Shown: piece by piece, positions 1 through 64,000 of the stretch
Layout of the letters: the number at the start of each line of letters is the position of its first letter
How positions within the stretch are numbered: position 1 is the first letter of the stretch
Origin: Candidatus Angelobacter sp.
Lineage (GTDB): Bacteria; Acidobacteriota; Terriglobia; Terriglobales; Acidobacteriaceae
Direction of reading: 5' to 3'
DNA: 64,000 nt
Assembly (NCBI GenBank): GCA_035995565.1
Contig: DASYKK010000017.1
Span: 2,286 to 66,285, forward strand
Notes under the pieces: generated by a model
What the model saw: only the letters and a program-made list of their open reading frames with translations
Told to the model about the DNA's origin: nothing
The model's database searches: none
Translations under genes and position numbers: made by a program

Positions 1-309
1 GCCCGCGCTGGATATCGCCCGCCAGTTCCGCGGATGGACATACCTGCGCCGGGCGAAAACGCCCTTGCGACGTTGCGTCTGGGAATCCATCTAATGAAGC
101 AGGCTGAATACATCAGCGACCATGATGTGAAGGTCGCGACCAAAGTGGCTGAGGTAATCTGCGGCGGCAACGTTACGCCGGGAACGCCGGTGAGTGAGCA
201 GTACATCCTGGACCTGGAGCGAGAAGGCTTCAAGTCGCTCTGCGGCGAGAAGAAGACGCAGGAACGGATACAGTTCACGCTGAAAACCGGCAAGCCGCTG
301 AGGAACTAG
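1..309 (+). CDS. 3-hydroxyacyl-CoA dehydrogenase family protein, C-terminal fragment (FadN-like; N-terminus outside window)
   Basis: Frame 1 is open from nt 1. It ends ...[38 protein letters not shown], which I recognise as the typical C-terminus of long FadN-type 3-hydroxyacyl-CoA dehydrogenases. Thiolase and acyl-CoA dehydrogenase genes follow, as in fadN-fadA-fadE operons. Confidence 0.8.
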
Positions 310-953
310 TGAAAAAACGCGGACTCGTTATCTTAGGCGTGGTGGTGTTGCTGGGAGCGTGGCTGATGGTGATCGGCTACGAGTTCCTGGAAAAAGAGAA
401 CGCTCTTTTTCAAAAGAACGTGAAAGCGGCGAAAGAAGACCAGCAGCGTTGCGTGGCGCGAAATTCAAAGTATCGGAATTATGACCAGTTTCGTACCAGT
501 ATCCGCGTGCCATACACGAGCGATTTGCCGCTGGAGCGCTGGATGCGCCAATACAACACGGTGCGCGCCGGCATGAGCGAGTCGGAAGTCGAAATCATTC
601 TGGGCGCTCCGGATTATGCTCGCTGTGATGTGACTAAGCAAGGCGATAAGTTTGTGGGCTCGACGTGGTTGTATGCAGTGGTGGTTCCGCAGGACGTGGC
701 GAATGACAGCCAGAACAGCGGAATTCAGATTGTCTTTGGACCGGACGGAAAACTGACGGACAAGAATGCGATGAACATGCAGCCCAAGCCGAGCCCAACG
801 CCGACGCCCGTTGCAACGGCAACACCGTCAGCGACGCCGGAGAGTTCGCCATCGCCGACAGCTTCGCCGTCGCCGAGTCCGGTGCTGACGCCAAGTCCGA
901 CGCCGGAAAGTATGCCGTCAGCGACAGCAACACCGAGTCCGACGCCGCAATGA
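309..953 (+). CDS. membrane-anchored BamE/SmpA_OmlA-like protein with Pro/Ser/Thr-rich C-terminal tail
   Basis: GTG start overlaps the upstream stop (TAGTG). N-terminal hydrophobic anchor [36 protein letters not shown]...IVFGPDGKL resembles the BamE fold pattern. The last ~60 aa are low complexity ([40 protein letters not shown]...). Confidence 0.6.
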
Positions 954-1153
954 GGGAACAGATGAACCGTAAATACGCTGTCGTTTATGAGCGGTCAGGA
1001 ACGGGCTGGGCGGCTTATGTTACAGAGCTTCCAGGACTGGGAGTTGCTGGACGAACGCGGAAACACGTGGCTACGCTCATACGAGAAGGTATTAGGTTTC
1101 ATCTCGAAGGTCTAAGAGAAAAACGAGATCACAAGCCAAAGGCTAAGAGCTAG
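950..1153 (+). CDS. HicB-family (UPF0150) antitoxin-like protein, no HicA partner seen
   Basis: ATGA overlap with the upstream [50 protein letters not shown] fits the HicB N-terminal domain pattern. An alternative start is ATG 962. Confidence 0.7.
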
Positions 1154-1177
1154 CGGCTAGTTGCCAGGAGCATTTTT

Positions 1178-2356
1178 ATGCGTGAAGTCGTAATAGCGAG
1201 TTCTGTTCGTACCGCAGTCGGAAAATCAGGCAAAGGCACTTTGCGCGCCACGCGTCCAGACGATCTGGCGGCGGTCGCCATTAGAGGCGCGCTGGATCGT
1301 ATCCCGCAGCTCGACAAAAAAGAGATTGAAGATGTGATTATCGGCTGTGCTACGCCGGAAGCCGAGCAGGGAATGAACGTGGCCCGCATTGCTTCGCTAC
1401 GCGCGGGGTTGCCGGTGGAAGTGTCAGCGATGACCATCAATCGCTTCTGCTCGTCGGGATTGCAGGCCATCTCGCTGGCGGTGGACTCGGTAGCGGCGGG
1501 CCGCGCTGAGATCGCGATCGGCGGCGGGACTGAGTCGATGAGCATGATCCCCATGGGCGGGAACAAGGTTTCTATCAATCCATGGCTGATGGACAACTAT
1601 CCTGACAGCTATCTTTCCATGGGGCTTACGGCAGAGCGGCTGGCCAAAAGGTTTGGCATCACTCGGCAGCAGGCGGACGAATTTTCCTTGAACAGCCACA
1701 AGAAGGCTATCGCGGCCATCCAGGCGGGCAGGTTTGAGGATGAGATTGTGCCGGTACCGGTAAGCTTTACCACGCCTAATGGCTCCAAGCCTAAACGTAT
1801 GGAAATCGTATTCAAGGTCGATGAAGGTCCCCGCGCGGAATCTACGTTGGAAGCCCTGGCGGCCCTGAAGCCGGCTTTCCATGCCAGGGGAAGCGTTACG
1901 GCAGGGAATTCGTCGCAGACTTCGGACGGCGCGGCCGCAACGGTCGTAATGTCCAGTGACAAAGCCCGGGAACTCGGCATCAAACCAATGGCGCGTTTTG
2001 TGGCATTTGCCACTGCAGGCTATCTGCCGGAAGAAATGGGCCTGGGACCGGTCTATGCCATTCCCAAAGTCCTGAAGATCGCAGGGCTGAAGCTGGAAGA
2101 TATCGACGTGTTTGAGCTCAACGAGGCATTTGCCGCGCAGGCGCTCTCCGTTATTAAGGAAGCCGGGCTTGATCCGAACAAGATCAATCCTAACGGGGGA
2201 GCGGTGGCATTGGGGCATCCGCTGGGATGTACCGGCGCGAAACTGACAGCGACGATTTTGCGTGAGCTGAAACGCCGGAATGGCCGATATGGAATTGTGA
2301 CAATGTGCATCGGAGGCGGCATGGGCGCGGCGGGGGTTTTCGAGAACATTGCATGA
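1178..2356 (+). CDS. fadA: acetyl-CoA C-acyltransferase (thiolase)
   Basis: AGGAG RBS upstream. Thiolase hallmarks are present: [11 protein letters not shown] (active-site Cys), [44 protein letters not shown]. Confidence 0.95.
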
Positions 2357-2781
2357 GTTCTTCACCACAGAGGGCACAGAGTGGCACAGAGGTGACCGGA
2401 GTTAATCAGGTCACACATGCAATCATCGGCGCCGCCATGAAGGTACATTCTGCGCTCGGACCGGGACTGCTAGAAAGCGCTTATGAGGCTTGTCTGGTTC
2501 ACGAATTGCGTAAGGCCGGATTCAGGGTTGCACAACAAGCGGAATTGCCCGTTATCTACGATGGAGTTCGGATTGATCTTGGTTATCGACTTGACCTCAT
2601 TGTGAATGACTGCGTTATTGTTGAGCTGAAATGTGTTGAGAAGATCGCTGCTGTGCATGAAGCGCAACTTATTTCTTATATGAAGTTGAGTAAGAAAAAT
2701 GTTGGCTTATTAATCAATTTTCACGTGCGGCACCTTAAAGATGGAATAAAAAGATTTGTGGAGGGAACAGACTGGAACTGA
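2353..2781 (+). CDS. GxxExxY protein (PD-(D/E)XK nuclease superfamily)
   Basis: [34 protein letters not shown]...[18 protein letters not shown]...[12 protein letters not shown] is the GxxExxY family pattern. The start is uncertain: ATG 2353 overlaps the thiolase stop, while GTG 2392 would leave the 9-mer array non-coding. Confidence 0.85.
2365..2392. repeat. array of three ~9-nt units (ccacagagg gcacagagt g gcacagagg), left arm of an inverted pair flanking the GxxExxY gene
   Basis: Read directly from the DNA. It matches the reverse complement of 2782-2808 (ccacagagg acacagagg aacacagag). Confidence 0.8.
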
Positions 2782-2808
2782 CTCTGTGTTCCTCTGTGTC
2801 CTCTGTGG
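2782..2808. repeat. array of three in-phase 9-nt units (ctctgtgtt cctctgtgt cctctgtgg), right arm, followed by TAAA
   Basis: Read directly from the DNA. It starts immediately after the GxxExxY stop codon and is inverted relative to 2365-2392. Confidence 0.8.
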
Positions 2809-2823
2809 TAAATAAGGAGATTT

Positions 2824-4623
2824 ATGGCTACAGCAACAGTCCCAAACAAAATTAAACTGGCGGGCGGAAGTTTTCTGATTGAAGAGCACGCAACTGACCA
2901 GGTTTTTACCCTGGAAGACCTGAGCGAAGAGCACCAGCAGATTGCGCAGACCACGCAGGACTTTGCCCGCAATGAGATTCTGCCTAACGCGGAGAAGATC
3001 GAGCACAAGGAATTTGCGGTCACGCGTGGTCTGATCCGCAAGGCCTGCGAAATCGGCATTGCCAACGTGGACATTCCAGAGCAGTACGGCGGCTCGGACA
3101 TGGATAAGATTTCTTCGGCGATTATCGCCGAGCATCTTTCCGTCTCCGGCAGTTTCAGCGTGGCGTTCGGCGGCCATACGGGAATCGGCACGTTGCCAAT
3201 CGTTTATTTCGGCACGCCGGCACAGAAGGCGCAGTATCTGCCCAAGCTGGCGACGGGCGAGTTGATCGCCGCATACGCGCTGTCCGAGTCCACGTCGGCT
3301 TCTGACGCCATGAACGCCCGCACCAAGGCTGTGCTCTCTCCCGACGGCAAAGAGTGGATCCTGAACGGCGAAAAAATGTGGATCACCAACGGCGGCTTTG
3401 CCGACGTGGTTATCATCTTTGCCAAGGTCGATGGCGAGAAGTTCAGCGCATTTATCGTGGAACGGACGTTCCACGGATTCTCGTCGGGCGCCGAAGAAAA
3501 GAAGCTCGGCATCCGCGGGTCTTCGACGACGCCGATCATCTTGAACGACTGCCGCGTGCCCAAAGAAAATCTGCTGGGCGAAATCGGTAAAGGCCATGTC
3601 ATCGCTTTCAACACGCTGAACATCGGCCGCTACAAGCTGGGCGCCGGCGTGGTGGGCGGCGCGCGCAATGCGCTGAATAATTCAATCGGCTATGCCAAGC
3701 AGCGCAAGGCGTTCGGCAAGACGCTGGCTGATTTCGGCATCATCCAGGAAAAGCTGGCGAACATGGCAGCTGGGATTTACACCGGCGAATGTATGTCTTA
3801 CCGCACGGTAGGCATGATCGACTCGGCAATGTCCGATATCGACAAGAACTCACCCGACGTTTACAAAGAAACCGCCAAGGGCATTGAAGAGTACGCGGTG
3901 GAGTGCTCCATCCTGAAAGTGTTTGGCTCGGAGATGCTGGATTACGTTGTGGACGAGACAGTGCAGATTTACGGCGGCTACGGTTTCGTGGAGGAGTACC
4001 CGGCGGAACGGGCGTATCGGGATTCGCGCGTGAACCGCATCTTTGAAGGCACCAACGAGATCAACCGCATGATCATCACCGGATGGCTCCTGAAGCGCGC
4101 GATGAAAGGCCAGCTGCCGCTTATGCCGGCGATCAAGAAGCTGACGGAAGAGATTATGTCGGGACCGAGTTCGGCGGAGCCGCTGGAAGGTCCGCTGGCC
4201 GCCGAGCGCACGCTGGTAAGCAACGCCAAGAAGGCCGCGCTGATGCTGGCCGGAGCGGCGGTGCAGAAGTATATGACGGCGATCGAGCAGCAGCAGGAAA
4301 TTCTTTCCGCGATTGCGGACATGGTGATTGAAATCTTCGCCATGGACTCCGTGGCGCTGCGCACGCAGAAACTGATCGAGCGCCAGGGTGAAGGGAAGTC
4401 CGCTCTGGCAGTTGCTATGGCCCAGGTGAGCCTGACCAACTCCATGGACAAGATCGAAGCGGCGGCCAAGAAAGTTGTAGCGGCGGTTTCTGAAGGCGAC
4501 ATGCTGCGCACGCAGATGGTCATTCTGCGGCGATTGTTCAAACATGAGCCATTCAACGTAATCGCGCTGACCCAGCAGATTGCCGCGCGTTTGATTGAGG
4601 CAGGGAAGTACGTGCGGGCGTAA
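2824..4623 (+). CDS. fadE: long acyl-CoA dehydrogenase (FadE-type)
   Basis: GGAG RBS. ACAD motifs are present: YALSESTSASDA, GEKMWITNGG, IYGGYGFVEEYPAERAYRDSRVNRIFEGTNEINR. It has the extended C-terminal domain typical of ~600-aa FadE proteins. Confidence 0.95.
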   Translation: MATATVPNKIKLAGGSFLIEEHATDQVFTLEDLSEEHQQIAQTTQDFARNEILPNAEKIEHKEFAVTRGLIRKACEIGIANVDIPEQYGGSDMDKISSAIIAEHLSVSGSFSVAFGGHTGIGTLPIVYFGTPAQKAQYLPKLATGELIAAYALSESTSASDAMNARTKAVLSPDGKEWILNGEKMWITNGGFADVVIIFAKVDGEKFSAFIVERTFHGFSSGAEEKKLGIRGSSTTPIILNDCRVPKENLLGEIGKGHVIAFNTLNIGRYKLGAGVVGGARNALNNSIGYAKQRKAFGKTLADFGIIQEKLANMAAGIYTGECMSYRTVGMIDSAMSDIDKNSPDVYKETAKGIEEYAVECSILKVFGSEMLDYVVDETVQIYGGYGFVEEYPAERAYRDSRVNRIFEGTNEINRMIITGWLLKRAMKGQLPLMPAIKKLTEEIMSGPSSAEPLEGPLAAERTLVSNAKKAALMLAGAAVQKYMTAIEQQQEILSAIADMVIEIFAMDSVALRTQKLIERQGEGKSALAVAMAQVSLTNSMDKIEAAAKKVVAAVSEGDMLRTQMVILRRLFKHEPFNVIALTQQIAARLIEAGKYVRA

Positions 4624-4636
4624 ACCCCACATCTCA

Positions 4637-4662
4637 CCACGGAGACACGGAGGCACGGAGAA
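4637..4662. repeat. solo copy of the 9-mer array family (ccacggag acacggagg cacggagaa)
   Basis: It lies directly after the acyl-CoA dehydrogenase stop. It has the same periodicity and RCACRGAGG-like consensus as 2365-2392, and is followed by gaagatccgggcatccgatccc. Confidence 0.65.
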
Positions 4663-4775
4663 GATCCGGGCATCCGATCCCGTATTTTCCGCAAGTGGAA
4701 AGGGATATTCGTAACTAACAGATTGTGAATCACCACGCGGCTGGCTATCATCTTTTGGCCAGCCGTTTATTTTTT

Positions 4776-5252
4776 ATGAATACAGAATGCAATCGCATCG
4801 CTTATCAACTTGCCGCAACCATCAACGGAGAAGCGTGGTACGGAGATTCGCTGCGTGAAATTCTGGCGGGCGTGACAGCCGAGCAGGCGCGAGCCCATCC
4901 GATTCCGAATGCACATTCCATCTGGGAACTAATCGTCCACATTGAGGCGTGGATTAATTTCGCTCAGGGCGCGATGGAGGGAACTCCCATTCCGCCGTGG
5001 CCTGCCATGCCGAAAGAACTGGACTGGCCGCCCGTCGGCGGGGCGAGCGACCACGCATGGAAAGAAGTATTGGAATCATTCTTTGCCAGCCACCTGAAGA
5101 TTGCCGAGAAAATAAAGACTTTCGGGGACGAGCGCCTGGAATCAACCGTACCAGGCAGGACTTACAATTTTTACCGGCTCTTCCAAAGCACGACGCAGCA
5201 CGCCGTCTATCATTCGGGACAGATTGCGTTGCTGAAGAAGATAGCGGCGTAA
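4776..5252 (+). CDS. DinB-family (DinB_2) four-helix-bundle protein
   Basis: GEAWYGDSLREIL...HSIWELIVHIEAW...HAVYHSGQIALLKK shows the DinB-family His triad pattern. The start is taken at MNTECNR; the ORF is open from 4725. Confidence 0.8.
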   Translation: MNTECNRIAYQLAATINGEAWYGDSLREILAGVTAEQARAHPIPNAHSIWELIVHIEAWINFAQGAMEGTPIPPWPAMPKELDWPPVGGASDHAWKEVLESFFASHLKIAEKIKTFGDERLESTVPGRTYNFYRLFQSTTQHAVYHSGQIALLKKIAA

Positions 5253-5266
5253 ATTTCGTACTCATC

Positions 5267-6709
5267 CTATTTTGTTGAAGCTGTTTCCGTTGCCTCTTCC
5301 ACCGGAGCGCTGCCCGTCATCTCTTCCGGTGGAGCGCCACCGGCCATCTGCTGGGCCACGATCATTTCGCGCGCTGCGGGCCGGAGGGCAGGTAGTTTAG
5401 ACCAGAAAATACCCGCGCCCACAATTGCCACAACGCCGCCGATTCCGACGGTCAGCGGGGCGCCCAACTTGTGGGCGAGGCTGCCGGCAAGCAGCGCTCC
5501 CATAGGAGCCATCCCCATAAAGGTCATGGCATACACAGACATCACGCGGCCGCGCAGGCGGTCCGGAACCATGCTCTGAATCAGTGTGTTTGAAGATGCC
5601 ATCTGGATCATCATGCAGTAGCCGGCGGGCACCAGCAGCACCGCTGAGAGCCAGAGCGAGCGCGAAAAAGAAAACAGCAGCAATGCTGAACCGAAACCGG
5701 CGCACGATGCTGCCACCCAGTTGCCCAGGCCGTAGACGGTCTTTCTCATCGCGAGCGTAATCGCGGCGCCCAGGGCGCCAATGCCGGAACAGCCCATGAG
5801 CAATCCCAAGGCCTGAGCGCCGCCATGGAGTATCTTGTCGGCAAAGAGCGGCATGAGCACCGCATAAGGCATGGCAGTAAAACTCACCAGTCCCAACAGC
5901 AACATAAGAGCGCGGACCGGGCCGTTTTGAGCGACAAAGCGGAAGCCCTCAATGATATTTTCAAGAGCGGATCCTTCGATTGCCATGCGCGGACGATCGA
6001 TCTTCATCATAGCCAGACCCGCGATGACTGCCAGAAAGCTAACGCCATTGGCAAAGAAGCACCAGCCTTCTCCGATGGCAGCGACCACGATTCCAGCCAG
6101 AGCCGGTCCCACAACGCGAGCGCCGTTGAACATGGAAGAGTTGAGCGCAATGGCATTTACCAGGTCGCCGCGCGAAACCATATCAACCACAAAGGCCTGG
6201 CGGGCCGGGAGATCAATCGCGTTGACAACGCCGGTAAGGGCAGCCAGCGTGACAACCTGCCAAATCTTTACACGGTGCGAAAGAGTGACCCACGCCAGCA
6301 TGAACGTGAGCAGCATCATGGCGGACTGAGTGGCAATCAGGATCTTTCGACGGTCGTAGCGGTCCGCCAGGGCCCCGCCGATGGGCGCCAGCAGAAAAAC
6401 TGGAATCTGCGAAGCAAAAGCTACTGTCCCCAGTAGTAGGGCGGATCCGGTAAGCCGGTACACAAGCCATGCTTCGGCGACCTGGTCCATCCATGTGCCA
6501 ATGAGCGAAATCAACTGACCGGCAAAAAATAATCGATAGTTGCTATGACGCAAGGCGCGCAGGGATTCAGGCCATCTGGAATTAAGGCTGCCGGCGGTGG
6601 GTTGAGGAAGATCGTCTGGCATCTGGCCATTAGATGCTTTCTGGGCCGAAAACAATAACCTATTTAGACACGTGCGATTAGCTGCCGTGGCCTCTCCAGT
6701 CCGTACCAC
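5267..6709 (-). CDS. MFS transporter (12-TM, EntS/MFS_3-like)
   Basis: Hydrophobic throughout. It has the MFS loop motif GGALADRYDRRKILI and a second-half repeat. GTG 6709 is preceded by AGGAA; an alternative start is ATG 6622. It is convergent with the DinB gene, 14 nt apart. Confidence 0.85.
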   Translation of the reverse strand: MVRTGEATAANRTCLNRLLFSAQKASNGQMPDDLPQPTAGSLNSRWPESLRALRHSNYRLFFAGQLISLIGTWMDQVAEAWLVYRLTGSALLLGTVAFASQIPVFLLAPIGGALADRYDRRKILIATQSAMMLLTFMLAWVTLSHRVKIWQVVTLAALTGVVNAIDLPARQAFVVDMVSRGDLVNAIALNSSMFNGARVVGPALAGIVVAAIGEGWCFFANGVSFLAVIAGLAMMKIDRPRMAIEGSALENIIEGFRFVAQNGPVRALMLLLGLVSFTAMPYAVLMPLFADKILHGGAQALGLLMGCSGIGALGAAITLAMRKTVYGLGNWVAASCAGFGSALLLFSFSRSLWLSAVLLVPAGYCMMIQMASSNTLIQSMVPDRLRGRVMSVYAMTFMGMAPMGALLAGSLAHKLGAPLTVGIGGVVAIVGAGIFWSKLPALRPAAREMIVAQQMAGGAPPEEMTGSAPVEEATETASTK

Positions 6710-6976
6710 TCAAATCTGTTTCCTGCTGCAAGGGCGGCCGGCGCATTACCTGGGATTAAGCGACGGGCAAGGCTTGAGTATGCAAAAAACCCAATAAAAA
6801 TCGCATGATTCTCGCATTTTTCTATTTACATAAAATCGGTGACAGGTTATCGTTGGTGAACCTCGCGAGTTGCTCGAATGTCTCCCCTTCCGCAATAGAA
6901 GGCGATCAAGCGCTTGGAACAGCTGTCCCCTGTATTTGCTTTTGCCCAACCCTCAACTCAGGAGAAACACAAAGAT

Positions 6977-8269
6977 ATGGTCAGGAAATCAATTTGTCTG
7001 AGCGCGCTGCTCGCGCTCGGCATGGTAGGAAGTTCGTTTGCCCAAAACCTTACAGATGCAGCCCAGGCACAGGTTGGAACCAGCTCGGATTCGTCCACTG
7101 GAGCAGCCCACGCAATTACACCGCAATTAATTCACAGTGTGCCCTCAGAACTGGTCGCTGATGATTCTACTAACGGCCCCTCAAGCATTGCCGGCAATCC
7201 CGGTGGCGTCCCGAACGTCATCTCGGTTCCAAACTTCAGCCGGTCTTTCACTTTCGGCGGAACAACATTCCCCTACACCATGATTGGTAATGATCCATCG
7301 CTTGGCCACCGCACTACGATTTCTACCAAGATCGTCGCCGTGTCCCTGCGATTGTTGAATGCGGATGGAACCGTTCTCACTACGGTGGATGCCGGAGAAT
7401 TTGTACAGCCCACGCTAAATTCCCCCAATTTCCAGAGGTTCAAGTACGAGCACGATGGCAGCTCGGGAATCCCCGGCGAACCGACGCAGTTCTCTGATGC
7501 AATCCAACGTGCCGAGTTCTTCAGTTCGATGGAGCCCAACTGGCACACTGAACTGAGCCCCAGCCTGGTTGACAGCATCACGATCACGGTCCCGAAATTT
7601 GTGAATGTTCGCTTCCGCGGACAGATTGTGCAGGCGCTTAATTATCAGTCCGGCATCGCCGCTGATGGTCACCGCTTCGTGCTGATGTTCAACCTATTCT
7701 TCAACCAGCAGCTTGGCGTCATCATGAATAATGAAATTGATGCGGGCCGCTTTACTACCAACGACATCAACCTGCCGTTGTTCCCCAACACTTTCCTGTT
7801 CTCGTTCAACCCCAACAACCCGAAACTGCGCGGCAGCTGCTGTGTTCTTGGCTTCCATACCTATTTCACGGATGGGGCCGTTCCGGAAAGCCGCTGGATC
7901 ACAGATTACGCCAGCTATATTTCTCCCGGAATTTTCGGTGGCGGGTTTGAAGACGTAACCGCGATCAGCCATGAGATCGCAGAAACCTTCAATGATCCCT
8001 TCGTCAACAACGTCACCCCGCGGTGGCAGTTCCCAGGCCAACCCGGCGCTTGCCAAGGCAACCTGGAAACAGGAGACCCGGTCGAAGTCCTGGCGAATGC
8101 GACGTTCCCTGTAACCCTGAAAAACAAAGGCGTGGAGACTACGTACCATCCGCAGACCGAGGCTTTATTGCAATGGTTTGCACAGACGGTCCCGTCTGAT
8201 GCTCTTCACGGCGCCTATAGCTACCCTGACCTGACAGCGTTGCCTACAGCTGCAACTCTTTGCCACTAA
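6977..8269 (+). CDS. secreted hypothetical protein, paralogue 1 of a tandem pair
   Basis: AGGAG RBS and signal peptide MVRKSICLSALLALGMVGSSFAQN. It shares FPYTMIGNDP, CCVLGFHTYF, DVTAISHEIAETFNDPFVN, WQFPG, C-x-NLE-GDP-EVL, TYHPQ and LLQWF blocks with the next gene. Confidence 0.7.
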   Translation: MVRKSICLSALLALGMVGSSFAQNLTDAAQAQVGTSSDSSTGAAHAITPQLIHSVPSELVADDSTNGPSSIAGNPGGVPNVISVPNFSRSFTFGGTTFPYTMIGNDPSLGHRTTISTKIVAVSLRLLNADGTVLTTVDAGEFVQPTLNSPNFQRFKYEHDGSSGIPGEPTQFSDAIQRAEFFSSMEPNWHTELSPSLVDSITITVPKFVNVRFRGQIVQALNYQSGIAADGHRFVLMFNLFFNQQLGVIMNNEIDAGRFTTNDINLPLFPNTFLFSFNPNNPKLRGSCCVLGFHTYFTDGAVPESRWITDYASYISPGIFGGGFEDVTAISHEIAETFNDPFVNNVTPRWQFPGQPGACQGNLETGDPVEVLANATFPVTLKNKGVETTYHPQTEALLQWFAQTVPSDALHGAYSYPDLTALPTAATLCH

Positions 8270-8296
8270 ATAGCGGCTGAACTTGTGGAAAACGTA

Positions 8297-8330
8297 AGCG
8301 GGATCGAGACATCGGTCCCGCTTTTTACAT
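8297..8330 (+). terminator. intrinsic terminator
   Basis: The stem gcgggatcg / cggtcccgc (9 bp including one G-U) has a 6-nt loop and is followed by tttttacattt. It sits 28 nt after the stop codon. Confidence 0.75.
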
Positions 8331-8497
8331 TTCCCACGCGTTTGCTGGCTTTCCTGCCTCCTGCGGGCCATAAAACCGGATTTCTGGCGCAATTTCGCAT
8401 TTACTTCCAATCCAGAGAAGCGTATTGTTCTTTGGCCAGCTTCTACTCTCAAGTTTGGTATTTGGAGCACCTCAGCTCCCTCTCAGGAGATACACCT

Positions 8498-9901
8498 ATG
8501 TTGAAGACCTCTCGTTACGCGTTACCCTCGCGCGTATTTCTCGGATTCTTACTTTTTATCGGCTTGGCCGGCGTCAGCTTTGCCCAAAACGATATCGCTG
8601 CGCCTAACGGCTCAGCAGGCTATGTAAGAATGCCGGTAGCCGCAATCGACAACTCCACGGGCCAGCCAGTAGGCTCGGCTCCTCTTCTTGTGTTTCCAGA
8701 TGGCGCAGATACCTCTAAAGGCAGCTTTTCCTCCGACGCGAACACGGCCGGCAGCGGGCCGGGAGGCAGTGCTCCGATAAAAACAGCCGCCATTACAACC
8801 AGCTCCGTTGGCGGCGTAATGACCGGATTGGATACAGTGCCGACTTTTACCGGCGCGTTCTTCAATCCTAATCCGTCTATTCTCGGAGCGCGTCCCAACG
8901 GCGTGTTTCCGTTCGTCATGATAGGAAACGATCCTCGCGTCGGCAAGACGACTCGTATCCCGGCCAAGATCACTGAAGTCTCATTGCAGCTGCTGAATGA
9001 TGACGGAACTCTTCGTGCCACCATGCCCTTTGCCCCATTTTCAGATCTCACGGAAGACTCGCCGAATTTTGCGCCGTCCAATTTCACCTCCGGACGCCAT
9101 ATACAGTACGGCGACGCAGTCCACCGCGCTCAATTCTTCAACAGCATGGACGAGGACTGGCATACCGTGTTGAGCGGCCCAACAATCGTGAACCGCGTGA
9201 CCTTCACCATCCCACGCCACGTAAGGGTCCGCTTGCCCAATGGAACCATCGTTTCGGTCCAGGCTTACTTCTTTGGCCATGCACCGAATGGCGATCCTTT
9301 CATTGAATTGCTGGACTTGCTCTTCAACGCCCTCAACACCAATCAGGTCGTGAATGACATCAACGCCGGTAACTTCACTACCGATGCGCTCAATATCAAT
9401 ATGTATCCCAACACGTTCCTGTTTTCGATCAACAATCAGGGACAGTTCGCTGGTTGCTGCGTTCTGGGGTTCCATACTTACTTCTTCGAAAATGGCGTGA
9501 CCCCGCAGCCGCGCTGGATTTTCAACTTTGCCAGCTGGATTTCTCCTGGTCTGTTTGGGGCAGGCTTCCAGGACGTAACTGCGCTTTCTCACGAAGTTGC
9601 AGAAACGATCGCAGATCCATTTGTCAACACGATTGTGCCGACATGGCAATTCCCGGGAGTTCCGCCAACCGCCAAAATTTGTCAGGCAAACCTGGAGGAA
9701 GGCGATCCTATCGAAGTCCTTTCAGTGGCAACCGTGCCGCTAACGCTCAGAGAGCGGCGGGAAGTGTTCACCTATCACCCGCAGATCATACCTTTGCTGC
9801 AATGGTTTGAGATGGGCACGACTTCCGACGCAATCGGCGGCGCGTTCAGCTATCCGGATACGACCACGCTTCCGCATTCCGCGCGGCCCTGCCCGATTTA
9901 A
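8498..9901 (+). CDS. secreted hypothetical protein, paralogue 2 of a tandem pair
   Basis: CAGGAGA RBS and signal peptide ...VFLGFLLFIGLAGVSFAQN. Conserved blocks FPFVMIGNDP, CCVLGFHTYF, DVTALSHEVAETIADPFVN, WQFPG, CQANLEEGDPIEVL, TYHPQ and LLQWF match paralogue 1. Confidence 0.7.
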   Translation: MLKTSRYALPSRVFLGFLLFIGLAGVSFAQNDIAAPNGSAGYVRMPVAAIDNSTGQPVGSAPLLVFPDGADTSKGSFSSDANTAGSGPGGSAPIKTAAITTSSVGGVMTGLDTVPTFTGAFFNPNPSILGARPNGVFPFVMIGNDPRVGKTTRIPAKITEVSLQLLNDDGTLRATMPFAPFSDLTEDSPNFAPSNFTSGRHIQYGDAVHRAQFFNSMDEDWHTVLSGPTIVNRVTFTIPRHVRVRLPNGTIVSVQAYFFGHAPNGDPFIELLDLLFNALNTNQVVNDINAGNFTTDALNINMYPNTFLFSINNQGQFAGCCVLGFHTYFFENGVTPQPRWIFNFASWISPGLFGAGFQDVTALSHEVAETIADPFVNTIVPTWQFPGVPPTAKICQANLEEGDPIEVLSVATVPLTLRERREVFTYHPQIIPLLQWFEMGTTSDAIGGAFSYPDTTTLPHSARPCPI

Positions 9902-9921
9902 GCAGGACTCTGTTTTCAACT

Positions 9922-9955
9922 ATGGCGCCGGTTTCCCCGGCGCCATTTTTGTTTT
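9922..9955 (+). terminator. intrinsic terminator
   Basis: Perfect 10-bp stem atggcgccgg / ccggcgccat with loop tttcc, followed by ttttgtttt. Confidence 0.85.
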
Positions 9956-10177
9956 CCAAGCGAATATCATCCAGGGAAGTTGCCGGGAAGGTAATTTGCA
10001 TCCTGGGAAACCCCCTGATAATCTAACTAAACGGTTAATTAATTCCTTGGGGCAATGTTGTCGTGCCCTTTTTGGTGAGCTTTGAAAGATCAAAATTCGC
10101 ACCGGCAACATAAGCGCATCCCGCCCTGCGCGACGGCATCTAAAATTCGATACCGCGTCAAGAAGGTAAATATACGG

Positions 10178-11620
10178 ATGCAAAGTGTTTGGGTCGTTTT
10201 TTTCATACTTCTGGCTGCCCTTTCTTCCGCTGCTCAACTTCCTGGCTCAGCACCGGCCCCCGGGCCGGACCGCCAGACTCCTGCAGTGACCTCCGCGGTA
10301 CCGCAATCGCTTGACTCATTCAGTGGCAGCGGTAAGGTGGACAAGCTGGTTCCGGGAGTAATTCCGCTATCCCTGCTGGACGCAATCGATCGCGGGCTGA
10401 AACACAACCTGGGCTTACTTCTTTCCCAGCAGCAGACTGAACTGGCCAGAGCGCAATATCGCCGCCAGTTGAGTGCGCTGCTGCCAAATATTTCCGGCAA
10501 CGTCAATGAGTCATTGAACCAGATCAACCTGGCGGCTTTCGGCATTCCGCTGCCCGCAGGATTGAAGTCGCCGGTGGTGGGGCCGTTCGGGATTTTCGAC
10601 GCTCATGCCAACATGAGTGAGACATTGCTCGACTTCAACGCTCTCAACAAAGTCCGCGCGGCCTCTGAAAATGAGAGAGCGGCAAAGTTTACGGTTCAGG
10701 ATGCGCGCGAACTGGTGGTACTGCTGGTCGGCAACCAATACCTGTTGACGGTGGCCAGCGCCACTCGACTGGATACGACCAAAGCCCAGCTCAACACTGC
10801 GCAGACCATCTTCCAGCAGACGCAGGACCTGAAAAAAGCCGGCGTGGCTGCGGGCATTGATGTTTTGCGTTCGCAAGTCCAGATGCAGACGCTACAGCAG
10901 CGCGTGCTGGCCGCGCAGAACCAGTTTGAACAGCAAAAAATGTTGCTGGCACGGACCATTGGAATACCGGTGGCGCAACAGATTCAACTGACTGACACCG
11001 TCCCTTACGCTCCGCTTACGGCTTTGAACCTGGAAGAAGCGTTGGCCCACGCGTACCAGGTACGACCGGAATTTCGGGCGGCGGAATCGCGTGTGCGTTC
11101 GGCTGAACTTTCCGTGAAGGCCGCCAGGGGCGAAGCGCTGCCAACCGTGGAATTGAACGGACAGACTGGCTTCATTGGGCCCGCTCCCGGAACCGCTGAG
11201 AACACATATGCAATTTCCGCCGGCGTGCGCATACCGATCTTTCAAGGCGGCAAGGTAAAAGCGGACGTCGATCAGGCAGCAACCTTGTTGCGGCAGGAAA
11301 GGCTGCAACTGGAAAACCTGCGCAGCCGGGTGGAATATGAAATCCGTTCCGCGCTGCTGGACGTGAAGACCTCTGATGATCAGGTGGCCGTGGCCAATCA
11401 GCAGATCGGTCTTGCGGCTGAACAATTGAAGGAAGCGCAGGACCGCTACAAAGCCGGCGTGTCCGGAAGCCTTGAAGTGGTGCAGGCGCAGGAAGCTGTT
11501 GCCGGCGCGAATGAGAACCACATTCAGGCCCTGTATCAGAACAATGTAGCCAAGCTGACGCTGGTGCGCGCCCTGGGCGAGGCGGAGCAGCGGACGCGAG
11601 CATTCCTGGGAGGAAAATAA
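10178..11620 (+). CDS. TolC-family outer-membrane efflux protein
   Basis: Signal peptide MQSVWVVFFILLAALSSAAQ. Two OEP repeats with typical LSLLDAIDRGLKHNLGL and ...YQVRPEFRAAESR... segments. It is immediately followed by HlyD and MFS genes. Confidence 0.9.
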   Translation: MQSVWVVFFILLAALSSAAQLPGSAPAPGPDRQTPAVTSAVPQSLDSFSGSGKVDKLVPGVIPLSLLDAIDRGLKHNLGLLLSQQQTELARAQYRRQLSALLPNISGNVNESLNQINLAAFGIPLPAGLKSPVVGPFGIFDAHANMSETLLDFNALNKVRAASENERAAKFTVQDARELVVLLVGNQYLLTVASATRLDTTKAQLNTAQTIFQQTQDLKKAGVAAGIDVLRSQVQMQTLQQRVLAAQNQFEQQKMLLARTIGIPVAQQIQLTDTVPYAPLTALNLEEALAHAYQVRPEFRAAESRVRSAELSVKAARGEALPTVELNGQTGFIGPAPGTAENTYAISAGVRIPIFQGGKVKADVDQAATLLRQERLQLENLRSRVEYEIRSALLDVKTSDDQVAVANQQIGLAAEQLKEAQDRYKAGVSGSLEVVQAQEAVAGANENHIQALYQNNVAKLTLVRALGEAEQRTRAFLGGK

Positions 11621-11621
11621 A

Positions 11622-12896
11622 GTGCCTGACCCGATTAAGATATCGCAATACGAAGTGGAAGAAGACGTGAAAGAGCCTGTCCGCACTGAAGTGGAGACGC
11701 CTGAGAAAGATGACGAACGCCGCTCCGGCAAAGAACGGCGCACGCTGACGGACACTCGCGCGGTGGGATTCTTTCGCTCGCATCCCCGGGCCAAATGGCT
11801 GATTGCCGCGGTAGTGATTCTTCTTCTGATCGGCGGCTTTTTCATCTGGCGGTACTACTCGGTTCGCGAATCTACGGATGATGCCCAGATCGACGGTCAT
11901 ATCAATCCCATCAGCCCGCGCGTTACCGGCACAGTTGTGCGCGTGCTGCATGACGATAACGAAGTCGTACAGGCCGGAACACTGCTGGTGGAACTTGATC
12001 CCAAGGACTACCAGGTTGCCGTGGACCGCGCTCGGGCTGACCTGGCCAACGCTCAGGCCAATTCGACGGCAGCCAACGTCGGCGTTCCACTCACGCAAAC
12101 TACAAGCTCCAGCCAACTGGTTTCCGCAAGCGCCGGCGTGGTTGGCGCGGCCCGCGATATTGAATCGGCAAAAGCCAGGCTTAGTGACGCCCAATCCAAC
12201 TTTGCTAAAGTGTCTGCCGATCTCAAGCGCATGGAGATGCTTATCGCCAAAGATGAGATATCGCATCAGCAATATGACTCCTCGGTAGCGGCGTACAACT
12301 CCGCGAAAGCAAACGTAGACGCCGCGACCTCTGCGATCGCCAGCGCCGAAAGCCGCGCTGCCCAGGCCGCTGCCCAGGCCGAAGGCGCTCGCACCGTGCC
12401 TGAGCAACTGAAAGTTACGCGCGCACGCGCTGGAGCCGCAACCGCAGAAGTTCAGCGAGCCGCTTCTGCGCTGGCGCAAGCTGAACTTAATCTCCAGTAC
12501 ACAAGAATTGTCGCGCCGGTAACCGGCGTGCTCAGCAAACGCAGCGTCGAACCGGGCCAGACGGTACAAAGTGGCCAGCCGCTGTTTTCCATCGTGAACC
12601 TTGACGACATCTGGACCACCGCCAACTTTAAAGAAACCCAGCTTCGCGACATGAAAGTGGGACAACCAGCCAAGATCAAAGTGGATGCTTACGGCCGGGA
12701 ATACAACGGCAAAGTCGAGTCGATAGGTGGCGCAACCGGGGCCCGGTTCAGTTTGTTGCCTCCGGAAAACGCCACTGGCAACTACGTAAAAGTGGTGCAG
12801 CGCATTCCGGTTCGCATTCGCTTTGACAAAGATCAGGACCCGAATCATCAATTGCGTCCGGGCATGTCAGTAGAGCCAGTTGTGTTTACAAAATAA
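11622..12896 (+). CDS. HlyD/EmrA-family membrane fusion protein
   Basis: GGGAGGA RBS with a GTG start 1 nt after the tolC stop. It has a single TM (WLIAAVVILLLIGGFFIW), STDDAQIDGHINPISPRVTGTV, a coiled-coil Ala/Gln-rich centre, and LNLQYTRIVAPVTGV...NYVKVVQRIPVRI. Confidence 0.9.
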   Translation: MPDPIKISQYEVEEDVKEPVRTEVETPEKDDERRSGKERRTLTDTRAVGFFRSHPRAKWLIAAVVILLLIGGFFIWRYYSVRESTDDAQIDGHINPISPRVTGTVVRVLHDDNEVVQAGTLLVELDPKDYQVAVDRARADLANAQANSTAANVGVPLTQTTSSSQLVSASAGVVGAARDIESAKARLSDAQSNFAKVSADLKRMEMLIAKDEISHQQYDSSVAAYNSAKANVDAATSAIASAESRAAQAAAQAEGARTVPEQLKVTRARAGAATAEVQRAASALAQAELNLQYTRIVAPVTGVLSKRSVEPGQTVQSGQPLFSIVNLDDIWTTANFKETQLRDMKVGQPAKIKVDAYGREYNGKVESIGGATGARFSLLPPENATGNYVKVVQRIPVRIRFDKDQDPNHQLRPGMSVEPVVFTK

Positions 12897-13005
12897 CCTC
12901 GAACAGCCGCGAGGCCCGTGGCCGCCGAGCGGCCAGCAAGAAGGCAACAAACCGATCGCAAACAAGAAGCTGTAACAGCGGTTTGGAGCATAGCGACAAA
13001 AACAG

Positions 13006-14565
13006 ATGTCCGAAAGCAAGCCAGTTATCAATCCGTGGATCATCGCCATTTCGGTGATGCTTGGCACCTTCATGGAGGTGCTGGACACCACGGTAGTCAA
13101 CGTCTCGCTGCAGCATATTGCCGGCAGCCTTTCCGTTACGCCGGAAGAAGCCACCTGGGTTCTGACTTCTTACCTGGTCGCGAATGCTATTGTGTTGCCG
13201 CTTACCGGATGGCTGGGCAACTACTTTGGCCGTCGCAATATTCTGCTAGTCTCGGTCGGCGGTTTCACTGTTTTTTCTTTTCTTTGCGGTATCGCGCCGA
13301 ATCTGCCATTGCTCATCATCTTCCGCGTGCTCCAGGGCGCAACCGGCGGAGGCCTGCAACCGCTCTCGCAAGCCATCCTGATGGAAGCCTTTCCCCCGGA
13401 GAAGCGTGCCAAAGCCATGGCATTCTGGGCGCTCGGCATCGTGGTTGCTCCCATGCTTGGCCCGGTGCTCGGCGGCTGGATCACCGAAAGCTACTCCTGG
13501 CGCTGGCTTTTCTATATCAACATTCCTATCGGGATCGCGGCTGTCATCATGGCTTTGCTCTTCATTCACGATCCGCCATACATCAAGCGCGGTGCAGGCG
13601 GCGTCGACTACTGGGGCATCGGCTACCTCGCGCTGGGCATCGGCGCGTTGCAGATCATGCTCGATAAAGGCCAGGAAGAAGACTGGTTCGCTTCGCACTT
13701 CATCCTTATTCTCGGCATTCTCTGCGTCATTGGCTTCGTGTTCTTCCTGGTCCGCGAACTTGTCACTGAGCATCCTGTGGTGCAGCTCAGGATCTTCCAA
13801 AACCGTACCTACTCCACCGGTGTCTTTCTTATGACCGTGCTGGGCTTCGTTTTGTATGGCAGCACCGTTCTGCTTCCGCTCTGGCTGCAAACGCTCATGG
13901 GATACTCCGCTTTGGAAGCCGGCATGGCTATGCTTCCACGCGGTCTGGGCTCGTTCCTTTTTATGCCGATCGTCGGCATTCTCATGGGCAAAATTGAGGC
14001 GCGCAAACTGCTGGCCGCCGGCCTGATCATTTCTTCGTTCAGCATCTACCAGCTCTCCAGGCTGAACCTGAACGCCGGCTACTGGGACATCTTCTGGCCG
14101 CAGCTTTTGCAGGGCATGTCCATGGGCCTGCTGTTTGTGCCGCTCACCACCATCACTAACGGCCTGATTCCCAAAGAGCAGATGGGCAACGCCACCAGCC
14201 TGTTCAACCTGATGCGCAACATTGGCGCCAGTATCGGCATTGCCAGCGTCACGACGATTTCATCGCGCCATACACAGGTCCACATCAATACGCTTTCGGC
14301 AAACGTGAATCCTTACAATCCGATTGCGCAAAGCATGATGGCCCAGATGAAGCAGGCCTTTATGTCCCGCGGCATGGACGCCGCCACCGCCACCAGACAG
14401 GCCACCGCCGGACTCTTTGGCATGGTCCAGCAACAGGCCGCCATGATGGGTTATGTCGACGTTTTCTTTCTTCTGGCGATCATGTTCGCTGCCTGCCTGC
14501 CGCTCATTCTGATTATGAAGAAGGCCCCCAAAGGCGGAGGCGGCCCGGGAGCCATGGCGCACTAG
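13006..14565 (+). CDS. DHA2-family MFS multidrug efflux pump (EmrB/QacA type, 14-TM)
   Basis: LDTTVVNVSLQHIAGSL, GWLGNYFGRRNILL and LQGATGGGLQPLSQAIL are typical EmrB motifs. The length of 519 aa fits the family. Confidence 0.9.
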   Translation: MSESKPVINPWIIAISVMLGTFMEVLDTTVVNVSLQHIAGSLSVTPEEATWVLTSYLVANAIVLPLTGWLGNYFGRRNILLVSVGGFTVFSFLCGIAPNLPLLIIFRVLQGATGGGLQPLSQAILMEAFPPEKRAKAMAFWALGIVVAPMLGPVLGGWITESYSWRWLFYINIPIGIAAVIMALLFIHDPPYIKRGAGGVDYWGIGYLALGIGALQIMLDKGQEEDWFASHFILILGILCVIGFVFFLVRELVTEHPVVQLRIFQNRTYSTGVFLMTVLGFVLYGSTVLLPLWLQTLMGYSALEAGMAMLPRGLGSFLFMPIVGILMGKIEARKLLAAGLIISSFSIYQLSRLNLNAGYWDIFWPQLLQGMSMGLLFVPLTTITNGLIPKEQMGNATSLFNLMRNIGASIGIASVTTISSRHTQVHINTLSANVNPYNPIAQSMMAQMKQAFMSRGMDAATATRQATAGLFGMVQQQAAMMGYVDVFFLLAIMFAACLPLILIMKKAPKGGGGPGAMAH

Positions 14566-14588
14566 AAAGGGTTCTGATCGCTTGTTTT

Positions 14589-14616
14589 CCTTTGTGTCCC
14601 TTCGTGTCCTTTGTGG
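14589..14616. repeat. solo inverted copy of the 9-mer array family (cctttgtgt cccttcgtgt cctttgtgg) followed by TAAA
   Basis: It starts 24 nt after the emrB-like stop and has the same ...tgtggtaaa terminus as 2800-2812. It is followed by ccgatcgcgtgcgatcacccgatcttc, which resembles the reverse complement of the tail after 4662. Confidence 0.65.
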
Positions 14617-14971
14617 TAAAGGTCTTGGGGTTTTCCGATCGCGTGCGATCACCCGATCTTCTTCCCGATCAGTGTTATCCGTGACAGGCTGGGGACCTTC
14701 TTGAGCGTGCGCATCTGGAATGAAGTGGGCTGCAACAACTGTGTCAACCGGCTGATTGACATTAAGACTGGCAATGGACTTTGTCATAAAACCTTACTGC
14801 CTGGACCTCCGTGCTCAAGGCGTACCGGATTTTATCGACACTGGCCTTTGTAAGACCCTAGGTTGTGAAGGGTGTAAATGCCTACCCAGCTACATCCGAC
14901 AGCTTCCGGCGTCGGCCCAATTACGGTCGATCTGCTGACAAAGAAGTACCGGAAGACGCGATGATAGGAAT

Positions 14972-17026
14972 CTACTTCGACCAAGTATTCGCGGTTACGA
15001 CACCCACCTCCACAGGAACATGGCTGATAAACTCCCGACCGGCCTTGCGCATTTCATCCGCTACGATCCGTGTAACTGCGTCAGCCTGTTCAGACACTAC
15101 TTCCACAACAATCTCGTCATGGACTGTGTTAACAATCCTAGCATCGTAATTCTGTATCTTATCGAATATATATCTCAAAGCGAGTTTAGTCATATCCGCA
15201 TTCGCACCTTGGATCGGTGTGTTTTTCCCCTGCCGCTCAATGGCTGACACCTTCATTTTGTAGTCTGGATCAGTCTTTAACGGCAAAACATAATAGCGTT
15301 TCCGTCCTAACAGAGTCTTGCTGTAGCCAACCCTATTCGCATGTTCCGCCGCTCTAGCCAGCCAATCAGCTACTTTTGGATATGCCTTGAAATACTGCTC
15401 AATTAGTTTTTCGGCTTCAGGCTTCTCAACCCCAATACGGTCCGCTAACGCGGCCGCACCCATCCCATATGCTAGGCCAAAGTTAATCGCTTTGGCTTGG
15501 GAGCGCTGCACCTTAGAAACCCCATCCAACTTAACTTTAAACATTTTACTTGCAGTAATGGCGTGTAGGTCGCCGCCACTGTTAAACGCTTCACAAAAAC
15601 CCGGATCGCGGGATAGTTGAGCCAGAATTCTAAGCTCTGCTTGGGAATAGTCGCAAGTGATAATCTTCCATCCAGGTGGGGCAATAAAGCACTCCCGAAA
15701 AAAAGCAGGTATCTGCTGCACATTCGGGTGTTGGCAGCTCAATCGGCCGGTCTCAGCTCCATATTGCTTAAAATCCGGGTGAATGCGATTTGTGATCGGA
15801 TTCAATAGCTCTAAAAAGCTATCACCGAATGCGGTTACAACTTTGTCATGTTCGCGAAATTCCAAAAGCTTCTTGGCGGCTGGATGATCAATTTTCGCAA
15901 GAGTTTCTTCTTTTGTGTCTTCAAGTTTAACCCCAAAATGAGCAAAAGCCTCAATAATTTGCTTTTGGCTGGTGATGATCAATACTGTATGCTCGGCACT
16001 ATACAAATGACCATTTGCAGATGCACCTGCGAGCAACGCAAGCACCTCCTTTTCTAATCTGGCTCTCTCAATTTTGTGCTGTGCGATTATTGCTTTCCAT
16101 TTATCTACATCGATCAGCACACCAGCTAGCTCCATTTCGGCAATGGGTTGTATGGCATCGAATTCAATTTTGCTTATGGAGGTTAGACCCTCTGAGTCAA
16201 GTTGTTTTCTTTGCGCATTGTACAAAGGAAACAGGACAGCTACGTCGGTTGCTGCATACTCAAAATGCTCTATTTCTAGTTTATTCGTTTGCTGAAAGCT
16301 AAGTTGTAAACTTTTTTCCAAATCGAGAGCGAAATACAATTTGGAAACAGCTTTCAACGCGCCGGATAGGTGCGTACCTGCTGTTAGCAAGCTGTTCGCC
16401 AACATGGTGTCAAAAATATTATGCAAAGAAACACCCAAATGGACCTTAATGAACTTATAGTCGAAAGCAGCGTTATGAAGGATTTTTACTATCCCTGTAT
16501 TTTGTAGTACGGGCCTAAGCGATGATCCAAGAAAATGCTTATCGATTTTCGTTATGTCAAATATATATATACAATCGGGCGTCGCAATTTGAAGAAGGAT
16601 TAACTTGTGAATATGGGGATCTAATCCAGATGTCTCAGTATCGATCGCGAGTGCCCGTGCGGCGGCAATCGAAGCTATGACTTCCGGGACCTGTCGTGAA
16701 TCATCAATGAGTTTATAAGGTATAGCGATGCGGTTTGTAACTTTATCTATTCTATAGGAATGCCACAATGGAACTCGAAACGGCCCATCCTGTGGCGGGA
16801 CTGAGGCGACGAGCATTTCGCTGCGAGTGCCTGCCGGGTAATCACAATCCGTGCAGGCTCCGTAAACATCAAGATAAACTCGGCCACATCTAGCGCATTT
16901 GTGATAATGCGAAGAGTACCCCGGAATCGGTGACCCACAAGATCCGCAGAGAGGTTCGTCAAAATTCTGATCCCTCTCGTCAGGCAGATTCACGTAATCA
17001 TCGCAATTTGGACATCGAACGCTCAT
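14972..17026 (-). CDS. family-A DNA polymerase (3'-5' exonuclease + polymerase, no 5' nuclease) with N-terminal double zinc ribbon
   Basis: The N-terminus has CPNC...CGSC and CARC...CTDC pairs. Exo motifs: AIDTETSGLD, LHNAAFDYKF, YAATDV. Pol motifs: ETGRLSCQHPNVQQIP, ITCDYSQAELRILA, RSQAKAINFGLAYGMG, VNTVHDEIVVEV. The DNA is visibly more AT-rich than its neighbours (not computed). Confidence 0.85.
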   Translation of the reverse strand: MSVRCPNCDDYVNLPDERDQNFDEPLCGSCGSPIPGYSSHYHKCARCGRVYLDVYGACTDCDYPAGTRSEMLVASVPPQDGPFRVPLWHSYRIDKVTNRIAIPYKLIDDSRQVPEVIASIAAARALAIDTETSGLDPHIHKLILLQIATPDCIYIFDITKIDKHFLGSSLRPVLQNTGIVKILHNAAFDYKFIKVHLGVSLHNIFDTMLANSLLTAGTHLSGALKAVSKLYFALDLEKSLQLSFQQTNKLEIEHFEYAATDVAVLFPLYNAQRKQLDSEGLTSISKIEFDAIQPIAEMELAGVLIDVDKWKAIIAQHKIERARLEKEVLALLAGASANGHLYSAEHTVLIITSQKQIIEAFAHFGVKLEDTKEETLAKIDHPAAKKLLEFREHDKVVTAFGDSFLELLNPITNRIHPDFKQYGAETGRLSCQHPNVQQIPAFFRECFIAPPGWKIITCDYSQAELRILAQLSRDPGFCEAFNSGGDLHAITASKMFKVKLDGVSKVQRSQAKAINFGLAYGMGAAALADRIGVEKPEAEKLIEQYFKAYPKVADWLARAAEHANRVGYSKTLLGRKRYYVLPLKTDPDYKMKVSAIERQGKNTPIQGANADMTKLALRYIFDKIQNYDARIVNTVHDEIVVEVVSEQADAVTRIVADEMRKAGREFISHVPVEVGVVTANTWSK

Positions 17027-17290
17027 CTTGATTGTAATAACCCCTTAGGTATTGTTCATACAACAGGTGGCTTCTTTAAACAAAAGGCTTCTTCGTGTGT
17101 GCCACCGTAGCCATTCGTGCGCATCTTTCACTTCAGAATTGTTTTAGTATATATCGGCAGTGGCTGCGGAACATCAATTGGGCTTAAGATATTGGCGATT
17201 GATGATGTGAAATGCATCGAGGACTGTGCATGAATAACAAATTCGCGTGTCTGCCGGGGTATTTTGATTTAATTTCAACAGACCTTTAGC

Positions 17291-17319
17291 TTGACACAAG
17301 AAGAACCTTCGGATAAAAA
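17291..17319 (+). promoter_or_regulatory. candidate sigma70-type promoter (TTGACA-N17-TAAAAA) upstream of the NusG paralogue
   Basis: ttgaca at 17291-17296, an exact 17-nt spacer, and taaaaa at 17314-17319, in an AT-rich 509-bp divergent intergenic region. This is a motif match only. Confidence 0.3.
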
Positions 17320-17535
17320 TGCCTACACTGCGGATGTAGATAATTAAATTTCTTTGATTAGGCTGGCTTCTCGTCCGGAGCTGTAAGGATCATACAGTCC
17401 GGATGGGGCTGCAATGGCGGTAGCCTGTAATGGTGTTGCCATACCTATTGGCATAACAATGTCCTGCTTTTATGAGTTAAAGAGCAGGAAACAATGGGTT
17501 AATCCTGGATAGACTTCAACTTTCGAGGGACTAGG

Positions 17536-18084
17536 ATGGAAGCACATTGCCCTACTGCGCAAGCATCCGAGTGGTTCGCCGTGCAGGTGAATGGTGGGCG
17601 TGAACACTTGAGTGCCACTCACCTCAGGGTACGCGGCTATGATATTTTTCTGCCATGCTACCCGGAACGCCGTCGCTGGACGGACCGCGTCAAGATCGTA
17701 GATCGTGCCCTTTTTCACGGATACATCTTCGCGCGCGCGATCCCTAATGCAGGGCAAATTGTGAGGGCTCCAGGGGTGATCCGGATCGTTGGGAATCGTA
17801 GCGGACCTGTATACATTCCTCTACGGGACATTGAAGCAATTCAACGTATTATTGACGCGGGGGCTCGGGTCGAGCCGTGCCCGCTACCACAGCCTGGTGA
17901 ACGTGTGTGCATCGAAGAAGGGCCTCTGCGTGGAATCGAGGGTACCGTGGTGGCCTCAAAAGGCGGGCACCGTCTGATTGTCAGCATATCGTTGCTGCAA
18001 CGTGCAGTAGCAGCCGAGATTGATTCGAACTGGCGCATTATACCCAGCTCCTTTTCCCGCACTTATCGGCAAGATTCTAACTAA
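17536..18084 (+). CDS. NusG-paralogue transcription antiterminator (LoaP/TaA/RfaH/UpxY-like): NGN + KOW
   Basis: NGN-like WFAVQVNGGREHLSATHLRVRGYDIFLPCY...LFHGYIFAR...GVIRIVG. KOW-like GERVCIEEGPLRGIEGTVVASKGGHRLIVSISLL. It is not in a secE-nusG-rplK context and is the first gene of the co-directional biosynthetic array. Confidence 0.8.
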   Translation: MEAHCPTAQASEWFAVQVNGGREHLSATHLRVRGYDIFLPCYPERRRWTDRVKIVDRALFHGYIFARAIPNAGQIVRAPGVIRIVGNRSGPVYIPLRDIEAIQRIIDAGARVEPCPLPQPGERVCIEEGPLRGIEGTVVASKGGHRLIVSISLLQRAVAAEIDSNWRIIPSSFSRTYRQDSN

Positions 18085-18308
18085 GCGAGGGCTGCGCCGA
18101 TTCGCTCACCCGGGGCATCTTGCAACCCTTTCCTCAAGACCAACGGCTCGCACTCACGCGGACCATCCTTCTGGATTGCTTGTGTCGGGCTGTCGTAGAA
18201 GCTTTAGATCAAATATAGTCTCCGCAGTGGGACTGAAAGCGGCCTAAATATGCCGCTAACGAGAACAAAGTTCCCGTTACAACGCGCATAACGGGTTAGA
18301 TAGCGTCA

Positions 18309-19115
18309 ATGCCCCACAGTGACCCAGATTTATCCCGACCGGTAGCTGTCCTAAAGGTGTCTCCGTGGCTCATTCGCTCGCCAACTTGCGGAGTCCCGAA
18401 GCTTCGGCTAGCTGCATTTCCTCACGCGGGTGGTGGAGCATCAGGCTTTCGTCGCTTATTTCGCTACCTCCCTGCCGAAGTTGAAGTGATTGGGATTCAG
18501 CTTCCAGGACGCGAAAATCGAGTTCGAGATCCCGCGAGTGGGAGTTTATTCGACTTGCTGCGCGATATTGTTGACAACCTTGCTCCGGCGCTCCAGGACG
18601 ACGTTCCGTTCGTCTTTTTTGGCCATAGTCTGGGCGCTCTTATTGCGTTCGAAGTAACACGGCTGTTCCGTGCGAACCGATTGTGCGGGCCCGCTGCTCT
18701 TATTGTCTCCGGACGCACGCCGCCTCACGTACCCCTGGTCCGCCCCGCCTTGCATGGACTCGCCGACAACGATCTGCTGCGCGAAGTTATCCGGCTCGAT
18801 GGTACACCTCGGGAACTGCAGAGCCACCCCGAAATGCTCAAGCTGATTCTGCCCGTCCTTCGGGCGGACTTAAGACTAGACGAAACCTACGCTTATTCGC
18901 AGGGGCCGCCGCTTGACTGCCCAGTTCTCGCCTGCGGCGGGCAAGACGATTCGGAAGCTCCATTGTCAACAATGCGGGAGTGGGAGATCCACACTTGTGC
19001 AAAATTTGTCCTCAAAACATTCGCAGGCGGGCACTTTTTTATGCATTCGAACTCGGCTCTGTTTAATACAGAACTGGCGTCGTTCTTGCGTAGCGTGACG
19101 CAGGTGATGGTGTGA
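18309..19115 (+). CDS. type II thioesterase (alpha/beta hydrolase, NRPS/PKS editing)
   Basis: LRLAAFPHAGGGASGFRRL, IGIQLPGRENR, nucleophile elbow FFGHSLGALIAFE, and C-terminal GGHFF. Confidence 0.85.
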   Translation: MPHSDPDLSRPVAVLKVSPWLIRSPTCGVPKLRLAAFPHAGGGASGFRRLFRYLPAEVEVIGIQLPGRENRVRDPASGSLFDLLRDIVDNLAPALQDDVPFVFFGHSLGALIAFEVTRLFRANRLCGPAALIVSGRTPPHVPLVRPALHGLADNDLLREVIRLDGTPRELQSHPEMLKLILPVLRADLRLDETYAYSQGPPLDCPVLACGGQDDSEAPLSTMREWEIHTCAKFVLKTFAGGHFFMHSNSALFNTELASFLRSVTQVMV

Positions 19116-19210
19116 CGTCGCGTACTTTGGAATTAGATATCCGGCCAGAACAGGACACGGTGCCCGGCCGATCCGGAACAGACAAGACTTCGTAGGCAGG
19201 TCTCCTAGAT

Positions 19211-21619
19211 ATGTTTTCAATTTTCTACGAGTGGCTGGAAGGGCTGGCGAGGGATTTGAGGTACGGCGCTCGAAACCTGCGTCGAAAGCCTGGGGTCCTG
19301 GTGGTTAGCGCTCTTTCGCTGGGGCTCGGAATCGGCGTGAATACAATTCTCTACATGGGTATCTCCAATATTTACGGACACAAACCAACGATGCACGATC
19401 CAAAGCGTGTCATGGGCGTCGAACTTGGAAACGGGAACCAGTTCTCGTATCCAGATTACCAGGATCTGTTGCGGAGCGGTATCTTCAGCGGCGCGTTGGG
19501 ATTCAGAACAACAACGCTCAATCTCGGTCCCAAAGGGGAAGTGACGCGTGTTGGCGCCACAGTCGTAACGGGGAACTACTTCGAGGTACTTGGCATTTCC
19601 GCGGCAGTCGGACGGATGTTCTCTGGCATTGATGCTCAACCAGAAACCGAACCCCGCGTTGTGGTGGTAACATCCGGGTTTTGGCGCGCCTACCTGAGGG
19701 GCGATTACGCCGCCATAGGTGAGCCAATCGTCCTGAACGGGGAGAGGTTTACCGTGGTCGGTATTCTGCCTGACAACTACCAGGCAGTCACGGGTTGGCG
19801 GGATCGCGGGGTATACGTTCCGCTGAGTAAGTTGATTTTGCCTAGCATCGACCAGCGTGACACGCCGAGTCTCACCGTGTTGGCCCGCTTGCAGCCGAAT
19901 ACATCGGCCGGGCAAGCAGCAAAGGCCGTTACCTCACTGAACGAGTGGCTCCAAAGCAAATATCCAGCCCGGCTGTCGAGCAGAGGACGACCGGCATCCA
20001 TATTCCCCGCGGAAGACCTTCAGTTCCGCGGCGCGCCAGCACAGTTGCTGTTGATGAAGATTGCCTGGGGCACAGCCATTTCCTTGCTTCTCATTTCGTG
20101 CGGCAATGTCGCTGGATTGCTGTTGGCCCGGGGATCAGATCGTCAATACGAGATGGCCATTCGCGGCGCCCTCGGTGCGGGACGTATGCGTGTTGCGCAG
20201 GCGATGCTCGCTGAAAGCTTTTTGCTTGTCATGACTGGAGCAGGAGTGGGTCTTCCATTGGCGTCATTGCTCAATCGAATTCCGATGCCCGCACCCATGA
20301 CGTATGTCCAGGACGCAATGGCGCTCGACAGCCGGGTACTGCCCTATTCTGGGCTACTCATTGGCTTTGCGACGCTCGTCTGCGGTGTGTTCCCAGCTAT
20401 CAGGACAATGCGCATAGACCTGATCGCCGTATTGAATCAGGGCGGCAGATTGTTCACTGCACCACGCGCGTGGTTGCGAGAGCTACTCGTTGCCGGGCAG
20501 GTCGCAATGACATTCATTCTTATAGTAGCGGCACTCTTGTGCGTAAGAAGTCAGATGCTGATTGCGCACGCGGACTTGGGGTTCGACATTGACCACGGAG
20601 TCGTCGCCCAGTTTGGACTTCAGCGCAACCAGTATGAAGGGCAGGATCGAGTTCGGTTAGCCGACCGTCTCACGAAGCGCATTGAGCAGATTCCCAGCGT
20701 AGTATCAGTGAGCGTAGCAGATATCGTGCCGCTGAGTGGCAACGCACTGATCAAGAGCTTCCACCCCGCCGGACGAACTGATATCGCGGGCACCCGCCCG
20801 GACACGTTCAGCGTAGGTCCGGGGTATTTCCGTACCCTGGGTATTCCGTTACTAAGAGGACGTGAGTTCAATGCTTTTGATCAACTTGGTGTCCCCTCTG
20901 TGGTGATTGTCAACGAGACCTTCGCCAGAACGTACTTCTCACGGACGAACATTATCGAAGAGATCGTTCAAACGGCGGGCGAGCGTGATTCCCGCGTGAT
21001 CGGGATCGTGCGGGATCATCGCATCGGCACAATTGGCGAGTCGCCGCGGTCGGTCCTTTACTATTCGTTTGCTCAGCGGCCGACTGAACTGAATCTTCAC
21101 GTGCGCAGTGCTGTGCCGCCGGATGCCCTTGTGGCCGGGGTACAACAGGCCATTCGGGAGATCGACGGAACAATCCCTGTTACGGTGCGGACCCTACACA
21201 ACGCGACAACGCTTGAACTAACCATGCGGCGCAGCGGCATGGTTCTGATGGGCGCATTGGGCGCGGTGGGACTGATATTAGCGGCCGTTGGCCTTTACGG
21301 TGTATTGGCTTATGTCGCTGCATCCCGTACCGGGGATGTCGCGATTCGCATGGCGCTCGGCGCCTCACGCGACCGCATTCGCTGGGAAATGCTGCGACGT
21401 GCTCTGATTGTAGTTTTGCCCAGCGTGGCACTTGGAGTGTGCTTGTCACTTTTAGTCATGCCTGCTTTCAGCACCTTCCTTGCCGGCGTGAACCCCTTGG
21501 ATCCCGTAGCTTTCGGTGGCGCGACGGCCATTTTTTTGCTAACTGGCGTTGCAGCTGGCTATGTTCCGGCGCAACGGAGTGCCCGCCAGGACCCCATGCA
21601 GGTATTCCGACGGCAGTAG
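19211..21619 (+). CDS. ADOP-family duplicated FtsX/MacB-like ABC permease (no adjacent ATPase)
   Basis: The N-terminus DLRYGARNLRRKPGVLVVSALSLGLGIGVNT is typical. There are two MacB-periplasmic-core plus FtsX halves, and the C-terminus ends YVPAQRSARQDPMQVFRRQ. The ~800-aa size fits the acidobacterial duplicated orphan permease family. Confidence 0.85.
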   Translation: MFSIFYEWLEGLARDLRYGARNLRRKPGVLVVSALSLGLGIGVNTILYMGISNIYGHKPTMHDPKRVMGVELGNGNQFSYPDYQDLLRSGIFSGALGFRTTTLNLGPKGEVTRVGATVVTGNYFEVLGISAAVGRMFSGIDAQPETEPRVVVVTSGFWRAYLRGDYAAIGEPIVLNGERFTVVGILPDNYQAVTGWRDRGVYVPLSKLILPSIDQRDTPSLTVLARLQPNTSAGQAAKAVTSLNEWLQSKYPARLSSRGRPASIFPAEDLQFRGAPAQLLLMKIAWGTAISLLLISCGNVAGLLLARGSDRQYEMAIRGALGAGRMRVAQAMLAESFLLVMTGAGVGLPLASLLNRIPMPAPMTYVQDAMALDSRVLPYSGLLIGFATLVCGVFPAIRTMRIDLIAVLNQGGRLFTAPRAWLRELLVAGQVAMTFILIVAALLCVRSQMLIAHADLGFDIDHGVVAQFGLQRNQYEGQDRVRLADRLTKRIEQIPSVVSVSVADIVPLSGNALIKSFHPAGRTDIAGTRPDTFSVGPGYFRTLGIPLLRGREFNAFDQLGVPSVVIVNETFARTYFSRTNIIEEIVQTAGERDSRVIGIVRDHRIGTIGESPRSVLYYSFAQRPTELNLHVRSAVPPDALVAGVQQAIREIDGTIPVTVRTLHNATTLELTMRRSGMVLMGALGAVGLILAAVGLYGVLAYVAASRTGDVAIRMALGASRDRIRWEMLRRALIVVLPSVALGVCLSLLVMPAFSTFLAGVNPLDPVAFGGATAIFLLTGVAAGYVPAQRSARQDPMQVFRRQ

Positions 21620-21656
21620 CCCGCAATCTTAATTGTTTTCTCGGAAAAGGACAGAA

Positions 21657-22190
21657 ATGCACAACATTCTTCGTTTCTTTGCCGGTCTCCTCTTCGTTGC
21701 CAGCTTAGCCGGGTGTGCAAATTACCCAAAGATTCCCGCAACAGGTGCCCCGGCACCGGATTTCCAGCTCATGAACCAAGCCGGCAAAACCGTAAGCTTA
21801 AAGGACTACGCTGGCAAATGGGTCGTACTCTACTTCTATCCCGGGGATTTCGGCAAACGGGGCACCGCAGCGGCGCGCAGTTATCGAGGAAATCTGCGCA
21901 AATTCGAGGAAGAGCAAACAGTCGTCATTGGGATCAGCCAAGATGATGTTTCAACCCATCAGGCTTTTGCCAAAGAGGAACAACTGCCGTTTACACTTCT
22001 TTCAGATGAGGGACAGAAGGTCGCGATGCAATACGGCTCTTTCCGGACGCGTCTGGTGCACACACTTGTGAGCTATCACACCTTTATTATTGATCCAAAA
22101 GGCAAGATCGCCCGTGTGTTTCTCGATCTCGACGCGATGGATCCGAGTGGCCAGATGCTCAGCGCTGTCAGTGCGCTGCAACAGCAGTGA
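21657..22190 (+). CDS. peroxiredoxin (BCP/AhpC-TSA)-fold lipoprotein lacking the peroxidatic cysteine
   Basis: Lipobox LAGC. APAPDFQLMNQAGKTVSLKDYAGKWVVLYFYPGDF...VIGISQDD...FTLLSDEGQKVAMQYG is a clear BCP-like scaffold. The expected DFTPGCT is DFGKRGT, with the Cys position occupied by Gly at 21861-21863. The only Cys in the protein is the lipobox Cys. Confidence 0.75.
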   Translation: MHNILRFFAGLLFVASLAGCANYPKIPATGAPAPDFQLMNQAGKTVSLKDYAGKWVVLYFYPGDFGKRGTAAARSYRGNLRKFEEEQTVVIGISQDDVSTHQAFAKEEQLPFTLLSDEGQKVAMQYGSFRTRLVHTLVSYHTFIIDPKGKIARVFLDLDAMDPSGQMLSAVSALQQQ

Positions 22191-22195
22191 CCCCA

Positions 22196-25100
22196 ATGAC
22201 ATCTCAGCAAATCCTTGACATCGCCATCGAGAGCGGAGTCTTTCTGTACGTTGAAGGCGGCGGTTTAAAGTATCGCGCTCCGGCCGGTAACATGTCCCCG
22301 GAGCTGCGACAACTACTGAAGCAGCATCGCCAGGAAATCATTCTGCACCTCAATAAGATGCAGGTGCAGGCGGTTGGTGATCGCTTCGAGCCCCCGCCGA
22401 TCCAGCGACGTATTGGTAGCGGTCGAGTTCCTCTGTCTTACGCGCAGCAACGGTTTTGGTTCATCGAGCAGTTGGAAAATTGCGGTATCCACATGCGAAG
22501 CGCTCACCGATTGACGGGATCGCTAAACGTCAGGGCTCTGGAAGATGCACTGAACACGATAGTCAATAGACACGAATCGTTGCGGACGGTATTCTTCGAG
22601 GAGAATGGCACGCCATACCAGTTTGTGGTTCCGACCGTCAAGTTCGGCTTGACACGGACGGACTTGTGCAGCCTAAGCGAAAGTGAACAGGAGTCTGAAA
22701 TCCGGCGCCACATAGCAGAGGATGCGCAGCGTCCATTTGATCTGGCGCGCGATCTGATGATCCGGGTCCATCTGCTTGCCTTGTCCCCCGAGGTGCACGT
22801 TGTCATTCTCAACCAGCATCACATCGCCTCGGATGCCTGGTCGCAATGGGTTTTTAGAAGGGAGTTGGTGGAACTCTATCTGGCTTACTGCGAAGGACGC
22901 CCCAACTTAACAGTACCGCTAAAATTGCAATACGCAGACTACACTGTATGGCAACAAGCCTGGCTAAAGGGTGAGGTGCTCGAGCGACAACTCGCTTTCT
23001 GGAAGCGGGCGTTGAAGGGCATACCGGAGGTCCATAACCTGCCACTCGATCATGGGCGGACGACGGGCACGACTCATTCCGGTGGATCAGTAGTTTGCAC
23101 AATTGACGATGAGACGTTGCAAGGCATCCGGGACTTCTGCAATCGCAGAGATGCAACCCTGTTTATGTTCTTTCATACAGCCATGTCAATACTGCTGAGC
23201 CGATACAGCGACGATACCGACATCGTTGTAGGGACGCCGGTTCTGGGCCGCGTTCATCCGGATTTGGAAGCAATGATTGGCCTGTTCGTCAATACCGTCG
23301 TCTTACGACTGAGGCTGGACGGTGACCCGAGTTTCGAGGAGCTGCTGAAGCAAGAAAAGCAGCAACTGCTCGATGCGCTTAACCATCAGCATGTACCTTT
23401 CGAGTTAGTCGTGGAGACTATGAAGCCGCGACGCAGCACTAGTTACAACCCGATATTCCAAGTTCTTTTCAACATGCAACCATTGGACACTGACGGGTTC
23501 GCGCTTCCGGGCCTCAAATATGAAGCACTCGGCGTCGCAGGGATCGGCACATTCGACCTTTCGATTACGGTGATGGAGTCGGTTCATAGTTTGTCAATCC
23601 GCTTCAGCTACAGTAGCGCAGTTTTCCTGGGTGCCACTGTGACGCGCATGGCCAACAACTTCCGAGCTCTCCTATCCAGCATCCTAGACTCACCCAGCCG
23701 GCGGGTCCGTGAACTGGACATGCTTGCACCGATGGAGCGGAATCGTCTGGTGACCGAGCTAAACCAAGGGCGATCCACCCCGGTCTATATCGTCGATTCC
23801 ACTGGCAATCTTATGCCTGAAGGCGGCCACGGAGAGTTATGCGTACCTGCGACGGGTTTGGCTCAGTATTGCAATGACCAAGATCCACGGGACGTCCAAC
23901 GGCAAATGAGGTCCATTCCCAATCCGCTTGCGAGTGCCAGCGACGAGCCTTTGTGGCGAACAGGCGCGCTTGCCCGCTGGTCCCCGACGGGGGAACTGGA
24001 GTTATTCGGAGCGCTCGCTGATCGCACTACAGTTGGTGGCGTGCGCATCAATCTTGCCAGATTCCGAGGAGCCTTGTCGACGACTCCGTGGATAATCCGT
24101 TTCGCGGTGGTTGTGCGTGAGGATGTTTCCGGTTGCGAGATTCTGGTCGCCTACGTTGCCGGCGACAAGAAGGCACTGGCGCCGTTTGAGCACTTTGTGA
24201 CTGAATTACGCATCTCACTGGCCTCGGCTCTCGATGGCCAGGAGGTACGCTTCGCCCTCGCTGTGGTTGATCGACTCCCATTTTTTATCGAGGGGGGGCT
24301 GCAGCTTGATTTGCTCCCGATACCCGAAGACGCCATAAAGCCAAGTGAGCTTTTTGAAGGGGACGCACGAACCGACACGGAGTTGCGAATGGAGCGGATC
24401 TGGCGCACTGTGCTGCCGGACTCACCCCTAAGCAACGTCGACAACTTTTTTGCCGTCGGCGGTCATTCTCTGTCGATGATTGTTCTAATTAAGCGAATCT
24501 CAATGGAGTTTGGCGTCGACATCCCGCTCGCGACCTTTATGGAGGCGCCAACGATCAAAGCGACATCCCGATTCGTCTCTGGCGCACCTACCAGTGGCAA
24601 TGCTACAGATGTGCGTCGGCCGATGAACCAGGCACCGCTGGAGGTTACCGAGTCCGTTGCGACCCGGCAGAACTCGATCCCGCCGCTCAGTCTTGCTGAG
24701 CGCTCGAAGCCCCTGGCGCTGTCTTTTGTTCAGCGAGGACTCCTGTTAAGAATGTGGTCCGCGAAGTCCGAGAGTGGGCGAACCCGCTTTAATATGCCGG
24801 ACAGTCGGCAAATCGTTGGACCCCTTTGCATCGAATCCCTACGCCGAACGTTCGAGACTATCGTCGCCCGTCACGCTATTCTGCGCACTGTCTACAGAGA
24901 GGAGTCCGGCGAACCGGTGCAAGTCATTCTGGCGCCCACCCCTTTTTCTATCCCCTTCATCGATCTGAGTGGGCTAGCGCTGGACGTACAAACGGCTTCA
25001 GTGGGGAAACACGTGCGCGATCACGCTCTACGTCCGTTCGACCTGGCGAGTGAGCCAAGCCTGCGCGTGTTGCTGTTGAAGCTTTCGGATCAACGCCATG

Positions 25101-26089
25101 TGTGCCTCATTAATATTCACCACATCGCCACGGATGGATTTTCCTTCACTGTCTTCATACGAGAGGTTAATGTCATTTACACCGCATACATCAAGGGCAG
25201 GCCCCACTCCTTGCCGGAGCTACCCATTCAGTACTGCGACTATGCTGTTTGGCAACGCGAGTCATTTGCCCGCGGCCTGTTCAATGCAGATATGAAATTC
25301 TGGAGACAGCGCCTCAGCGATCTTGCCTCGGTGCCCGGTCTTCCCCTGGACAAGCCACGGCCACTCGTTGAAAGTCTTAATGGCGCTTATCACCGGACAA
25401 TCGTCAATGCTGAGTTAGTGCGGCGACTGAGTGAACTCAGCCGGTCGCAGAACGGCACTCTATTCATGATCCTGCATGCAATCTTCGCGTTGCTGTTGCA
25501 TGGATACAGTGGTGCAGACGACGTCATCATTGGCGCGCCGGTCGCTAACCGTCATCACCGCGACGTTGAATCTGTCATCGGTTGCTTCACTAACAACCTT
25601 GTTCTCCGGTCCGAGTTCAAGCAGAATCCCTCATTTGTCGACTTCTTGGCGCAAACCATCGACAACGTTCAGCAAGCATTCATTCATCAGAGTGTGCCAT
25701 TCGGTTTGTTGCTTGAGGCGGCCAAACAGCTTAACCCTGAACGAGATCTAAATCAGTTTCCTTTATGTCAGGCGATTTTTACCTTCCAGAACAGCGTAGA
25801 GCGCGAGGCAATCGACCTGCCTGATTTAAAAATTACGCCCCTCGATACCATGGAAATCCTGGACACGCATAACCCGTTCGTCCTGGTGGACTTGGTGCTA
25901 GACGCGGTGCAAACGAGCGGCGGTTTGTCACTCCAGTGGCAGTATGCGACCGACATCTTATCCAAAGGAACGGTTGAATTGCTCGCGGACAGATTCGACG
26001 CCCTGCTGGAAAGTGTTCTCCGTTGGCCAGAAGAACGGGTCAATACCTTGTACTTCACTGCCAGCAACGCTGCACAACAGCTCACATAA
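22196..26089 (+). CDS. NRPS: TubC-type N-terminal docking domain - C - decayed A remnant - T - C
   Basis: Docking-like ILDIAIESGVFLYVEGGGLKYRAPAGNMSPELRQLLKQHRQEIILHL. C1 has PLSYAQQRFWF and HHIASDAWS (22817-22843). The A remnant spans 23780-24325. T has FFAVGGHSL (Ser codon 24467). C2 has HHIATDGFS (25118-25144). The ORF is open from GTG 22187, overlapping the upstream stop. Confidence 0.9.
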   Translation: MTSQQILDIAIESGVFLYVEGGGLKYRAPAGNMSPELRQLLKQHRQEIILHLNKMQVQAVGDRFEPPPIQRRIGSGRVPLSYAQQRFWFIEQLENCGIHMRSAHRLTGSLNVRALEDALNTIVNRHESLRTVFFEENGTPYQFVVPTVKFGLTRTDLCSLSESEQESEIRRHIAEDAQRPFDLARDLMIRVHLLALSPEVHVVILNQHHIASDAWSQWVFRRELVELYLAYCEGRPNLTVPLKLQYADYTVWQQAWLKGEVLERQLAFWKRALKGIPEVHNLPLDHGRTTGTTHSGGSVVCTIDDETLQGIRDFCNRRDATLFMFFHTAMSILLSRYSDDTDIVVGTPVLGRVHPDLEAMIGLFVNTVVLRLRLDGDPSFEELLKQEKQQLLDALNHQHVPFELVVETMKPRRSTSYNPIFQVLFNMQPLDTDGFALPGLKYEALGVAGIGTFDLSITVMESVHSLSIRFSYSSAVFLGATVTRMANNFRALLSSILDSPSRRVRELDMLAPMERNRLVTELNQGRSTPVYIVDSTGNLMPEGGHGELCVPATGLAQYCNDQDPRDVQRQMRSIPNPLASASDEPLWRTGALARWSPTGELELFGALADRTTVGGVRINLARFRGALSTTPWIIRFAVVVREDVSGCEILVAYVAGDKKALAPFEHFVTELRISLASALDGQEVRFALAVVDRLPFFIEGGLQLDLLPIPEDAIKPSELFEGDARTDTELRMERIWRTVLPDSPLSNVDNFFAVGGHSLSMIVLIKRISMEFGVDIPLATFMEAPTIKATSRFVSGAPTSGNATDVRRPMNQAPLEVTESVATRQNSIPPLSLAERSKPLALSFVQRGLLLRMWSAKSESGRTRFNMPDSRQIVGPLCIESLRRTFETIVARHAILRTVYREESGEPVQVILAPTPFSIPFIDLSGLALDVQTASVGKHVRDHALRPFDLASEPSLRVLLLKLSDQRHVCLINIHHIATDGFSFTVFIREVNVIYTAYIKGRPHSLPELPIQYCDYAVWQRESFARGLFNADMKFWRQRLSDLASVPGLPLDKPRPLVESLNGAYHRTIVNAELVRRLSELSRSQNGTLFMILHAIFALLLHGYSGADDVIIGAPVANRHHRDVESVIGCFTNNLVLRSEFKQNPSFVDFLAQTIDNVQQAFIHQSVPFGLLLEAAKQLNPERDLNQFPLCQAIFTFQNSVEREAIDLPDLKITPLDTMEILDTHNPFVLVDLVLDAVQTSGGLSLQWQYATDILSKGTVELLADRFDALLESVLRWPEERVNTLYFTASNAAQQLT
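23780..24325 (+). other. decayed adenylation-domain remnant (C-terminal third only, core motifs degenerate)
   Basis: The C domain runs directly into PVYIVDSTGNLMPEGGHGELCVPATGLAQY (A6-like). Then come WRTGALARW (A7, Asp lost), GALADRTTVGGVRINLARFRGAL (A8 degenerate) and LPFFIEGGLQLDLL (A10, Lys lost). The A1-A5 motifs and binding pocket are absent. Confidence 0.7.
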
Positions 26090-26090
26090 A

Positions 26091-27110
26091 ATGAATGGAA
26101 ATGCAAGAGGGAACGCCGTGTATGGTTTTGAGGCAAATGCCGATTCGGGGCATGATGTGCTGTGGAGGGGGCTCCCACACTCGAATTTTTACAGGCAGAT
26201 GAAGCTTACAGGGTCGACCACACTAGAATTGACGGGCGAAACGGAGCTAGAACGTCGTGCCTGCCGCTTGGACGTGGATCGCCATGCTGCGTTGGGCGCG
26301 TTTATAAACGCTAGTGGGCTGCATTTCACTACAATTATGCTTGGCATCTACCATGTAGTGCTGCAGTGGTATCTCGGAGATGTTGAGAGTATCATCGGCT
26401 GCTGCTTGCTGGAAAACGGCACGCCTCAAGGCGCCGAGGGCGGAATCCCGATAGTCCGATTGCGTCCCAGCTATGTGTACGCCGAGGATGATGATCGCAT
26501 CGAGGATGTGTTGCGAGATATCGAAGAGCGGCGCGCCGGACACCCTGTCGAAGTCGATATAGACACTTGTTCGTCGTGGACTTCCAAACGCGCTCCCACC
26601 TTTTACTATGTGGGTATTGAGGGCAGGGGCTTGAGCCATTCCGATACTGTAAACATCGCGGCCAGCCACTTGCCATTCCGTGTGATCGTCGGAGCTGCAA
26701 CGGAGGTAAATGGAACGGAACTCAGTATATCCATACCGTCCGCCATATCTCATGCGATCCCAATGCAAGACTTCCACCGGCGGCACGATACTGCACTTTC
26801 CTCATTGCTCGCGGGGAATTGTTCGCTGGTTGGTGAACTCAAGGCGCAGTTAGGCGACGCTGCGGAGGTCCCGTATCATCAGATCGAAGAAATGCAACAG
26901 AGAGTGATTACCCTTTGGGCTACGGTGCTCGGCATCCCAAAGGAGAAGGTAGACGCAACCTCGAATTACTACGAGTTGGGGGGAACATCCCTCAATGCGT
27001 TTCGGCTTGTCAATCGCGTGCGTCTGGAGTTGAAGCGTGACCTGAGCATCTGGGACATCGTAGAGAATCCGACCGTGGAACAGTTGTCACTGGCCCTGCT
27101 CAGGGACTAA
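26091..27110 (+). CDS. stand-alone carrier protein (PCP) with ~260-aa N-terminal region of uncertain function
   Basis: ATG lies 1 nt after the upstream TAA. The C-terminal segment is RVITLWATVLGIPKEKVDATSNYYELGGTSLNAFRLVNRV (PCP, GGxS). The N-terminal part (…GLHFTTIMLGIYHVVLQWYLGDVESIIGCC…) weakly resembles the C-terminal half of a condensation domain and has no HHxxxDG. Confidence 0.7.
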   Translation: MNGNARGNAVYGFEANADSGHDVLWRGLPHSNFYRQMKLTGSTTLELTGETELERRACRLDVDRHAALGAFINASGLHFTTIMLGIYHVVLQWYLGDVESIIGCCLLENGTPQGAEGGIPIVRLRPSYVYAEDDDRIEDVLRDIEERRAGHPVEVDIDTCSSWTSKRAPTFYYVGIEGRGLSHSDTVNIAASHLPFRVIVGAATEVNGTELSISIPSAISHAIPMQDFHRRHDTALSSLLAGNCSLVGELKAQLGDAAEVPYHQIEEMQQRVITLWATVLGIPKEKVDATSNYYELGGTSLNAFRLVNRVRLELKRDLSIWDIVENPTVEQLSLALLRD

Positions 27111-27116
27111 GCCGGG

Positions 27117-29201
27117 GTGTGCGACGTGGCTGATTTACAAATACAAGAGACGTCCCGAAGCGAAGTTCTCACCGCTGATGCTTTATTCCGTCGGAATGTC
27201 GCTGTTCGAGGCGAAGCACTCGCAGTTCAAGATGCAGTACAGGCCTGCACTTACCGAGAGTTAAATTCCAGGGCTTGCGCACTGGCTCATGAATTGCGAA
27301 AACGGGGTGTGTGCGCTGGTGACCGGGTGGTTATCTACTCCGAAAGAGGAATGCACGTCGTGATCGCCGTTTTGGCGGTCATGAAAGCTCAGGGCGTTTT
27401 TGTGCCGGTAGGTCTTGATACCCCGGCAGCCCGCTTGGCGTTCATCCTGAGCGATGCCAATTCCAAGTTGCTCCTCGCCGACAGAGCCGGCCGCGAGAGA
27501 TTAGCAGGATGTGATCTACATTTCCAGGCTGTCGTTATCGATGAGGTTGCATCCCGCAGCCTGGACGATCACGCACCTGACGATTGCGGTTCCTTAGATA
27601 CGACGCAAGTTCAGCCGAATGACCTCGCGTATATCATCTACACGTCCGGAACAAGTGGCGAACCAAAGGGTGTCATGATCGAGCACGGCAGTCTCGCGCG
27701 GAGGTATCATGACTGGGACCAGCCGTTTCAGCTCAGTCGTTTACGGCCGCGAATACTGCAGATTGCCAAGTTCGGGTTCGACGTGTTCGTTGGCGATCTC
27801 GTGAAGGCGCTTTGTTCAGGCGGCGTGCTTGTGATCTGTCCAACCGAGGCTGTGGCTGATCCGGTTCAACTCTATCGATGGCTTGTCGATGGGGCAATCG
27901 ACTACGTCGATATTGTTCCTGCCGTTTTGCGACCTCTCGTCGATTACCTGGAGCTGTCGGGACAAAATCTGGCCTGTGTGGGAGTGATCAACTGTGGCGC
28001 TGACCTGTGGACGAAAGAGGAATATCAGAGAAGCTGGCGCGTTACGAAAGCGGTGCGATTATTCAACGGTTATGGAGTAACAGAATGCACCATCGAGAGC
28101 ACGCTGTTTGAGGATGACGGCATGCTGGAAGGCAAGAACAGGCTGCCTATCGGTCGGGCCCTCGACAGTGACCAGATACTCATTTTGAATGAAGACCGTG
28201 AACCTGTGGCCATCGGCACGACCGGTGAAATATGCATTGGGGGTACTTGTGTGGCGCGCGGCTATCTCAACCGGCCTGAGTTGAACCAGAAAGCTTTCTT
28301 TGTGCGAACGGATAGTCAAGGGCAGCACGTCAGGTTTTACCGAACGGGTGATCTGGGTCGAATTGATGCTAACGGCGTGTTGGAGTTCTTGGGCAGGATC
28401 GATTCGCAGGTAAAGATCAACGGCCAGCGAATCGAACTTGAGGAGATCGAGAGAGTGCTTGGGCGCCTGCCAAACGTGCGCCAGGCTGCAGTCTGTTTCG
28501 AGATGAACCAACGTACGTTGACGGCATTCATCAAGGCAACGCATGGAACTACGCTCAATGCTTCCGATGTAACCACGCAGCTGCGGCGTTATCTTCCCGC
28601 ACACATGATCCCGAGCGCGATTGTGTTCGTCCCGGACTTCCCGCTGAACCAGAATGGCAAGATCGACAGAGGCCGACTGGCAAACGATCGTGACCGCTAT
28701 ACAACGCATGCGCCGCCGAATAGGAATCACGAGCTGCATCAAATCCGCAGTGTGACAGAGTTTTACGAGCGCCTCAGCCTCGGGGGCATCGACCTTATCT
28801 CCGTTGTGAGCGAGTTTGTGAAACCGTCCACGAGTTTTGCCTTGATAGTGATCGGCGCGTTTGCCCATGGGACCGCAAGTGCAACTTCTCCCGTCGAGTT
28901 GTTGATCCTCCTGGATGACGCTCGTGCGATGAAGCGACGGAAAAAAGACCTGGCTGGCGCTTGCGTCGAGTACTCCATGGGGCCCGAAGATAGCTACCCG
29001 AGAATTTCTGTTAGTCTCGACGGGCTCAAAATTCTTCTAACTTTCCTAATTGGAAAACCTGACGACGAAAACTTTTCACGAAAAGAGATAGCGAATCTGG
29101 TGACGAGTGACTGGATCGTGCAAGGCCAAGATGCAGTTGAGTCCTGGGTTCGCTTTTACCGGAGGCAGCAAATTGATTCCGGTGACAGGACCGCACCATG
29201 A
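27117..29201 (+). CDS. stand-alone adenylation enzyme fused to a C-terminal degenerate nucleotidyltransferase-like domain
   Basis: A motifs: YRELNSRA, IYTSGTSGEPKGV (27639-27671), NGYGVTEC, GEICIGGTCVARGYLN, YRTGDLGR, GRIDSQVKINGQRIELEEIE, PLNQNGKIDR. It has no T domain. The tail at 28749-29198 is paralogous to the ORF at 32723-33703. Confidence 0.85.
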   Translation: MCDVADLQIQETSRSEVLTADALFRRNVAVRGEALAVQDAVQACTYRELNSRACALAHELRKRGVCAGDRVVIYSERGMHVVIAVLAVMKAQGVFVPVGLDTPAARLAFILSDANSKLLLADRAGRERLAGCDLHFQAVVIDEVASRSLDDHAPDDCGSLDTTQVQPNDLAYIIYTSGTSGEPKGVMIEHGSLARRYHDWDQPFQLSRLRPRILQIAKFGFDVFVGDLVKALCSGGVLVICPTEAVADPVQLYRWLVDGAIDYVDIVPAVLRPLVDYLELSGQNLACVGVINCGADLWTKEEYQRSWRVTKAVRLFNGYGVTECTIESTLFEDDGMLEGKNRLPIGRALDSDQILILNEDREPVAIGTTGEICIGGTCVARGYLNRPELNQKAFFVRTDSQGQHVRFYRTGDLGRIDANGVLEFLGRIDSQVKINGQRIELEEIERVLGRLPNVRQAAVCFEMNQRTLTAFIKATHGTTLNASDVTTQLRRYLPAHMIPSAIVFVPDFPLNQNGKIDRGRLANDRDRYTTHAPPNRNHELHQIRSVTEFYERLSLGGIDLISVVSEFVKPSTSFALIVIGAFAHGTASATSPVELLILLDDARAMKRRKKDLAGACVEYSMGPEDSYPRISVSLDGLKILLTFLIGKPDDENFSRKEIANLVTSDWIVQGQDAVESWVRFYRRQQIDSGDRTAP
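28749..29198 (+). other. NTase-like C-terminal domain with catalytic residues replaced
   Basis: IDLISVVSEFVKPSTSFALIVIGAFAHGTASATSPVELLILLDD aligns with IDLTSLVFEFIKPASEVGVLVTGSIATRIATEVSDLDVLILAPS of the free-standing paralogue. At the catalytic positions GS becomes GA, DLD becomes PVE, and VDL becomes ILL. Confidence 0.65.
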
Positions 29202-30106
29202 CGAGACTCGGCATCTGTCACATCAGTTTCACGCCAGGTGATCAGCCGATTTGGTACCGGGATCTGCCGGATATCGAGGAGCAGATTCGCCTCCTAAACA
29301 TTCCCGATGAGGAAGATCTCTGGGAGTGGGGCTACTGCCGTCGCTCTTCCGGAGAGTATACCGCTCACGTTGCGGGTGGGTTCGGAGACCTAATGACGTA
29401 CCTGAGCGCTGAGAAAATCGAAGTGGATGCCGTGCTGGCCTGCGGTCCCTTTCAGAACAGTGCGGAGTGCTTCAGCGACGAGCTCCGAGCCGGCGTCCTT
29501 CCAGGAATTTCGATTCATCCTGACAAGTTGCACACCGTGGATGATCGAGAATGTATCAATGTTGCCCACGCGCTGGCGGAGGCAAGAGATTTGATCTACT
29601 CGGGTCACAGATACGTGCTGATCCTGGCGGCGGAAAAGCTAGAGCAAGACCGCTGCCGGTTTCGAAAGTACTCCATGGTCAGCGACTTTTGCTTCGCGAT
29701 TATCGTTACTAGCGTGATTGCACGTTGCCCCTGGGAACTGCTACATGTGCATATTGGCGCTGATCTGGATCCGAGTGAAGACACTGGCAAGATCCTGATG
29801 CGGCAGCTCGAGAGGGATTGCGTGGCAACTGTCCTGGCCGTTCATGGTTTGAAACCGCCTGACATTTCCAAATTCTTCTACTTGAACCTCTTTACACCTA
29901 TCGCCGAGATGAAAGCGAAGCACACCGGCTTCGCGTCCTCGCAAATCTATACCGAAGTGACGAAAGCAATGGCGCATTGCAACGGCGCCGACCCATTTAT
30001 CAATTTGCACACATATTCCGCAACTGGCCGCCCCGGTGAGATCTATGTGCTGTGCGCCTCGGCGCGGGCGCATGCAGCAGTTTGCCTTGTGGCTCGCCTG
30101 CATTAG
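29198..30106 (+). CDS. thiolase-fold, KAS III (FabH)-like protein; probable acyltransferase (tentative)
   Basis: ATGA overlap with the upstream gene. By-eye alignment to FabH: HTVDDRECINVAHALAEARDLIYSGHRYVLILAAEKL versus [37 protein letters not shown]. The Cys is retained. MVSDFCFAIIV aligns with IFGDGAGAAVL, and AHCNGADP with RHGNTSAA. The FabH His position appears not to be conserved. Confidence 0.5.
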   Translation: MTRLGICHISFTPGDQPIWYRDLPDIEEQIRLLNIPDEEDLWEWGYCRRSSGEYTAHVAGGFGDLMTYLSAEKIEVDAVLACGPFQNSAECFSDELRAGVLPGISIHPDKLHTVDDRECINVAHALAEARDLIYSGHRYVLILAAEKLEQDRCRFRKYSMVSDFCFAIIVTSVIARCPWELLHVHIGADLDPSEDTGKILMRQLERDCVATVLAVHGLKPPDISKFFYLNLFTPIAEMKAKHTGFASSQIYTEVTKAMAHCNGADPFINLHTYSATGRPGEIYVLCASARAHAAVCLVARLH

Positions 30107-30110
30107 GACC

Positions 30111-31244
30111 ATGCTAATCGATGAGCTAAAAATTGCTTCGAAGCGGATGCCTGAACTGGTCAAGGCGCTCAGCACTCGGGACATGATGGACCTTGAGAAC
30201 AGTGGCAGCGAATCCGTTACCGGCTTGTTGCGCGCGCATGGTGCGCCTGAGTTCCTTGTTCCCCGGGACCTTGGAGGCGGTGGTGGTTCCTTGTTGGAGA
30301 TTACACAAATTATGCGCGTCGTTGGATCCAGGTGTCCGTCGCTGTCCATAATGATGACAATGCACCACCATACAGTGGCAGCGATCGCACGTGGAATGAG
30401 CTCACTCTCTGGTGGGGCAGCATGCCTGAAGCGTGTCGCACGGGAGAGAGCGCTGGTGGCATCTGCCTTTGCTGAGGGCCGTCCGGGAGCCGATACTTTG
30501 GACTCAACTGTGCGCTGTACCCAGCTGGACGGTGGGGCTGGTTTCAGGGTGGTTGGATCCAAAAAGCCAAGTTCAATGAGCCATCATGCAAATTTCGCGT
30601 GTGTCGGCGTGTTGGTGGACATTGGCGGGCAAACAGGTCGCGGAATCGCCCTCGTGGACCGAGCGCTCGACGGGACCAATGTCAGTGATTTTTGGACATC
30701 CGAGATACTGGCATCTGCGGATTGCCATTGTCTCAAGTTCGAGGGTGTTCTTGTGCCGCACGGCTTTGTCCTCGTGCCTTTCGCCGATGGAAAGGTTGCC
30801 TGCAGGGAGGGCCTTGTAGTTGCCCATGCTGAGATCGTGATGTCGTGCCTCTTTCAAGTGCTTATAAGCGCCAGCTACTTAGGAATGGCGACTCGGCTTT
30901 GTGAGTCCGTGTTGAAGAAGCGCGGCGGCACGTCGGCACAACGTGTTGAGATCCTGAGTCGGTTGGAATCCGCGGCCGCGGCCATTTATCACCTCGCCGC
31001 GTCTGTTGAGAAAAGCGATATTTCCGCATACCTCCTGGGCAAATCAATGCTTGTGGCATGCAACACTGCTGCACAGATCGAGTACGCAGTGGCGCTGAGC
31101 GTCAAGGCTCTGGGTGGTAGCGGTTACTTAAGCAGTAAAGAAGCTCAATATCTGGTCCTCGCAAGCCACTGTCTCGATTTCCACCCGCCATCACGCCAGG
31201 TACGGGAAGAGATTATAGATGGCTGCTATACAGAATTAATTTAA
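30111..31244 (+). CDS. acyl-CoA/acyl-carrier-protein dehydrogenase-like flavoprotein
   Basis: ATG lies 4 nt after the upstream TAG. GLLRAHGAPEFLVPRDLGGGGGSLLEITQIMRVVGSRCPS, GFRVVGSKKPSS and ...ALGGSGYLSSKEAQYLVLASHCLDFHPP follow the ACAD domain order. The ~377-aa size matches aminoacyl-PCP dehydrogenases. Confidence 0.7.
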   Translation: MLIDELKIASKRMPELVKALSTRDMMDLENSGSESVTGLLRAHGAPEFLVPRDLGGGGGSLLEITQIMRVVGSRCPSLSIMMTMHHHTVAAIARGMSSLSGGAACLKRVARERALVASAFAEGRPGADTLDSTVRCTQLDGGAGFRVVGSKKPSSMSHHANFACVGVLVDIGGQTGRGIALVDRALDGTNVSDFWTSEILASADCHCLKFEGVLVPHGFVLVPFADGKVACREGLVVAHAEIVMSCLFQVLISASYLGMATRLCESVLKKRGGTSAQRVEILSRLESAAAAIYHLAASVEKSDISAYLLGKSMLVACNTAAQIEYAVALSVKALGGSGYLSSKEAQYLVLASHCLDFHPPSRQVREEIIDGCYTELI

Positions 31245-31246
31245 GG

Positions 31247-32263
31247 ATGTTTCTTAGTATCTCTATGAGTCTGCATCGAAACCCAACTCCGATGTCGTTC
31301 TTCCATGGCATACCGGTATTTCGTCTTCATTCCGCTCTCGTGGACAATACATACGCCCTTACAATCCAGGATTACGATGGTGATAGTTCCACTATCAACA
31401 ATGCAGTCTCGCAAGGTCGACTGGTTCTGATTCGCGCACTGCCATTTGATCGCGCTAGGGCCCTGTTTTGCGATCTCGTAGATCGTCATGGCTTAAGAGA
31501 TTCGTATGATATTCAGATGCAATATGTCGTGGGTTTGATGGCGGCCAGAGAACCCGTAGATCAATTCGCAGTGACTGTTAACAAACGTGGCCCCTATGAA
31601 ATAATACAGCCCCATTGCGAGGGCGACAGCAGCTCGCCCCTAGAGATTTTTGGTCTCCATTGTGTCCAAAATGCCGAATCAGGTGGTGAGAATATTTTAA
31701 GCCTGATAAGCCAGACCGCGGATCATTCCGGCCTCTGTGCGAAGGAGAAAGCCATTGTTAATACCGGCATGTCTTCGGCAGAACTGAATCGATTACGGAG
31801 AAACCACCTCGATGCAAAAACCGTAATCCCTGAGGTCCCTTGTGGCTGCAGCGTTTTGGCCCAGGTAGAACATGGGAGCATCATTGTACGCGGTGTCCCG
31901 CTAGTAAGATCCCGATCCATTGTCTCAGGTGAGGACCTGGTCAGCTATTGGGATAATGTGACCGTGCACGATCATGCTTTCCACAGATTCCAATACGAGA
32001 TACTGAAGCACCTGGGTATCTTTCATTGTAACGGGGATATAAGCGGCTATGAGGCCTACATGCATGTGGAAGACGATTCGCCTTGGGCTCCTGCGGACAC
32101 GTGCAGCGGCGATGTTGAACAAACATCGCGCTTATTTCTATGTCATATCATTTACAAAATGGAACCTGGGGACCTTCTAGTGTTCAACAATCGAGCCTGG
32201 ACGCACTCTTCAAACAACTGGCCGCCGGATCAAGTTCGAACACTGCATGCGATGTATGCATAG
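31247..32263 (+). CDS. TauD/TfdA (clavaminate-synthase-like) Fe(II)/2-oxoglutarate dioxygenase
   Basis: HxE facial-triad candidate IIQPHCEGDSS, distal His in LLVFNNRAWTHSSNNW, and Arg in QVRTLHAMY. The start could be a downstream ATG (31265 or 31292). Confidence 0.6.
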   Translation: MFLSISMSLHRNPTPMSFFHGIPVFRLHSALVDNTYALTIQDYDGDSSTINNAVSQGRLVLIRALPFDRARALFCDLVDRHGLRDSYDIQMQYVVGLMAAREPVDQFAVTVNKRGPYEIIQPHCEGDSSSPLEIFGLHCVQNAESGGENILSLISQTADHSGLCAKEKAIVNTGMSSAELNRLRRNHLDAKTVIPEVPCGCSVLAQVEHGSIIVRGVPLVRSRSIVSGEDLVSYWDNVTVHDHAFHRFQYEILKHLGIFHCNGDISGYEAYMHVEDDSPWAPADTCSGDVEQTSRLFLCHIIYKMEPGDLLVFNNRAWTHSSNNWPPDQVRTLHAMYA

Positions 32264-32323
32264 CAGCATTCAGTGTTCCTCATACCGCTCGCTAGTCTGT
32301 CGTCAGTGCGAGATCATACGGCG

Positions 32324-32688
32324 ATGGCGAAGAGGGCGAGACTGCTGGAGACCGAACGCCACTGGTTGCGCGTGTTGGGCACGTTGAATGAAGGAAGCAG
32401 GCGTGTTTGTCGCCCATAAAGCGCTGGCAGAAGGACACGGAGCGGTCAGCCGTCTAGTCCGGCTCACGAGCATGCTGCGGCCCACCTTTTTTTAAAGGTA
32501 TGGAGGAGTTGGAGGCCGGTCGCTTGCCCTACCGGAAAGAGGACGACTTCGCTGCGTGGGCGGCGGATGGAAGGGAATCGAGGAAGCCGATCCCCCGTCA
32601 AGTGAAGCCTCACAAGTTTCACGGCGACTTGAACTACACCTTCCATCTGTGGGACTCGGCGGTGATTTCGGATATTGTAATTTTGTAA
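32324..32688 (+). pseudogene. relic of an ISAzo13-family (DDE) transposase: frameshifted N-terminal HTH part joined to the extreme C-terminus
   Basis: Three frames read consecutively: MAKRARLLETERHWLRVLGTLNEGSRR / GVFVAHKALAEGHGAVSRLVRLTSMLRPTFF / KGMEELEAGRLPYRK...PHKFHGDLNYTFHL. The first parts align with the LDERxRRLxAAAEAxAxGxGGISxVSRATGVSRxxIxxGxxEL N-terminus I recall for this family. The last part resembles the FHGEWNYTI C-terminal motif. The frames change near 32400 and at the T-run at ~32487-32493. Confidence 0.5.
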
Positions 32689-32722
32689 ATTTTATTTTTC
32701 TGACAGATCCCAAGCCGAGAGC

Positions 32723-33703
32723 TTGATAGTGTCTAATATGGCTGAGAATCGCGTTGCTGCACAGTACGAATTACGTCCGCGGCTGAAGAAACGACCGCAC
32801 AAACTGCACCTTTGTTCTAGCGTCGAGGGACTAACGGCGGAGCTACGCGCCAATGATATCGACTTGACTTCCCTTGTATTCGAGTTCATCAAGCCGGCGT
32901 CCGAGGTTGGTGTTCTCGTCACCGGCTCCATTGCCACGCGCATCGCGACGGAGGTCTCAGATCTCGATGTCCTGATATTGGCGCCCTCTGCGGATGTCTT
33001 CAAAAGCCAGCGAAGGCGCGAAATTGCCGGAAGCATTCTCAATTATGTTTCTCAACCCGGGGGCGATAGGGAGCAGATCGGTCTTTTCCTTTCGGGCATT
33101 GAGGTCGATCTCGTTTTTGTGACCAATCCTGATGTCACACGATTTGTGGCATCGGCTGGGGTGTTGGATTATGGTGCCCGCAAGAAAGACAAGCACGCGA
33201 CCAACGATACGTTCACGAGCCGACTGGGCATGGGCTGGGTCATTCATGGTCAGAGCGTCGTGCAGCGCTGGAGGGAGTATTACGATAGTGAGGGTCTGCC
33301 AGCACGATGGATGTCAGAGCAATTCACCGAGGCGGCCAAGGATTTGGAGGATATGCATATCGGCATCGGACTCGCTAAGGGGCATGTGTCTGCAATAGGC
33401 GCTCGCGCCGTCAGTTGTCTTTTGCGTGCTTTACTCGCCTGTAACCGAATCTGTTCTACTTCTATCAGTTACATGAGGATAGTGAATCGGTTGATCAGCA
33501 CGGCCGATTCTGAGATGCGCGACGCCCTGATAACGGGAATGCGGTTAGCCTTCCCGCCTCTTTTCGAGACGGTGCAGGAAGAAAAGGCCTACTTTGAGGA
33601 CGTGTATGCCTATTGCGGCAAGGTCCGGACAATTCTGTCGCGAGATCCTGAAATGGTTGACATTCTTGCTTCAACCATCCATGACCTGGATCTGATACTG
33701 TGA
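32723..33703 (+). CDS. Pol-beta-superfamily nucleotidyltransferase with helical C-terminal domain (KNTase-like layout)
   Basis: hG[GS]-x10-DxD signature VLVTGSIATRIATEVSDLDVLIL (GS at 32924-32929, DLD at 32960-32968) plus a third Asp in GIEVDLVFV (33107-33109). The C-terminal ~150 aa are predicted helical. An alternative start is ATG 32738. Confidence 0.65.
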   Translation: MIVSNMAENRVAAQYELRPRLKKRPHKLHLCSSVEGLTAELRANDIDLTSLVFEFIKPASEVGVLVTGSIATRIATEVSDLDVLILAPSADVFKSQRRREIAGSILNYVSQPGGDREQIGLFLSGIEVDLVFVTNPDVTRFVASAGVLDYGARKKDKHATNDTFTSRLGMGWVIHGQSVVQRWREYYDSEGLPARWMSEQFTEAAKDLEDMHIGIGLAKGHVSAIGARAVSCLLRALLACNRICSTSISYMRIVNRLISTADSEMRDALITGMRLAFPPLFETVQEEKAYFEDVYAYCGKVRTILSRDPEMVDILASTIHDLDLIL

Positions 33704-33871
33704 GCGCACTCTTTGAAGAGCTGCGTTCCCAAGTCATTCCAGAAGGCAACACTTCCCAACAGCCCACGGCAGAGTCACCGAAAACAAAGATGGCTGTTCA
33801 TCGTATGTCGCTCGTGGCGATAGGTCTCGACTGAATAATGAACAACTTTGATCGGGGTTATTCCGACTAAT

Positions 33872-35659
33872 ATGCGGCTTCTTTACTCTTATTTGCGCAG
33901 GTACTGGGGGTGGGTATATCTCGCTCTTCTGCTCGCAACCATCAGCCAGATGTTCCTGCTTATAGACCCGTTGATTCTCCGTTATTTAGTTGATAAATAT
34001 GCTATTCGGTACTCACAATACACCCGTGAGCAGTTCGTCTACGGAGTGGGGTTTTTACTATTAGCTGCCGTCGGTGCGACTCTCGTCGGGAGGATGGCCA
34101 AATCTGTTCAAGACTATGTGGTCAACATCATCAGCGTCCGCTTGGGGTCAAATCTGTACTCCGATGGGATCCGACATTCACTTGAGCTGCCGTACTCGGT
34201 GTTCGAGGACCAGAGAAGTGGAGAGACGCTGGCCAAGCTCCAGAGAGCGCGTACTGACGTTGAGAAGTTCGTGCCGTGTGTCATAAGCACATTGTTCAGT
34301 GCGCTATTCGGTCTAGCGTTCGTGACGGTATACGCTTTTACATTGCACTGGGTATTAGCCGTGAGCTTTTTTGTCAGCATGGCGCTGACTAGCGTTCTGA
34401 GCTACCGGCTTTCGCTCAGAATTAGGAATCTCCAAAAAGTTATCACTGCAAAAACCGTGCATCTTGCCGGCTCAACTACGGAATCGCTACGTAACATCAA
34501 AATTGTTAAATGTTTGGGACTCGGCCGCCAGGAGATTGAGCGACTCAACGCAGAGACCGAGAACATCGTCGGCCTGGAACTTAGGAAGCTTCGCACATTA
34601 AGACTGGTGACATTTGTGCAAGTAATGTGCTTTGTCAGCCTTAGGGCTGCGCTCACGTTCGTGATGGTGTATTTCGTCTACACCGGCCAGATTACAGTGG
34701 GGCAGTGGCTATCTCTTTCATTTTACTGGGCCTACATTTTCGGACCCTTGCAGGATCTCGGTACCGCGTTCAATACCTTCCGTGAGACGGAGGCGTCGCT
34801 CGATAGCTTCAGTGCGATCCTGTTGACACCGACAGAGACAACACCGGCTAGTCCCGTGCTGCTTGGCCTACTCGACTCCTTAGCATTTGAGGACGTGAAT
34901 TTCAGCTATCAAACGAGTCCGGCTCTCTCCGGGGTTTGCTTTAGCGTAGCCCGTGGCGAAACCATCGCATTTGTTGGACCGTCAGGATCGGGCAAGTCCA
35001 CGCTCGTCAACTTGATAGTCGGCGTGTATTCGCCTCAGTGCGGACGCGTTCTCTACAATCGCACTTCATGCACGGATATTGATCTGAAGGACTTAAGGGC
35101 TCAGATCGGCTTCGTTCCGCAGGACACGGAGCTGTTCTCCGGATCCATCCGCTATAACCTGCTGTTCGCCTGTCCATGCGCAACCGATGACGAGTGCGTG
35201 GTAGTGCTAAAGCAAGCAGCCTGCGACGACCTGTTGCGCAGGGGTGATCGCGGTCTCGATACCCTGATTGGCGAAGGTGGTATGAAGCTCTCCGGCGGAG
35301 AGAAGCAGCGGCTGTCAATTGCCCGGGCGCTGCTGCGTCGTCCACGACTGTTAGTATTCGATGAGGCCACTTCGTCTCTTGATTCGATCACGGAGGTAGA
35401 GGTCACCGCGACTATCCGCGCGTTGGCGTCTCGCGACGTAATCACAATTTTGGTCGCACATCGCCTGTCAACGGTGATGCATGCAGACAGGATCTACGTT
35501 CTGGAGCGCGGTCAGATTGTTGATATCGGCAGCCACCTGGATCTTCTTGAGAGAAAAGGTCTCTACTATGCAATGTGGCGCCAGCAAGTCGACCAGCGCC
35601 TAGACCATCACGACGTCCACGGCAGCGCCAAGCTGCGTATTCCCGCGCTCGATTGCTGA
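33872..35659 (+). CDS. ABC exporter, fused TMD-NBD half transporter
   Basis: Six-TM N-terminal half. Walker A GPSGSGKST, signature LSGGEKQRLSIARALL, Walker B LLVFDEATSSLD, H-loop VAHRLST. The ORF is open from TTG 33848. Confidence 0.9.
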   Translation: MRLLYSYLRRYWGWVYLALLLATISQMFLLIDPLILRYLVDKYAIRYSQYTREQFVYGVGFLLLAAVGATLVGRMAKSVQDYVVNIISVRLGSNLYSDGIRHSLELPYSVFEDQRSGETLAKLQRARTDVEKFVPCVISTLFSALFGLAFVTVYAFTLHWVLAVSFFVSMALTSVLSYRLSLRIRNLQKVITAKTVHLAGSTTESLRNIKIVKCLGLGRQEIERLNAETENIVGLELRKLRTLRLVTFVQVMCFVSLRAALTFVMVYFVYTGQITVGQWLSLSFYWAYIFGPLQDLGTAFNTFRETEASLDSFSAILLTPTETTPASPVLLGLLDSLAFEDVNFSYQTSPALSGVCFSVARGETIAFVGPSGSGKSTLVNLIVGVYSPQCGRVLYNRTSCTDIDLKDLRAQIGFVPQDTELFSGSIRYNLLFACPCATDDECVVVLKQAACDDLLRRGDRGLDTLIGEGGMKLSGGEKQRLSIARALLRRPRLLVFDEATSSLDSITEVEVTATIRALASRDVITILVAHRLSTVMHADRIYVLERGQIVDIGSHLDLLERKGLYYAMWRQQVDQRLDHHDVHGSAKLRIPALDC

Positions 35660-35707
35660 ATCTCGCGAACCGCTGAATGCTTCTGGGCTCTGCCTTATTT
35701 TCTTATC

Positions 35708-38700
35708 ATGCTGGAACTACTTAATCGCTACTCTCACGGCTTAGCCGCGATCCCGATCATACATGCGCTCAAGCAGCGCGGATGTCTTGCGTGGATAGAG
35801 GCAGCGGGCCCGTTTTGCTCGGAGCAACTGGAGATCGAGTTCTCAGGTAATCGAGGATACGTCGAGGTGGCGCTTCGGATGTTGACCTGCCTTGGTTGGC
35901 TTCGTTGCCCGTCGGCTGGGCGATACGAAGCCACAGCGGAACTCGCGCGCTATCGCGAGGTACCAGACAGAATCCTGGAGCTTTATCGTTTTCCCTTCCA
36001 CCAATATGTAGAGCGGTCCAGCGGGGAGTCTCTCGCTTTTTGGCTCAAGCTGTCAGCACGGCGGTGGAATATTGATCACGCAGTTCTTCCGGATTACCTG
36101 GACGGCCTGTTGATCATTCCATTGTTGTTGGAACTTAAGGCACAGCGAAGATTGGATGTCATCGTGGAGACGGGTGCGCTGGATGCCATTGCGACGTTAT
36201 GCCTACGCCTTGATCAGCCAGTTCGGCGCGAGGTTGAACGGCTATTCGTGAGTAGAAAATGGGCTTCCGCGCGCTCTCTGCGACTCAATCGCGTCGGCCG
36301 GTTCATCATCGACAGAATCCATATCACCGCCGCCTTGGCATCCTACAGACCTATGTTTTCATGCGTCGAAGATCTCCTGTTCGGGGATCATGCTCGAGTA
36401 TTCGCCCCGGATTTGGCCAACCGCGAAACACACGTCGACCGTACGTTGAATGTGCGCGGGAGTGGTTTTCAGCATGAGAAGTACTTCTCGGCGCTCTGTG
36501 ATCTGGTGGTCCAGGTATTCGATCATGGGGCCTATGCCTCGCAACCGAAATACATCGTGGATATGGGTTGCGGCGACGGCTCAATGCTACGCAGAATATA
36601 CGAGACTGTGCGCGACCGCACCCGTCGGGGACAGGTGCTTGAACAACACCCGCTGATTCTGATTGCGGTCGATTTCAACGACGAAGCTCTCTTCGCTGCC
36701 TCCCAAACGCTCGATGGTATTGATCACATCACTTTCAAGGGTGACATCGGAGATCCGGCCGGTCTTATGCAAAGCCTGCGAGAGCGCGGGATCGACGACG
36801 CAGGCCGCGTACTGCACGTAAGGGCGTTTATGGACCACAATCGTCGGTATGTGGTTCCTGAAACCCACGATGCGGCCCAGCGCCGCCCACGATTCGGCGG
36901 CAGTTGCATCTACGTCGATGTCAATGGATCTTCCATCCCGGCTGGCGACCTGATACAGAGCACGATCGAGCATTTGCAGCGGTGGGCAAAAATCCTTAAC
37001 GAGCATGGGATGCTAGCCCTAGAAGTGCATTGCCTCTCGGCCCAAGCTACCGCAACATACCTGGACGAAAGCGAAAGCTTTCATTTCGACACCTATCACT
37101 CTCTATCCCATCAATATCCACTTGAGGCGGAGACATTTCTTGCTTGCGCTGCTGAAGCCGGGCTGTTCTGCCGCAAAGGACATTGCGTCGGTTTTCCGGC
37201 GAAGCTGGAGTTTACACGCATCACTCTTAGTCATTTTGAAAAACGGCCGTACACAGTTAGACATGCCTGTGCTGCGGATCTCATGGCGTTGACTGACCTA
37301 GACTGTGCTTCTCGTGCGTCACCACCGGTTCCCGCACAAGACCCAGTTCGTTGGTTAGAGACTCAGTTGCGCGAGTTTTCCGAAGGGCAGTTTGTGCTTG
37401 TAATGGAGGGGCAAATCGTCGCCGCGATTTGCTGCCTCAGGGCCAACTCTCCCGGGTCCGTCTCTGTAGGGGCAACATTTGGAGATCAAAGCTATGTAAC
37501 GGATCTGCTGCAGTTCGTCGAGCAGTACTGGGCAGTCAAGAAGATCTCGGTCGCCGGGATTGAAGATTGTCTGGCAGAAGTCAGGGCCCTCCCCGCCAGG
37601 CATGCCGTCGCTCCTGCCGTTGCACGGGACGTAACGACGCTGGTAGCCAAATATCCATTCGCGGCAGAGAACGACCCTCGTGACGGGGAACGCGAGCTGG
37701 GTATCTTTGCTCTCCGGTGGGTCGTTGCGCACCTCCAGAGAATGGGTGCCCTGCGCCAACCCGAAGAAGTGTATCAACTTAGAGACCTGAAGCAGTTATT
37801 GAGGATAGCGCCCAAATACGATCGCTACTTTGAAGCTCTCCTGCGCAGATTCGACCGAGAAGGCCTGGTGAGGCTGAAAGATCTACGCGTGGAGACCACA
37901 ACCCTCGTCCGCGAATATGCACTGCAATCTGTGCCGGACCAGGTGGCGGATTTCAAGGAAAATTTTCAGCAGCGTCATCCAGCCTGCGCCAGCCATCTAA
38001 ACCTCACCGCATGCTGTCTTGCCAGATATGAGGAGATCCTCACCGGTGCGATCGATGTCACCAACGTTCTGTTCGAAGACGCCAATATGGATGTTTTCAA
38101 GAACGTATTTTGCGGCGATGCCGTTTCGGATTATTTCAACCGGATTGTCGCCGACGCTGTGAACTGCACGATTCTCCGGCTGCAACCATTACCTACGAAG
38201 GTCCGTATTCTCGAAATCGGGGCCGGTACTGGCGGTGCGACCATCGGGATCCTGGAAGTGCTGGAGTCATTCGCGGGACTCGTTGAATTCTGCTTCAGCG
38301 ATGTTTCATTGGCTTTCACACGGCATGCAAAGGATCGGTTCGCCGACCGGTACCCATGGATTGATTACCGGTCCCTGGATATCGAGCAGGATTTGTCACG
38401 GCAGGGATTCGGGGATCACACTTTCGATATCATCGTCGCTTCGAATGTGTTACATGACACGCATGACATCGAAGTTACACTTCAGCAAACACGCAGGTTG
38501 CTGAGGGCAGGCGGGCTACTCATAATGAATGAGTATACGTCTGTAAAAGATTGCCTATCCTTTAGTGGCGCCTTGCTGCACGGATGGTGGCTCTTTAGGG
38601 ATCCCCAACGACGGCTGAGCGACAGCTGCCTGCTTAGCGTGCCCCAGTGGCGCAGCGCCCTGGAACATACCGGCTTCGAGCTACTTCAAGCGTTCGCTCT

Positions 38701-39075
38701 GCCGACGCAGAGCCCTAACTCAGAGTGCAGCCAGAGCGTTATGCTTTGCGAAGCCACAGAACGGCCGAATATCCAACATGTGCAGAACGATGTGCAGAAC
38801 GACGGGAGCAATGTGGCCAAGACTGTTATCGAAGGTGCTCGCAGCACTAGGAAGCATGGAATTGTAGGAGACTTTGTCGAGCAAGACATTCTGGTGATCC
38901 TTGGCCCTGAGCGTGCCAAAGGTTATCTGACACACCGCCCTGTAATGGAACTGGGGCTGGATTCCATCGAGTTGGTTGAGTTGCGACAGCTCTTGGAAAA
39001 ACGGTTCTCCGTAAAGCTGTCTCCGTCTTTTCTGTTCGAATATGAGACACACGAAAAGATGGTCGAGGCTTTGGT
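35708..39075 (+). other. loading module MT1 - truncated GNAT - MT2 - ACP (AprA-like order)
   Basis: See the motifs above. The GNAT-like segment (~aa 515-620) shows the N-terminal strands (YTVRHACAADLMALTDLD, FVLVMEGQIVAAICC). I cannot find a Q/RxxGxG/A acyl-CoA-binding motif in it. Confidence 0.6.
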
Positions 39076-42000
39076 GCCATTGGTGTCCGAGGAGAAGCTC
39101 CGGGATCGGTCGGCGCTGAAGCTCTTGGATCAGGCTGACCATGAATCGGATTCCGGAGAGAACAATCAAGAAGCCGCGTCGGTTCGCCCTCGCTTAGAGA
39201 AGGAGCCGATTGCGATCATCGGGGTCGCATGCCGCTTCCCAGGCGGCGCAACGTCACCCGATAAATTGTGGACACTTTTGGAGCGTGGCGCGCACGGAAT
39301 CGTTCCCATGCCTCCAAACCGATGGGAATGGCCGGCCTTTGTGGATGTTAACGAAAAGCATAAAGGCATTGATCGCGGCGGGTTCTTGGCGCGAATAGAT
39401 GAGTTTGATGCATCCTTCTTCCGCACCTCTCCAAGGGAAGCCGAATTGATGGACCCGCAGCAGCGGCTATTGCTTGAACTGAGCTGGGAGGCGCTGGAGG
39501 ATGCAGGGCATCAGCCAGCGGAGTTATCGGGCCGTGAAGTCGGCGTTTTTGTTGGCGCATGCCACTTTGATTATCGCGACGTTCTCGTCGCGAGTTCCGC
39601 GGTAGCCGACGCTTATATCGGATCCGGCAGCGCGCAGTCGATGCTCGCCAATCGTCTTTCGTATTTCTATGATTTAAAGGGTCCCAGCCTATGCATTGAC
39701 ACCGCCTGCTCAAGCTCTCTCGTTGCTTTGCACGAGGCGGTGTGCGCGATAAGACGTGGAGACTGCGAACAGGCGATTGTAGGCGGAGTCAACCTACTCT
39801 GCAGCCCGACCAACAGCGTTGCGTATTACTTGGGAGGCATGTTGTCACCCACTGGCGAATGTCGGGCCTTTGATGCGGCTGCCAATGGCTTCGTACGGGG
39901 AGAAGGTGGGGCCGTGTTGTTGCTGAAACCTCTGTACGCCGCGTTGGCAGACCGCGATGCGATATACGGCTTGATAAAGGGAGCTGCCGTGAACCATGGC
40001 GGCCAGGCAGCCTCGCTCACAGCCCCGAAACCGGATGCGCAGGCTGCCGTAATCGAAGCCGCCTGGTTGGATGCTGGTGTCCCAGCCGAGTCAGTGGGTT
40101 ATATCGAGACCCACGGTACTGGCACGCGCCTCGGCGATCCCGTCGAGATCAGCGGCTTGACTGAAGCGTTTCGTCGGTTGTACAACGCGCAAGGCTCGAG
40201 TTGGCCGGTAATGCCGCGCTGCGCAGTTGGATCGGTGAAGACCAACCTCGGACATCTTGAAGGTGCGGCGGGGCTTGCGGGTCTGATTAAAGTGCTGATG
40301 TCCATGCGACGTGGTCTGCTTCTCGCTACTGTTAATTTCGAACGCCTGAATCCCGAAATCGACTTGAAGGCCAGTCCGCTTTTTATCGTCGAGCGCAACC
40401 AGGTCTGGCATCCTTACTGTGACGCGCACGGCAATGAGCTGCCACGTCGAGCCGGTGTGAGCTCCTTCGGCTTTGGAGGAGCCAATGCGCATATTGTCGT
40501 CGAGGAGTACCGCGGTATTGCCCAGGAGTTCAGCGCTACCGATGCTGGACCATGGCTGATTGTTTTATCGGCGCGGAGTCAAGCGCAACTGGTCGCGCAG
40601 GCGGGCAGACTGGCAGATTTTATGGAGCGGGCCAACCCGAGCCTCCGAGAGGTGGCATACACCTTGCAGGTAGGACGAACGGCTATGCGGGAGCGTTTGG
40701 CGTTCATCGTAAAGAGCAACAAAGCGCTCATCTTCGCGCTGCGTAGCTACGTCACAGGCGAGCCGACCACCCTCGAGCATTTCCATTCAGGCACCGTGGA
40801 AGACCGCCTGGATCACGCACTCGCGGACACAGCGAAACAGGCGATCAATACATATATCTCTAGCAAAGACCTGCTGAATCTCTCCTCACTCTGGGTCAAG
40901 GGAGTGGAGATCGATTGGGAGCGTCTGTACGGGGAATCGAAACCCCGGCGCCTGAGCCTGCCAACTTATCCTTTTGCGCGGGAGCGTTATTGGCCTGACG
41001 CGCCTGAAGAGACGCAGGTGGTCGGTGGCGTGGCACGGCTGCATGCAGTGGTTCACCAGAACACGTCGGATCTTGAAGAGCAGCGGTACAGCACAACGTT
41101 TACCGGTCAGGAGTTTTTCCTGGGGGATCACCGAATCGCGGGGCAGCGGTTGCTGCCGGCGGTGGTGTATCTGGAGATGGTGCGCGAGGCCGTCACTCGG
41201 GCGAGGCAGAAGTCGTGGGAAAGAGAGGGCGAACGCGGGGCCGGCACGTTGAGGCTGATGGATGTGACCTGGTTACGCCCGCTGATGGTTCGAGAGGCCC
41301 CTGTCGAAGTGCATATTGGCCTGTATCCGGAGCGAGACGGAATCGCATTTGAGATTTACAGCGGGTCCGTGCGAGGTGAGGGAGGAGAAGTCGTCTACGC
41401 GAAGGGTGTTGCGGTTATGGGGGCAGAGGCTGCGGCTCCGCGATTGGATGTGGGGGCAATCAAGGCGCGATGTCAGGCGGGAAGCTATGAGGCAGCGAGT
41501 TGTTACGCTGTATTGGATGAGCAGGGAATCGTGTACGGAAAGAGTCATCGGGGCATTGAGGCTCTGTATGTAGGCTTGAACGAAGCGGTGGCGAAGTTGA
41601 GGCTGCCTTCGTCAGTATGGGCGAGTCGTGGTGATTTTGTGCTGCACCCCAGCTTGATGGATTCGTCGTTGCAGGCGACCATCGGATTCAGTCTGACCGG
41701 GGGAGAGGGAGCGGGGGCGAGGAAACGAGCGCTGCCCTTTGCGCTAAGGACTGCGGAGATTCATGGCGCTTGCACAGAGAAGATGTGGGCGGTAGTGCGG
41801 CGGGAAGAGGCAGGAGCAGACCGGAAGGGAATCAGCCGTTACGACATCGATTTGTGCGACGAGGAAGGGTGGGTGTGTGTGCGGCTGAAAGGTCTGGCCA
41901 CGCGGGTGTCCGGCGGGAGCGAGGAATCGGCTTCACGTGCGGCGGGCGAGGTGTCGAGTGCTATTCGGCCGGTCGTTGTCGATGGTCTGCAAGCGGACGT

Positions 42001-45000
42001 GCAAGCGGAGCTGATGCGGGCGATCTCCAAACTGATGAAGTTGCAGCCGGACAAGATTCGAGCTGACGCAGAATTTAGCGGACTTGGCCTCGATTCAATC
42101 GCGCTGATCGGCTTAGCCGACCAGCTCAGCGCCGAGTACGGTATTGCGGTGAAGCCCTATGAGTTCTTCGAGAGTCCGACGCTGGAGGGATTTTCCGGGT
42201 ATCTGGTCCGGACCTGGCCCGATGTAATGGCGGCCCATTTTGCGGTACAGGCCGGCGGCCCGCCCGTGGTGGAAGCTCCGGAGGGGAAGGCGCTGGAAAA
42301 AAGAAGAGTGCGGCGTTCGCGGTTTGCTTTGGTGGGTGCGACAGGAGGTGGTGAGGCCGCGGAGGGGATTGCCATCATCGGCATGAGTGGTCGTTTTCCA
42401 ATGGCGAAAGATGTTGACGAGCTCTGGGAAAACCTGTTGAGTGGCCGGGACTGCATCGGCGAGATTCCGCCGGAGAGATGGGACTGGCGAGCGGTTTATG
42501 GAGACCCTGGGGAAGAGAATAAGACCGATATTAAGTGGGGGGGCTTCATCGCGGGGATGGACGAGTTCGACCCGCAGTTTTTCAACATCTCCACGCGCGA
42601 AGCGGAGCTGATGGATCCGCAGCAGCGGTTGCTGATGATTCATATATGGAAGGCGATTGAGGATGCAGGCTATGCGCCGTCGAAGTTGTGGGGCAGCAAC
42701 ACTGGGATTTTTGTTGGTACCGGGCTTTCCGACTATGCACGGCTGATGGCGCAAGCGAAGGTTGGCATCGAGGGCTATACGGCAATGGGGACGGTAGCCT
42801 CGGTGGGGCCGAACCGGATGAGTTACTTTCTCAACCTGCATGGTCCCAGTGAGCCGATTGAGACAACGTGTTCAAGCTCACTGGTGGCAATCCATCGCGC
42901 GGTGTCGGCGATGCGAAGCGGCCACTGCGAGATGGCGATCGTGGGGGGAGTGAACACGATCCTGACGCCGGACCTGCACATCAGCTGTACCAAGGCCGGG
43001 ATGCTGAGCGGGAGCGGACGCTGCAGGACGTTTTCCGACCGAGCGGATGGTTACGTGCGCAGCGAAGGCGTGGGCATTCTGGTGCTGAAGAGGCTGGCAG
43101 CGGCCGAGCAGGCGGGCGACCACATCTATGGTGTGATTTTGGGGAGCGCGGAAAACCACGGAGGGCGCGCGAACTCATTTACGTCGCCCAATCCACAGGC
43201 CCAGGCAGAGTTGTTGCGGAGAGCCTACACGCAGGCTGGGGTGGACCCGGCGAGCGTGAGCTACATCGAAGCCCATGGGACCGGCACACAGCTGGGCGAT
43301 CCCGTGGAAGTGGATGGACTGAAGACGGCGTTCCGGGATTTATATCAGAGCTGGGGAAGCGAGGTACAGGCGGGGCACTGCGGCCTGGGCTCGGTGAAAT
43401 CCAACATAGGGCATTTGGAATTGGCGGCGGGTGTGGCGGGAGTGATTAAGGTCCTGTTGCAGATGAAGCACAGGATTCTGGTGCCGGGCCTGCATTGCGA
43501 GACGATCAATCCGTATATACAACTCGAAGGCAGTCCTTTCTACATCGTCCGTGAGAGGACAGAGTGGAAGACTGGGCAGAACGGGGATAATGTCCACGAT
43601 CTGCCGCGCCGAGCCGGAGTGAGTTCGTTCGGCTTCGGCGGGGTGAACGCACATGTAGTGCTGGAGGAGTATGTTCCCCGTATCGAGATTCCTCGCCGGA
43701 CCGTGACGCGGGAACGCCCTGCCCTGGTGGTACTGTCGGCACGCGATGAGGTGCGGCTGCACGAGCAGGCGGAAGGTTTACAGGCCGCATTAGGACAACA
43801 GCGCTTCGATGCGGCCGACCTGATCGACATTGCGTATACCCTGCAGGTGGGTCGTAATGCGATGGAGGAACGCCTAGGGTTGCTTGTGAACTCGATCAGC
43901 GATCTGGAGCAGAAGCTGCAGGCCTTCCTTAATAATAAGGATGAGGGAAAACGGGAGGGGGTGTATCGGGGCCAGGGGGGAAAGAATCAGGATGTGCTAG
44001 GCATTCTGAGGGCAGACAGCGAATTCCATACTGTGATTGACCGATGGATCGAGCAGCATCAATCCGAGAAACTGCTGGACGTGTGGGTCAAGGGAGTGGA
44101 GATCGATTGGGAGCGTCTGTACGGGGAATCGAAACCCCGCCGCCTGAGCCTGCCAACTTATCCTTTTGCGCGCAAGCGATGCTGGCTACCGAAAAGCAAG
44201 GCAACTGGTATGCAGATCGTGCATCCGTTACTGAACCAGACAGAGGCGGGCGATTCAGGTTTTTGCTTCAGTACCGTGCTGACCGGCGCGGAGGATTTCC
44301 TTACTGATCATGTCATTCAGGGCAGGAAAGTGCTACCGGCCGTGGTCTACCTCGAAATCGCACGCGCAGCCGCCGAGCATGTCGCCTTGAGTTCGATCAG
44401 CCCAGCGGCGGGGCAACAGAGCGCCATCGCGCTGCGCAACGTTGTCTGGCTGCGGCCGTTCATTGTGGGGGCAAAACCTGCGCAGCTTCATCTTCGGTTG
44501 ACACCGAATGACACTGGCCTGGGATTTGAGATATCGAGCAACCTCGAAGGAACGGATCGCGGCGGGGTTGTTTATGCGCGTGGGCATGCCAGGGCGAGCG
44601 CGGCAGTCCCAGCGCCGGTTTTGGACATAGCTGGCTTGCACGCACAATGTGATCGGTTACACTACTCCGGAAACGATTGCTATCAGGCTCTCAGGTCTCT
44701 GGGCTTCCATTCCGGGCCGGCCCATCGGTGTATCTCCGAAATCCATGTCGGGAACGAGGAACTCCTGGCGAAGATCCAACTGCGGGCTTCGCCGGTGCAC
44801 GTATACGATGGATTCGTCCTGCACCCCGGTGTGGCCGATTCAGCGATTCAGGCGATTATCGGGTTCATGCTTGCAGACCGGCGGAGCGATGCGGAGGCAA
44901 TAAAACCAGCGTTGCCCGCAGAGCTTGACAGTGTGGAGATATTCGCGCCGTGTGCTTTGGCGATGTGGGCCCTGATTCGCAGGGACAAGGATAAATTCGA

Positions 45001-48000
45001 TATCGACTTATGCGATGAGGACGGTCGTGTCAGTGTCCGTTTCCGCGGCTGGGCCGCACAGCCGTTAGAAGGCGAACTGCTAGGTTTCTTGCCCGTTGAG
45101 GCTCCGGTGACCGAGGAAGTGGTTTTGACGCAAGTCTGGGAGCCGGTTTCGATTATGCGGCTTGCACCTAGGCAAGCCCTGGCCACCGGAGGCATGGTGA
45201 TGATCGGTGGCACGTGCGACCAGCGATTAGCGATTCAGCGGCTTTTTCCTGACGCCAAATACGTAGAGCTGGCAACCGGAGAAACCGTCGAATCTATCTG
45301 CGGGAAGATCGTGGATCTGGGCGAGATTGGGCATGTAGTGTGGCTGGTGCCTCAACACCTTCCAGACACGCTGGCAGCCGACTCTATGATTGCCGAGCAG
45401 AGTCAAGGAGTGCTTTCAGGGTTCCGTTTGATCAAGGCTATGCTTGCCGCCGGCTACGGTGCCAGGATTCTGACCTGGACGGTGCTGACGGTCGGGATTG
45501 AGGCCGTTCACGCGACTGAGCTGGCTAACCCTACCCACGCTTCCGTCCACGGATTGATGGGCTCTGCGGCGAACGAACACCCCAGCTGGACCGTGCGCTT
45601 GATAGACCTGCCCGATTCCAACGACTGGCCATGGGAGGATCTATTCGCCGTGCAAGGGTTCCCCCACGGAAACGCATTGTTCTATCGGGAAGGCCGCTGG
45701 TATCGGCAGCAACTCGTGCCCTACCGACTCATCAACGATGCCCCGATGATGGCCTGTGAAGGGGAGGTTTACGTCATCCTTGGGGGCCACGGTGGAATCG
45801 GATCTGCATGGTCCGAGGCCCTCCTGCGCCGGTCGCGCGTACAACTTGTCTGGATAGGCCGGCGGCCGATGGACAACGTTCTGCAGGCCCGACTTGACAG
45901 GTTGGCCTCGCTTGGTCCGGCACCACTTTACATTTCAGCGGATGCAACAGACCTGCAGCAACTCGAGAGCGCGCGCACCATGATCCTTCAGAAGTTTGGC
46001 CGGGTTGATGGGCTGGTTCACGCTGCGATGGTGCTGCACGACCGGAGCCTCGCGAATATGACGGAAGACGCGTTCAGCGCCGCGCTCCGGCCAAAAATCG
46101 ATGGCACCGTTCGGCTGGCTCAGGTATTCGGGCGGGATGCTCTCCGCTTCGTCCTGTTCTTTTCTTCGTGCAATGCTTTCATCAAGTCAGCAGGACAGAG
46201 TAACTACGTAGCGGGATGCACGTTCCTGGACAGCTTCGCGCGCCGCATGTCTCGTGAGTGGCCGTGCAAGGTTCGTATTATCAACTGGGGGTATTGGGGA
46301 AGCATAGGGGCTGTGGCCTCGGAGCGCTATCAAGCTCTTATGGCTGGAAGGGGATTCGGCTCGATTGAGTTGCCGGAAGCAACTAGGATCCTGGACGAAC
46401 TGCTGTGTGGCCCTGAGGTGCAAGTGGCATATCTAAAAGTGACACAGCAGACCGCACTGAGCGCTTTCGACATCCTTTCCGGCGAATGGGTCACCGGCTT
46501 TCGTGAAACGCAGCCCTCGTGCCTGACCGCTATCGAGCGTGTGGGAAAAGCAAATGATGCGAGCGAATGGTCACCTTCACACGATTGGTGCGAGGCAGAA
46601 CAGGAGATCGACGCCCTCCTCATCAATTTGTTGCGGTCCCAGTTGCAATCCGCTGGGATCTTCGGTGAGAAAGGCGCCTCCTGGGAGGAGGCGCAGTCGA
46701 GCGGGAAAGTCCAGACACGCTTCCGCCTATGGTTCGAACACAGCATTCGCCTGGTGGCGACCAACGGCTATCCACCCGGATGCATACCGCAACGCGATGG
46801 TTTGGACCTGGTTCCCGCAGATAGCGAAGATGCCTGGGGGACATGGGAGAGCAAGAAGGGTCAATGGCTTAAGGATCCCGAGTTGGAGGCCGGCGTAAAG
46901 GTGGTCGAATCTGTGCTACACGCATTGCCGGACATACTAGCCGGACGGCGTGACGCCACCGATATTTTTGCGGATGTTTTTGCTTCCGGGTCGACTCCCC
47001 AGATCGCAAGGATCATGCGGAGAGGTCCGGTCATCCGTTTCTGCAATGAGACGATAGCTCAGGCAGTGGTCCAGTATATTTTGGAGCGCTGTTGCCGGGA
47101 TTCCCACTGCCAGCTGAAAATTCTCGAGATCGGCGCACGAACGCGCAGCACAACCGAGGGCATACTCGCAGCAATTGAACCGCACGCTAGTTGCCTGAAA
47201 GAATACGCCTGTACTGATACTTCAATGCAGGTCCTTTCCGCCGCACGGCGCTGGGCTGGATCTGAGCGCGCCTACCTCAACTACCAGCTGTTCGACGTGG
47301 AGCGATCGCCTGAAGCACAAGGCATGGCAATCGACAGCTACGATTTGGTGATCGCGAGCAATGTTCTGCATGCCACCAGGGACATCCACACAACCTTGCG
47401 CAATGCCAAGGCTTTGTTGAAGACCAATGGGCTTCTCATTCTCCACGACGTAACCGTCAACACCACGTTCGACCATCTCACTGTTGGTCTTCTGGACGGA
47501 TGGTGGCAGTTTTCGGACACCGAACCCCGCATCACTGGCGGTCCTGCGTTGCTGCCAGCGGGCTGGCGTGCTGTCTTGCAACTGGAAGGGTTCGGCCCCG
47601 TGCTCTTCCCGGCCGGGAAAGCGCACGACTACGGGCATCAGGTGATCGTGGCCGAGAGCGACGGTGTTGTCCGACAGCGCCTGGCGCGTTCAGCACTTTT
47701 ACAGGACCAGGTGGGCGCAGATCGAGAACCCGGAAATATTGTCGCGCCGCGTGTTGCAGACGACGGATTGCTTACCAGGGTCGACGAAGTCATGAGCAGG
47801 CCCCGGAACGCCGCGATCACCTACCTGCTCTCCACGGTTCGGATGCGGACGGCTGAGACTCTGGGCGTTGACATCGCTACGCTGGACGCACAATCGCGGC
47901 CATTCGCCGACATGCTGCTGGGCGAATTGGGAATGGATTCTCTATCTTCGAACAACCTGCGTAACACCCTGCGCTTGGAACTCGGCGTGGATATACCGCT

Positions 48001-48127
48001 TCAGCGGATTGTCGGAGGGAAGGTGCAAAGCCTGATCGATGCGCTCTACGACGCGCTGCTTATCCGTCGTGTCAGCGGCGTCGCCGATTCGGAAACCTCT
48101 GATGATCGAGAAACGTACGTTTTTTGA
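35708..48127 (+). CDS. 4139-aa PKS: MT1 - pseudoGNAT - MT2 - ACP - KS - DH - ACP - KS - DH - KR - MT(degenerate motif I) - ACP
   Basis: MT1 VDMGCGDG (36557). GNAT-like start YTVRHACAADLMAL (37250). MT2 VRILEIGAGTGG (38201). ACP Ser codons at 38963, 42095 and 47939. KS1 DTACSSS (Cys 39707) with HGTGT and NLGHLE; KS2 ETTCSSS (Cys 42869) with HGTGT and NIGHLE. DH HxxxGxxxxP His codons at 41129 and 44309, each with DxxxQ. KR GGHGGIG (45782) and SNYVAG (Tyr 46205). MT3 LEIGARTRS (47123-47149). No AT motif (GHSxG/GQGSQ) follows KS1 or KS2. Confidence 0.95.
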   Translation: MLELLNRYSHGLAAIPIIHALKQRGCLAWIEAAGPFCSEQLEIEFSGNRGYVEVALRMLTCLGWLRCPSAGRYEATAELARYREVPDRILELYRFPFHQYVERSSGESLAFWLKLSARRWNIDHAVLPDYLDGLLIIPLLLELKAQRRLDVIVETGALDAIATLCLRLDQPVRREVERLFVSRKWASARSLRLNRVGRFIIDRIHITAALASYRPMFSCVEDLLFGDHARVFAPDLANRETHVDRTLNVRGSGFQHEKYFSALCDLVVQVFDHGAYASQPKYIVDMGCGDGSMLRRIYETVRDRTRRGQVLEQHPLILIAVDFNDEALFAASQTLDGIDHITFKGDIGDPAGLMQSLRERGIDDAGRVLHVRAFMDHNRRYVVPETHDAAQRRPRFGGSCIYVDVNGSSIPAGDLIQSTIEHLQRWAKILNEHGMLALEVHCLSAQATATYLDESESFHFDTYHSLSHQYPLEAETFLACAAEAGLFCRKGHCVGFPAKLEFTRITLSHFEKRPYTVRHACAADLMALTDLDCASRASPPVPAQDPVRWLETQLREFSEGQFVLVMEGQIVAAICCLRANSPGSVSVGATFGDQSYVTDLLQFVEQYWAVKKISVAGIEDCLAEVRALPARHAVAPAVARDVTTLVAKYPFAAENDPRDGERELGIFALRWVVAHLQRMGALRQPEEVYQLRDLKQLLRIAPKYDRYFEALLRRFDREGLVRLKDLRVETTTLVREYALQSVPDQVADFKENFQQRHPACASHLNLTACCLARYEEILTGAIDVTNVLFEDANMDVFKNVFCGDAVSDYFNRIVADAVNCTILRLQPLPTKVRILEIGAGTGGATIGILEVLESFAGLVEFCFSDVSLAFTRHAKDRFADRYPWIDYRSLDIEQDLSRQGFGDHTFDIIVASNVLHDTHDIEVTLQQTRRLLRAGGLLIMNEYTSVKDCLSFSGALLHGWWLFRDPQRRLSDSCLLSVPQWRSALEHTGFELLQAFALPTQSPNSECSQSVMLCEATERPNIQHVQNDVQNDGSNVAKTVIEGARSTRKHGIVGDFVEQDILVILGPERAKGYLTHRPVMELGLDSIELVELRQLLEKRFSVKLSPSFLFEYETHEKMVEALVPLVSEEKLRDRSALKLLDQADHESDSGENNQEAASVRPRLEKEPIAIIGVACRFPGGATSPDKLWTLLERGAHGIVPMPPNRWEWPAFVDVNEKHKGIDRGGFLARIDEFDASFFRTSPREAELMDPQQRLLLELSWEALEDAGHQPAELSGREVGVFVGACHFDYRDVLVASSAVADAYIGSGSAQSMLANRLSYFYDLKGPSLCIDTACSSSLVALHEAVCAIRRGDCEQAIVGGVNLLCSPTNSVAYYLGGMLSPTGECRAFDAAANGFVRGEGGAVLLLKPLYAALADRDAIYGLIKGAAVNHGGQAASLTAPKPDAQAAVIEAAWLDAGVPAESVGYIETHGTGTRLGDPVEISGLTEAFRRLYNAQGSSWPVMPRCAVGSVKTNLGHLEGAAGLAGLIKVLMSMRRGLLLATVNFERLNPEIDLKASPLFIVERNQVWHPYCDAHGNELPRRAGVSSFGFGGANAHIVVEEYRGIAQEFSATDAGPWLIVLSARSQAQLVAQAGRLADFMERANPSLREVAYTLQVGRTAMRERLAFIVKSNKALIFALRSYVTGEPTTLEHFHSGTVEDRLDHALADTAKQAINTYISSKDLLNLSSLWVKGVEIDWERLYGESKPRRLSLPTYPFARERYWPDAPEETQVVGGVARLHAVVHQNTSDLEEQRYSTTFTGQEFFLGDHRIAGQRLLPAVVYLEMVREAVTRARQKSWEREGERGAGTLRLMDVTWLRPLMVREAPVEVHIGLYPERDGIAFEIYSGSVRGEGGEVVYAKGVAVMGAEAAAPRLDVGAIKARCQAGSYEAASCYAVLDEQGIVYGKSHRGIEALYVGLNEAVAKLRLPSSVWASRGDFVLHPSLMDSSLQATIGFSLTGGEGAGARKRALPFALRTAEIHGACTEKMWAVVRREEAGADRKGISRYDIDLCDEEGWVCVRLKGLATRVSGGSEESASRAAGEVSSAIRPVVVDGLQADVQAELMRAISKLMKLQPDKIRADAEFSGLGLDSIALIGLADQLSAEYGIAVKPYEFFESPTLEGFSGYLVRTWPDVMAAHFAVQAGGPPVVEAPEGKALEKRRVRRSRFALVGATGGGEAAEGIAIIGMSGRFPMAKDVDELWENLLSGRDCIGEIPPERWDWRAVYGDPGEENKTDIKWGGFIAGMDEFDPQFFNISTREAELMDPQQRLLMIHIWKAIEDAGYAPSKLWGSNTGIFVGTGLSDYARLMAQAKVGIEGYTAMGTVASVGPNRMSYFLNLHGPSEPIETTCSSSLVAIHRAVSAMRSGHCEMAIVGGVNTILTPDLHISCTKAGMLSGSGRCRTFSDRADGYVRSEGVGILVLKRLAAAEQAGDHIYGVILGSAENHGGRANSFTSPNPQAQAELLRRAYTQAGVDPASVSYIEAHGTGTQLGDPVEVDGLKTAFRDLYQSWGSEVQAGHCGLGSVKSNIGHLELAAGVAGVIKVLLQMKHRILVPGLHCETINPYIQLEGSPFYIVRERTEWKTGQNGDNVHDLPRRAGVSSFGFGGVNAHVVLEEYVPRIEIPRRTVTRERPALVVLSARDEVRLHEQAEGLQAALGQQRFDAADLIDIAYTLQVGRNAMEERLGLLVNSISDLEQKLQAFLNNKDEGKREGVYRGQGGKNQDVLGILRADSEFHTVIDRWIEQHQSEKLLDVWVKGVEIDWERLYGESKPRRLSLPTYPFARKRCWLPKSKATGMQIVHPLLNQTEAGDSGFCFSTVLTGAEDFLTDHVIQGRKVLPAVVYLEIARAAAEHVALSSISPAAGQQSAIALRNVVWLRPFIVGAKPAQLHLRLTPNDTGLGFEISSNLEGTDRGGVVYARGHARASAAVPAPVLDIAGLHAQCDRLHYSGNDCYQALRSLGFHSGPAHRCISEIHVGNEELLAKIQLRASPVHVYDGFVLHPGVADSAIQAIIGFMLADRRSDAEAIKPALPAELDSVEIFAPCALAMWALIRRDKDKFDIDLCDEDGRVSVRFRGWAAQPLEGELLGFLPVEAPVTEEVVLTQVWEPVSIMRLAPRQALATGGMVMIGGTCDQRLAIQRLFPDAKYVELATGETVESICGKIVDLGEIGHVVWLVPQHLPDTLAADSMIAEQSQGVLSGFRLIKAMLAAGYGARILTWTVLTVGIEAVHATELANPTHASVHGLMGSAANEHPSWTVRLIDLPDSNDWPWEDLFAVQGFPHGNALFYREGRWYRQQLVPYRLINDAPMMACEGEVYVILGGHGGIGSAWSEALLRRSRVQLVWIGRRPMDNVLQARLDRLASLGPAPLYISADATDLQQLESARTMILQKFGRVDGLVHAAMVLHDRSLANMTEDAFSAALRPKIDGTVRLAQVFGRDALRFVLFFSSCNAFIKSAGQSNYVAGCTFLDSFARRMSREWPCKVRIINWGYWGSIGAVASERYQALMAGRGFGSIELPEATRILDELLCGPEVQVAYLKVTQQTALSAFDILSGEWVTGFRETQPSCLTAIERVGKANDASEWSPSHDWCEAEQEIDALLINLLRSQLQSAGIFGEKGASWEEAQSSGKVQTRFRLWFEHSIRLVATNGYPPGCIPQRDGLDLVPADSEDAWGTWESKKGQWLKDPELEAGVKVVESVLHALPDILAGRRDATDIFADVFASGSTPQIARIMRRGPVIRFCNETIAQAVVQYILERCCRDSHCQLKILEIGARTRSTTEGILAAIEPHASCLKEYACTDTSMQVLSAARRWAGSERAYLNYQLFDVERSPEAQGMAIDSYDLVIASNVLHATRDIHTTLRNAKALLKTNGLLILHDVTVNTTFDHLTVGLLDGWWQFSDTEPRITGGPALLPAGWRAVLQLEGFGPVLFPAGKAHDYGHQVIVAESDGVVRQRLARSALLQDQVGADREPGNIVAPRVADDGLLTRVDEVMSRPRNAAITYLLSTVRMRTAETLGVDIATLDAQSRPFADMLLGELGMDSLSSNNLRNTLRLELGVDIPLQRIVGGKVQSLIDALYDALLIRRVSGVADSETSDDRETYVF
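40892..40980 (+). repeat. 89-nt intragenic direct repeat, copy 1 (post-KS1 linker)
   Basis: tgggtcaagggagtggagatcgattgggagcgtctgtacggggaatcgaaaccccggcgcctgagcctgccaacttatccttttgcgcg. It is identical to 44084-44172 except for one base (ccggcg versus ccgccg). Confidence 0.9.
44084..44172 (+). repeat. 89-nt intragenic direct repeat, copy 2 (post-KS2 linker)
   Basis: 88 of 89 nt match 40892-40980. Both copies encode WVKGVEIDWERLYGESKPRRLSLPTYPFAR, while the flanking sequence is clearly diverged. Confidence 0.9.
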
Positions 48128-48170
48128 TACCCGGCCCTGAACTCCTTGACAAATGAATGTGGACTGACTA

Positions 48171-51100
48171 ATGGATAAAGTTGCCCTATTGCTGGACGAA
48201 GTTGCGCAGCTCGGAGTGACGCTCGCTGCAGAGAGTGGGCAGCTTCGGATCAGTGCGCCGAAAGGGACGCTGACCCGCGAACTGCAGCGCCGAGTTGTGG
48301 AAAGCAAAGACGAGATCCTGCGTCGATTGCAGACGGTCGCATTGTCGGTTCCGGTACGTTCCAGCGTTCGCCTGAAGCCGGACCCACTGGGTGACGCTCT
48401 TTCCTTCCCTCTCTCGGACCTGCAATTAGGGTTCTACATTGCCAACGATTCCTATATGGAGTTTCACGTCAGACCCCATTGCTATCTTGAGTACGATTTG
48501 ATTGACCTGGATCCCGTGGCCTACGAAGCGGCTTGGAACAAGATGTTGCATCGCCATCGCCGCGAGCTTTGCACGGTGACCCGCGACATCAAGTTGAAGC
48601 TGCTGAGTGGTGACCCCATCCTTCGATGCCAGATCTACGATTTGCACGGTTCGAACGCCGAAGAAGTTGGTGGCCGCCTGCTGGGCATACGCAAGGAGAT
48701 GAACCGGCAGGAGTTGCCTTTGGATGCCTGGCCGTGGCTGGATCTTCGTATATCGCTATGGACGGAAAACGGCCGGGAGATGGCGCGCGTTCATTACAAT
48801 CATAATAATTTTTTTTCCGATGGCTTCGGGACGATGCAGTTCCTTCACGAGATCGACGAATACTATTCAAATCCTGGCCTGACCTATCCCCCTCTTACTC
48901 TGTCCTATCGCGATGCCGTGCTCGGTCTTGAACGCCTGGACAAATCGGAACTGGGTGGGGCGGCCTACAATTACTGGGCCGCGCGTCTTCCGGGTTTACC
49001 GCCGCCGCCAAGTCTGCCTCAGAAGGCCGGACTTAACCGCCGCTGCAGATCACAACTGGAGCGGAGGGAAGGTGGAATCGAGAAGCCGCTGTGGGATGCT
49101 TTCAAGAGCCGTGCGGCCGCCTTTGGGATCACACCGTCCAACGCAATGATTGCTGCGTATGCCTACGTGATTGTGACCTGGAGCAACTCGGACCATTTCA
49201 TCCTGAGCCAGATGGTAACCCGGCGGTTCGCGGACCTTCATCCAGACCTCACGCGGATGCTGGGCAACTTCGCGTCCCTGTACCCACTGGAAATCAAATT
49301 GAGCGCGTCCGCTTCGTTCGCAGACAACGCGAAGAGGATCCAGGAACAGGTGATGGAGGACATGGAACATCTGCAAATCGGCGGGATGCGGGTCTTGCAG
49401 GAGCTAAATCGTTTGAAGGGTTCTTTCGGAACGGCACCCTCTCCTTTTGTCGTTGGCAGTGGTTTGTCTCTCAAGAAATACAAGAAGGCTGCGTACACCC
49501 TTCTGGAGACTTCGCAAACAGTTCTGGACCATCAATTCTTTGAACTCGAAGATGGCAGCTGCTACTACGTTTGGGACCTAATAGAAGTGTTTTTCCCGGA
49601 GGGCGTAATCGCCCATATGTGGGACGCCTTCAACCGCTTGGTGCACCTTCTGGCCAGCGACAGCAGCGCCTGGCTGCACACCGATTTCGATCTGGTGCAT
49701 GTGCGCGACTTGCGCGATAGGCACGAACGAAACCAGACCGCAGAACCGGTATCTACTTCGGGACTCCATGCGGCCCTCAGCAAAGAGGCAGTGGTCCGGA
49801 GCAATAGCATCGTTCTATTAAGTGCACAAGGTCCGCTGTCGTACGGCGCGCTGGATGCCGAGAGCAATGCGCTCGCCGCAGAGTTGTGGAAAAGGGGCGT
49901 CAGGCGAGGCGATTTGGTCCCCGTAATCATGGATAGGGACAAAGAAATGCTGGTTGCCGTTATGGCCATCCTGAAGGCGGGTGCAGCGTATGTGCCGATC
50001 GACCCGCGCCTGCCGCAGGCACGGATCGCATTGTTGCTGACCAGCGTTGGGTCGCGTCTGGCGGTGACCCAGCCGAAGTACACCGGGCTGCCCGCCTGGC
50101 CTGAAGGCATGACGGTTCTTTGCGGTTCGCTGAACGGGCCCGCTGCCGGAGCGTCGAATGGCGACATATCCTGTACCGCTGGAAACTCAGACTTGGCCTA
50201 TGTGATTTACACTTCAGGTTCGACAGGAACGCCAAAGGGAGTAATGATCTCTCACTGCGGCGCCTTGAACACGATCCTTGACATCAACCGACGGTTCAAT
50301 GTGGGTCCCTCTGACAGGCTGTTCGGCGTGTCGGAGTTTAACTTCGACCTGTCTGTCTACGACATTTTTGGGACCATTGCCGCTGGCGCGTGCCTCGTGT
50401 ATCCAGATCCCGAATCGGCCCAGGATCCCATGCATTGGCTCGAGTTGACCCTGCGGGAGAACATCACAATCTGGAACTCCGTGCCAGCCTTGATGCGCTT
50501 GTGGGTCGAAGCAGCGGAAAGGCGGCGGGCCCGCGTCCCTTCGCTGCGCCTTGTGTTGCTCAGCGGGGACAAGATTCCACTCGACCTGCCGGCCGCAATC
50601 AGACTTATAGCACCGAATGCCAACATTGTCAGTCTTGGTGGCGCCACTGAGGCCTCAATCTGGTCCATCCTTTATCCCATCCAACAAGTGGAACCAACCT
50701 GGGCGACGATCCCATACGGCTACCCCATGGTTAACCAACGCTGGTATGCGCGCGATCGAAATGGAAAAGACTGCCCAACGTGGGTTCCAGGCGAGCTGCA
50801 CATCGGCGGCGTGGGTTTGGCGCAGGGATACTGGCAGGATTCGGAGAAGACTGAACGTAGCTTTTACCTCGATCCGTTGACCGGAGAACGGCTATATCGC
50901 ACTGGTGACCTTGGGCGGTATTTGCCTGGCGGTTGTCTGGAATGGATGGGACGGCTCGATTTTCAGGTGAAGGTGCAGGGGCAACGCATCGAACTCGGGG
51001 AGATCGAAGCTGTGCTGGGGGAGCATCCGTCCATTGTTCAGGCGGTAGTTGTGTTAGAGGAGACCATGGGACGACATGAGCCGAGATTGGTCGGTTACAT

Positions 51101-52364
51101 CGTTCCCAAGGAGGATGCGTGCGTAGAAGTGAAGCACATTGTGTCCTTCCTCCAGAACAAGCTGCCCCCGCATATGTTGCCAACGGCCTGGCGGATGCTG
51201 GAGCGGCTGCCATTAACAGCGAATGGGAAAATCGACAGAAAGGCCCTGCCGAAAACACATTTCATCGCAGATGCGGATTCCCATAAGAAACGAGAGTATG
51301 TCGAGCCCGTTAACGCTATCGAGCAAAGACTGCAAGCGATCTGGGAATCCATTCTCGGCGTCGCGCGAATCGGTGTTACCGACGATTTTTTCGATCTGGG
51401 CGGGCAGTCATTCGATGCCATACGAATTTTCGCGTTGATCAAAGAAGAGCTTGGCCGGGCGTTTACGTTGAGCGACATCTGGCAGGCACGCACGATTCGC
51501 GAGCTTGGGAAGGGCATAACGTGCCCGGAAGACACGCCGCAAATTCACAGAATCGTGCCCATCGATCTAAGAGGCACTGGCGACTCTTTGTTCCTCGTGC
51601 ATCCCGCCGGGGGTTCAGTGATGACGTACACACACCTCGGTGAGCGGATCAATCGTCCACTCTACGGAATACAAGCCTTCCCCAGACTAGATGATACGCG
51701 CCGGCGAACGGATGTCATCGCAATGGCCAAAGAGTACGTTACGGAGCTTAAGCAACACCAACCGGCGGGTGCGTATTTACTAGGGGGTTGGTCGTCAGGC
51801 GCGATGATCGCGTTTGAGATGGCCTCGCAGCTCGAGGCTTCCGGGGAGCGCGTAAATCAGGTGTTCATTCTGGACGGACCAGCGCCGGTCCCGCGCGCCG
51901 ATGTGAGCGATAAGCGCCTGTTGCTCTGGTTCCTGCAGGATCTGGTGCTTGACCTCCCCCTTGAGCGGCTAGAGGGCGAGACCTTCCTGGGCTTGAAACC
52001 GGAGGAGCAGTTGCGCAAAGCGGCTGCACTGTTGAAGGGGCCTGGTATGCTCGGGCTCGATATTGAATCTATGATGGAGAGCTTCCTGGTTTTTAGAGAT
52101 GTCGTCATTGCAGGAACCCGCTATAACCCGACGCGCATTTCCTCCAATTTGACTGTCGTGCGCGTGGAAGACGATATCGTGGACGAGTTCTCCACCCACC
52201 CAGGCCGGGACGCAATCGATTGGGGTTGGAGCCGGTTCACCACAGGAAATGTACGCTGCATACGAGTATCCGGCACACACCACACGTTTCTGAAACAGCC
52301 AATATTGGGGGACTGGTGCGAGCTGTTTAACGGAGCCGAACCTGCCGGCGTGAGGAGGGCGTGA
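48171..52364 (+). CDS. NRPS: TubC-type docking - Cy-like (NxxxxD variant) - A (Cys-type signature) - T - TE
   Basis: Docking-like LLDEVAQLGVTLAAESGQLRISAPKGTLTRELQRRVVESKDEILRRL. Cy1-like FPLSDLQLGFY (48405). NNFFSD (48804-48821) sits where Cy domains have DxxxxD. A motifs: YTSGSTGTPKGV (50209), FDLSVYDIFG, WNSVPAL, SLGGATEASIWSI, YRTGDLGR, LPLTANGKIDR. T GGQS (Ser 51408). TE LFLVHPAGGS and GGWSSGA (Ser 51792). Confidence 0.95.
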   Translation: MDKVALLLDEVAQLGVTLAAESGQLRISAPKGTLTRELQRRVVESKDEILRRLQTVALSVPVRSSVRLKPDPLGDALSFPLSDLQLGFYIANDSYMEFHVRPHCYLEYDLIDLDPVAYEAAWNKMLHRHRRELCTVTRDIKLKLLSGDPILRCQIYDLHGSNAEEVGGRLLGIRKEMNRQELPLDAWPWLDLRISLWTENGREMARVHYNHNNFFSDGFGTMQFLHEIDEYYSNPGLTYPPLTLSYRDAVLGLERLDKSELGGAAYNYWAARLPGLPPPPSLPQKAGLNRRCRSQLERREGGIEKPLWDAFKSRAAAFGITPSNAMIAAYAYVIVTWSNSDHFILSQMVTRRFADLHPDLTRMLGNFASLYPLEIKLSASASFADNAKRIQEQVMEDMEHLQIGGMRVLQELNRLKGSFGTAPSPFVVGSGLSLKKYKKAAYTLLETSQTVLDHQFFELEDGSCYYVWDLIEVFFPEGVIAHMWDAFNRLVHLLASDSSAWLHTDFDLVHVRDLRDRHERNQTAEPVSTSGLHAALSKEAVVRSNSIVLLSAQGPLSYGALDAESNALAAELWKRGVRRGDLVPVIMDRDKEMLVAVMAILKAGAAYVPIDPRLPQARIALLLTSVGSRLAVTQPKYTGLPAWPEGMTVLCGSLNGPAAGASNGDISCTAGNSDLAYVIYTSGSTGTPKGVMISHCGALNTILDINRRFNVGPSDRLFGVSEFNFDLSVYDIFGTIAAGACLVYPDPESAQDPMHWLELTLRENITIWNSVPALMRLWVEAAERRRARVPSLRLVLLSGDKIPLDLPAAIRLIAPNANIVSLGGATEASIWSILYPIQQVEPTWATIPYGYPMVNQRWYARDRNGKDCPTWVPGELHIGGVGLAQGYWQDSEKTERSFYLDPLTGERLYRTGDLGRYLPGGCLEWMGRLDFQVKVQGQRIELGEIEAVLGEHPSIVQAVVVLEETMGRHEPRLVGYIVPKEDACVEVKHIVSFLQNKLPPHMLPTAWRMLERLPLTANGKIDRKALPKTHFIADADSHKKREYVEPVNAIEQRLQAIWESILGVARIGVTDDFFDLGGQSFDAIRIFALIKEELGRAFTLSDIWQARTIRELGKGITCPEDTPQIHRIVPIDLRGTGDSLFLVHPAGGSVMTYTHLGERINRPLYGIQAFPRLDDTRRRTDVIAMAKEYVTELKQHQPAGAYLLGGWSSGAMIAFEMASQLEASGERVNQVFILDGPAPVPRADVSDKRLLLWFLQDLVLDLPLERLEGETFLGLKPEEQLRKAAALLKGPGMLGLDIESMMESFLVFRDVVIAGTRYNPTRISSNLTVVRVEDDIVDEFSTHPGRDAIDWGWSRFTTGNVRCIRVSGTHHTFLKQPILGDWCELFNGAEPAGVRRA

Positions 52365-55300
52365 TGCACGAGCTACTTAGTAGGTTATCTGACCTTAACG
52401 TAAGACTTGAAGTCAGAGCGGGCAAGCTCCATGTGACTGCGGCGCCCGGCGTTGTGACACCTGAGTTGCAGCAGACGATCAGCCTGCAAAAAAAAGCCTT
52501 GATTGAGATGCTTGAGTCGGTTGACGCTCTACCATTACAAAACGAACTACAGCAAATCGTCCCTGACCCGGCGAAGCGCTACGAGGCGTTCCCGCTGAAC
52601 GACGTCCAACATGCCTACTGGATTGGTCGTAGCGCTCATATTGAACTGGGCGCGGTATCCACTCATTTTTACTTCGAGATCCAATGCGGAGCGCTCGATC
52701 TGGGCAGGCTGACGTCATCGTTCCAAAAGGTTTTGAGGATTCATGACATGTTGCGCGCCGTTGTCGACGTGAATGGGCAACAACGCGTCCTTGAAAAGAT
52801 TCCACCTTACGCTATCGCTGTGTCTAATCAGCGGGGTGCCGATCAGCAGCAACGCGAGACTGAGCTTCTCCGGATTCGGTCCGAGATGTCACATCAGGTC
52901 TTCCCTTGCGATCAGTGGCCCATGTTTGACATTCGGCTGGCCCAGATTTCCGATGAACATTCACTTCTATGCGTGAGCTGGGACTTTTTGATGGTCGACG
53001 CATGGAGCATGATGCTTGTGTTTAAGCAATGGTTTGGTTATTACCAGGATCCAGACTACCAGGTGAGTACCCCCAGCATCTCGTTTCGCGATTACGTACT
53101 CGCCGAGGCGAAGTTGAAAGAGCAGCCAGACTATCAAAGATCGAGAGACTACTGGTGGAGCCGGCTCGACCAACTTCCGCCTGCGCCGCAGTTGCCAATG
53201 GTAAGCAACATCGATTTAGGTCGTAAGCACGCGTTCAGACGCCGGAGACTTCAGCTTCCTGCGGATCAATGGGACCTCATCAAGACCCGCGGGCGCCAGT
53301 CTGGAATCACGCCCTCTAGCGTTTTGCTCGCGGCCTTTTCCACGGTTCTCAACCTGTGGTGCAAGGCTCCACACTATTGTTTGAACCTAACCCTATTCAA
53401 CCGGCTTCCTCTTCACCACGAGGTCATGACCCTCGTGGGCGATTTTACGAATTTGATGGCCCTGGAAATTGATGCCAAGGAGCGCTGTAGTTTTGTGGAG
53501 CTGGCCGCCCGAATCCAGGCCCAGTTTCTTCGGGACTATGATCACCGCCAAGTCAATGTCGTGGAGGTATTGCGCGAGCTGGTCAAGCGTCGGGGCTGGC
53601 AGCAGCAGGCAATGCTCCCGGTCGTGTTCAGCAGCACGTTGATGCTGGATGGCAAGAGGAGCGATGACGGCGGGGTGCTGGAAAGATTTGGCCCCATGGT
53701 TTATGGCATCACCCAGACTCCCCAGGTGTGGCTCGATTATCAGATCTTTGAAGTCAACGGCGATCTGGTTATCAATTGGGATGCCGTCGAAGAGGTTTTT
53801 CCACCAGGCGTGCTCGATGACATGTTCGAATCCCATCAGGAACTTCTGCACCTGCTTGTCAGGGACCTCGGCGCTTGGGGGCGGCAAGATCCTGCCGTGC
53901 TGCCCAAAGCTCAGCAGCAAATCCGGGAACGTGTGAACCACACTGCGGCTGAAGTTGTTGACCGGTGCCTCCACGATTTGTTCATCGCAACCGCAATGAA
54001 ATATCCAGACAGGATCGCACTGGCCTGCGACGCTCGCGAGATGCGTTACGGAGAGTTGCTCGCGCACAGCAATCTAGTTGCGGCGCAGCTCATCCAGTGC
54101 GGGGTACGGCCACAGGAACTTGTGGCGGTCGTTATGGGAAAAGGTTGGGAGCAGGTTGTTGCTGCAATGGGAGTGCTGATCGCTGGTGCTGCGTATCTCC
54201 CGATCGAGCCTCACTGGCCCACGCTGCGTCGCAACCATATTCTCGAGCAGGGTGAGGTTCACATCGTTCTAACGCAACCGCCCTTGAACCGGGCATTGGA
54301 GTGGCCATCGAATGTTCATCGGATTGAGGTAGCAACGCAGCAGGGACTGGATCTGCTTACAACTGCTCCGCCCATCCGGCAATCCCCGGAAGATCTGGCT
54401 TACGTCATCTTCACGTCGGGGTCCACGGGCACGCCCAAGGGGGTGATGATCTCGCATCGTAGCGCCGTCAACACGGTGGTTCATGTGAACCGTATGTTTA
54501 ATGTCGGGGCGGGCGACAGAGTTCTGGCGGTCTCGGATCTCACCTTCGATCTATCCGTCTACGACCTCTTCGGAATTCTTTCGGCGGGGGGGACGATCGT
54601 CGTTCCCGATGCCGCGCTTTCCCGAGATCCAAGCCATTGGGAAGACCTGATTCGGCGTCATGAGGTAACGATCTGGAACTCTGCACCGCCCCTTATGGGA
54701 ATGCTCGTCGATGGCTGGGGATCTGACAGTGGCCGCCATCTTTCATCTTTGAGGCTGGTTCTTTTGAGTGGCGACTGGATCCCGGTGCCGCTGCCCGACC
54801 GCATCAGAGGCCTGTCCCTAGGCGCACAGGTTATCAGCCTTGGAGGCGCCACCGAAGGCTCTATCTGGTCGATCTTTTATTCGGTCGAAGAGGTTTCCTC
54901 CGATTGGGAAAGCATCCCCTATGGGAACGCACTACCCAATCAGCATATGTACGTGCTGAACCAGGGGCTCCTGCCCTGCCCGGACCTGGTTACAGGTGAC
55001 ATTTACATCGGCGGCCTCGGGGTAGCGTTGGGGTACTGGAAGGACCCAGAAAAGACAGCCAGGCAGTTCGTCATTCATCCAGAGACCGGCGAAAGGCTGT
55101 ATTACACGGGCGATCTGGGGTCCATGTGCAGGGACGGCAACATCAAATTTCTCGGGCGCGCTGACTCCCAGGTTAAGCTGCGCGGCCATCGCGTGGAACT
55201 CGGCGAGATAGCAACGTGTCTTCAATCGCATCCTGATATTCGTGACGCCGCGATCCGGCTACTGAAGCTAGACAACAGAACAGTTATGACGGCATATGCA

Positions 55301-58300
55301 GTTGTCGACAGAACCGGGCCCGGCCGTCTCTTTGAGCAAACCGAAGTATCCACCGAGGCGCTGCATAAGGCATCCAGCGGAATCGAGGCGGCGGCACGGG
55401 AATTTATCGACGATGCGGACCGGGAAGGACTCCAGAGGTTCTGGTGTTTTTGGCAAGATGTGGAACGTGTGAGCCTTCGCGCCATGCTCGAAACGCTGCA
55501 AACGCTGGAGCTCGTCAACGGCTCAAATGCATTGAGCCGGCTGGACCTGTTGATCGGAAGCGGACGCGTCTTACCGCAATATCGACGTCTAATCCTGCGT
55601 TGGTTTACCGCACTCGTGGATGGGAGACATCTCATTGAACACGATGTGGCTTATACGGTGTCAGGCAGCGGTATTTCCACGGCGGAGAACGTTGAGCACC
55701 AACTCCTCGCGCTGGAGCGGTCGTTCGGCAGCGACGATCGCTTGAAGGGGTTTGTCGAACACGTCGCGAGTTGTCTCCGCAATCATCTTTCGCTACTCTG
55801 CGGCGAAATTAATCCGCTGGAATTGCTCTTCCCGGAAGGGTCTTGGCGCATCGCGGAGTCGCTGTACGAGAGGAATCCTGCTGTGCGGCACCATAACCGA
55901 CTGATAGCTTCGATGGTAAGCGCGTTTGTCGAAACCTTAGACTGCGACAGGAACCTGCGAGTTCTCGAAATCGGGGCCGGTACAGGAGGAACAGCGACTT
56001 CGGTTCTTCCCGTCTTGCCTCCTGCGCGAACGGAATACGTTTACACCGATGTGTCCCCCTATTTTTTTAGTACAGCAAAGGAGAAGTTCAAGTCCTATCC
56101 GTTCGTCCGATACGCGGTTCATGACCTGAACAGGGATCCCAGGGAGCAGGGGCATCAACCCCACAGCTATGACCTGATTATCGCGACTAATATCCTGCAC
56201 AATGGTCGCGACATCAGCGTTGTGCTGCGCGGTATTCATGACCTCCTGAGACCTGGCGGTTACTTGCTGGTGCTGGAAGGTACGCAAACGACACTCTGGA
56301 TGTGGGCTACGGTCGCTTTTCTGGAGGTGGTCCCTACATACACCGATAGTCGCGCCGAATCCGATCAGCCGGCTCTTGGCGTCAAGGAGTGGTTGTCGGC
56401 GCTGACCGGCGCCGGATTCGAAGGTCTGCAGTCCTTTCCGGCGCCCGGCGTCGATCCCTTGTCCGAGCTTTTGACCGCCATGCCGCAGCACGTGATCGCG
56501 GCGCAGGGGTCGGCTCATGCAACCAGGTTCCGACCGGAGGAACTTGCGACCTTTATGCGGGAGCGACTTCCTGACTATATGGTTCCGCAACGGTTCGTGC
56601 TGTTGGACAAACTTCCACTAACCAACAACGGCAAGGTCGATTTGGCTGCGCTGCCCACGGAGAGTGCACTGCCGGATGCAGAAGCGCAGCAGGTTGTTTT
56701 CCCCAGATCCGAAACCGAAGAGCTGATTCTGAACATATGGCGGGACGTGCTTGGTGTGGCACAACTCAGTGTGACCGCTAATTTCTTCGAGGTTGGCGGA
56801 GATTCGCTCCTCATCACTGAAGTCATGCGCAGGTTGAATCGTTCGCGGCGTTCCCCGCTTACGATTGCAGAGCTCTTCTCCTATCCGACAATCCGGAGTT
56901 TAGCGGATTTCTTAAGCGCTGTGCCGGATGCACGCGCGATTCAGCCCACCGCGATTTTGCAAGAGCTGCCGCAGCGAGCCCAGAGGGCATCCGATGCTAT
57001 TGCAGTCATTGGAATGTCTGGCAGATTTCCCGATGCAGAGAATGTTGAGCAGTTCTGGCATAACGTTGCTGCAGGCAAGTGTGCGGTCAGGCACTTCAGC
57101 GATGCGGACCTGTTGCACGCTGGCGTAACCTCAGAAGAGTTGGCCAACCCTAATTACGTGAAGGCAGGTCTTGTCCTCAGAGACATTGATCTATTTGATG
57201 CGGCGTTCTTCGGCTTTACGCCGCGAGAAGCAGAGATCATGGATCCGCAGCAGCGGTTTCTCATGGAGTGCGCGGTTGCAGCGCTTGACACCGCGGGATA
57301 CCCAAGCGAGAAATATGCAGGCAAAATTGGGGTGTTCGTCGGTAAAGGCACAAGCCTGTATCTCCTGCAAAACCTGCTGTCGCGCCCCGATATCATTCAG
57401 CAAGTGGGCTTGTTGCCGATTCTGAACGTCAATGAAAAGGATCACGCGGCGACGCTCATCTCTTACAAGCTCAATTTGACCGGGCCAAGCCTCAACGTGA
57501 ACACGACTTGTTCCACCTCGTTGGTGGCGGTCCACTTAGCGTGCGAGAGTCTGCTCAATCACGAATGTGAGATGGCGCTAGCCGGGGGCGTAAGCTTCGT
57601 TAACTTGCGAGAATCAGGATATTTGTACCAGGAAGGCCAGATCCTGTCGCCCGACGGTATTTGTCGCGCGTTTTCGGATGACGCCAATGGAGCCATGTTC
57701 GGCAGCGGAGTAGGTCTCGTTGTGCTTAAGCCACTTGCCGTCGCGTTGCGTGATGGGGATAGTATCCAGGCGGTGATCAAGGGAACAGCAATCAATAACG
57801 ACGGGGCACTAAAGATGAGTTATACGGCGCCAAGTCTGCACGGCCAGGCCGAGGTGATTGCCAAAGCGCAGGCTCGGGCGGGCATAAGCCCGGATATGAT
57901 TCAGATGATCGAGGCGCATGGTACGGGAACCAGACTGGGTGATCCTATCGAATTTGGAGCTCTGCGGCGCGTCTTCGGGGGACCAAGGCCCGATGGAACT
58001 CATTGTTCTCTGGGTTCCGTGAAAACCAATATCGGTCACCTGGATGCAGCGGCCGGTGTTGCAGGATTGATCAAAGTAGTGCAAGCGTTGAAGCACAAAC
58101 AGATTCCGCCGACTCTGCATGCACGTGTTGCCACCCGCAAAGTTGATTTTGCAGACAGTCCCTTCGAGTTGACGTCGAAGCTGAAGGACTGGCCGGCCGG
58201 CGCGGTTGCCCGTAGCGCGGGCGTAAGCTCCTTTGGCGTCGGCGGGACAAACGCGCACATCGTCGTGGAAGAGTCGCCGCGACCCGAAGAGCGATCCGCC

Positions 58301-60070
58301 GCCACCAGACTCCAACTCCTGCCGGTGTCAGCGAAGAACCCCAAATCCCTGAAAGGGATGCTGCTGGCGCTTGCTGATGAGTTTGGTAAGCGACCTGAGT
58401 CGTCGCTCGAAGATGTGGCATTCACCCTTCAGGTGGGGCGCAACGCCCATCCTTATCGTAGCTATATCGTGTGTAAGGAGTTGTCCGACGCGCAGGGGCA
58501 GTTCGCGAATCCGGAGCGCCTGGTAATCGAACGTCAAAACGAAGGGCTTACGCCCGCAGTTGTCCTTCTGTTTCCTGGACAAGGCTCACAGCAGAAGGAC
58601 GCGACTTACGAACTCTACAAGAATGAGCCAGGGTTCAGAGCCGCGCTTGACGAGTGCGCAGACATCGTGCAGCAGTACACCGGCGAAGACCTCCGCGACT
58701 GGTTGTATACGAAGCGTCCGGCTGCAGCGGTGCGCGGGCGAAACGTGCAACTTGAACAGACGGCTATTACACAGCCTCTGCTCTTTTCAATCGAATATGC
58801 TCTCGCGCGGTTCTGGGAGTCCCTCGGAGTCCGCCCTGTCGCAATGCTTGGTCACAGCATCGGTGAGTACGTTGCAGCCTGCATAGCAGGGGTGTTTTCG
58901 CTTCCTGAGGCGCTTGCGCTTATTGTGGCACGGGGCCGCCTTATCCAGAGTTTGCCGCCAGGTCACATGGTTGCAGTCAGTTGCGGGGAGGAGCAACTTC
59001 GTGGGATTCTCGATGGTTCCCCCTGCTGTCTGGCTGCCGTGAATGGCCCATCGCAATGTGTGGCATCGGGTCCTAGCGCTGATATCACCAAATTGCAAAC
59101 CTGCCTGCAGGCCGCAGGGGTATCAAGCAGCCTCCTGCGAACTTCTCACGCATTCCATTCTCAAATGGTCGCTCCGATTCTCCAGACATTTGAGAACTGT
59201 GTAGGTGAGGTTAAGAGGAGCCGCCCGATGGTACCGTTCATCTCCAATGTCAGCGGTACTTGGATAACTGATGCCGAAGCGATGAGTCCGGCGTATTGGG
59301 CCAGGCACCTGCGCCAAACTGTGCGCTTTGGGGATGGACTACAACAGGTTTTCGGCATAGGGAATCGTGTTTTGCTAGAAGTTGGACCTGGCCGTATCCT
59401 GACCACTTTGGTCAGGCAGACTGATCCCTCCGCGCGTGTCATTCGGTCCTTAAGTAGTGAACGCCCTTCGCAAGGTGAATGGTGGAGCTTCCTAGAGGCT
59501 GTTGGACAGCTATGGCAACACGGAGTAGAAATTGACTGGACTCGCCTTCACGAAGGACGGCAGCCACGACGCATGCCGTTGCCTTCCTATGTTTTCGACC
59601 GTAAGCGCTATTGGGTTGAGAGTCGCGCAAGCGTTGGCCCCGCCTCCGTCGGAGTCGAGGGAACAGCGGAGGCGGTGGCCCAACCTGCCGATGTGACCTT
59701 GTCTCTTGAGAGCCGCGACCGCCACGGTCTGGGGACAGAATTTGTGAGCCCGCGGGATGGAATTGAGGTCAGGCTGGTTGAGATCTGGAAGAGCTATCTT
59801 GGTATCCAGAACATTGGTGTTCGGGATAGCTTCTTCGAACTGGGTGGCGACTCACTTTTGGCTGCTCGAGTCCACTCGCAGATCCGAGAGCAGTTTGACG
59901 TTGAGCTTCCGCTGGCCCGGATGTTCGAATTAGCCACAATTCGACGTATTTCGCTGTACATATCGACCAGCCGTGATCCCGGGCTGATCGATACCCTCCC
60001 CGAACACGACCTGGACGACCTCCTCGCTGTGATGGAGTCGCGTCAGCCTGGAGACGTCCTGACATCTTAG
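52364..60070 (+). CDS. hybrid NRPS-PKS: TubC-type docking - Cy - A interrupted by MT - T - KS - AT - carrier
   Basis: Cy: FPLNDVQHAYWIGR (52589) and DFLMVD (52982-52999). A: FTSGSTGTPKGV (54410), FDLSVYDLFG, SLGGATEGSIWSI, A8 GRADSQVKLRGHRVELGEI (55154), then an inserted MT (VLEIGAGTGG, 55961), then LPDYMVP...LTNNGKVD (56566-56641). T GGDS (Ser 56804). KS NTTCSTS (Cys 57509). AT FPGQGSQ, GHSIGE (Ser 58856) and HAFH (59147). Last carrier GGDS (Ser 59852). GTG 52361 is also possible; GAGGAGGG RBS at 52352. Confidence 0.95.
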   Translation: MHELLSRLSDLNVRLEVRAGKLHVTAAPGVVTPELQQTISLQKKALIEMLESVDALPLQNELQQIVPDPAKRYEAFPLNDVQHAYWIGRSAHIELGAVSTHFYFEIQCGALDLGRLTSSFQKVLRIHDMLRAVVDVNGQQRVLEKIPPYAIAVSNQRGADQQQRETELLRIRSEMSHQVFPCDQWPMFDIRLAQISDEHSLLCVSWDFLMVDAWSMMLVFKQWFGYYQDPDYQVSTPSISFRDYVLAEAKLKEQPDYQRSRDYWWSRLDQLPPAPQLPMVSNIDLGRKHAFRRRRLQLPADQWDLIKTRGRQSGITPSSVLLAAFSTVLNLWCKAPHYCLNLTLFNRLPLHHEVMTLVGDFTNLMALEIDAKERCSFVELAARIQAQFLRDYDHRQVNVVEVLRELVKRRGWQQQAMLPVVFSSTLMLDGKRSDDGGVLERFGPMVYGITQTPQVWLDYQIFEVNGDLVINWDAVEEVFPPGVLDDMFESHQELLHLLVRDLGAWGRQDPAVLPKAQQQIRERVNHTAAEVVDRCLHDLFIATAMKYPDRIALACDAREMRYGELLAHSNLVAAQLIQCGVRPQELVAVVMGKGWEQVVAAMGVLIAGAAYLPIEPHWPTLRRNHILEQGEVHIVLTQPPLNRALEWPSNVHRIEVATQQGLDLLTTAPPIRQSPEDLAYVIFTSGSTGTPKGVMISHRSAVNTVVHVNRMFNVGAGDRVLAVSDLTFDLSVYDLFGILSAGGTIVVPDAALSRDPSHWEDLIRRHEVTIWNSAPPLMGMLVDGWGSDSGRHLSSLRLVLLSGDWIPVPLPDRIRGLSLGAQVISLGGATEGSIWSIFYSVEEVSSDWESIPYGNALPNQHMYVLNQGLLPCPDLVTGDIYIGGLGVALGYWKDPEKTARQFVIHPETGERLYYTGDLGSMCRDGNIKFLGRADSQVKLRGHRVELGEIATCLQSHPDIRDAAIRLLKLDNRTVMTAYAVVDRTGPGRLFEQTEVSTEALHKASSGIEAAAREFIDDADREGLQRFWCFWQDVERVSLRAMLETLQTLELVNGSNALSRLDLLIGSGRVLPQYRRLILRWFTALVDGRHLIEHDVAYTVSGSGISTAENVEHQLLALERSFGSDDRLKGFVEHVASCLRNHLSLLCGEINPLELLFPEGSWRIAESLYERNPAVRHHNRLIASMVSAFVETLDCDRNLRVLEIGAGTGGTATSVLPVLPPARTEYVYTDVSPYFFSTAKEKFKSYPFVRYAVHDLNRDPREQGHQPHSYDLIIATNILHNGRDISVVLRGIHDLLRPGGYLLVLEGTQTTLWMWATVAFLEVVPTYTDSRAESDQPALGVKEWLSALTGAGFEGLQSFPAPGVDPLSELLTAMPQHVIAAQGSAHATRFRPEELATFMRERLPDYMVPQRFVLLDKLPLTNNGKVDLAALPTESALPDAEAQQVVFPRSETEELILNIWRDVLGVAQLSVTANFFEVGGDSLLITEVMRRLNRSRRSPLTIAELFSYPTIRSLADFLSAVPDARAIQPTAILQELPQRAQRASDAIAVIGMSGRFPDAENVEQFWHNVAAGKCAVRHFSDADLLHAGVTSEELANPNYVKAGLVLRDIDLFDAAFFGFTPREAEIMDPQQRFLMECAVAALDTAGYPSEKYAGKIGVFVGKGTSLYLLQNLLSRPDIIQQVGLLPILNVNEKDHAATLISYKLNLTGPSLNVNTTCSTSLVAVHLACESLLNHECEMALAGGVSFVNLRESGYLYQEGQILSPDGICRAFSDDANGAMFGSGVGLVVLKPLAVALRDGDSIQAVIKGTAINNDGALKMSYTAPSLHGQAEVIAKAQARAGISPDMIQMIEAHGTGTRLGDPIEFGALRRVFGGPRPDGTHCSLGSVKTNIGHLDAAAGVAGLIKVVQALKHKQIPPTLHARVATRKVDFADSPFELTSKLKDWPAGAVARSAGVSSFGVGGTNAHIVVEESPRPEERSAATRLQLLPVSAKNPKSLKGMLLALADEFGKRPESSLEDVAFTLQVGRNAHPYRSYIVCKELSDAQGQFANPERLVIERQNEGLTPAVVLLFPGQGSQQKDATYELYKNEPGFRAALDECADIVQQYTGEDLRDWLYTKRPAAAVRGRNVQLEQTAITQPLLFSIEYALARFWESLGVRPVAMLGHSIGEYVAACIAGVFSLPEALALIVARGRLIQSLPPGHMVAVSCGEEQLRGILDGSPCCLAAVNGPSQCVASGPSADITKLQTCLQAAGVSSSLLRTSHAFHSQMVAPILQTFENCVGEVKRSRPMVPFISNVSGTWITDAEAMSPAYWARHLRQTVRFGDGLQQVFGIGNRVLLEVGPGRILTTLVRQTDPSARVIRSLSSERPSQGEWWSFLEAVGQLWQHGVEIDWTRLHEGRQPRRMPLPSYVFDRKRYWVESRASVGPASVGVEGTAEAVAQPADVTLSLESRDRHGLGTEFVSPRDGIEVRLVEIWKSYLGIQNIGVRDSFFELGGDSLLAARVHSQIREQFDVELPLARMFELATIRRISLYISTSRDPGLIDTLPEHDLDDLLAVMESRQPGDVLTS
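55260..56560 (+). other. methyltransferase domain inserted in the adenylation domain between motifs A8 and A9/A10
   Basis: A8 ends at ~55215 and A9/A10 resume at 56566. The ~430-aa insert contains the class-I SAM motif LRVLEIGAGTGGTA and IIATNILHNGRDISVVLRGIHDLLRPGGYLLVLE. Confidence 0.8.
58557..59430 (+). other. acyltransferase domain, malonyl-type motifs; the only AT seen in the window
   Basis: LLFPGQGSQ, MLGHSIGEYVAA and TSHAFHSQM (the HAFH motif is usually associated with malonyl-CoA). Confidence 0.8.
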
Positions 60071-60100
60071 AGCAACCACAAACGAAAGCGAGAATGACTT

Positions 60101-60574
60101 ATGAGAGACGAAAGCCTGCGTACACAAATTTCATTGGCATCGATTACGGTCCTGCTAATTGGTTGTCTGATGTTCGCGTTCATGATTATCGAGAGCGCGC
60201 TGGCAGACAATAACTTCCGGGCATTGCGGCGCGATCCCGGTCTTGGAGCACTGAGAGTTCTCGTATATTTTATCCCCTTCTATGCGTTCGTCCCTCTCTA
60301 TGTGTATTTGGTGGGTGATCTCCGATTACGAGTTTTGCGCTGGGTGGTAGTTGCAATCGCAGGTCTGGGGTTCGTTTTCTGGATACTGCATCACCTGTCC
60401 CACTGGTACTTCGGGGGGAGACCTACCTTTAGCTCGCATGTGATTGACCTGTGTCTCCATACGCTCGGGCTGTGGCTACTCATCAGCTCAATCAAATGGG
60501 CGAGGCTCCCGTTTGCCGCACGTGAAATCGATCGTGCCCCCATTGCTAGCAAGGTAGCTTTGGGGCGAGAGTAG
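60101..60574 (+). CDS. small integral membrane protein (about 4 TM), unknown function
   Basis: Hydrophobic segments ITVLLIGCLMFAFMII, VLVYFIPFYAFVPLYVYLV, VVVAIAGLGFVFWIL and LCLHTLGLWLLISSI. It also has a His cluster, ILHHLSHWY. There is no recognisable family motif. Confidence 0.55.
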   Translation: MRDESLRTQISLASITVLLIGCLMFAFMIIESALADNNFRALRRDPGLGALRVLVYFIPFYAFVPLYVYLVGDLRLRVLRWVVVAIAGLGFVFWILHHLSHWYFGGRPTFSSHVIDLCLHTLGLWLLISSIKWARLPFAAREIDRAPIASKVALGRE

Positions 60575-60580
60575 GGAGTT

Positions 60581-61192
60581 ATGTCTCATATTTCCAGGTG
60601 GCTTTTAATAGGTTTTGGCGTCGCGCTGCTGGCAGCAGCAACGCCCTCAATTGCTTACGCCCATCCAATGGGTCAGGCCGCGGACGGCTTCAAGAGTGGA
60701 CTCTTGCATCCGGTATTCGGTCTTGATCATTTTCTTGCCATGTTGAGTGTGGGAATCGTAAGCGCACAGCTCGGTCGAGAAAGGATATGGACAGTCCCCG
60801 GAATGTTCGTTCTAGCTATGATTGCCGGCGCAGTCCCCGGTATCAAAGGCGAAATATGGCGCTTCTCTGAAGCTGGGATCGCTAGCTCCATGATCGCGCT
60901 CGGTGCCGCAATAGCCACCGTGACAGAAAAAGTCAGAAGTTGGCCTGTACTGCTCATGGTGGCTGGGTTCGGAAGCCTGCATGGGCACGCGCATGGCATC
61001 GAGCTACCGAAAGCCGCCGATCCCATCTACTACGCGTTTGGTTTCCTAACCAGCACAGTCGTCATTCATTTACTAGGGGTGGCCATTGGCCACCTATTCA
61101 CCAACAGATGGCCACTCATCGTCCTGCTTCGCCACGTAGGATCGGGGATTGCGGGCATGGGTTTGATGTTCTTGAAGTTGGCGGCCAGCTAG
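60581..61192 (+). CDS. HupE/UreJ-family metal (Ni/Co-type) permease
   Basis: The signal peptide ends ...SIAYA, followed by HPMG. GLLHPVFGLDHFLAMLSVGIVSAQ is the HupE/UreJ signature, and GSLHGHAHG is a further His cluster. Confidence 0.85.
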   Translation: MSHISRWLLIGFGVALLAAATPSIAYAHPMGQAADGFKSGLLHPVFGLDHFLAMLSVGIVSAQLGRERIWTVPGMFVLAMIAGAVPGIKGEIWRFSEAGIASSMIALGAAIATVTEKVRSWPVLLMVAGFGSLHGHAHGIELPKAADPIYYAFGFLTSTVVIHLLGVAIGHLFTNRWPLIVLLRHVGSGIAGMGLMFLKLAAS

Positions 61193-61193
61193 A

Positions 61194-62840
61194 ATGCCCC
61201 TCAGCTCAGTGCAATTTGATGACATTGTTGTTGGCGGTGGAACAACAGGTGCGGTGATTGCGTCACGTTTAAGTGAAGATCGGGAAAGGCGCGTGCTGCT
61301 GCTCGAGGCCGGACCTGATTACCCCGATACACTCCCAAACGAGTTGCTGGATGCTTCCTATGCCGTAATAAACGGGCACAATTGGAATATGCAGGCCGTT
61401 GTCCGGGAAGGCAGCCCAGCGATGACAGGTTCGCGGGCGCGGGTAACCAAAGTCTTTGATCACTTATCGAGCTTTTTAGAACCAGAAGCGAAATCGCAAC
61501 AATCCTGGTTGGGCCGCCAAGCCACCATGTTTCCGTATCCATTGGGTAGGGTCATGGGTGGAGGTTCGGCAATCAACGGGTGCATGGCTCTGCATGCCAG
61601 ACCGGAAGATTACGCGAGATGGGCAGTGGCTGGCGGCGACGCGTGGAGTTGGGAGCGCGTCCAGCCCTACATGAGCCGTATTACAACCGCGGATAGTAGC
61701 AAGTCGGCGGTGCCGATTGAGACGGCCGCACCCGAAGATATCACTCCATGCCAGAGAGCATTTCTGGAAGCCTGCCAAGCCCTGGGAAACCGCGAAGTCA
61801 ACCTAAGTCAAGGCACCATCGCGGGAGTGGGTACGATTCCAAAGAGTGTCCGCAAAGGCCAGAGAGTCTCAACCGCCACACTCTATCTCGCGGCGGCGCG
61901 AAACCGCTCGAATCTGACAATACGATCCAACTGTATGGTTGACAGACTCATTTTGGAACGCAGTGATGGCTCGCTAATGGCGACAGCTGTCGAAGCGCTC
62001 GTCGACGGCGTGCGATGCCGGTTTTCCGGCGGGCACATAACTATCTCCGCCGGAGCGATCAACTCACCTGCAATCCTGCTGCGTTCCGGAATTGGCGCGA
62101 CAGGCGAGATTGTGCGAGGCAATTTAACGCCAATGCTTGATCTTCCCGGTGTAGGCAAGAACCTGCAGGATCACCCTTCCGTGAGCATATGGGCCACACC
62201 CCGGCAGGGGTCTTGTCTTGCGGGCGAGCCAGTACATCAGTTGATGGCACAGCAAAGATCTACAGCCTCCGAAAAGCTTTGTGACGTCCAGGTCTACATG
62301 CTTAGCGCGATGCCAAGTCAGGATCTTCAGGGGCTTCAGCAGATGACTGGTTCAGATCTCGTGCTGGGTGTCTCCGCAGTGATTGCGACACCAAGCTCCA
62401 GGGGACATATAGAAGTGGCTAATGGCGATGCCACAACGAATCCGCGCATCTATCTCAATTGCCTAGAGGACCCCGAGGACTTGCGAAGGATGATGGAAGG
62501 CGTGCGGGCGGCGTGGCGAATGTTACGCGGAGGGCCTCTCGATATTCACATTGATCGAATTCTGTTGTGGACCCAGAACATTATTGATTCCGACGTGTTG
62601 CTTGAGAATCTGATTCGAGCCACGGTTCGGGTAGTCTGGCATCCAGTCGGAACTTTGCGTATGGGTAAGGAAGGTGACGCCATGGCAGTTGTGGATCCGT
62701 GCGGACGGCTCTACGGATGTCTAAACGTTACCGTGGCCGACGCGTCCATCCTGCCCACCGTTCCAAGCGTCCCACCGAATCTGACCTGTATGCTTATCGG
62801 CGAGCGTATCGCTGCCGGCATGCGCGGGCTGGAAGCCTAG
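61194..62840 (+). CDS. GMC-family FAD oxidoreductase (choline-dehydrogenase-like)
   Basis: FDDIVVGGGTTGAVIASRLSED (FAD GxGxxG), GRVMGGGSAINGCMALH, the C-terminal WHPVGTLRMG active-site His region, and DASILPTVPSVPPNLTCMLIGERIA. Confidence 0.9.
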   Translation: MPLSSVQFDDIVVGGGTTGAVIASRLSEDRERRVLLLEAGPDYPDTLPNELLDASYAVINGHNWNMQAVVREGSPAMTGSRARVTKVFDHLSSFLEPEAKSQQSWLGRQATMFPYPLGRVMGGGSAINGCMALHARPEDYARWAVAGGDAWSWERVQPYMSRITTADSSKSAVPIETAAPEDITPCQRAFLEACQALGNREVNLSQGTIAGVGTIPKSVRKGQRVSTATLYLAAARNRSNLTIRSNCMVDRLILERSDGSLMATAVEALVDGVRCRFSGGHITISAGAINSPAILLRSGIGATGEIVRGNLTPMLDLPGVGKNLQDHPSVSIWATPRQGSCLAGEPVHQLMAQQRSTASEKLCDVQVYMLSAMPSQDLQGLQQMTGSDLVLGVSAVIATPSSRGHIEVANGDATTNPRIYLNCLEDPEDLRRMMEGVRAAWRMLRGGPLDIHIDRILLWTQNIIDSDVLLENLIRATVRVVWHPVGTLRMGKEGDAMAVVDPCGRLYGCLNVTVADASILPTVPSVPPNLTCMLIGERIAAGMRGLEA

Positions 62841-62940
62841 GCGAGGAACGCGGTACCCTTCGCCCTAAATGCAGCTGGTTTTCCGAAATCGTGCGGAACT
62901 TTCAATGACACATAATAAGAAGGAGCGCTTGCGCAGCCTC

Positions 62941-64000
62941 ATGGCGTCTACTGCCGTTGTGACCCGAGTTCCGTTGGTCGCGCGGCGGCTGCGGACTTCG
63001 GAGCTAGAGCCTTTGTCATTTGCACAACAGGGTCTCTGGTTTGTGTCGCAACTGGAGGGACCAAACCCCGCCTACAACAATTCGATCATCATTCGAGTGT
63101 CCGGGGCTCTGGACGTGGAAGCACTTAATCGAGCTGTCTCCCATGTCGTCCAACGCCACGACTCGTTGCGGACGAGGTTCGTGGAACGCGGGGGTGTTCC
63201 AAGCCAATTCTGTGAAGACATCGCGGAAGTGCGAATGGATGTGCAATGGGTGACCTCAGCGGAGCTAGATGCTGTATTGCTTAGCGAAGCCCGGCGTCCC
63301 TTCGAAATGGGAAAAGACCGACTTTTCCGCGTGCGGCTGTACAAGGAATCGAGCGAGCGTTTTGCCTTCGTGGTCAGCATGCACCACAGCATCTCGGACG
63401 CTTGGTCCGTCGGTTTGTTTATACGTGAGATGGTGTCGCTTTATGACGCTTATAGCAATGGAAGTGATCTGTCACTCAATGCGCTTCCAGTAACGTACCT
63501 CGATTATGTGCATTGGCAACGCGACTGGCTCGACAGTGGGGTGCTTGAGCGCCAACTCGGGTATTGGCGAAGTCAGTTGAAGGATCTTTCTCCGCTGGCA
63601 CTGATACGCCCTGACTTGCCGCTCGTCCGGCCGCATAGCACCCGTGGCGGCGCCGTGGAGTTCGCAGTGCCGCTCCAGCTTTTGAAGCATCTGAAATCCC
63701 TGAGCAATGAGCACTGCTGCTCACTTTTTGTGACATTACTTGCAGGACTCGCCGTTGTTTTGAATCACTATTCATCGCGGCGCGATATCGCAATCGGAAC
63801 GGGGGTATCCAATCGGCGAAGCACAGAGCTTGAAGGTCTGATCGGCTACTTTGTCAACACTTTGGTACTCCGTCTTGAGTTGTCGCCGGATATGTCATTC
63901 ACATCCGTGCTAAGGGCTGCACGTGATGTGTTAACTCAAGCGTTGGAGAACCAGGATGCCCCTTACCATCGAGTCGTTCAAGAGTTGCGGCCGCAAAGAA
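62941..64000 (+). CDS. NRPS, N-terminal condensation domain; continues past the window edge (absent from the supplied ORF track)
   Basis: My own translation gives MASTAVVTRVPLVARRLRTSELEPLSFAQQGLWFVSQLEGPNPAYNNS...MHHSISDAWS...YLDYVHWQRDWL...GLIGYFVNTLVLRL..., with no stop to nt 64000. AAGGAG lies at 62919. An alternative in-frame start is ATG 62905. Confidence 0.85.
   Translation, partial: MASTAVVTRVPLVARRLRTSELEPLSFAQQGLWFVSQLEGPNPAYNNSIIIRVSGALDVEALNRAVSHVVQRHDSLRTRFVERGGVPSQFCEDIAEVRMDVQWVTSAELDAVLLSEARRPFEMGKDRLFRVRLYKESSERFAFVVSMHHSISDAWSVGLFIREMVSLYDAYSNGSDLSLNALPVTYLDYVHWQRDWLDSGVLERQLGYWRSQLKDLSPLALIRPDLPLVRPHSTRGGAVEFAVPLQLLKHLKSLSNEHCCSLFVTLLAGLAVVLNHYSSRRDIAIGTGVSNRRSTELEGLIGYFVNTLVLRLELSPDMSFTSVLRAARDVLTQALENQDAPYHRVVQELRPQR

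What the first reader, a model, noticed from the sequence alone, without database searches (positions are those of the whole stretch)
17291..64000. A >46-kb co-directional hybrid NRPS/PKS gene cluster with an architecture I cannot match to a characterised pathway
Every credible gene from 17,536 to the window edge is on the plus strand. Gaps are short and several stop/start codons overlap (22187, 29198, 52361). The array combines five features: (a) a NusG-paralogue leader gene; (b) an NRPS sub-cluster with trans-acting A, T, thiolase-fold, ACAD-like and TauD-like proteins; (c) a PKS with an MT-pseudoGNAT-MT-ACP loader and AT-less modules; (d) two Cys-type heterocyclisation modules; (e) metal-transport and redox genes. 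It continues into another NRPS at 62,941. The host appears to be an acidobacterium, inferred from the ADOP permease and GxxExxY cassettes. As far as I know, few natural products from that phylum are linked to genes. The TE sits in the middle gene (48,171-52,364) rather than the last, so gene order is probably not colinear with assembly, or two assembly lines are interleaved.
Basis: partly seen in the sequence, partly recalled or inferred. Interest (0 to 1): 0.85.

Follow-up and report, generated by a model that had tools for sequence, protein, structure and literature searches.

The report
Orphan acidobacterial hybrid PKS–NRPS gene cluster
This is a real, intact, one-directional 46-kb-plus gene cluster from an uncultured soil acidobacterium (Candidatus Angelobacter) that should build a hybrid polyketide-peptide with a tert-butyl-type head and sulfur-containing thiazoline rings; it matches no pathway I could compare it with, but such orphan clusters are common in this genus.

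Summary
From 17,536 to the window edge, every ORF with a family match lies on the + strand. Gaps are short, none of the ORFs has an internal stop, and all eight carrier-protein serines are present.

Four of the five listed features hold as written:
- a NusG paralogue leads the cluster;
- an AprA-type MT1-ΨGNAT-MT2-ACP loader sits on AT-less PKS modules;
- two Cys-activating heterocyclisation modules are present;
- HupE/UreJ, GMC and peroxiredoxin genes are present.

The fifth, the trans A/T/KAS III-like/ACAD-like/TauD-like set, holds with refinements.

The host is settled. The window's proteins are identical to those of an NCBI MAG named Candidatus Angelobacter sp. (Acidobacteriota), on a 66,986-bp contig, so the cluster is cut by the contig end.

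- the last PKS module has its own malonyl-specific AT;
- no discrete AT lies in the window;
- PKS module 1 has a DH but no KR;
- nrpsA carries only a remnant of an A domain;
- the "T" protein is a probable half-C domain fused to a PCP.

New findings: a perfect RfaH-type ops element (GGCGGTAGCCTG) lies in the leader, and the A/KAS III/ACAD/TauD cassette recurs in other metagenomes.

No characterised match was found, but MIBiG could not be searched. Verdict: a new member of a known kind, of moderate interest.

The parts
17291..17320 (+). Promoter-like site: TTGACA, 18-nt spacer, AAAAAT.
   Evidence: 10 of 12 consensus matches. This is a consensus match only. The count of such sites in the region is not above the shuffled expectation.
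17416..17427 (+). ops-like element GGCGGTAGCCTG in the leader, 120 nt upstream of the NusG-paralogue ATG.
   Evidence: the only GGCGGTAGNNTG match in 64 kb on either strand. GGCGGTAG also lies upstream of 17 of 56 homologous acidobacterial genes, against about 1.2 expected.
17536..18084 (+). Specialised NusG paralogue (UpxY/LoaP/RfaH-like) and first gene of the cluster.
   Evidence: Its homologues are almost all in Acidobacteriota.
18309..19115 (+). Type II (editing) thioesterase with a GHSLG motif.
19211..21619 (+). ADOP-family duplicated MacB-type permease; likely exporter.
   Evidence: TIGR03434 scores 634 bits against a cut-off of 622..
21633..22190 (+). AhpC/TSA-type peroxiredoxin or thiol-disulfide oxidoreductase with a lipoprotein-like N-terminus (the assemblies' gene calls start it at 21657).
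22187..26089 (+). nrpsA, in order: TubC_N dock (22223-22351), C1 with HHIASDA (22424-23749), remnant of an A domain covering only its C-terminal part (23750-24376), PCP (24395-24577), C2 with HHIATDG (24716-26083).
26118..27110 (+). xT: a probable C-terminal half of a C domain (26241-26819) fused to a PCP (26898-27089).
   Evidence: hhalign against the window's C domains gives probability 74% and E = 2.7e-5. The AlphaFold single-sequence model was unusable, pLDDT 35.
27117..29201 (+). A1: a stand-alone A domain (specificity code DVGDAVGIEK, unassigned) with a C-terminal extension (28728-29162) paralogous to the NTase-like protein at 32738.
29198..30106 (+). KAS III-like thiolase-fold protein. 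C119, H260 and D265 are invariant in its family.
   Evidence: There is no direct Pfam or PDB hit. It has 160 remote homologues. The family profile hits FabH, PqsC, CorB and ChlB3. 48 of 61 family members match PF08545.
30111..31244 (+). ACAD-fold flavoprotein; its closest matches are ACAD, DszC and two-component monooxygenase types.
   Evidence: all weak. It is conserved in the cassette at 39-65% identity.
31292..32263 (+). TauD-like Fe(II)/2-oxoglutarate oxygenase. It has HCE...H residues, so it looks like a hydroxylase rather than a halogenase.
   Evidence: Its homologue in L071 has an unmarked PF02668 hit and is 56% identical.
32738..33703 (+). Nucleotidyltransferase-like protein (weak NTP_transf_2 match), part of the conserved cassette.
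33872..35659 (+). ABC exporter with a fused transmembrane and ATPase domain.
35708..48127 (+). pksB (4139 aa).
- Loader: AprA_N 35708-35905, WH 36101-36388, MT1 36425-37228, ΨGNAT about 37232-37687, MT2 37694-38743, ACP 38873-39076.
- Module 1: KS 39203-40345, DH 41042-41917, ACP 42008-42205. It has no AT and no KR.
- Module 2: KS 42362-43498, DH 44222-45076, KR 45767-46300, C-MT 47117-47482, ACP 47837-48010. It has no AT.
48171..52364 (+). nrpsC, in order: TubC_N dock 48186-48332, Cy with an NxxxxD variant 48402-49673, A for Cys (DLYNLSLIWK) 49800-51230, PCP 51324-51509, TE with GWSSG 51588-52340.
52361..60070 (+). hybD, in order: dock 52367-52516; Cy with DFLMVDAWS 52589-53866; A for Cys (DLYSLSLIW) 53990-55300 and 56522-56635, interrupted by a PKS-type C-MT 55772-56509; PCP 56723-56920; KS 56993-58123; AT with HAFH (malonyl) 58568-59431; ACP 59771-59962.
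60101..60574 (+). Hydrophobic protein of 157 aa with no family match.
60581..61192 (+). HupE/UreJ-family membrane protein. The family is annotated as Ni/Co transport.
   Evidence: (PF04955, E = 3e-46).
61194..62840 (+). GMC-family FAD oxidoreductase.
62941..64000 (+). nrpsE: the start of a further NRPS (C domain with HHSISDAW). It is cut by the window, and about 3 kb later by the contig end.

Best explanation
The region is a single operon-like biosynthetic gene cluster of an uncultured soil acidobacterium, Candidatus Angelobacter sp. It encodes a hybrid polyketide/non-ribosomal-peptide assembly line. It is truncated at its 3' end by the contig break.

Regulation (inferred). Transcription starts in the AT-rich leader, where a promoter-like site lies at 17291. 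RNA polymerase then meets an ops-type element at 17416-17427. The NusG paralogue encoded by the first gene keeps RNA polymerase processive across more than 46 kb.

Chemistry (inferred from domain homology).
1. The AprA-type loader methylates malonyl-ACP (MT1), then decarboxylates and methylates it (MT2), giving a pivaloyl (tert-butyl) starter or, failing full methylation, an isobutyryl one. The malonyl group is supplied in trans.
2. Two AT-less modules add two malonate units. The second unit is α-methylated, reduced and dehydrated.
3. The chain passes through TubC_N-type docking domains to Cys-specific heterocyclisation modules that form thiazoline rings. One module carries a PKS-type C-methyltransferase and is followed by a malonyl-specific KS-AT-ACP.
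4. The TE of nrpsC releases a product.

A second set of proteins probably supplies and incorporates one modified amino-acid-derived unit. This set comprises nrpsA, the half-C-PCP protein, the stand-alone A domain, and the KAS III-like, ACAD-like and TauD-like enzymes. Export would use the ADOP permease and the ABC transporter.

The order of the modules, and whether there are one or two products, cannot be decided from the window.
For: Shown:
- Co-directional intact genes.
- Domain assignments.
- The loader matches AprA MT1 (6b39), the 7uci/7ucl chain (which I take from memory to be SxtA MT) and AprA ΨGNAT-MT2 (6d6y) over its full length. At the one motif where the alignments show the two chains differing, it has AprA's 'YH' rather than the 'FQ' of the 7uci chain.
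- No GNAT Pfam hit falls in the ΨGNAT stretch.
- KS Cys-His-His residues, DH HxxxGxxxxP and DxxxQ motifs, KR catalytic residues and the AT HAFH motif are all present.
- Both Cys specificity codes are present.
- Both Cy domains belong to the Cy clade, and the 'TxQ..LDHQ' region of nrpsC is conserved with EpoB and HMWP2.
- The MT embedded in hybD resembles PKS C-MTs: CurJ scores 165 bits, and no NRPS N-MT appears in the list.
- The TE has a GWSSG motif.
- The ops match is unique in the window and recurs upstream of homologous genes.
- The same cluster sequence was found in three independent metagenome assemblies.
- The A/KAS III/ACAD/TauD cassette keeps its gene order in other metagenomes at 47-65% identity.
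- The host is identified.

From memory of Skiba et al. 2017 and 2018, which could not be retrieved here: AprA MT1 dimethylates malonyl-ACP, MT2 decarboxylates and methylates it to pivaloyl-ACP, and FabD primes the ACP.
Against: - No discrete AT is present in the 64 kb.
- Module 1 has a DH but no KR. The related loader gene in L008 is followed by a KR.
- nrpsA has only an A-domain remnant, and xT appears to have only half a C domain.
- The TE lies in the middle gene.
- Three N-terminal docks face only two visible C-terminal tails.
- The cluster end is missing.
- No PPTase or MbtH-like gene was seen.
- No chemistry or expression data exist.
- The NusG paralogue keeps only one (H20) of the five RfaH residues that I recall as ops contacts.
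- The two closest relatives in MAG genomes that lead NRPS genes (L010, L011) lack an exact ops element.
Confidence: 0.85

Rival explanations
1. Two assembly lines share one operon. Line 1 is colinear: pksB followed by nrpsC (Cy-A-PCP-TE). It would release a small 2-alkenyl-thiazoline-4-carboxylic acid with a tert-butyl tail. Line 2 comprises hybD, nrpsE and its continuation, nrpsA, xT and the tailoring cassette, and makes a second product. Alternatively, the KAS III-like enzyme joins the two chains, as CorB and MxnB do.
For: pksB is followed after 43 nt by a complete Cy-A-PCP-TE protein with an N-terminal dock. A type I TE normally ends a line. The KAS III-like family profile also hits CorB. 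There are more dock-bearing acceptor proteins than donor tails.
Against: hybD and nrpsA both start with a dock followed by a Cy or C domain, so each needs an upstream acyl donor. The only donors visible with C-terminal tails are pksB and hybD. nrpsC and hybD are translationally coupled. No second loading module is visible in the window.
Confidence: 0.3
2. The order is non-colinear: pksB, then hybD, then nrpsC-TE. This gives thiazoline-malonate-thiazoline, a yersiniabactin- or micacocidin-like metal chelator. HupE/UreJ would serve in metal handling.
For: The sequence Cy-A-PCP, KS-AT-ACP, Cy-A-PCP-TE mirrors the HMWP2 to HMWP1 logic (from my own knowledge). A C-MT sits in the Cys module, as in HMWP1. 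A HupE/UreJ gene lies in the cluster. Both pksB and hybD carry acidic C-terminal tails.
Against: The window has no aryl cap, thiazoline reductase, TonB-dependent receptor or periplasmic binding protein. The published survey found no siderophore markers next to Ca. Angelobacter BGCs (PMC9723581). This reading does not explain nrpsA, xT or nrpsE.
Confidence: 0.25
3. The cluster is decaying and non-functional.
For: It has a truncated A domain in nrpsA, an apparent half-C domain in xT, a DH without a KR, AT-less modules with no AT gene in the window, and a Cy motif variant.
Against: There are about 46 kb of ORFs, one of them 12.4 kb long, without a single stop or frameshift. All catalytic and carrier motifs checked are intact. 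The 'degenerate' xT protein and the A1 extension are conserved as such in other metagenomes. A-less modules loaded in trans, and trans-AT systems whose AT is encoded elsewhere, are well known.
Confidence: 0.07

Closest known systems
AprA loading module of the apratoxin A pathway (Moorea bouillonii), and AprA-like loaders such as CanA of canalesolide
   Same: The domain order is the same: AprA_N, winged helix, MT1, ΨGNAT, MT2, ACP. Full-length sequence matches to the solved AprA MT1 and ΨGNAT-MT2 structures were found. The loader has no AT. The MT1-ΨGNAT-MT2-ACP architecture is taken as the signature of a pivaloyl starter (PMC13564409).
   Different: The MT1 core aligns over its full length but is clearly diverged from AprA. 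The host is an acidobacterium, not a cyanobacterium. The downstream modules are AT-less (trans-AT style) instead of cis-AT. There is no HCS β-branching cassette. The rest of the cluster is unrelated.
EpoA/EpoB junction of epothilone biosynthesis, and TubC-type docking
   Same: nrpsC and hybD begin with a TubC_N docking domain followed by a Cy domain and a Cys-specific A domain. EpoB dock-Cy is the best solved match (5t7z, E = 6e-59). As in epothilone biosynthesis, a PKS hands its chain to a Cy module.
   Different: No Ox domain is present, so thiazolines rather than thiazoles are expected. nrpsC has NxxxxD in place of DxxxxD. One A domain is interrupted by a C-MT rather than an Ox domain.
Yersiniabactin (HMWP2/HMWP1) and pyochelin-type thiazoline assembly lines
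   Same: They share Cys heterocyclisation modules, a PKS module between two Cy modules (if the order is hybD then nrpsC), a C-MT in a Cys module, and a terminal Cy-PCP-TE. HMWP2 Cy and PchE are among the structural matches.
   Different: There is no salicylate or aryl starter, no thiazoline reductase, and no TonB receptor. The starter is polyketide. No NCBIfam equivalog model is reached.
RfaH/ops, UpxY and LoaP specialised NusG paralogues
   Same: The protein has an NGN domain. It is encoded as the first gene of a long operon, like UpxY and LoaP. The leader carries the RfaH ops consensus GGCGGTAGnnTG. Relatives with the same element lead exopolysaccharide loci, as RfaH and UpxY do.
   Different: All three NCBIfam models score below cut-off. 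Identity to RfaH is 22%, and 4 of 5 recalled ops-contact residues differ. RfaH is normally unlinked to its targets. For operon-encoded paralogues the mode of recruitment is reported as unknown (PMC7593976).
Other orphan NRPS/PKS clusters of Candidatus Angelobacter (Crits-Christoph et al. 2022, PMC9723581)
   Same: They share the genus, large NRPS-PKS hybrids, an association with MacB-type pumps, the absence of siderophore markers, and the absence of a link to MIBiG.
   Different: This particular cluster is not described there as far as I could see. At 90% identity its ADOP, HupE and GMC proteins are singletons, and nrpsC clusters only with copies of itself.

Membership tests
AprA-type pivaloyl-forming PKS loading module | N-terminal AprA_N, winged helix and metal-dependent MT1 (Pfam Methyltransf_36). 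| tested here: met
   PF23526 scores 73 bits, PF23589 70 bits and PF23525 331 bits; 6b39 at E = 6e-135.
AprA-type pivaloyl-forming PKS loading module | A truncated, inactive ΨGNAT between MT1 and MT2. | tested here: inconclusive
   No GNAT Pfam hit falls in aa 509-660. The stretch aligns with the AprA ΨGNAT-MT2 chain from its residue 2. Catalytic residues were not examined.
AprA-type pivaloyl-forming PKS loading module | A second PKS-type C-MT (MT2) directly before the ACP. | tested here: met
   (6d6y at E = 2e-85, with CurJ and DisA C-MTs next). The ACP serine motif LGLDSI is present.
AprA-type pivaloyl-forming PKS loading module | Three methyl transfers giving pivaloyl-ACP. | not testable with these tools
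   The only hint is that the 'YH' residues match AprA rather than the 'FQ' of the 7uci chain, which I take to be the monomethylating SxtA MT.
trans-AT PKS | KS-containing modules without an integrated AT, with KS-AT-linker remnants. | tested here: met
   two KS modules have RhiE-like linkers and no PF00698. The domain order DH-KR-MT-ACP is typical of trans-AT systems.
trans-AT PKS | A free-standing AT encoded in the cluster. | tested here: not met
   No discrete AT lies in the 64 kb. The only AT is the cis AT of hybD. The cluster is incomplete, so an AT may lie downstream.
Cys heterocyclisation NRPS module (Cy-A-PCP) | A Cy-clade condensation domain with the DxxxxD motif. | tested here: met
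   hybD has DFLMVD. nrpsC has NNFFSD, with the first Asp replaced by Asn, but it is of the Cy clade and its LDHQ region is conserved.
Cys heterocyclisation NRPS module (Cy-A-PCP) | An A-domain specificity code for Cys. | tested here: met
   DLYNLSLIWK and DLYSLSLIW-.
Yersiniabactin/pyochelin-type siderophore cluster | An aryl-acid starter, a thiazoline reductase and a TonB-dependent uptake system. | tested here: not met
   None of these appears among the window's genes.
RfaH / UpxY / LoaP specialised NusG paralogues | A score above the curated family cut-off. | tested here: not met
   UpxY scores 90.9 against a cut-off of 100, LoaP 51.2 against 125, and RfaH 51.1 against 144.5.
RfaH / UpxY / LoaP specialised NusG paralogues | An ops element (GGCGGTAGnnTG) in the leader of the regulated operon. 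| tested here: met
   with conservation in relatives. Function was not tested.
KAS III (FabH)-like thiolase-fold enzymes | Sequence-profile similarity to FabH over both halves, and a conserved nucleophilic Cys. | tested here: met
   C119 is invariant. The His and Asn positions differ from FabH: N230 aligns to the FabH His region and H260 to the FabH Asn region.

The most novel reading that the evidence does not exclude
The cluster makes a new structural class: a tert-butyl-headed polyketide carrying methyl-thiazoline ring(s), joined to a residue built by a conserved six-gene cassette. As far as I could identify, that cassette is uncharacterised. It comprises an A domain fused to an NTase-like domain, a half-C-PCP protein, a KAS III-like enzyme with a rearranged triad, an ACAD-fold flavoprotein, a TauD-like oxygenase and a stand-alone NTase-like protein. 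The whole cluster would be under a cis-encoded NusG paralogue recruited by a canonical ops element. If so, this would be the first AprA-type tert-butyl chemistry assigned to Acidobacteriota. It would also give a practical switch (ops plus paralogue) for waking silent acidobacterial clusters.
Probability: 0.25. Interest if true: 0.65.

Novelty: new member of a known kind. Interest (0 to 1): 0.42.

Why it matters
Acidobacteriota are among the most abundant soil bacteria, and very few of their natural products are tied to genes. Ca. Angelobacter is uncultured and rich in clusters.

This cluster offers three concrete handles:
- An AprA-type loader outside cyanobacteria. It predicts an easily recognised tert-butyl NMR/MS signature for linking the genes to a molecule.
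- A conserved, unassigned cassette that may make a new building block.
- A cis-encoded antiterminator with a recognisable ops site, which could be co-expressed to drive 46-kb-plus transcription in a heterologous host.

As a discovery in itself it is one more orphan cluster in a genus known to hold hundreds.

Tried and rejected
- A genome-contig scan with the GMC protein found no close relative.
- A concatenated query (KAS III-like, TauD-like and xT N-terminus) returned nothing from the search for homologous proteins. This is probably an artefact of the concatenation, because orf302 alone later gave 160 homologues.
- Direct PDB searches of orf302 and of the TauD-like protein were empty.
- The AlphaFold single-sequence model of xT was useless, pLDDT 35, so no fold search was run.
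- Rfam found nothing in the window.
- The Skiba 2017 and 2018 AprA papers could not be retrieved.
- Attempts to extend the cluster beyond 64 kb failed. Every assembly breaks inside nrpsE, about 340-400 nt past the window in the Logan and JGI contigs and within 3 kb in the NCBI contig.
- The contexts of the closest loader homologues (L008, L009) turned out to be different clusters that share only the loader and first KS-DH. They could not be used to infer the missing part.
- The hairpin at 18273-18295 was rejected as an intrinsic terminator because it has no T-run.
- An apratoxin-like pathway was rejected because there is no HCS cassette and no cis-AT modules after the loader.
- A siderophore-cluster membership was rejected because its defining genes are absent.

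Full report
**Observation.** The ORF list and the Pfam and NCBIfam scans confirm an unbroken series of + strand genes from 17,536 to the window edge. The ten longest antisense ORFs in the region have no Pfam hit. None of the 19 ORFs has an internal stop, including the 12.4-kb pksB. Intergenic gaps are mostly 1-100 nt. True overlaps lie at 29198 and at 52361-52364. The overlap at 22187 depends on the start chosen; the gene calls in the assemblies use 22196. The finding's start coordinate, 17291, coincides with a promoter-like TTGACA-18-AAAAAT site.

**Source.** Exact look-ups place the same sequence in three independent metagenome assemblies: Logan SRR11678605, JGI 3300041409 and JGI 3300035673. 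It is also in an NCBI MAG whose proteins (HEV7673016 to HEV7673041) are named 'Candidatus Angelobacter sp.', on a contig of 66,986 bp. That genus belongs to Acidobacteriota, class Terriglobia. The ADOP permease call is also correct: TIGR03434 scores 634 bits against a cut-off of 622. The cluster runs off the contig within 3 kb of the window end, so its 3' part is unknown.

**Anatomy, genes 17,536-35,659.**
- 17536: NusG paralogue.
- 18309: type II thioesterase.
- 19211: ADOP/MacB-type permease.
- 21633: lipoprotein-like peroxiredoxin.
- 22187, nrpsA: TubC_N dock, C, A-domain remnant, PCP, C. Only the part of the A domain that aligns with the C-terminal half of my GrsA fragment is present.
- 26118, xT: about 250 aa followed by a PCP. 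The N-terminal part aligns with the C-terminal subdomain of the window's C domains (hhalign probability 74%, E = 2.7e-5).
- 27117, A1: a complete A domain with the unassigned code DVGDAVGIEK, plus a 170-aa extension.
- 29198: a 302-aa protein with no direct hits.
- 30111: an ACAD-fold protein with weak hits to ACAD, DszC and related monooxygenases.
- 31292: a TauD-like protein with an HxE...H pattern.
- 32738: a weak NTP_transf_2-like protein.
- 33872: an ABC exporter.

**Anatomy, genes 35,708-64,000.**
- 35708, pksB: AprA_N, WH, MT1, ΨGNAT, MT2, ACP / KS, DH, ACP / KS, DH, KR, C-MT, ACP.
- 48171, nrpsC: dock, Cy, A, PCP, TE.
- 52361, hybD: dock, Cy, A (interrupted by an MT), PCP, KS, AT, ACP.
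- 60101: a hydrophobic 157-aa protein.
- 60581: HupE/UreJ.
- 61194: GMC oxidoreductase.
- 62941: a new C domain.

**The loader.** The N-terminal 1130 aa match the 7uci/7ucl chain (which I take from memory to be SxtA MT; 483 bits), AprA MT1-ΨGNAT (6b39, 455 bits) and AprA ΨGNAT-MT2 (6d6y, 291 bits). Together these matches cover almost the whole loader. No GNAT model hits the intervening stretch, as expected for a pseudo-GNAT. In the MT1 core the window reads 'HFDTYH'. AprA reads 'HFDAYH' and the 7uci chain reads 'HFDAFQ'. This is a hint towards the dimethylating type and no more than that. From my knowledge of Skiba et al. (2017, 2018), which I could not retrieve: MT1 dimethylates malonyl-ACP, MT2 decarboxylates and methylates it to pivaloyl-ACP, and FabD primes the ACP. 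A recent paper uses the same architecture to predict a tert-butyl starter (PMC13564409). The nearest loader homologues are 51-58% identical and come from Thermoanaerobaculia, Pyrinomonadaceae and other Acidobacteriota MAGs. Tahibacter and Verrucomicrobia follow at about 40%. Two of these contexts were fetched. They share only the loader and the first KS-DH, then diverge.

**PKS details.**
- All three KS domains have the Cys and both His residues.
- Both DH domains have HxxxGxxxxP and DxxxQ motifs.
- The KR has an 'LHD' motif in the B-type position, plus its catalytic Ser, Tyr and Asn.
- The hybD AT has GHSIG and HAFH motifs, predicting malonyl specificity.
- Module 1 has a DH but no KR, whereas the homologous module in L008 is followed by a KR. 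Its β-processing is therefore uncertain.
- No free-standing AT lies anywhere in the window. The AT-less modules and the loader must be served by the hybD AT, by FabD, or by a gene beyond the contig.

**NRPS details.** The two Cys codes are canonical. The hybD Cy domain has DxxxxD. The nrpsC Cy domain has NxxxxD but is 28% identical to the hybD Cy over 479 aa. Its best solved match is the EpoB dock-Cy structure (E = 6e-59), and it shares the 'T.Q..LDHQ' region. I take it to be a working Cy domain with an unusual motif. The MT that interrupts the hybD A domain resembles PKS C-methyltransferases, with CurJ at 165 bits. C-methylation is therefore the likelier reaction, either of the thiazoline α-carbon or of the following β-keto unit. 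No Ox domain is present, so thiazolines are expected. The TE has GWSSG. All carrier serines are present.

**The tailoring cassette.** An exhaustive search gave orf302 160 remote homologues of about 300 aa. C119, H260 and D265 are invariant in the family. Its profile hits FabH (2ebd, E = 2e-17), PqsC, CorB and ChlB3, and 48 of 61 members match PF08545. The triad positions differ from FabH.

The neighbours of orf302 homologues are informative. L071 and L072 (47% identical) carry A, KAS III-like, a 377-aa ACAD-like protein and TauD in the same order. L074 and L075 (55-58%) carry A, KAS III-like and ACAD-like. L073 carries the xT-like protein, ACAD-like, a 686-aa A domain, KAS III-like and an NTase-like protein, with an IS66 insertion. 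The C-terminal extension of A1 is paralogous to the stand-alone NTase-like protein. This is a conserved functional unit. I could not identify a characterised counterpart for it.

**Regulation.** The first gene scores best with the UpxY model (91 bits, cut-off 100), then LoaP and RfaH. In the leader, 120 nt before its ATG, lies GGCGGTAGCCTG. This is the only match to the RfaH ops consensus GGCGGTAGnnTG in the window. A match anywhere in the 64 kb appeared in 15 of 100 shuffles, but the site lies in a leader of about 250 nt on the correct strand.

Homologues of the protein are numerous in soil metagenomes. Of 59 loci in the genome collection, 58 are Acidobacteriota and one is Chthoniobacterales. 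In 17 of the 56 loci analysed, GGCGGTAG lies within -500 to +60 of the tblastn match start. In most it lies 47-116 nt upstream of it, inside a longer conserved motif, TCAARGGGCGGTAGCTTG. About 1.2 such loci would be expected by chance. Two such loci were examined and both lead exopolysaccharide operons with Wza, Wzc and glycosyltransferase genes. Closer relatives lead NRPS genes (L010, L011 and the P0175 contig), but L010 and L011 lack an exact ops.

The protein is only 22% identical to RfaH and keeps one of the five ops-contact residues that I recall. The literature states that the recruitment mode of operon-encoded NusG paralogues is unknown and that RfaH is about 95% proteobacterial (PMC7593976). 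I infer processive antitermination with ops-dependent pausing or loading. This was not tested.

**Comparison with known pathways.** No NCBIfam equivalog model for a named synthetase is approached. At 90% identity the cluster's proteins are singletons or cluster only with copies of themselves. Literature searches found no characterised acidobacterial pathway with these features. The published survey of the genus reports many large NRPS-PKS clusters with MacB pumps, no siderophore markers and no MIBiG links (PMC9723581). MIBiG itself could not be searched, so 'orphan' is well supported but not proven.

**Verdict.** It is a new member of a known kind, a trans-AT-style PKS/NRPS hybrid, in a genus already known for such clusters. 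The AprA-type loader in Acidobacteriota, the conserved unassigned cassette and the ops-bearing leader raise it above routine. The truncated 3' end, the unresolved module order and the lack of any chemistry limit what can be claimed.

Noticed in passing
window 17416-17427 (+); L016, L022, L024, L026-L028, L030, L032, L036, L037, L039, L041, L044, L046, L050, L058, L065 upstream of the NusG-paralogue genes: A perfect RfaH-type ops element (GGCGGTAGnnTG) lies in the cluster leader. The same core, inside a longer motif TCAARGGGCGGTAGCTTG, lies upstream of the gene in 17 of 56 homologous loci, all but one acidobacterial. The two of those loci that I examined lead exopolysaccharide operons.
   Followed up: partly
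window 26118-33703; L071-L075: A conserved gene cassette is also found in unrelated metagenome contigs. It comprises an A domain with an NTase-like tail, a KAS III-like protein, an ACAD-fold protein and a TauD-like protein, plus a half-C-PCP protein and an NTase-like protein. I could not identify a characterised counterpart.
   Followed up: partly
window 28728-29162 and 32738-33703: The C-terminal extension of the stand-alone A domain is a paralogue of the separate NTP_transf_2-like protein encoded 3.5 kb downstream.
   Followed up: partly
window 10082-14565 (+) and 5267-6709 (-): Upstream of the cluster lie a TolC/EmrA/EmrB-type tripartite efflux set and an EntS-like MFS gene on the opposite strand. 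A PolA-like gene on the - strand separates them from the cluster, so they were not counted as part of it.
   Followed up: no
window 6914-9901 (+): Two adjacent ORFs of 451 and 538 aa, directly before the TolC gene, have no Pfam or NCBIfam match.
   Followed up: no
window 40001-44000: GC content (about 0.60) and GC skew (about +0.2) rise locally over the KS1 C-terminal part through KS2 of pksB, compared with the rest of the cluster.
   Followed up: no
window 18273-18295: A 23-nt perfect hairpin (CCCGTTAC...ATAACGGG) lies between the NusG paralogue and the TEII gene. It has no T-run, so it is not a canonical terminator.
   Followed up: partly
window 2305-2781 (+): A PD-(D/E)XK nuclease-family ORF (PF13366) is wedged between the thiolase and FadE genes.
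   Followed up: no

Follow-up and report, generated by a model that had tools for sequence, protein, structure and literature searches.

The pairing of a NusG paralogue with a recruitment site in the leader of its operon is an established concept, as are the DNA elements used by RfaH and UpxY and the association of LoaP and TaA with polyketide clusters. In Bacteroides, UpxY is recruited at opsX elements of about 40 bp that precede its own gene, in the leader. The opsX element carries a YGCGNAGCR hairpin, the loop base of which varies between cognate pairs, and the ops hairpin of E. coli is given as GCGGTAGC (PMC11685472). In E. coli ops, the substitutions G4C, G5A, A7T, and G8C abolish RfaH recruitment, and C3G and T6A cut it approximately 3-fold; C3:G8 is the architectural pair of the non-template ops hairpin, and pausing is due to the TG at positions 11/12 (PMC5995543). 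The genes for LoaP of Bacillus velezensis and TaA of Myxococcus xanthus adjoin polyketide or hybrid clusters that are very long, the expression of which requires these proteins (PMC7819879).

Wang et al. (2020) reported matches to the RfaH model in 23 phyla, did not discuss the Acidobacteria in the main text, and proposed a stepwise acquisition of the DNA-contact residues. We found no published NusG paralogue, ops element, or antiterminator from the Acidobacteria or Acidobacteriota in the searchable literature. Here, we describe a NusG paralogue gene, its leader, and its homologous loci, starting from a 64-kb stretch of DNA that we call the window. The original prediction for this DNA was that of a specialized, LoaP/TaA-like paralogue heading a biosynthetic gene array.

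Results

A NusG/Spt5 protein outside the housekeeping context

The gene at 17536-18084 on the + strand starts with ATG and encodes a protein of 182 amino acids. Direct reading of the sequence showed a Shine-Dalgarno-like GAGGGA (17525-17530, + strand) 5 nt ahead of the ATG, and the N-terminus of the protein (MEA..C) is common to its homologues. Pfam placed an NGN domain (PF02357) at residues 12-102, corresponding to about nt 17569-17841 on the + strand, with 51.5 bits against a cutoff of 22.2. The Pfam KOW model gave no match in the 182-residue protein, but three other lines point to a β-barrel KOW-type domain at residues ~114-169 (17875-18042, + strand): full-length NusG-paralogue models aligned with residues 13-164, the family profile placed residues ~114-169 on solved NusG KOW domains, and AlphaFold predicted a five-strand β domain at the C-terminus (pLDDT 80-87), with strands at residues 122-126, 135-141, 144-151, and 156-162. 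The mean pLDDT of the whole model was 84.9. Its top Foldseek matches were NusG, RfaH, and Spt5 proteins only, and the predicted NGN domain superposed on ops-bound RfaH with a TM score of 0.83 and an rmsd of 1.6 Å.

The protein is a member of the NusG/Spt5 superfamily with an NGN and a KOW-type domain, and the reading frame is exactly the one originally predicted. Neither secE nor rplK was found beside the gene. It is flanked instead by a divergent family-A DNA polymerase gene and a type II thioesterase gene, which bears out the proposal that it lies outside the housekeeping context.

Relationship to the named NusG-like families

As a proxy for a phylogeny, we compared the scores of curated NCBIfam HMMs with their family cutoffs. 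The best-scoring model was that of the UpxY family (NF033644), with 90.9 bits, which is below its cutoff of 100. The LoaP (NF033641) and RfaH (TIGR01955) models gave 51.2 and 51.1 bits versus cutoffs of 125 and 144.5, respectively, and the housekeeping NusG model (TIGR00922) gave 33.5 bits versus 135.7. The same ranking, with the UpxY family best, RfaH and LoaP next, and NusG lowest, was obtained for 41 of 41 family members, among which the best UpxY-family E-value was 9e-33. In the reverse direction, the family profile gave 78 bits for E. coli NusG versus 45 bits for E. coli RfaH. On these scores, the protein belongs to a distinct paralogue family that is nearest to UpxY by the curated models and orthologous to no named type. 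The low score with the NusG model and the absence of a secE/rplK context agree with the predicted specialized, rather than housekeeping, nature of the protein. The LoaP-like assignment, on the other hand, was not upheld, given the LoaP score, the better fit of the UpxY-family model, and a cis element that resembles the DNA elements of RfaH and UpxY.

We found 82 relatives at 90% clustering. In a library of 50% identity, 81 cluster representatives passed E ≤ 1e-30, and E ≤ 1e-10 was passed by 2,973. Nearly all of the relatives come from metagenomes. A genome collection was also scanned, with 17 closer family sequences as the query. The relatives in named genomes, with 35 to 58% identity, were from Acidobacteriota MAGs (Bryobacteraceae, Blastocatellia, and Terriglobia), and weaker ones (~30% identity) were from Binataceae and Proteobacteria MAGs. 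Judged from its nearest named relatives, the family is probably acidobacterial.

An ops-like element in the leader of the paralogue gene

The best sigma70-like promoter between 16900 and 22400 is TTGACA-18 nt-AAAAAT at 17291-17320 on the + strand (10/12 matches), which predicts a transcription start near 17327 on the same strand. The leader of the paralogue gene (509 nt) contains a 12-nt core, GGCGGTAGCCTG, at 17416-17427 (+ strand), which shares 11 of its 12 bases with E. coli ops, GGCGGTAGCGTG, and includes an exact GGCGGTAG. This core begins 95 nt past the end of the promoter and lies 109 nt before the ATG. In RfaH systems, the leader of the target operon carries an ops element (GGCGGTAGnnTG), and the core at 17416-17427 is its counterpart here. 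It is part of an extended element, TGGGGCTGCAATGGCGGTAGCCTGTA, at 17404-17429 (+ strand), which takes in the TGGGGCTGCAAT block and scored 32.6 bits with the position weight matrix (PWM) described below. An ops-like leader element, which the original prediction had suggested looking for, is thus present, and it is conserved among homologous loci. It is the only strong PWM match in the 64-kb window, the runner-up being an antisense site of 18.2 bits inside an NRPS gene.

The short sequence GGCGGTAG occurs three times in the window versus 1.4 expected, which is not significant, and we rejected a window-wide enrichment; conservation across loci was therefore used as the test. The copies at 41788 and 51041 were taken as chance occurrences because they lack the extended motif and score below 11 bits.

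The leader RNA (17327-17540) had a minimum free energy of -74.4 kcal/mol, compared with -57.2 ± 4.1 for shuffled sequences (z -4.2). Folding predicted a strong hairpin, GUCCGGAGCUGUA...UACAGUCCGGAU, at 17370-17407 on the + strand, abutting the element, and a search of the leader for known RNA families gave no Rfam match at E ≤ 1. The hairpin is specific to the window locus and is missing from locus L067, the closest relative on a usable contig (67% protein identity). When the two leaders were compared, only two blocks were conserved, the -35 block CTTGACACA and the element.

Conservation and placement of the element across homologous loci

Loci were gathered from genomes, metagenomes, and encoding contigs, and near-duplicates were removed, leaving 58 loci with a total of 534 kb. 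On the sense strand, the leaders (16,969 nt in all) contain the motif GGCGG[TC]AGC 27 times, whereas its frequency in the remainder of these loci predicts 0.315 occurrences (Poisson P ~ 2e-42); the antisense strand of the leaders contains none. The conserved block is longer than this 9-mer, with a family consensus of about TGGGACTTCAATGGCGGYAGCCTG. A 26-nt PWM was built from 31 sites and, at a threshold of 20 bits, gave 43 matches in the 58 loci, the other 12 being found independently of the training. Forty-two of the matches were on the strand of the paralogue, and three block-shuffled copies of all 58 loci gave no match. The element was found within 330 nt upstream of the paralogue gene in 33 of the 58 loci and somewhere in the locus in 39; it was not found in the other 19, within the sequence available for each.

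Across the 43 matches, the element was always sense to the operon that it precedes. The one match on the strand opposite to the paralogue was in L066, where the paralogue is divergent from an NRPS operon; the sole strong element of this locus was on the NRPS strand, in the gap before the adenylation/NRPS genes, as the recruitment-site model predicted. Some loci had the element at other places: three (L006, L034, and L062) had it 0.75 to 3.6 kb upstream of the paralogue on the same strand, and three (L009, L020, and L029) had a full copy just after the paralogue gene. A second copy was found before another operon of the same cluster in two loci, namely, a PanD-thioesterase operon in L064 and an ABC transporter-PhyH-TonB receptor operon in L065.

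In six loci, a canonical sigma54 promoter, TGG[CT]A-N6-TTGC, was found 47 to 57 nt before the core; L008 and L049, confirmed as exopolysaccharide operons, are among the six. In L007, a sigma70-like TTGACA-16-TAAAAT ends 56 nt upstream of the core. Going by these sigma54- and sigma70-like promoters upstream of it in the window, L007, and the six loci, the element is transcribed.

Base-by-base match to authentic ops

We compared the 43 sites with ops position by position. G2, C3, G4, and G8 were each present in 43 of 43 sites, G5 and A7 in 42 each, G1 in 40, and C9 in 38. Position 6 was a pyrimidine in 41 of 43 sites (C in 30 and T in 11), position 10 was free, position 11 was always a pyrimidine, and position 12 was always a purine. 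This pattern of constraint reproduces the functional map of E. coli ops. RNAalifold on 31 sites returned only the G2:C9 and C3:G8 pairs. The core is therefore predicted to form a non-template-strand mini-hairpin, with these two pairs and the loop GGTA, together with a pause signal, G1G2...T11G12. Upstream of the core, RNAalifold on the same 31 sites found no conserved or covarying RNA helix. The GGGAC block paired with upstream sequence at 3.44 of 5 positions versus 3.06 in shuffles, a small excess, and an upstream hairpin as a general feature of the family is only weakly supported.

Residues compared with RfaH and NusG

We aligned 48 family sequences to E. coli RfaH (identical to PDB 2OUG) and NusG. 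Among the RfaH ops contacts K10, H20, R23, and R73, only H20 is kept, as His in 31 of 48 sequences (H29 in the window protein). The K10 column holds Trp or Arg (N19 in the window protein), the R23 column is variable, and the R73 column is Pro, as in NusG, in 42 of 48 (P79). A further ops contact, Q24, is replaced by Arg or Lys in 45 of 48 (R33). With the ops-contact residues of RfaH only partly kept, any reading of DNA by the family must differ in detail. The NusG-specific insertion between α1 and β2 is missing from the family.

Regarding autoinhibition, the columns of RfaH E48 and F130 hold Arg (R57) and Val (V138), respectively, as in NusG, and that of I93 holds Ile in 40 of 48 (I99). The NusG-like E48 and F130 columns and the predicted β KOW domain suggest that the family lacks the fold-switch autoinhibition of RfaH. 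If so, specificity would come from the extended element, as it does in UpxY.

The column aligned to RfaH Q24 best separates the two types of ops position 6, with Lys in 7 of 10 proteins of the T type and Arg in 18 of 18 of the C type. This hints at co-variation between the residue and the base, and we take it as a lead only, as it is confounded by phylogeny and the window itself is an exception (T with Arg).

The gene array behind the paralogue

The paralogue heads a mostly tightly packed array of same-strand (+) genes at 17536-62840, approximately 45 kb in length. By Pfam, it is followed by genes for a type II thioesterase (18309-19115), a MacB/FtsX permease (19211-21619), an AhpC/TSA peroxiredoxin (21633-22190), the first NRPS (C-T-C, 22187-26089), a carrier protein (25944-27110), and an adenylation enzyme (27117-29201), all on the + strand. 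Tailoring and unknown genes (29198-33703) and an ABC exporter (33848-35659) come next, and then a PKS of 4,139 amino acids with an AprA-like loading module (35708-48127), an NRPS with a thioesterase (TE) domain (48171-52364), an NRPS-PKS hybrid (52361-60070), and three small genes (60101-62840), likewise on the + strand. The original prediction had the gene directly upstream of about 46 kb of megasynthase genes. It does head a same-strand array with NRPS and PKS genes, but the thioesterase, permease, and peroxiredoxin genes intervene, the megasynthase ORFs sum to about 31 kb of the 45, and 29198-35659 is taken up by tailoring, unknown, and ABC transporter genes.

Most junctions in the array overlap or span less than 50 nt, with larger gaps only at 18085-18308 (224 nt) and 32264-32722 (459 nt). 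These two gaps could hold internal promoters. Promoter-like and terminator-like sites inside the array were no commoner than in shuffles, and no notable intrinsic terminators were found there. With terminator-like sites at shuffle frequency, we rejected intrinsic terminators within the array as the targets of antitermination. By analogy with RfaH, the paralogue would probably have to overcome polarity of the Rho type within very long genes. The biosynthetic NRPS/PKS genes at 22187-62840 are the presumed target of the paralogue.

Presumed genomic targets of the family

NRPS/PKS genes were found after or beside the paralogue in the window, in L006, L007, L025, L053, L064, and L066, and on the P0015 and P0017 contigs. 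In related loci, NRPS genes on the strand of the paralogue lie 0.1 to 6 kb downstream of it. L025 and L036 repeat the order of the window, with a MacB-type permease gene after the paralogue, and the paralogue of L067 adjoins an MbtH gene. More distant members (35 to 45% identity) head exopolysaccharide operons with genes for a sugar transferase, a Wzz/GNVR kinase, and Wzy, one member heads a sugar-nucleotide operon, and another heads a radical-SAM/SPASM operon. Two members look orphan, with no element nearby. As its members head varied operons, the family is not dedicated to NRPS/PKS genes. Gene neighborhoods point to a general operon-licensing factor, with the sub-clade of the window often tied to NRPS/PKS.

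Discussion

A proposed mechanism and its alternatives

Our observations cover the family to which the protein belongs, the order of the genes, and, for the element, how it is conserved, oriented, and placed. They are probably best explained by an operon-embedded antiterminator that is loaded at an ops-type pause site, with a layout like that of UpxY and a signal like that of RfaH. The original prediction of a dedicated NusG paralogue that heads an NRPS/PKS array and likely acts as a processive antiterminator fits well with this, as the protein fails the NusG model, the family is operon-linked, and the leader carries an ops-type element. We infer pausing, binding to non-template DNA, antitermination, and the transcription of the array as a single unit. 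In such a mechanism, the paralogue would be the first gene of the transcription unit that it controls. Transcription would start from the sigma70-like promoter near 17291-17320, and RNA polymerase would meet the core about 90 nt downstream of the promoter. The flanking G1G2 and T11G12 would make the polymerase pause, and the exposed non-template strand would fold into the GC/GC mini-hairpin, presenting the GGTA loop. The NGN domain of the paralogue would then bind the paused complex, displace housekeeping NusG, and stay on the polymerase, so that transcription would become processive and resistant to Rho-type polarity or termination across the ~45-kb array. Because the paralogue gene lies 109 nt past the element, positive autoregulation would be expected, as in the UpxY operons of Bacteroides. 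The protein may be constitutively "open," with a predicted β KOW domain and without RfaH-type autoinhibition, and specificity may be carried by the extended element of 24 nt.

A different view is that the element acts as RNA, and that the paralogue, perhaps through its KOW domain, reads a motif or hairpin in the leader, as proposed for LoaP; the resemblance to ops would then be one of a shared pause sequence only. LoaP is reported to need a leader RNA hairpin (as cited in PMC11685472), but the LoaP model gave the window protein only 51 of 125 bits. The leader RNA of the window is unusually structured (z -4.2), and yet its large hairpin is not kept in the closest relative, L067. Likewise, the GGGAC block pairs upstream slightly more often than in shuffles (3.44 versus 3.06), but RNAalifold found no covarying helix and gave only the two pairs of the ops hairpin. 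Recognition of DNA and of RNA are not separable from sequence alone; however, the conservation tracks the DNA contact map of RfaH and ops base by base, and we regard a role as RNA as unlikely. A second question is whether the paralogue and the element, both real, control or fine-tune only the proximal genes, with the megasynthases transcribed from internal promoters. The two larger gaps (18085-18308, 224 nt, and 32264-32722, 459 nt) could hold such promoters, and L064 and L065 use separate elements for the operons of one cluster, while the window has one. Most of the array junctions, however, overlap or are shorter than 50 nt, promoter-like sites are not in excess inside the array, and the NRPS genes of related loci begin 0.1 to 6 kb behind a paralogue of the same orientation. 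This leaves a restriction to the proximal genes quite improbable.

The element could also be a promoter or operator unrelated to the paralogue, either a sigma54-like -24/-12 sequence (TGGGAC-N5-TGGC) or a response-regulator site. We consider this very improbable. The TGGGAC-N5-TGGC is loosely like TGGCAC-N5-TTGC, but the strongest conservation falls in GGCGGYAGC, downstream of the expected -12 GC. Moreover, separate promoters lie upstream of the element, canonical sigma54 ones at 47 to 57 nt in six loci and sigma70-like ones at 55 to 95 nt in the window and L007. The element as a sigma54 promoter was rejected on the grounds of the separate sigma54 promoters in the six loci and a conservation peak outside -24/-12. 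Response_reg genes are present just upstream in several loci, but the window has no response-regulator neighbor, and a match of 11/12 to ops beside a NusG paralogue is very unlikely to be a coincidence.

Implications

Taking the loading of the paralogue at an ops-type pause site as the preferred explanation, a wider and more tentative proposal is possible, which we think has rather less than an even chance of being right. The Acidobacteriota, possibly with neighboring soil phyla, may hold a large and as yet undescribed family of NusG paralogues, embedded in operons, whose members use a non-template hairpin of the RfaH-type ops, with the T or C at position 6 and a 12-nt upstream block forming a cognate code that licenses secondary-metabolite and exopolysaccharide operons. 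If this is true, ops recognition would predate the proteobacterial RfaH lineage and extend beyond it, and the cognate code would resemble the Y-opsX system of Bacteroides, applied to NRPS/PKS clusters.

Few sources of unexplored NRPS/PKS clusters are as rich, or as hard to work with, as the Acidobacteria, and the majority of these clusters are silent or fail in heterologous hosts. For clusters that encode such an elongation factor, with its proposed 24-nt loading site, our results offer a testable rule for expression, which is to retain the ops-like leader and supply the paralogue by co-expression. The pair of paralogue and element could also be transplanted before other long operons.

Comparison with known systems

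The layout of the locus is most like that of UpxY. In both, the paralogue gene comes first in the operon (a presumed one here) and is preceded by a leader that holds the element; this element is extended, at ~24 nt here versus ~40 bp in Bacteroides, and its non-template hairpin, GCG...AGC, has a loop base that varies; and distant members of the family described here head exopolysaccharide operons. However, the window protein scored 90.9 bits, under the UpxY family cutoff of 100, and its phylum is probably Acidobacteriota. Inspection of the ORFs showed neither an UpxZ-like gene nor a conserved small gene after the paralogue; what comes next varies, with thioesterase, MacB-type permease, and NRPS genes among others. 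The core here is of the E. coli type, GCGGYAGC with a 4-nt loop, rather than YGCGNAGCR, and many of the targets are NRPS/PKS genes.

The signal, on the other hand, is like that of RfaH. The core agrees with ops at 11/12 positions and shares its invariant bases, its hairpin pairs C3:G8 and G2:C9, and its TG pause dinucleotide. The family also has a His at H20, is without the NusG-specific insertion, and has a predicted NGN domain that superposes on ops-bound RfaH. It differs from RfaH in its score with the RfaH model (51 versus 144.5 bits), in that K10 and R73 are not conserved, in its NusG-like E48 and F130 columns, and in the predicted β-barrel of its C-terminal domain, which is an α-hairpin in RfaH. 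Furthermore, the paralogue is encoded inside its target operon, whereas RfaH is a lone gene with dispersed targets, and ops position 6 is usually C in the family. Set against the stepwise acquisition of DNA-contact residues proposed by Wang et al. (2020), this family has the ops sequence but lacks K10 and R73.

LoaP and TaA are functional analogues, being NusG paralogues beside very long polyketide or hybrid clusters. LoaP reportedly works through a leader RNA hairpin and on intrinsic terminators, whereas an ops-like signal and no covarying helix were found here. With housekeeping NusG, the family shares the two-domain NGN and KOW fold, the Pro at the position of RfaH R73, and a β KOW domain, the latter by prediction. 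It differs from NusG in being operon-linked, in having a dedicated leader element, in lacking the α1-β2 insertion, and, in the window, in having no secE/rplK neighbors.

What is new is the combination of an RfaH-type ops core with a UpxY-like, operon-embedded, and apparently non-autoinhibited protein, the application of an ops core and paralogue to NRPS/PKS clusters, and the probable occurrence in a phylum for which no NusG paralogue is described in the searchable literature. The family thereby links the layout of UpxY (first gene, extended element, and no autoinhibition) with the signal of RfaH (GCGGYAGC hairpin and TG pause), which bears on the evolution of the sequence-specific recruitment of NusG paralogues.

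Promoters, regulators and leader structure around the ops-like element

In six of the homologous loci that carry a NusG paralogue of this family (L008, L042, L044, L049, L054, and L060), we found a canonical sigma54 promoter, TGG[CT]A-N6-TTGC, directly 5′ of a T-type ops-like leader element (T at core position 6), lying 47 to 57 nt upstream of the element core. Two of them, L008 and L049, were confirmed to be exopolysaccharide operons. The position of the promoter immediately upstream of the element implies that enhancer-dependent initiation would be coupled with paralogue-dependent elongation at these loci. A gene with a Response_reg domain was also frequently present just 5′ of the paralogue (L001, L003 to L005, L064, and the P0017 contig), with an output domain that was either AraC-type or not recognised; no such neighbour of the paralogue was present in the window. 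In another locus, L053, a tandem pair of NusG paralogue genes (about 8470-10500) lies 5′ of an NRPS gene, and each of the two has a separate element in front of it (scores of 17.2 and 25.3 bits).

The leader RNA in the window (17327-17540, forward strand) was predicted to be unusually structured, with a minimum free energy of -74.4 kcal/mol versus -57.2 ± 4.1 for shuffled sequences (z = -4.2). The predicted fold has a strong hairpin at 17370-17407 and a second at about 17461-17494, both on the forward strand. The former was not found in the leader of L067, the closest relative on a usable contig, and the hairpins may therefore be locus-specific regulatory features.

Boundary and gene content of the biosynthetic array

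Upstream of the paralogue, a divergent gene (14972-17026, reverse strand) encodes a 684-aa family-A DNA polymerase whose N-terminus is rich in Cys and resembles a zinc ribbon; the protein has a 3′-5′ exonuclease domain but lacks a 5′-3′ one. This gene sits within a low-GC stretch (15000-17400; 42 to 47%, versus 54 to 60% to either side), which suggests that the DNA at this edge of the cluster is foreign or mobile in origin.

The first NRPS ORF of the array (22187-26089, 1,300 aa) overlaps ORF 25944-27110, which has a carrier domain at its C-terminus only, by 146 nt (25944-26089) in a different frame, reflecting either a later true start of the second gene or a single NRPS gene split by a frameshift. 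Five sizeable forward-strand ORFs in the window (302 to 538 aa) had no Pfam match: three within the array (29198-30106, 30036-31244, and 32723-33703) and two upstream, adjoining the OEP/HlyD/MFS efflux set (6914-8269 and 8285-9901).

The 4,139-aa PKS (35708-48127, forward strand) begins with an AprA-like loading module, in which Pfam domains AprA_N, WH_AprA, and AprA MT2-like were found together with additional methyltransferases. One would not expect such a module in a cluster that is probably acidobacterial; AprA-type machinery makes the t-butyl/pivaloyl-type starter units of cyanobacterial apratoxin.

What the first reader, a model, noticed from the sequence alone, without database searches (positions are those of the whole stretch)
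28749..29201. Adenylation enzyme fused to a catalytically dead nucleotidyltransferase-like domain
After A10 the protein has no carrier domain. It has a ~150-aa tail that aligns by eye, block for block, with the N-terminal half of the separate ORF at 32,723: IDLISVVSEFVKPS...LIVIGAFAHGTASATSPVELLILLDD versus IDLTSLVFEFIKPA...VLVTGSIATRIATEVSDLDVLILAPS, and WIVQGQDAVESWVRFY versus WVIHGQSVVQRWREYY. The free copy has the Pol-beta NTase signature (GS, DxD, third D). The fused copy has GA, PVE and L at those positions. I do not recognise an A-domain/pseudo-NTase fusion as a described architecture. It could act as a docking or regulatory module that pairs with the active paralogue.
Basis: seen in the sequence. 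Interest (0 to 1): 0.75.

Follow-up and report, generated by a model that had tools for sequence, protein, structure and literature searches.

The report
Adenylation enzyme with dead nucleotidyltransferase tail
A peptide-antibiotic-type adenylation enzyme ends in a shrunken, catalytically disabled copy of a nucleotide-transferring enzyme whose intact twin lies just downstream; related clusters carry the intact enzyme fused instead, which points to an undescribed link between the two activities.

Summary
Gene 27117-29201 encodes a motif-complete NRPS adenylation (A) domain with no carrier domain. Its last ~150 residues are homologous to the N-terminal half of the free ORF at 32723-33703 (BLASTP E 7e-20; profile-profile E 5e-47). 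AlphaFold and Foldseek place the tail in the Pol-beta nucleotidyltransferase (NTase) fold. The free protein looks like kanamycin nucleotidyltransferase: an NTase domain plus a helical bundle.

Relatives from metagenomes fall into three classes:
- Free proteins have intact G-S, D-x-D and E motifs (10/10).
- A domains fused to a full-length NTase also keep the motifs (7/7).
- A domains with a truncated N-terminal half never keep D-x-D (0/19). The window belongs here.

Dead-tail loci carry a free copy in 6 of the 7 that could be judged. Full-fusion loci do not (0 of 4). The tail is therefore a decayed remnant of an older A-NTase fusion. It still appears constrained (44% mean identity against 54% for the free N-half).

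A docking or structural role is inferred, not shown. Simple vestigial decay is a serious rival. I found no description of this architecture. It is a new variant of known kinds.

The parts
27117..29201 (+). Stand-alone NRPS adenylation enzyme with a C-terminal pseudo-NTase tail (694 aa)
   Evidence: ORF. Pfam AMP-binding aa 24-384 and AMP-binding_C aa 443-515, no PP-binding. TIGR01733 382.8 bits. The same 694-aa gene is called in L001.
27186..28670 (+). Adenylation domain proper (aa 24-518, up to A10 NGKIDR); core motifs read as intact
   Evidence: Motifs read from the translation: YTSGTSGEPKG, NGYGVTE, YRTGDL, GRIDSQVKINGQRIE, NGKIDR. Specificity code read by eye as D-V-G-A-I-C-G-I-E-K; this is unverified and its resemblance to ornithine codes comes from memory.
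28671..28748 (+). Linker after A10 (aa 519-544); contains the 'H-E-L-H' version of the family's conserved N-terminal 'PHDLH' motif
   Evidence: Alignment. pLDDT is low for roughly the first 10 model residues.
28749..29198 (+). Truncated, degenerate Pol-beta-type NTase domain (aa 545-694); corresponds to the N-terminal half of the free paralogue only
   Evidence: BLASTP E 7e-20. hhalign E 5e-47. AF2 pLDDT 87.6, pTM 0.82. Foldseek top hits LinB, ANT(4'), poly(A) polymerases, Cid1 and PolX.
28854..28859 (+). G580-A581, the degenerate counterpart of the G-S motif
   Evidence: site table.
28890..28898 (+). P592-V593-E594, the degenerate counterpart of D-x-D (first metal-binding Asp replaced by Pro)
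   Evidence: site table and alignment.
29028..29036 (+). K638-I639-L640, the counterpart of E127-V-D129 (third acidic residue lost)
32723..33703 (+). Free KNTase-like NTase paralogue with intact motifs. 326 aa from the TTG start; database gene calls start at the ATG at 32738 and give 321 aa.
   Evidence: Pfam PF01909 21.8 bits against a cutoff of 21. AF2 pLDDT 88.2. Foldseek ANT(4')/KNTase E 8e-6, TMt 0.53, covering both domains. Profile hit to the DrrA motif, E 1e-3. P0001 is 100% identical.
32924..32968 (+). Active-site motif of the free copy: G68-S69 ... S79-D80-L81-D82
   Evidence: Invariant columns.
33287..33700 (+). C-terminal helical-bundle domain of the free copy (aa ~189-326), absent from the fused tail
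   Evidence: Secondary structure; alignment.
26118..27110 (+). Unknown ~250-aa domain plus carrier (T) domain; first gene of the conserved cassette
   Evidence: PP-binding. Conserved immediately upstream of the A gene in L004, L005, L007, L008 and L019.
29198..30106 (+). KASIII-like protein (302 aa), cassette member
   Evidence: Weak ACP_syn_III_C hit. Conserved after the A gene in L004-L007 and L015.
30111..31244 (+). Acyl-CoA-dehydrogenase-fold protein (377 aa), cassette member
22187..26089 (+). NRPS with TubC_N dock, C, degenerate A remnant, T and C. This A-less module is probably loaded in trans by the stand-alone A enzyme.
   Evidence: Pfam. The A6-A8-like remnant at aa ~521-737 was read from the translation. 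Trans loading is an inference.

Best explanation
SHOWN. The gene encodes a motif-complete stand-alone NRPS adenylation enzyme. Its C-terminal ~150 residues are a truncated copy of the N-terminal Pol-beta-type NTase domain of a KNTase-like two-domain protein. An intact paralogue lies 3.5 kb downstream. The tail has lost the first metal-binding Asp, the Ser of G-S, the third acidic residue and the whole helical domain. In related clusters the same A-domain family is fused to a full-length, motif-intact NTase, and no free copy is seen.

INFERRED. The ancestral state was an A-NTase fusion in which the two activities act in one pathway step series. The cassette around it is: unknown domain plus T, A-NTase, KASIII-like, ACAD-like. 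In the window's lineage the NTase function moved to a free duplicate. The fused copy decayed to a non-catalytic folded module. That module is retained under relaxed but real constraint, most likely as a structural or docking element. It would keep the A enzyme physically coupled to the free NTase, or to other cassette proteins. Dead domains elsewhere serve as pairing or recruitment platforms in the same way.

The chemistry of the active NTase is unknown. My best guess is nucleotidylation of a hydroxyl or amine on the amino-acid-derived intermediate or on the product, either as a leaving group or as a cryptic self-protection group.
For: Homology: BLASTP E 7e-20; hhalign E 5e-47.
Fold: tail model pLDDT 87.6, and all top PDB matches are NTases. 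The free protein matches ANT(4')/KNTase across both domains.
Three classes and motif states: free 10/10 and long-fused 7/7 keep G-S, D-x-D and E; short tails keep D-x-D in 0/19.
Complementarity: a free copy is present next to dead-tail genes in the window, L004, L007 and the P0034 locus. It is also present by inference for P0012/P0003 and P0020/P0007, which share contig lengths. A free copy is absent from the long-fusion loci L005, the P0033 locus, L006 and L019.
Constraint: mean pairwise identity over 5 loci is 43.7% for the tail, 53.6% for the free N-half and 61.7% for the A domain. E566, F567, K569, P570, G580, K606 and W666 are conserved in all three classes.
Recurrent fusion or adjacency of this NTase family with amino-acid-handling enzymes, either A domains or a PLP enzyme, argues for functional coupling.
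Precedents: pseudo-NTase DZF domains heterodimerise (PMC11952958). A BGC-encoded NTase, Mur29, adenylylates muraymycins (PMC12710036).
Against: KNTase-type active sites are built from the N-domain of one subunit and the C-domain of the other (textbook knowledge of ANT(4')). A tail lacking the C-domain therefore cannot complete a canonical heterodimeric site.
L008 (P0037) has a very degenerate tail, and no free NTase is seen in 14 kb.
Tails erode progressively: 194 down to 133 aa, and P0028 keeps only 47 aa after A10. The tail is also the least conserved part of the cassette. Both facts fit simple decay.
The co-occurrence counts are small (6 of 7 against 0 of 4), and several loci are truncated contigs.
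Confidence: 0.45

Rival explanations
1. The tail is a vestigial relic. It is a leftover of an A-NTase fusion after the function moved to the free copy. It has no function of its own and is being lost slowly, tolerated because it folds and does no harm.
For: There is a length continuum from 317 aa, through 194-133 aa, to 47 aa in P0028. Some tails lack the last helix (P0020, P0021, P0029). The tail is the least conserved cassette element. A second truncation arose independently inside the long-fused clade (P0035/37) with no free copy seen in L008.
Against: About 44% mean identity and invariant or near-invariant non-catalytic residues are kept across loci whose A domains are only ~62% identical. 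Unconstrained sequence would not remain alignable at that divergence. The model is confident. None of the 19 homologues with short tails has a frameshift or stop.
Confidence: 0.3
2. The tail serves the A domain itself, independently of the free NTase. It could act as a chaperone-like or stabilising module, or as a selector that guides the stand-alone A enzyme to its carrier partners. Those partners are the X-T protein and the A-less NRPS module at 22187-26089.
For: The A enzyme has no T domain and must act in trans. The neighbouring NRPS module has only a degenerate A remnant. An X-T gene directly precedes the A gene in most loci. Motifs conserved in all classes (EFVKPS, ALK-RRK) are non-catalytic.
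Against: The same motifs are equally conserved in free NTases that are not attached to an A domain. No evidence links the tail to T domains. P0028 works with almost no tail, if it is functional.
Confidence: 0.2
3. The tail is still an enzyme, either an NTase with non-canonical residues or another activity.
For: E594 remains at the second carboxylate position. P0025 keeps D-L-E, the D-x-E spacing seen in KNTase (the KNTase residues are from memory).
Against: The first Asp is Pro and the third acidic residue is Lys. The entire C-terminal domain, which supplies substrate-binding and base residues in KNTase-like enzymes, is missing. The substitutions differ from lineage to lineage, which is the pattern of lost constraint and not of a new active site.
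Confidence: 0.04

Closest known systems
Kanamycin nucleotidyltransferase ANT(4') and lincosamide NTase LinB (Pol-beta superfamily, two-domain antibiotic NTases)
   Same: Best structural matches. The free protein aligns over both the NTase and helical-bundle domains (6p06 and 1kny, E ~1e-5, TMt 0.5). The tail matches the N-domain (3jyy and 6un8). The free copy has G-S, D-x-D and a third acidic residue.
   Different: Sequence identity is 8-14%. There is an extra N-terminal 'PHDLH...EFVKPS' extension. The family sits in NRPS/PKS clusters, fused or adjacent to A domains or PLP enzymes. The substrate is unknown. The tail lacks the C-domain and the catalytic residues.
DZF domains of NF45/NF90 (eukaryotic pseudo-NTases)
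   Same: NTase fold with lost catalytic residues, used as a pairing module with a homologous domain (PMC11952958).
   Different: They are eukaryotic RNA-binding complexes, and both partners are dead. Here one partner looks active, and pairing is only hypothesised.
NRPS dead-domain recruitment platforms, e.g. the glycopeptide X domain (a degenerate C domain that recruits P450s); from my own knowledge, not checked here
   Same: The concept of a catalytically dead domain on an NRPS protein kept to recruit a trans-acting tailoring enzyme.
   Different: The fold and the partner differ. No NTase-derived example is known to me.
BGC-encoded nucleotidyltransferase Mur29 (muraymycin self-resistance)
   Same: An NTase encoded inside a biosynthetic cluster that adenylylates a hydroxyl of the product or an intermediate (PMC12710036). 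This is a plausible model for what the active copy does.
   Different: Mur29 is not fused to an A domain. Homology to this family was not tested.
DrrA/SidM and GlnE-type protein adenylyltransferases
   Same: The family profile hits the DrrA G-S...SDLD motif (E 1e-3). One member hits SidM_N. There is a Foldseek match to 6yx5.
   Different: The match is confined to the ~36-residue motif. There is no evidence of a protein substrate.

Membership tests
Pol-beta-type nucleotidyltransferase fold (tail, aa 545-694) | Alpha/beta NTase core fold | tested here: met
   AF2 pLDDT 87.6. All 50 listed Foldseek PDB hits are NTase-superfamily proteins: antibiotic NTases, poly(A)/poly(U) polymerases, PolX and SpoT. 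Probability is 0.8-1.0, but E is only 1e-3 to 2e-2 and TMq ~0.4. Homology to the motif-intact family is E 5e-47.
Pol-beta-type nucleotidyltransferase fold (tail, aa 545-694) | hG[GS] motif | tested here: not met
   G580-A581.
Pol-beta-type nucleotidyltransferase fold (tail, aa 545-694) | [DE]h[DE] metal-binding pair | tested here: not met
   P592-V593-E594. 0/19 short tails keep D-x-D.
Pol-beta-type nucleotidyltransferase fold (tail, aa 545-694) | Third acidic residue on a later strand | tested here: not met
   K638 at the E127 position and L640 at the D129 position.
Pfam PF01909 NTP_transf_2 | Score at or above the gathering threshold (21 bits) | tested here: not met
   The tail has no hit even at E<=1. 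The free ORF is marginal at 21.8 bits. 9 of 31 family members hit at E<=0.01.
KNTase/ANT(4')-like two-domain NTases (free ORF 32723-33703) | N-terminal NTase domain plus C-terminal helical bundle, with intact G-S, D-x-[DE] and third acidic residue | tested here: met
KNTase/ANT(4')-like two-domain NTases (free ORF 32723-33703) | Head-to-tail homodimer with shared active sites; aminoglycoside substrate | not testable with these tools
   No multimer prediction or assay was available.
KNTase/ANT(4')-like two-domain NTases (tail) | C-terminal helical domain present | tested here: not met
   The tail ends after the helix equivalent to free residues ~177-187.
NRPS adenylation domain (aa 24-518) | AMP-binding and AMP-binding_C domains; TIGR01733 above cutoff; A10 lysine | tested here: met
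   PF00501 E 1.3e-69, PF13193 E 1.5e-9. TIGR01733 382.8 bits against a cutoff of 317.4. NGKIDR motif.
Canonical A-T didomain or module | Carrier (PP-binding) domain after A10 | tested here: not met
   No PP-binding hit in the 694-aa protein.
Pseudo-NTase pairing modules (DZF-like concept) | Heterodimerisation with a homologous NTase-fold partner | not testable with these tools
   Only the co-occurrence of dead tail and free copy is available.

The most novel reading that the evidence does not exclude
A-NTase fusions mark an undescribed NRPS tailoring logic. The NTase nucleotidylates the carrier-tethered or freshly activated amino acid, for example O-AMP as a leaving group that the neighbouring ACAD-fold enzyme then exploits, or as a cryptic protecting group removed after export. 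In clusters like this one, the dead tail has become a dedicated recruitment platform that docks the free NTase onto the A enzyme. That would be an NTase-derived analogue of the glycopeptide X domain.
Probability: 0.15. Interest if true: 0.8.

Novelty: new variant of a known kind. Interest (0 to 1): 0.58.

Why it matters
If the coupling is real, it defines a small, uncharacterised enzyme family: only 205 representative clusters among 1.84 billion. The family repeatedly fuses or pairs a KNTase-like NTase with amino-acid-activating enzymes inside NRPS/PKS clusters of poorly studied soil bacteria. P0001 is annotated as coming from a 'Candidatus Angelobacter' MAG, a genus of soil Acidobacteria. It would give a testable example of a pseudoenzyme domain arising by fusion, duplication and decay within a biosynthetic assembly line. 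It would also hint at nucleotidylation chemistry or self-protection in an unknown natural product. For genome mining, the tail and the free protein are currently invisible to Pfam, so such clusters are mis-annotated as having a plain stand-alone A domain plus a hypothetical protein.

Tried and rejected
- A word-indexed homologue search with the tail alone found nothing, not even the protein itself. The full-length query was needed.
- Sequence searches of the tail, the free ORF, the KASIII-like protein and the X domain against PDB gave nothing significant. Profiles gave only motif-level hits to a minimal NTase and to DrrA.
- NCBIfam and PADLOC gave no assignment for the tail or the free ORF. 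A defence-system reading (for example Hailong HalB, a fold hit) was rejected because of the NRPS/PKS context and the lack of a PADLOC hit.
- Pattern-based surveys of GTDB genomes and JGI metagenomes largely failed. A hand-made degenerate DNA pattern added only L015 and L018; the other hits were chance. The co-occurrence statistics therefore remain small.
- The 62-aa ORF at 32500-32688 is not an MbtH-like protein.
- The idea that the tail is an ORF-calling or frameshift artefact was rejected. The fusion is one ORF and is conserved in 19 or more divergent homologues.
- Literature searches for an A-domain/NTase fusion returned nothing.
Full report
**1. What is in the sequence**

ORF 27117-29201 (+) encodes 694 aa. 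Pfam places AMP-binding at aa 24-384 and AMP-binding_C at aa 443-515. It finds no PP-binding domain and nothing in aa 525-694. NCBIfam TIGR01733 (amino acid adenylation domain) scores 382.8 bits against a cutoff of 317.4. The core motifs can be read directly from the translation, including A10 NGKIDR at aa 513-518. The best PDB relatives are NRPS A domains. The protein is therefore a stand-alone adenylation enzyme followed by about 176 extra residues.

**2. The claimed similarity is real**

- BLASTP of aa 525-694 against the 326-aa ORF at 32723-33703 gives E 7e-20. Identity is 27% over 166 columns, covering free-ORF residues 23-187.
- After I collected homologues, a profile of 19 short tails aligned to a profile of 17 free or long-fused homologues with hhalign probability 100% and E 5.1e-47.

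**3. Fold**

- An AlphaFold2 model of the tail, built on a 31-sequence alignment, has mean pLDDT 87.6 and pTM 0.82.
- All 50 listed Foldseek matches in the PDB belong to the NTase superfamily. They include LinB (3jyy), ANT(4') (6un8, 6p06), poly(A) polymerases, Cid1/TUT7, ASFV PolX and SpoT. Probability is ~0.8-1.0, but E-values are modest (1e-3 to 2e-2) and TMq is ~0.4.
- The free ORF model (pLDDT 88.2) matches ANT(4')/kanamycin nucleotidyltransferase best (E 8e-6, TMt 0.53). The match runs over both its N-terminal NTase domain and its C-terminal helical bundle. Next come the NTase-like protein 3c18, ANT(4')-IIb, HalB and DrrA.
- By sequence the free ORF only just reaches Pfam PF01909 (21.8 bits, cutoff 21). 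The family profile hits the DrrA G-S...SDLD motif at E 1e-3.
- The tail has no Pfam, NCBIfam or PADLOC hit.

**4. The family has three classes**

The free ORF has homologues of 298-327 aa at 37-61% identity. All come from metagenomes and are unnamed or 'hypothetical'. P0001 is 100% identical and is annotated as coming from a 'Candidatus Angelobacter sp.' MAG. The full A+tail protein has a distinct set of close homologues, P0011-P0037, of 633-834 aa. Cutting these after A10 and aligning them with the free family shows three classes:

- **Free proteins.**
- **A domains with a ~317-aa extension.** This extension is a complete NTase-like protein including the helical domain (P0024, 26, 27, 30-33; one search adds P0133, P0134 and P0141 from length and match position alone, their N-terminal parts unchecked).
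- **A domains with a 133-194-aa extension.** This covers only the N-terminal half (the window and 18 others).

The site table is clear-cut. Free 10/10 and long-fused 7/7 keep G-S, S-D-L-D and the third acidic residue. Of the short tails, 0/19 keep D-x-D, and their substitutions differ between lineages: PVE, ALE, DLN, SLD and others. The window has G580-A581, P592-V593-E594 and K638. The tail has lost both.

Several residues remain conserved in all three classes: E566, F567, K569 and P570 of 'EFVKPS', plus G580, K606 and W666.

**5. Genomic context**

The A gene sits in a conserved cassette: an unknown ~250-aa domain plus T, then A(+NTase), then a KASIII-like protein, then an ACAD-fold protein. 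This holds in the window, L004, L005, L006, L007 and L015. L008 lacks the KASIII-like gene. MacB-type exporters usually lie nearby.

Whether a free NTase gene is present tracks the tail type.

| Tail type | Locus | Free NTase copy |
|---|---|---|
| Dead tail | window | present |
| Dead tail | L004 | present |
| Dead tail | L007 (10355-11254) | present |
| Dead tail | P0034 locus | present, directly upstream |
| Dead tail | P0012/P0003 | present by inference (shared contig length) |
| Dead tail | P0020/P0007 | present by inference (shared contig length) |
| Dead tail | L008 | none seen in 14 kb |
| Full fusion | L005 | none |
| Full fusion | P0033 locus | none |
| Full fusion | L006 | none |
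| Full fusion | L019 | none (only 2.3 kb held downstream) |

For the full-fusion loci, 'none' means none seen in the flanks held, up to 10 kb each side. L006 and L019 reach a contig end on one side.

That is 6 of 7 against 0 of 4. The numbers are small but the pattern is consistent.

**6. History**

A rough NJ tree of the N-terminal halves shows the following:

- The main short-tail group, including the window, forms one clade.
- The P0035/P0037 short tails nest inside the long-fused P0030-33 clade, which indicates a second, independent truncation.
- The free family is sister to the long-fused P0024/26/27 group.

P0028 (549 aa) keeps only 47 residues after A10, and these still resemble the first helix of the tail. 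The simplest reading is an ancestral A-NTase fusion, then duplication to a free copy in one lineage, then truncation and loss of catalytic residues in the fused copy. The tree is distance-based and long branches may distort it.

**7. Is the tail under selection?**

I compared five loci that carry both genes.

| Region | Mean pairwise identity |
|---|---|
| A domain | 61.7% |
| Tail | 43.7% |
| Free N-half | 53.6% |
| Free C-half | 57.5% |

The tail evolves faster than its active paralogue, as expected after loss of catalysis. It is still far more conserved than unconstrained sequence would be at this divergence. It has no frameshifts, and it folds confidently. I read this as relaxed but persistent purifying selection. 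dN/dS could not be estimated because synonymous sites are presumably saturated at this divergence.

**8. How it most likely works**

*Shown.* The tail is a homologous, truncated and motif-dead NTase domain. The free copy is KNTase-like with intact motifs. Fusion state and free-copy presence are complementary.

*Inferred.* The A and NTase activities belong to one pathway. In this cluster the free protein does the nucleotidyl transfer. The tail survives as a non-catalytic structural or docking element. Pairing with the free paralogue is attractive because KNTase-type enzymes are dimers and pseudo-NTase DZF domains heterodimerise (PMC11952958).

There is a caveat from textbook knowledge. The ANT(4') active site combines the N-domain of one subunit with the C-domain of the other. 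A tail without a C-domain cannot complete a canonical site, so any complex would have to be scaffolding only.

The A enzyme probably loads carriers in trans. The adjacent NRPS (22187-26089) is TubC_N dock, C, degenerate A remnant, T, C, and an X-T gene precedes the A gene.

What the active NTase modifies is unknown. In more distant members of the family the partner is a PLP enzyme instead of an A domain. P0148 is an Aminotran_1_2-NTase fusion, and the two genes overlap in L009 and L011. This suggests an amino-acid-derived substrate. A BGC-encoded NTase that adenylylates a product hydroxyl for self-protection is known (Mur29; PMC12710036). APH-like kinases and alkaline-phosphatase-family genes recur near these cassettes. 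These are leads, not results.

**9. Rivals**

- **Pure vestige.** This is supported by progressive erosion of tail length, by the L008 exception and by the tail being the least conserved cassette part. It is opposed by the conservation data.
- **An intramolecular or carrier-selection role independent of the free NTase.** This is plausible because the enzyme acts in trans.
- **Residual catalysis.** This is unlikely.

**10. Comparison with known systems and novelty**

The fold and the motif logic are those of Pol-beta NTases, and the free protein resembles KNTase/LinB. The concept of a dead domain kept for pairing or recruitment is known from DZF domains and from the NRPS X domain (the latter from my own knowledge). 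I found no description of an A-domain/NTase fusion in the searchable literature. The family is rare: 205 representative clusters at E<=1e-3 among 1.84 billion.

I rate it a new variant of known kinds, of moderate interest. The anatomy and evolutionary story are solid. The function is open.

Noticed in passing
L010 391-2685; L009 10001-12134; L011 6173-9622: In more distant members of the same NTase-like family the partner is a PLP enzyme, not an A domain. P0148 is an Aminotran_1_2-NTase fusion. In L009 and L011 the NTase gene overlaps an Aminotran_1_2 gene. In L011 it is followed by an ACAD and accompanied by T, C and KASIII genes.
   Followed up: partly
window 22187-26089: The NRPS has a TubC_N docking domain, C, about 200 aa resembling only the A6-A10 part of an A domain, T and C. 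This A-less module with a degenerate A remnant is probably served in trans by the stand-alone A enzyme.
   Followed up: partly
L009, L010, L019 (thymidylate-kinase-like); P0034 locus, L008, L009 (EPSP_synthase-like); L004, L010 (DHQ_synthase-like); L005, P0033 locus, L009 (APH); L005, P0033 locus (alkaline-phosphatase family): Nucleotide-kinase, enolpyruvyl-transferase-like, sugar-phosphate-cyclase-like, kinase and phosphatase genes recur near members of this NTase family. This hints at nucleotide- or cyclitol-linked products, or at cryptic phospho- or nucleotidyl-modification.
   Followed up: no
window 32500-32688 (+): A 62-aa ORF lies just upstream of the free NTase. Its 'PRQVKPHKFH' and C-terminal '...ISDIVIL*' resemble the N- and C-terminal motifs of the NTase family ('PRLKKRPHKLH', '...HDLDLIL*'). 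It may be an internally deleted relic of another copy. BLASTP gives only E 0.064.
   Followed up: partly
window 26118-27110 (+): The carrier protein of the cassette has an N-terminal ~250-aa domain with no Pfam or PDB sequence match. An 8-residue motif, DVESIIGC, equals DVESVIGC in the C domain of the neighbouring NRPS, so it may be a degenerate C-domain lobe.
   Followed up: partly
window 17536-22190: The cluster appears to start with a NusG-like regulator, a type II thioesterase, a MacB/FtsX permease and an AhpC/TSA peroxiredoxin, upstream of the NRPS. A NusG-like gene also heads the distant locus L011.
   Followed up: no
window 27117-29198, tail query: The word-indexed protein search with the 170-aa tail returned no hit at all, although the identical protein is in that collection (P0011). 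Short or unusual queries can be missed by that index.
   Followed up: yes
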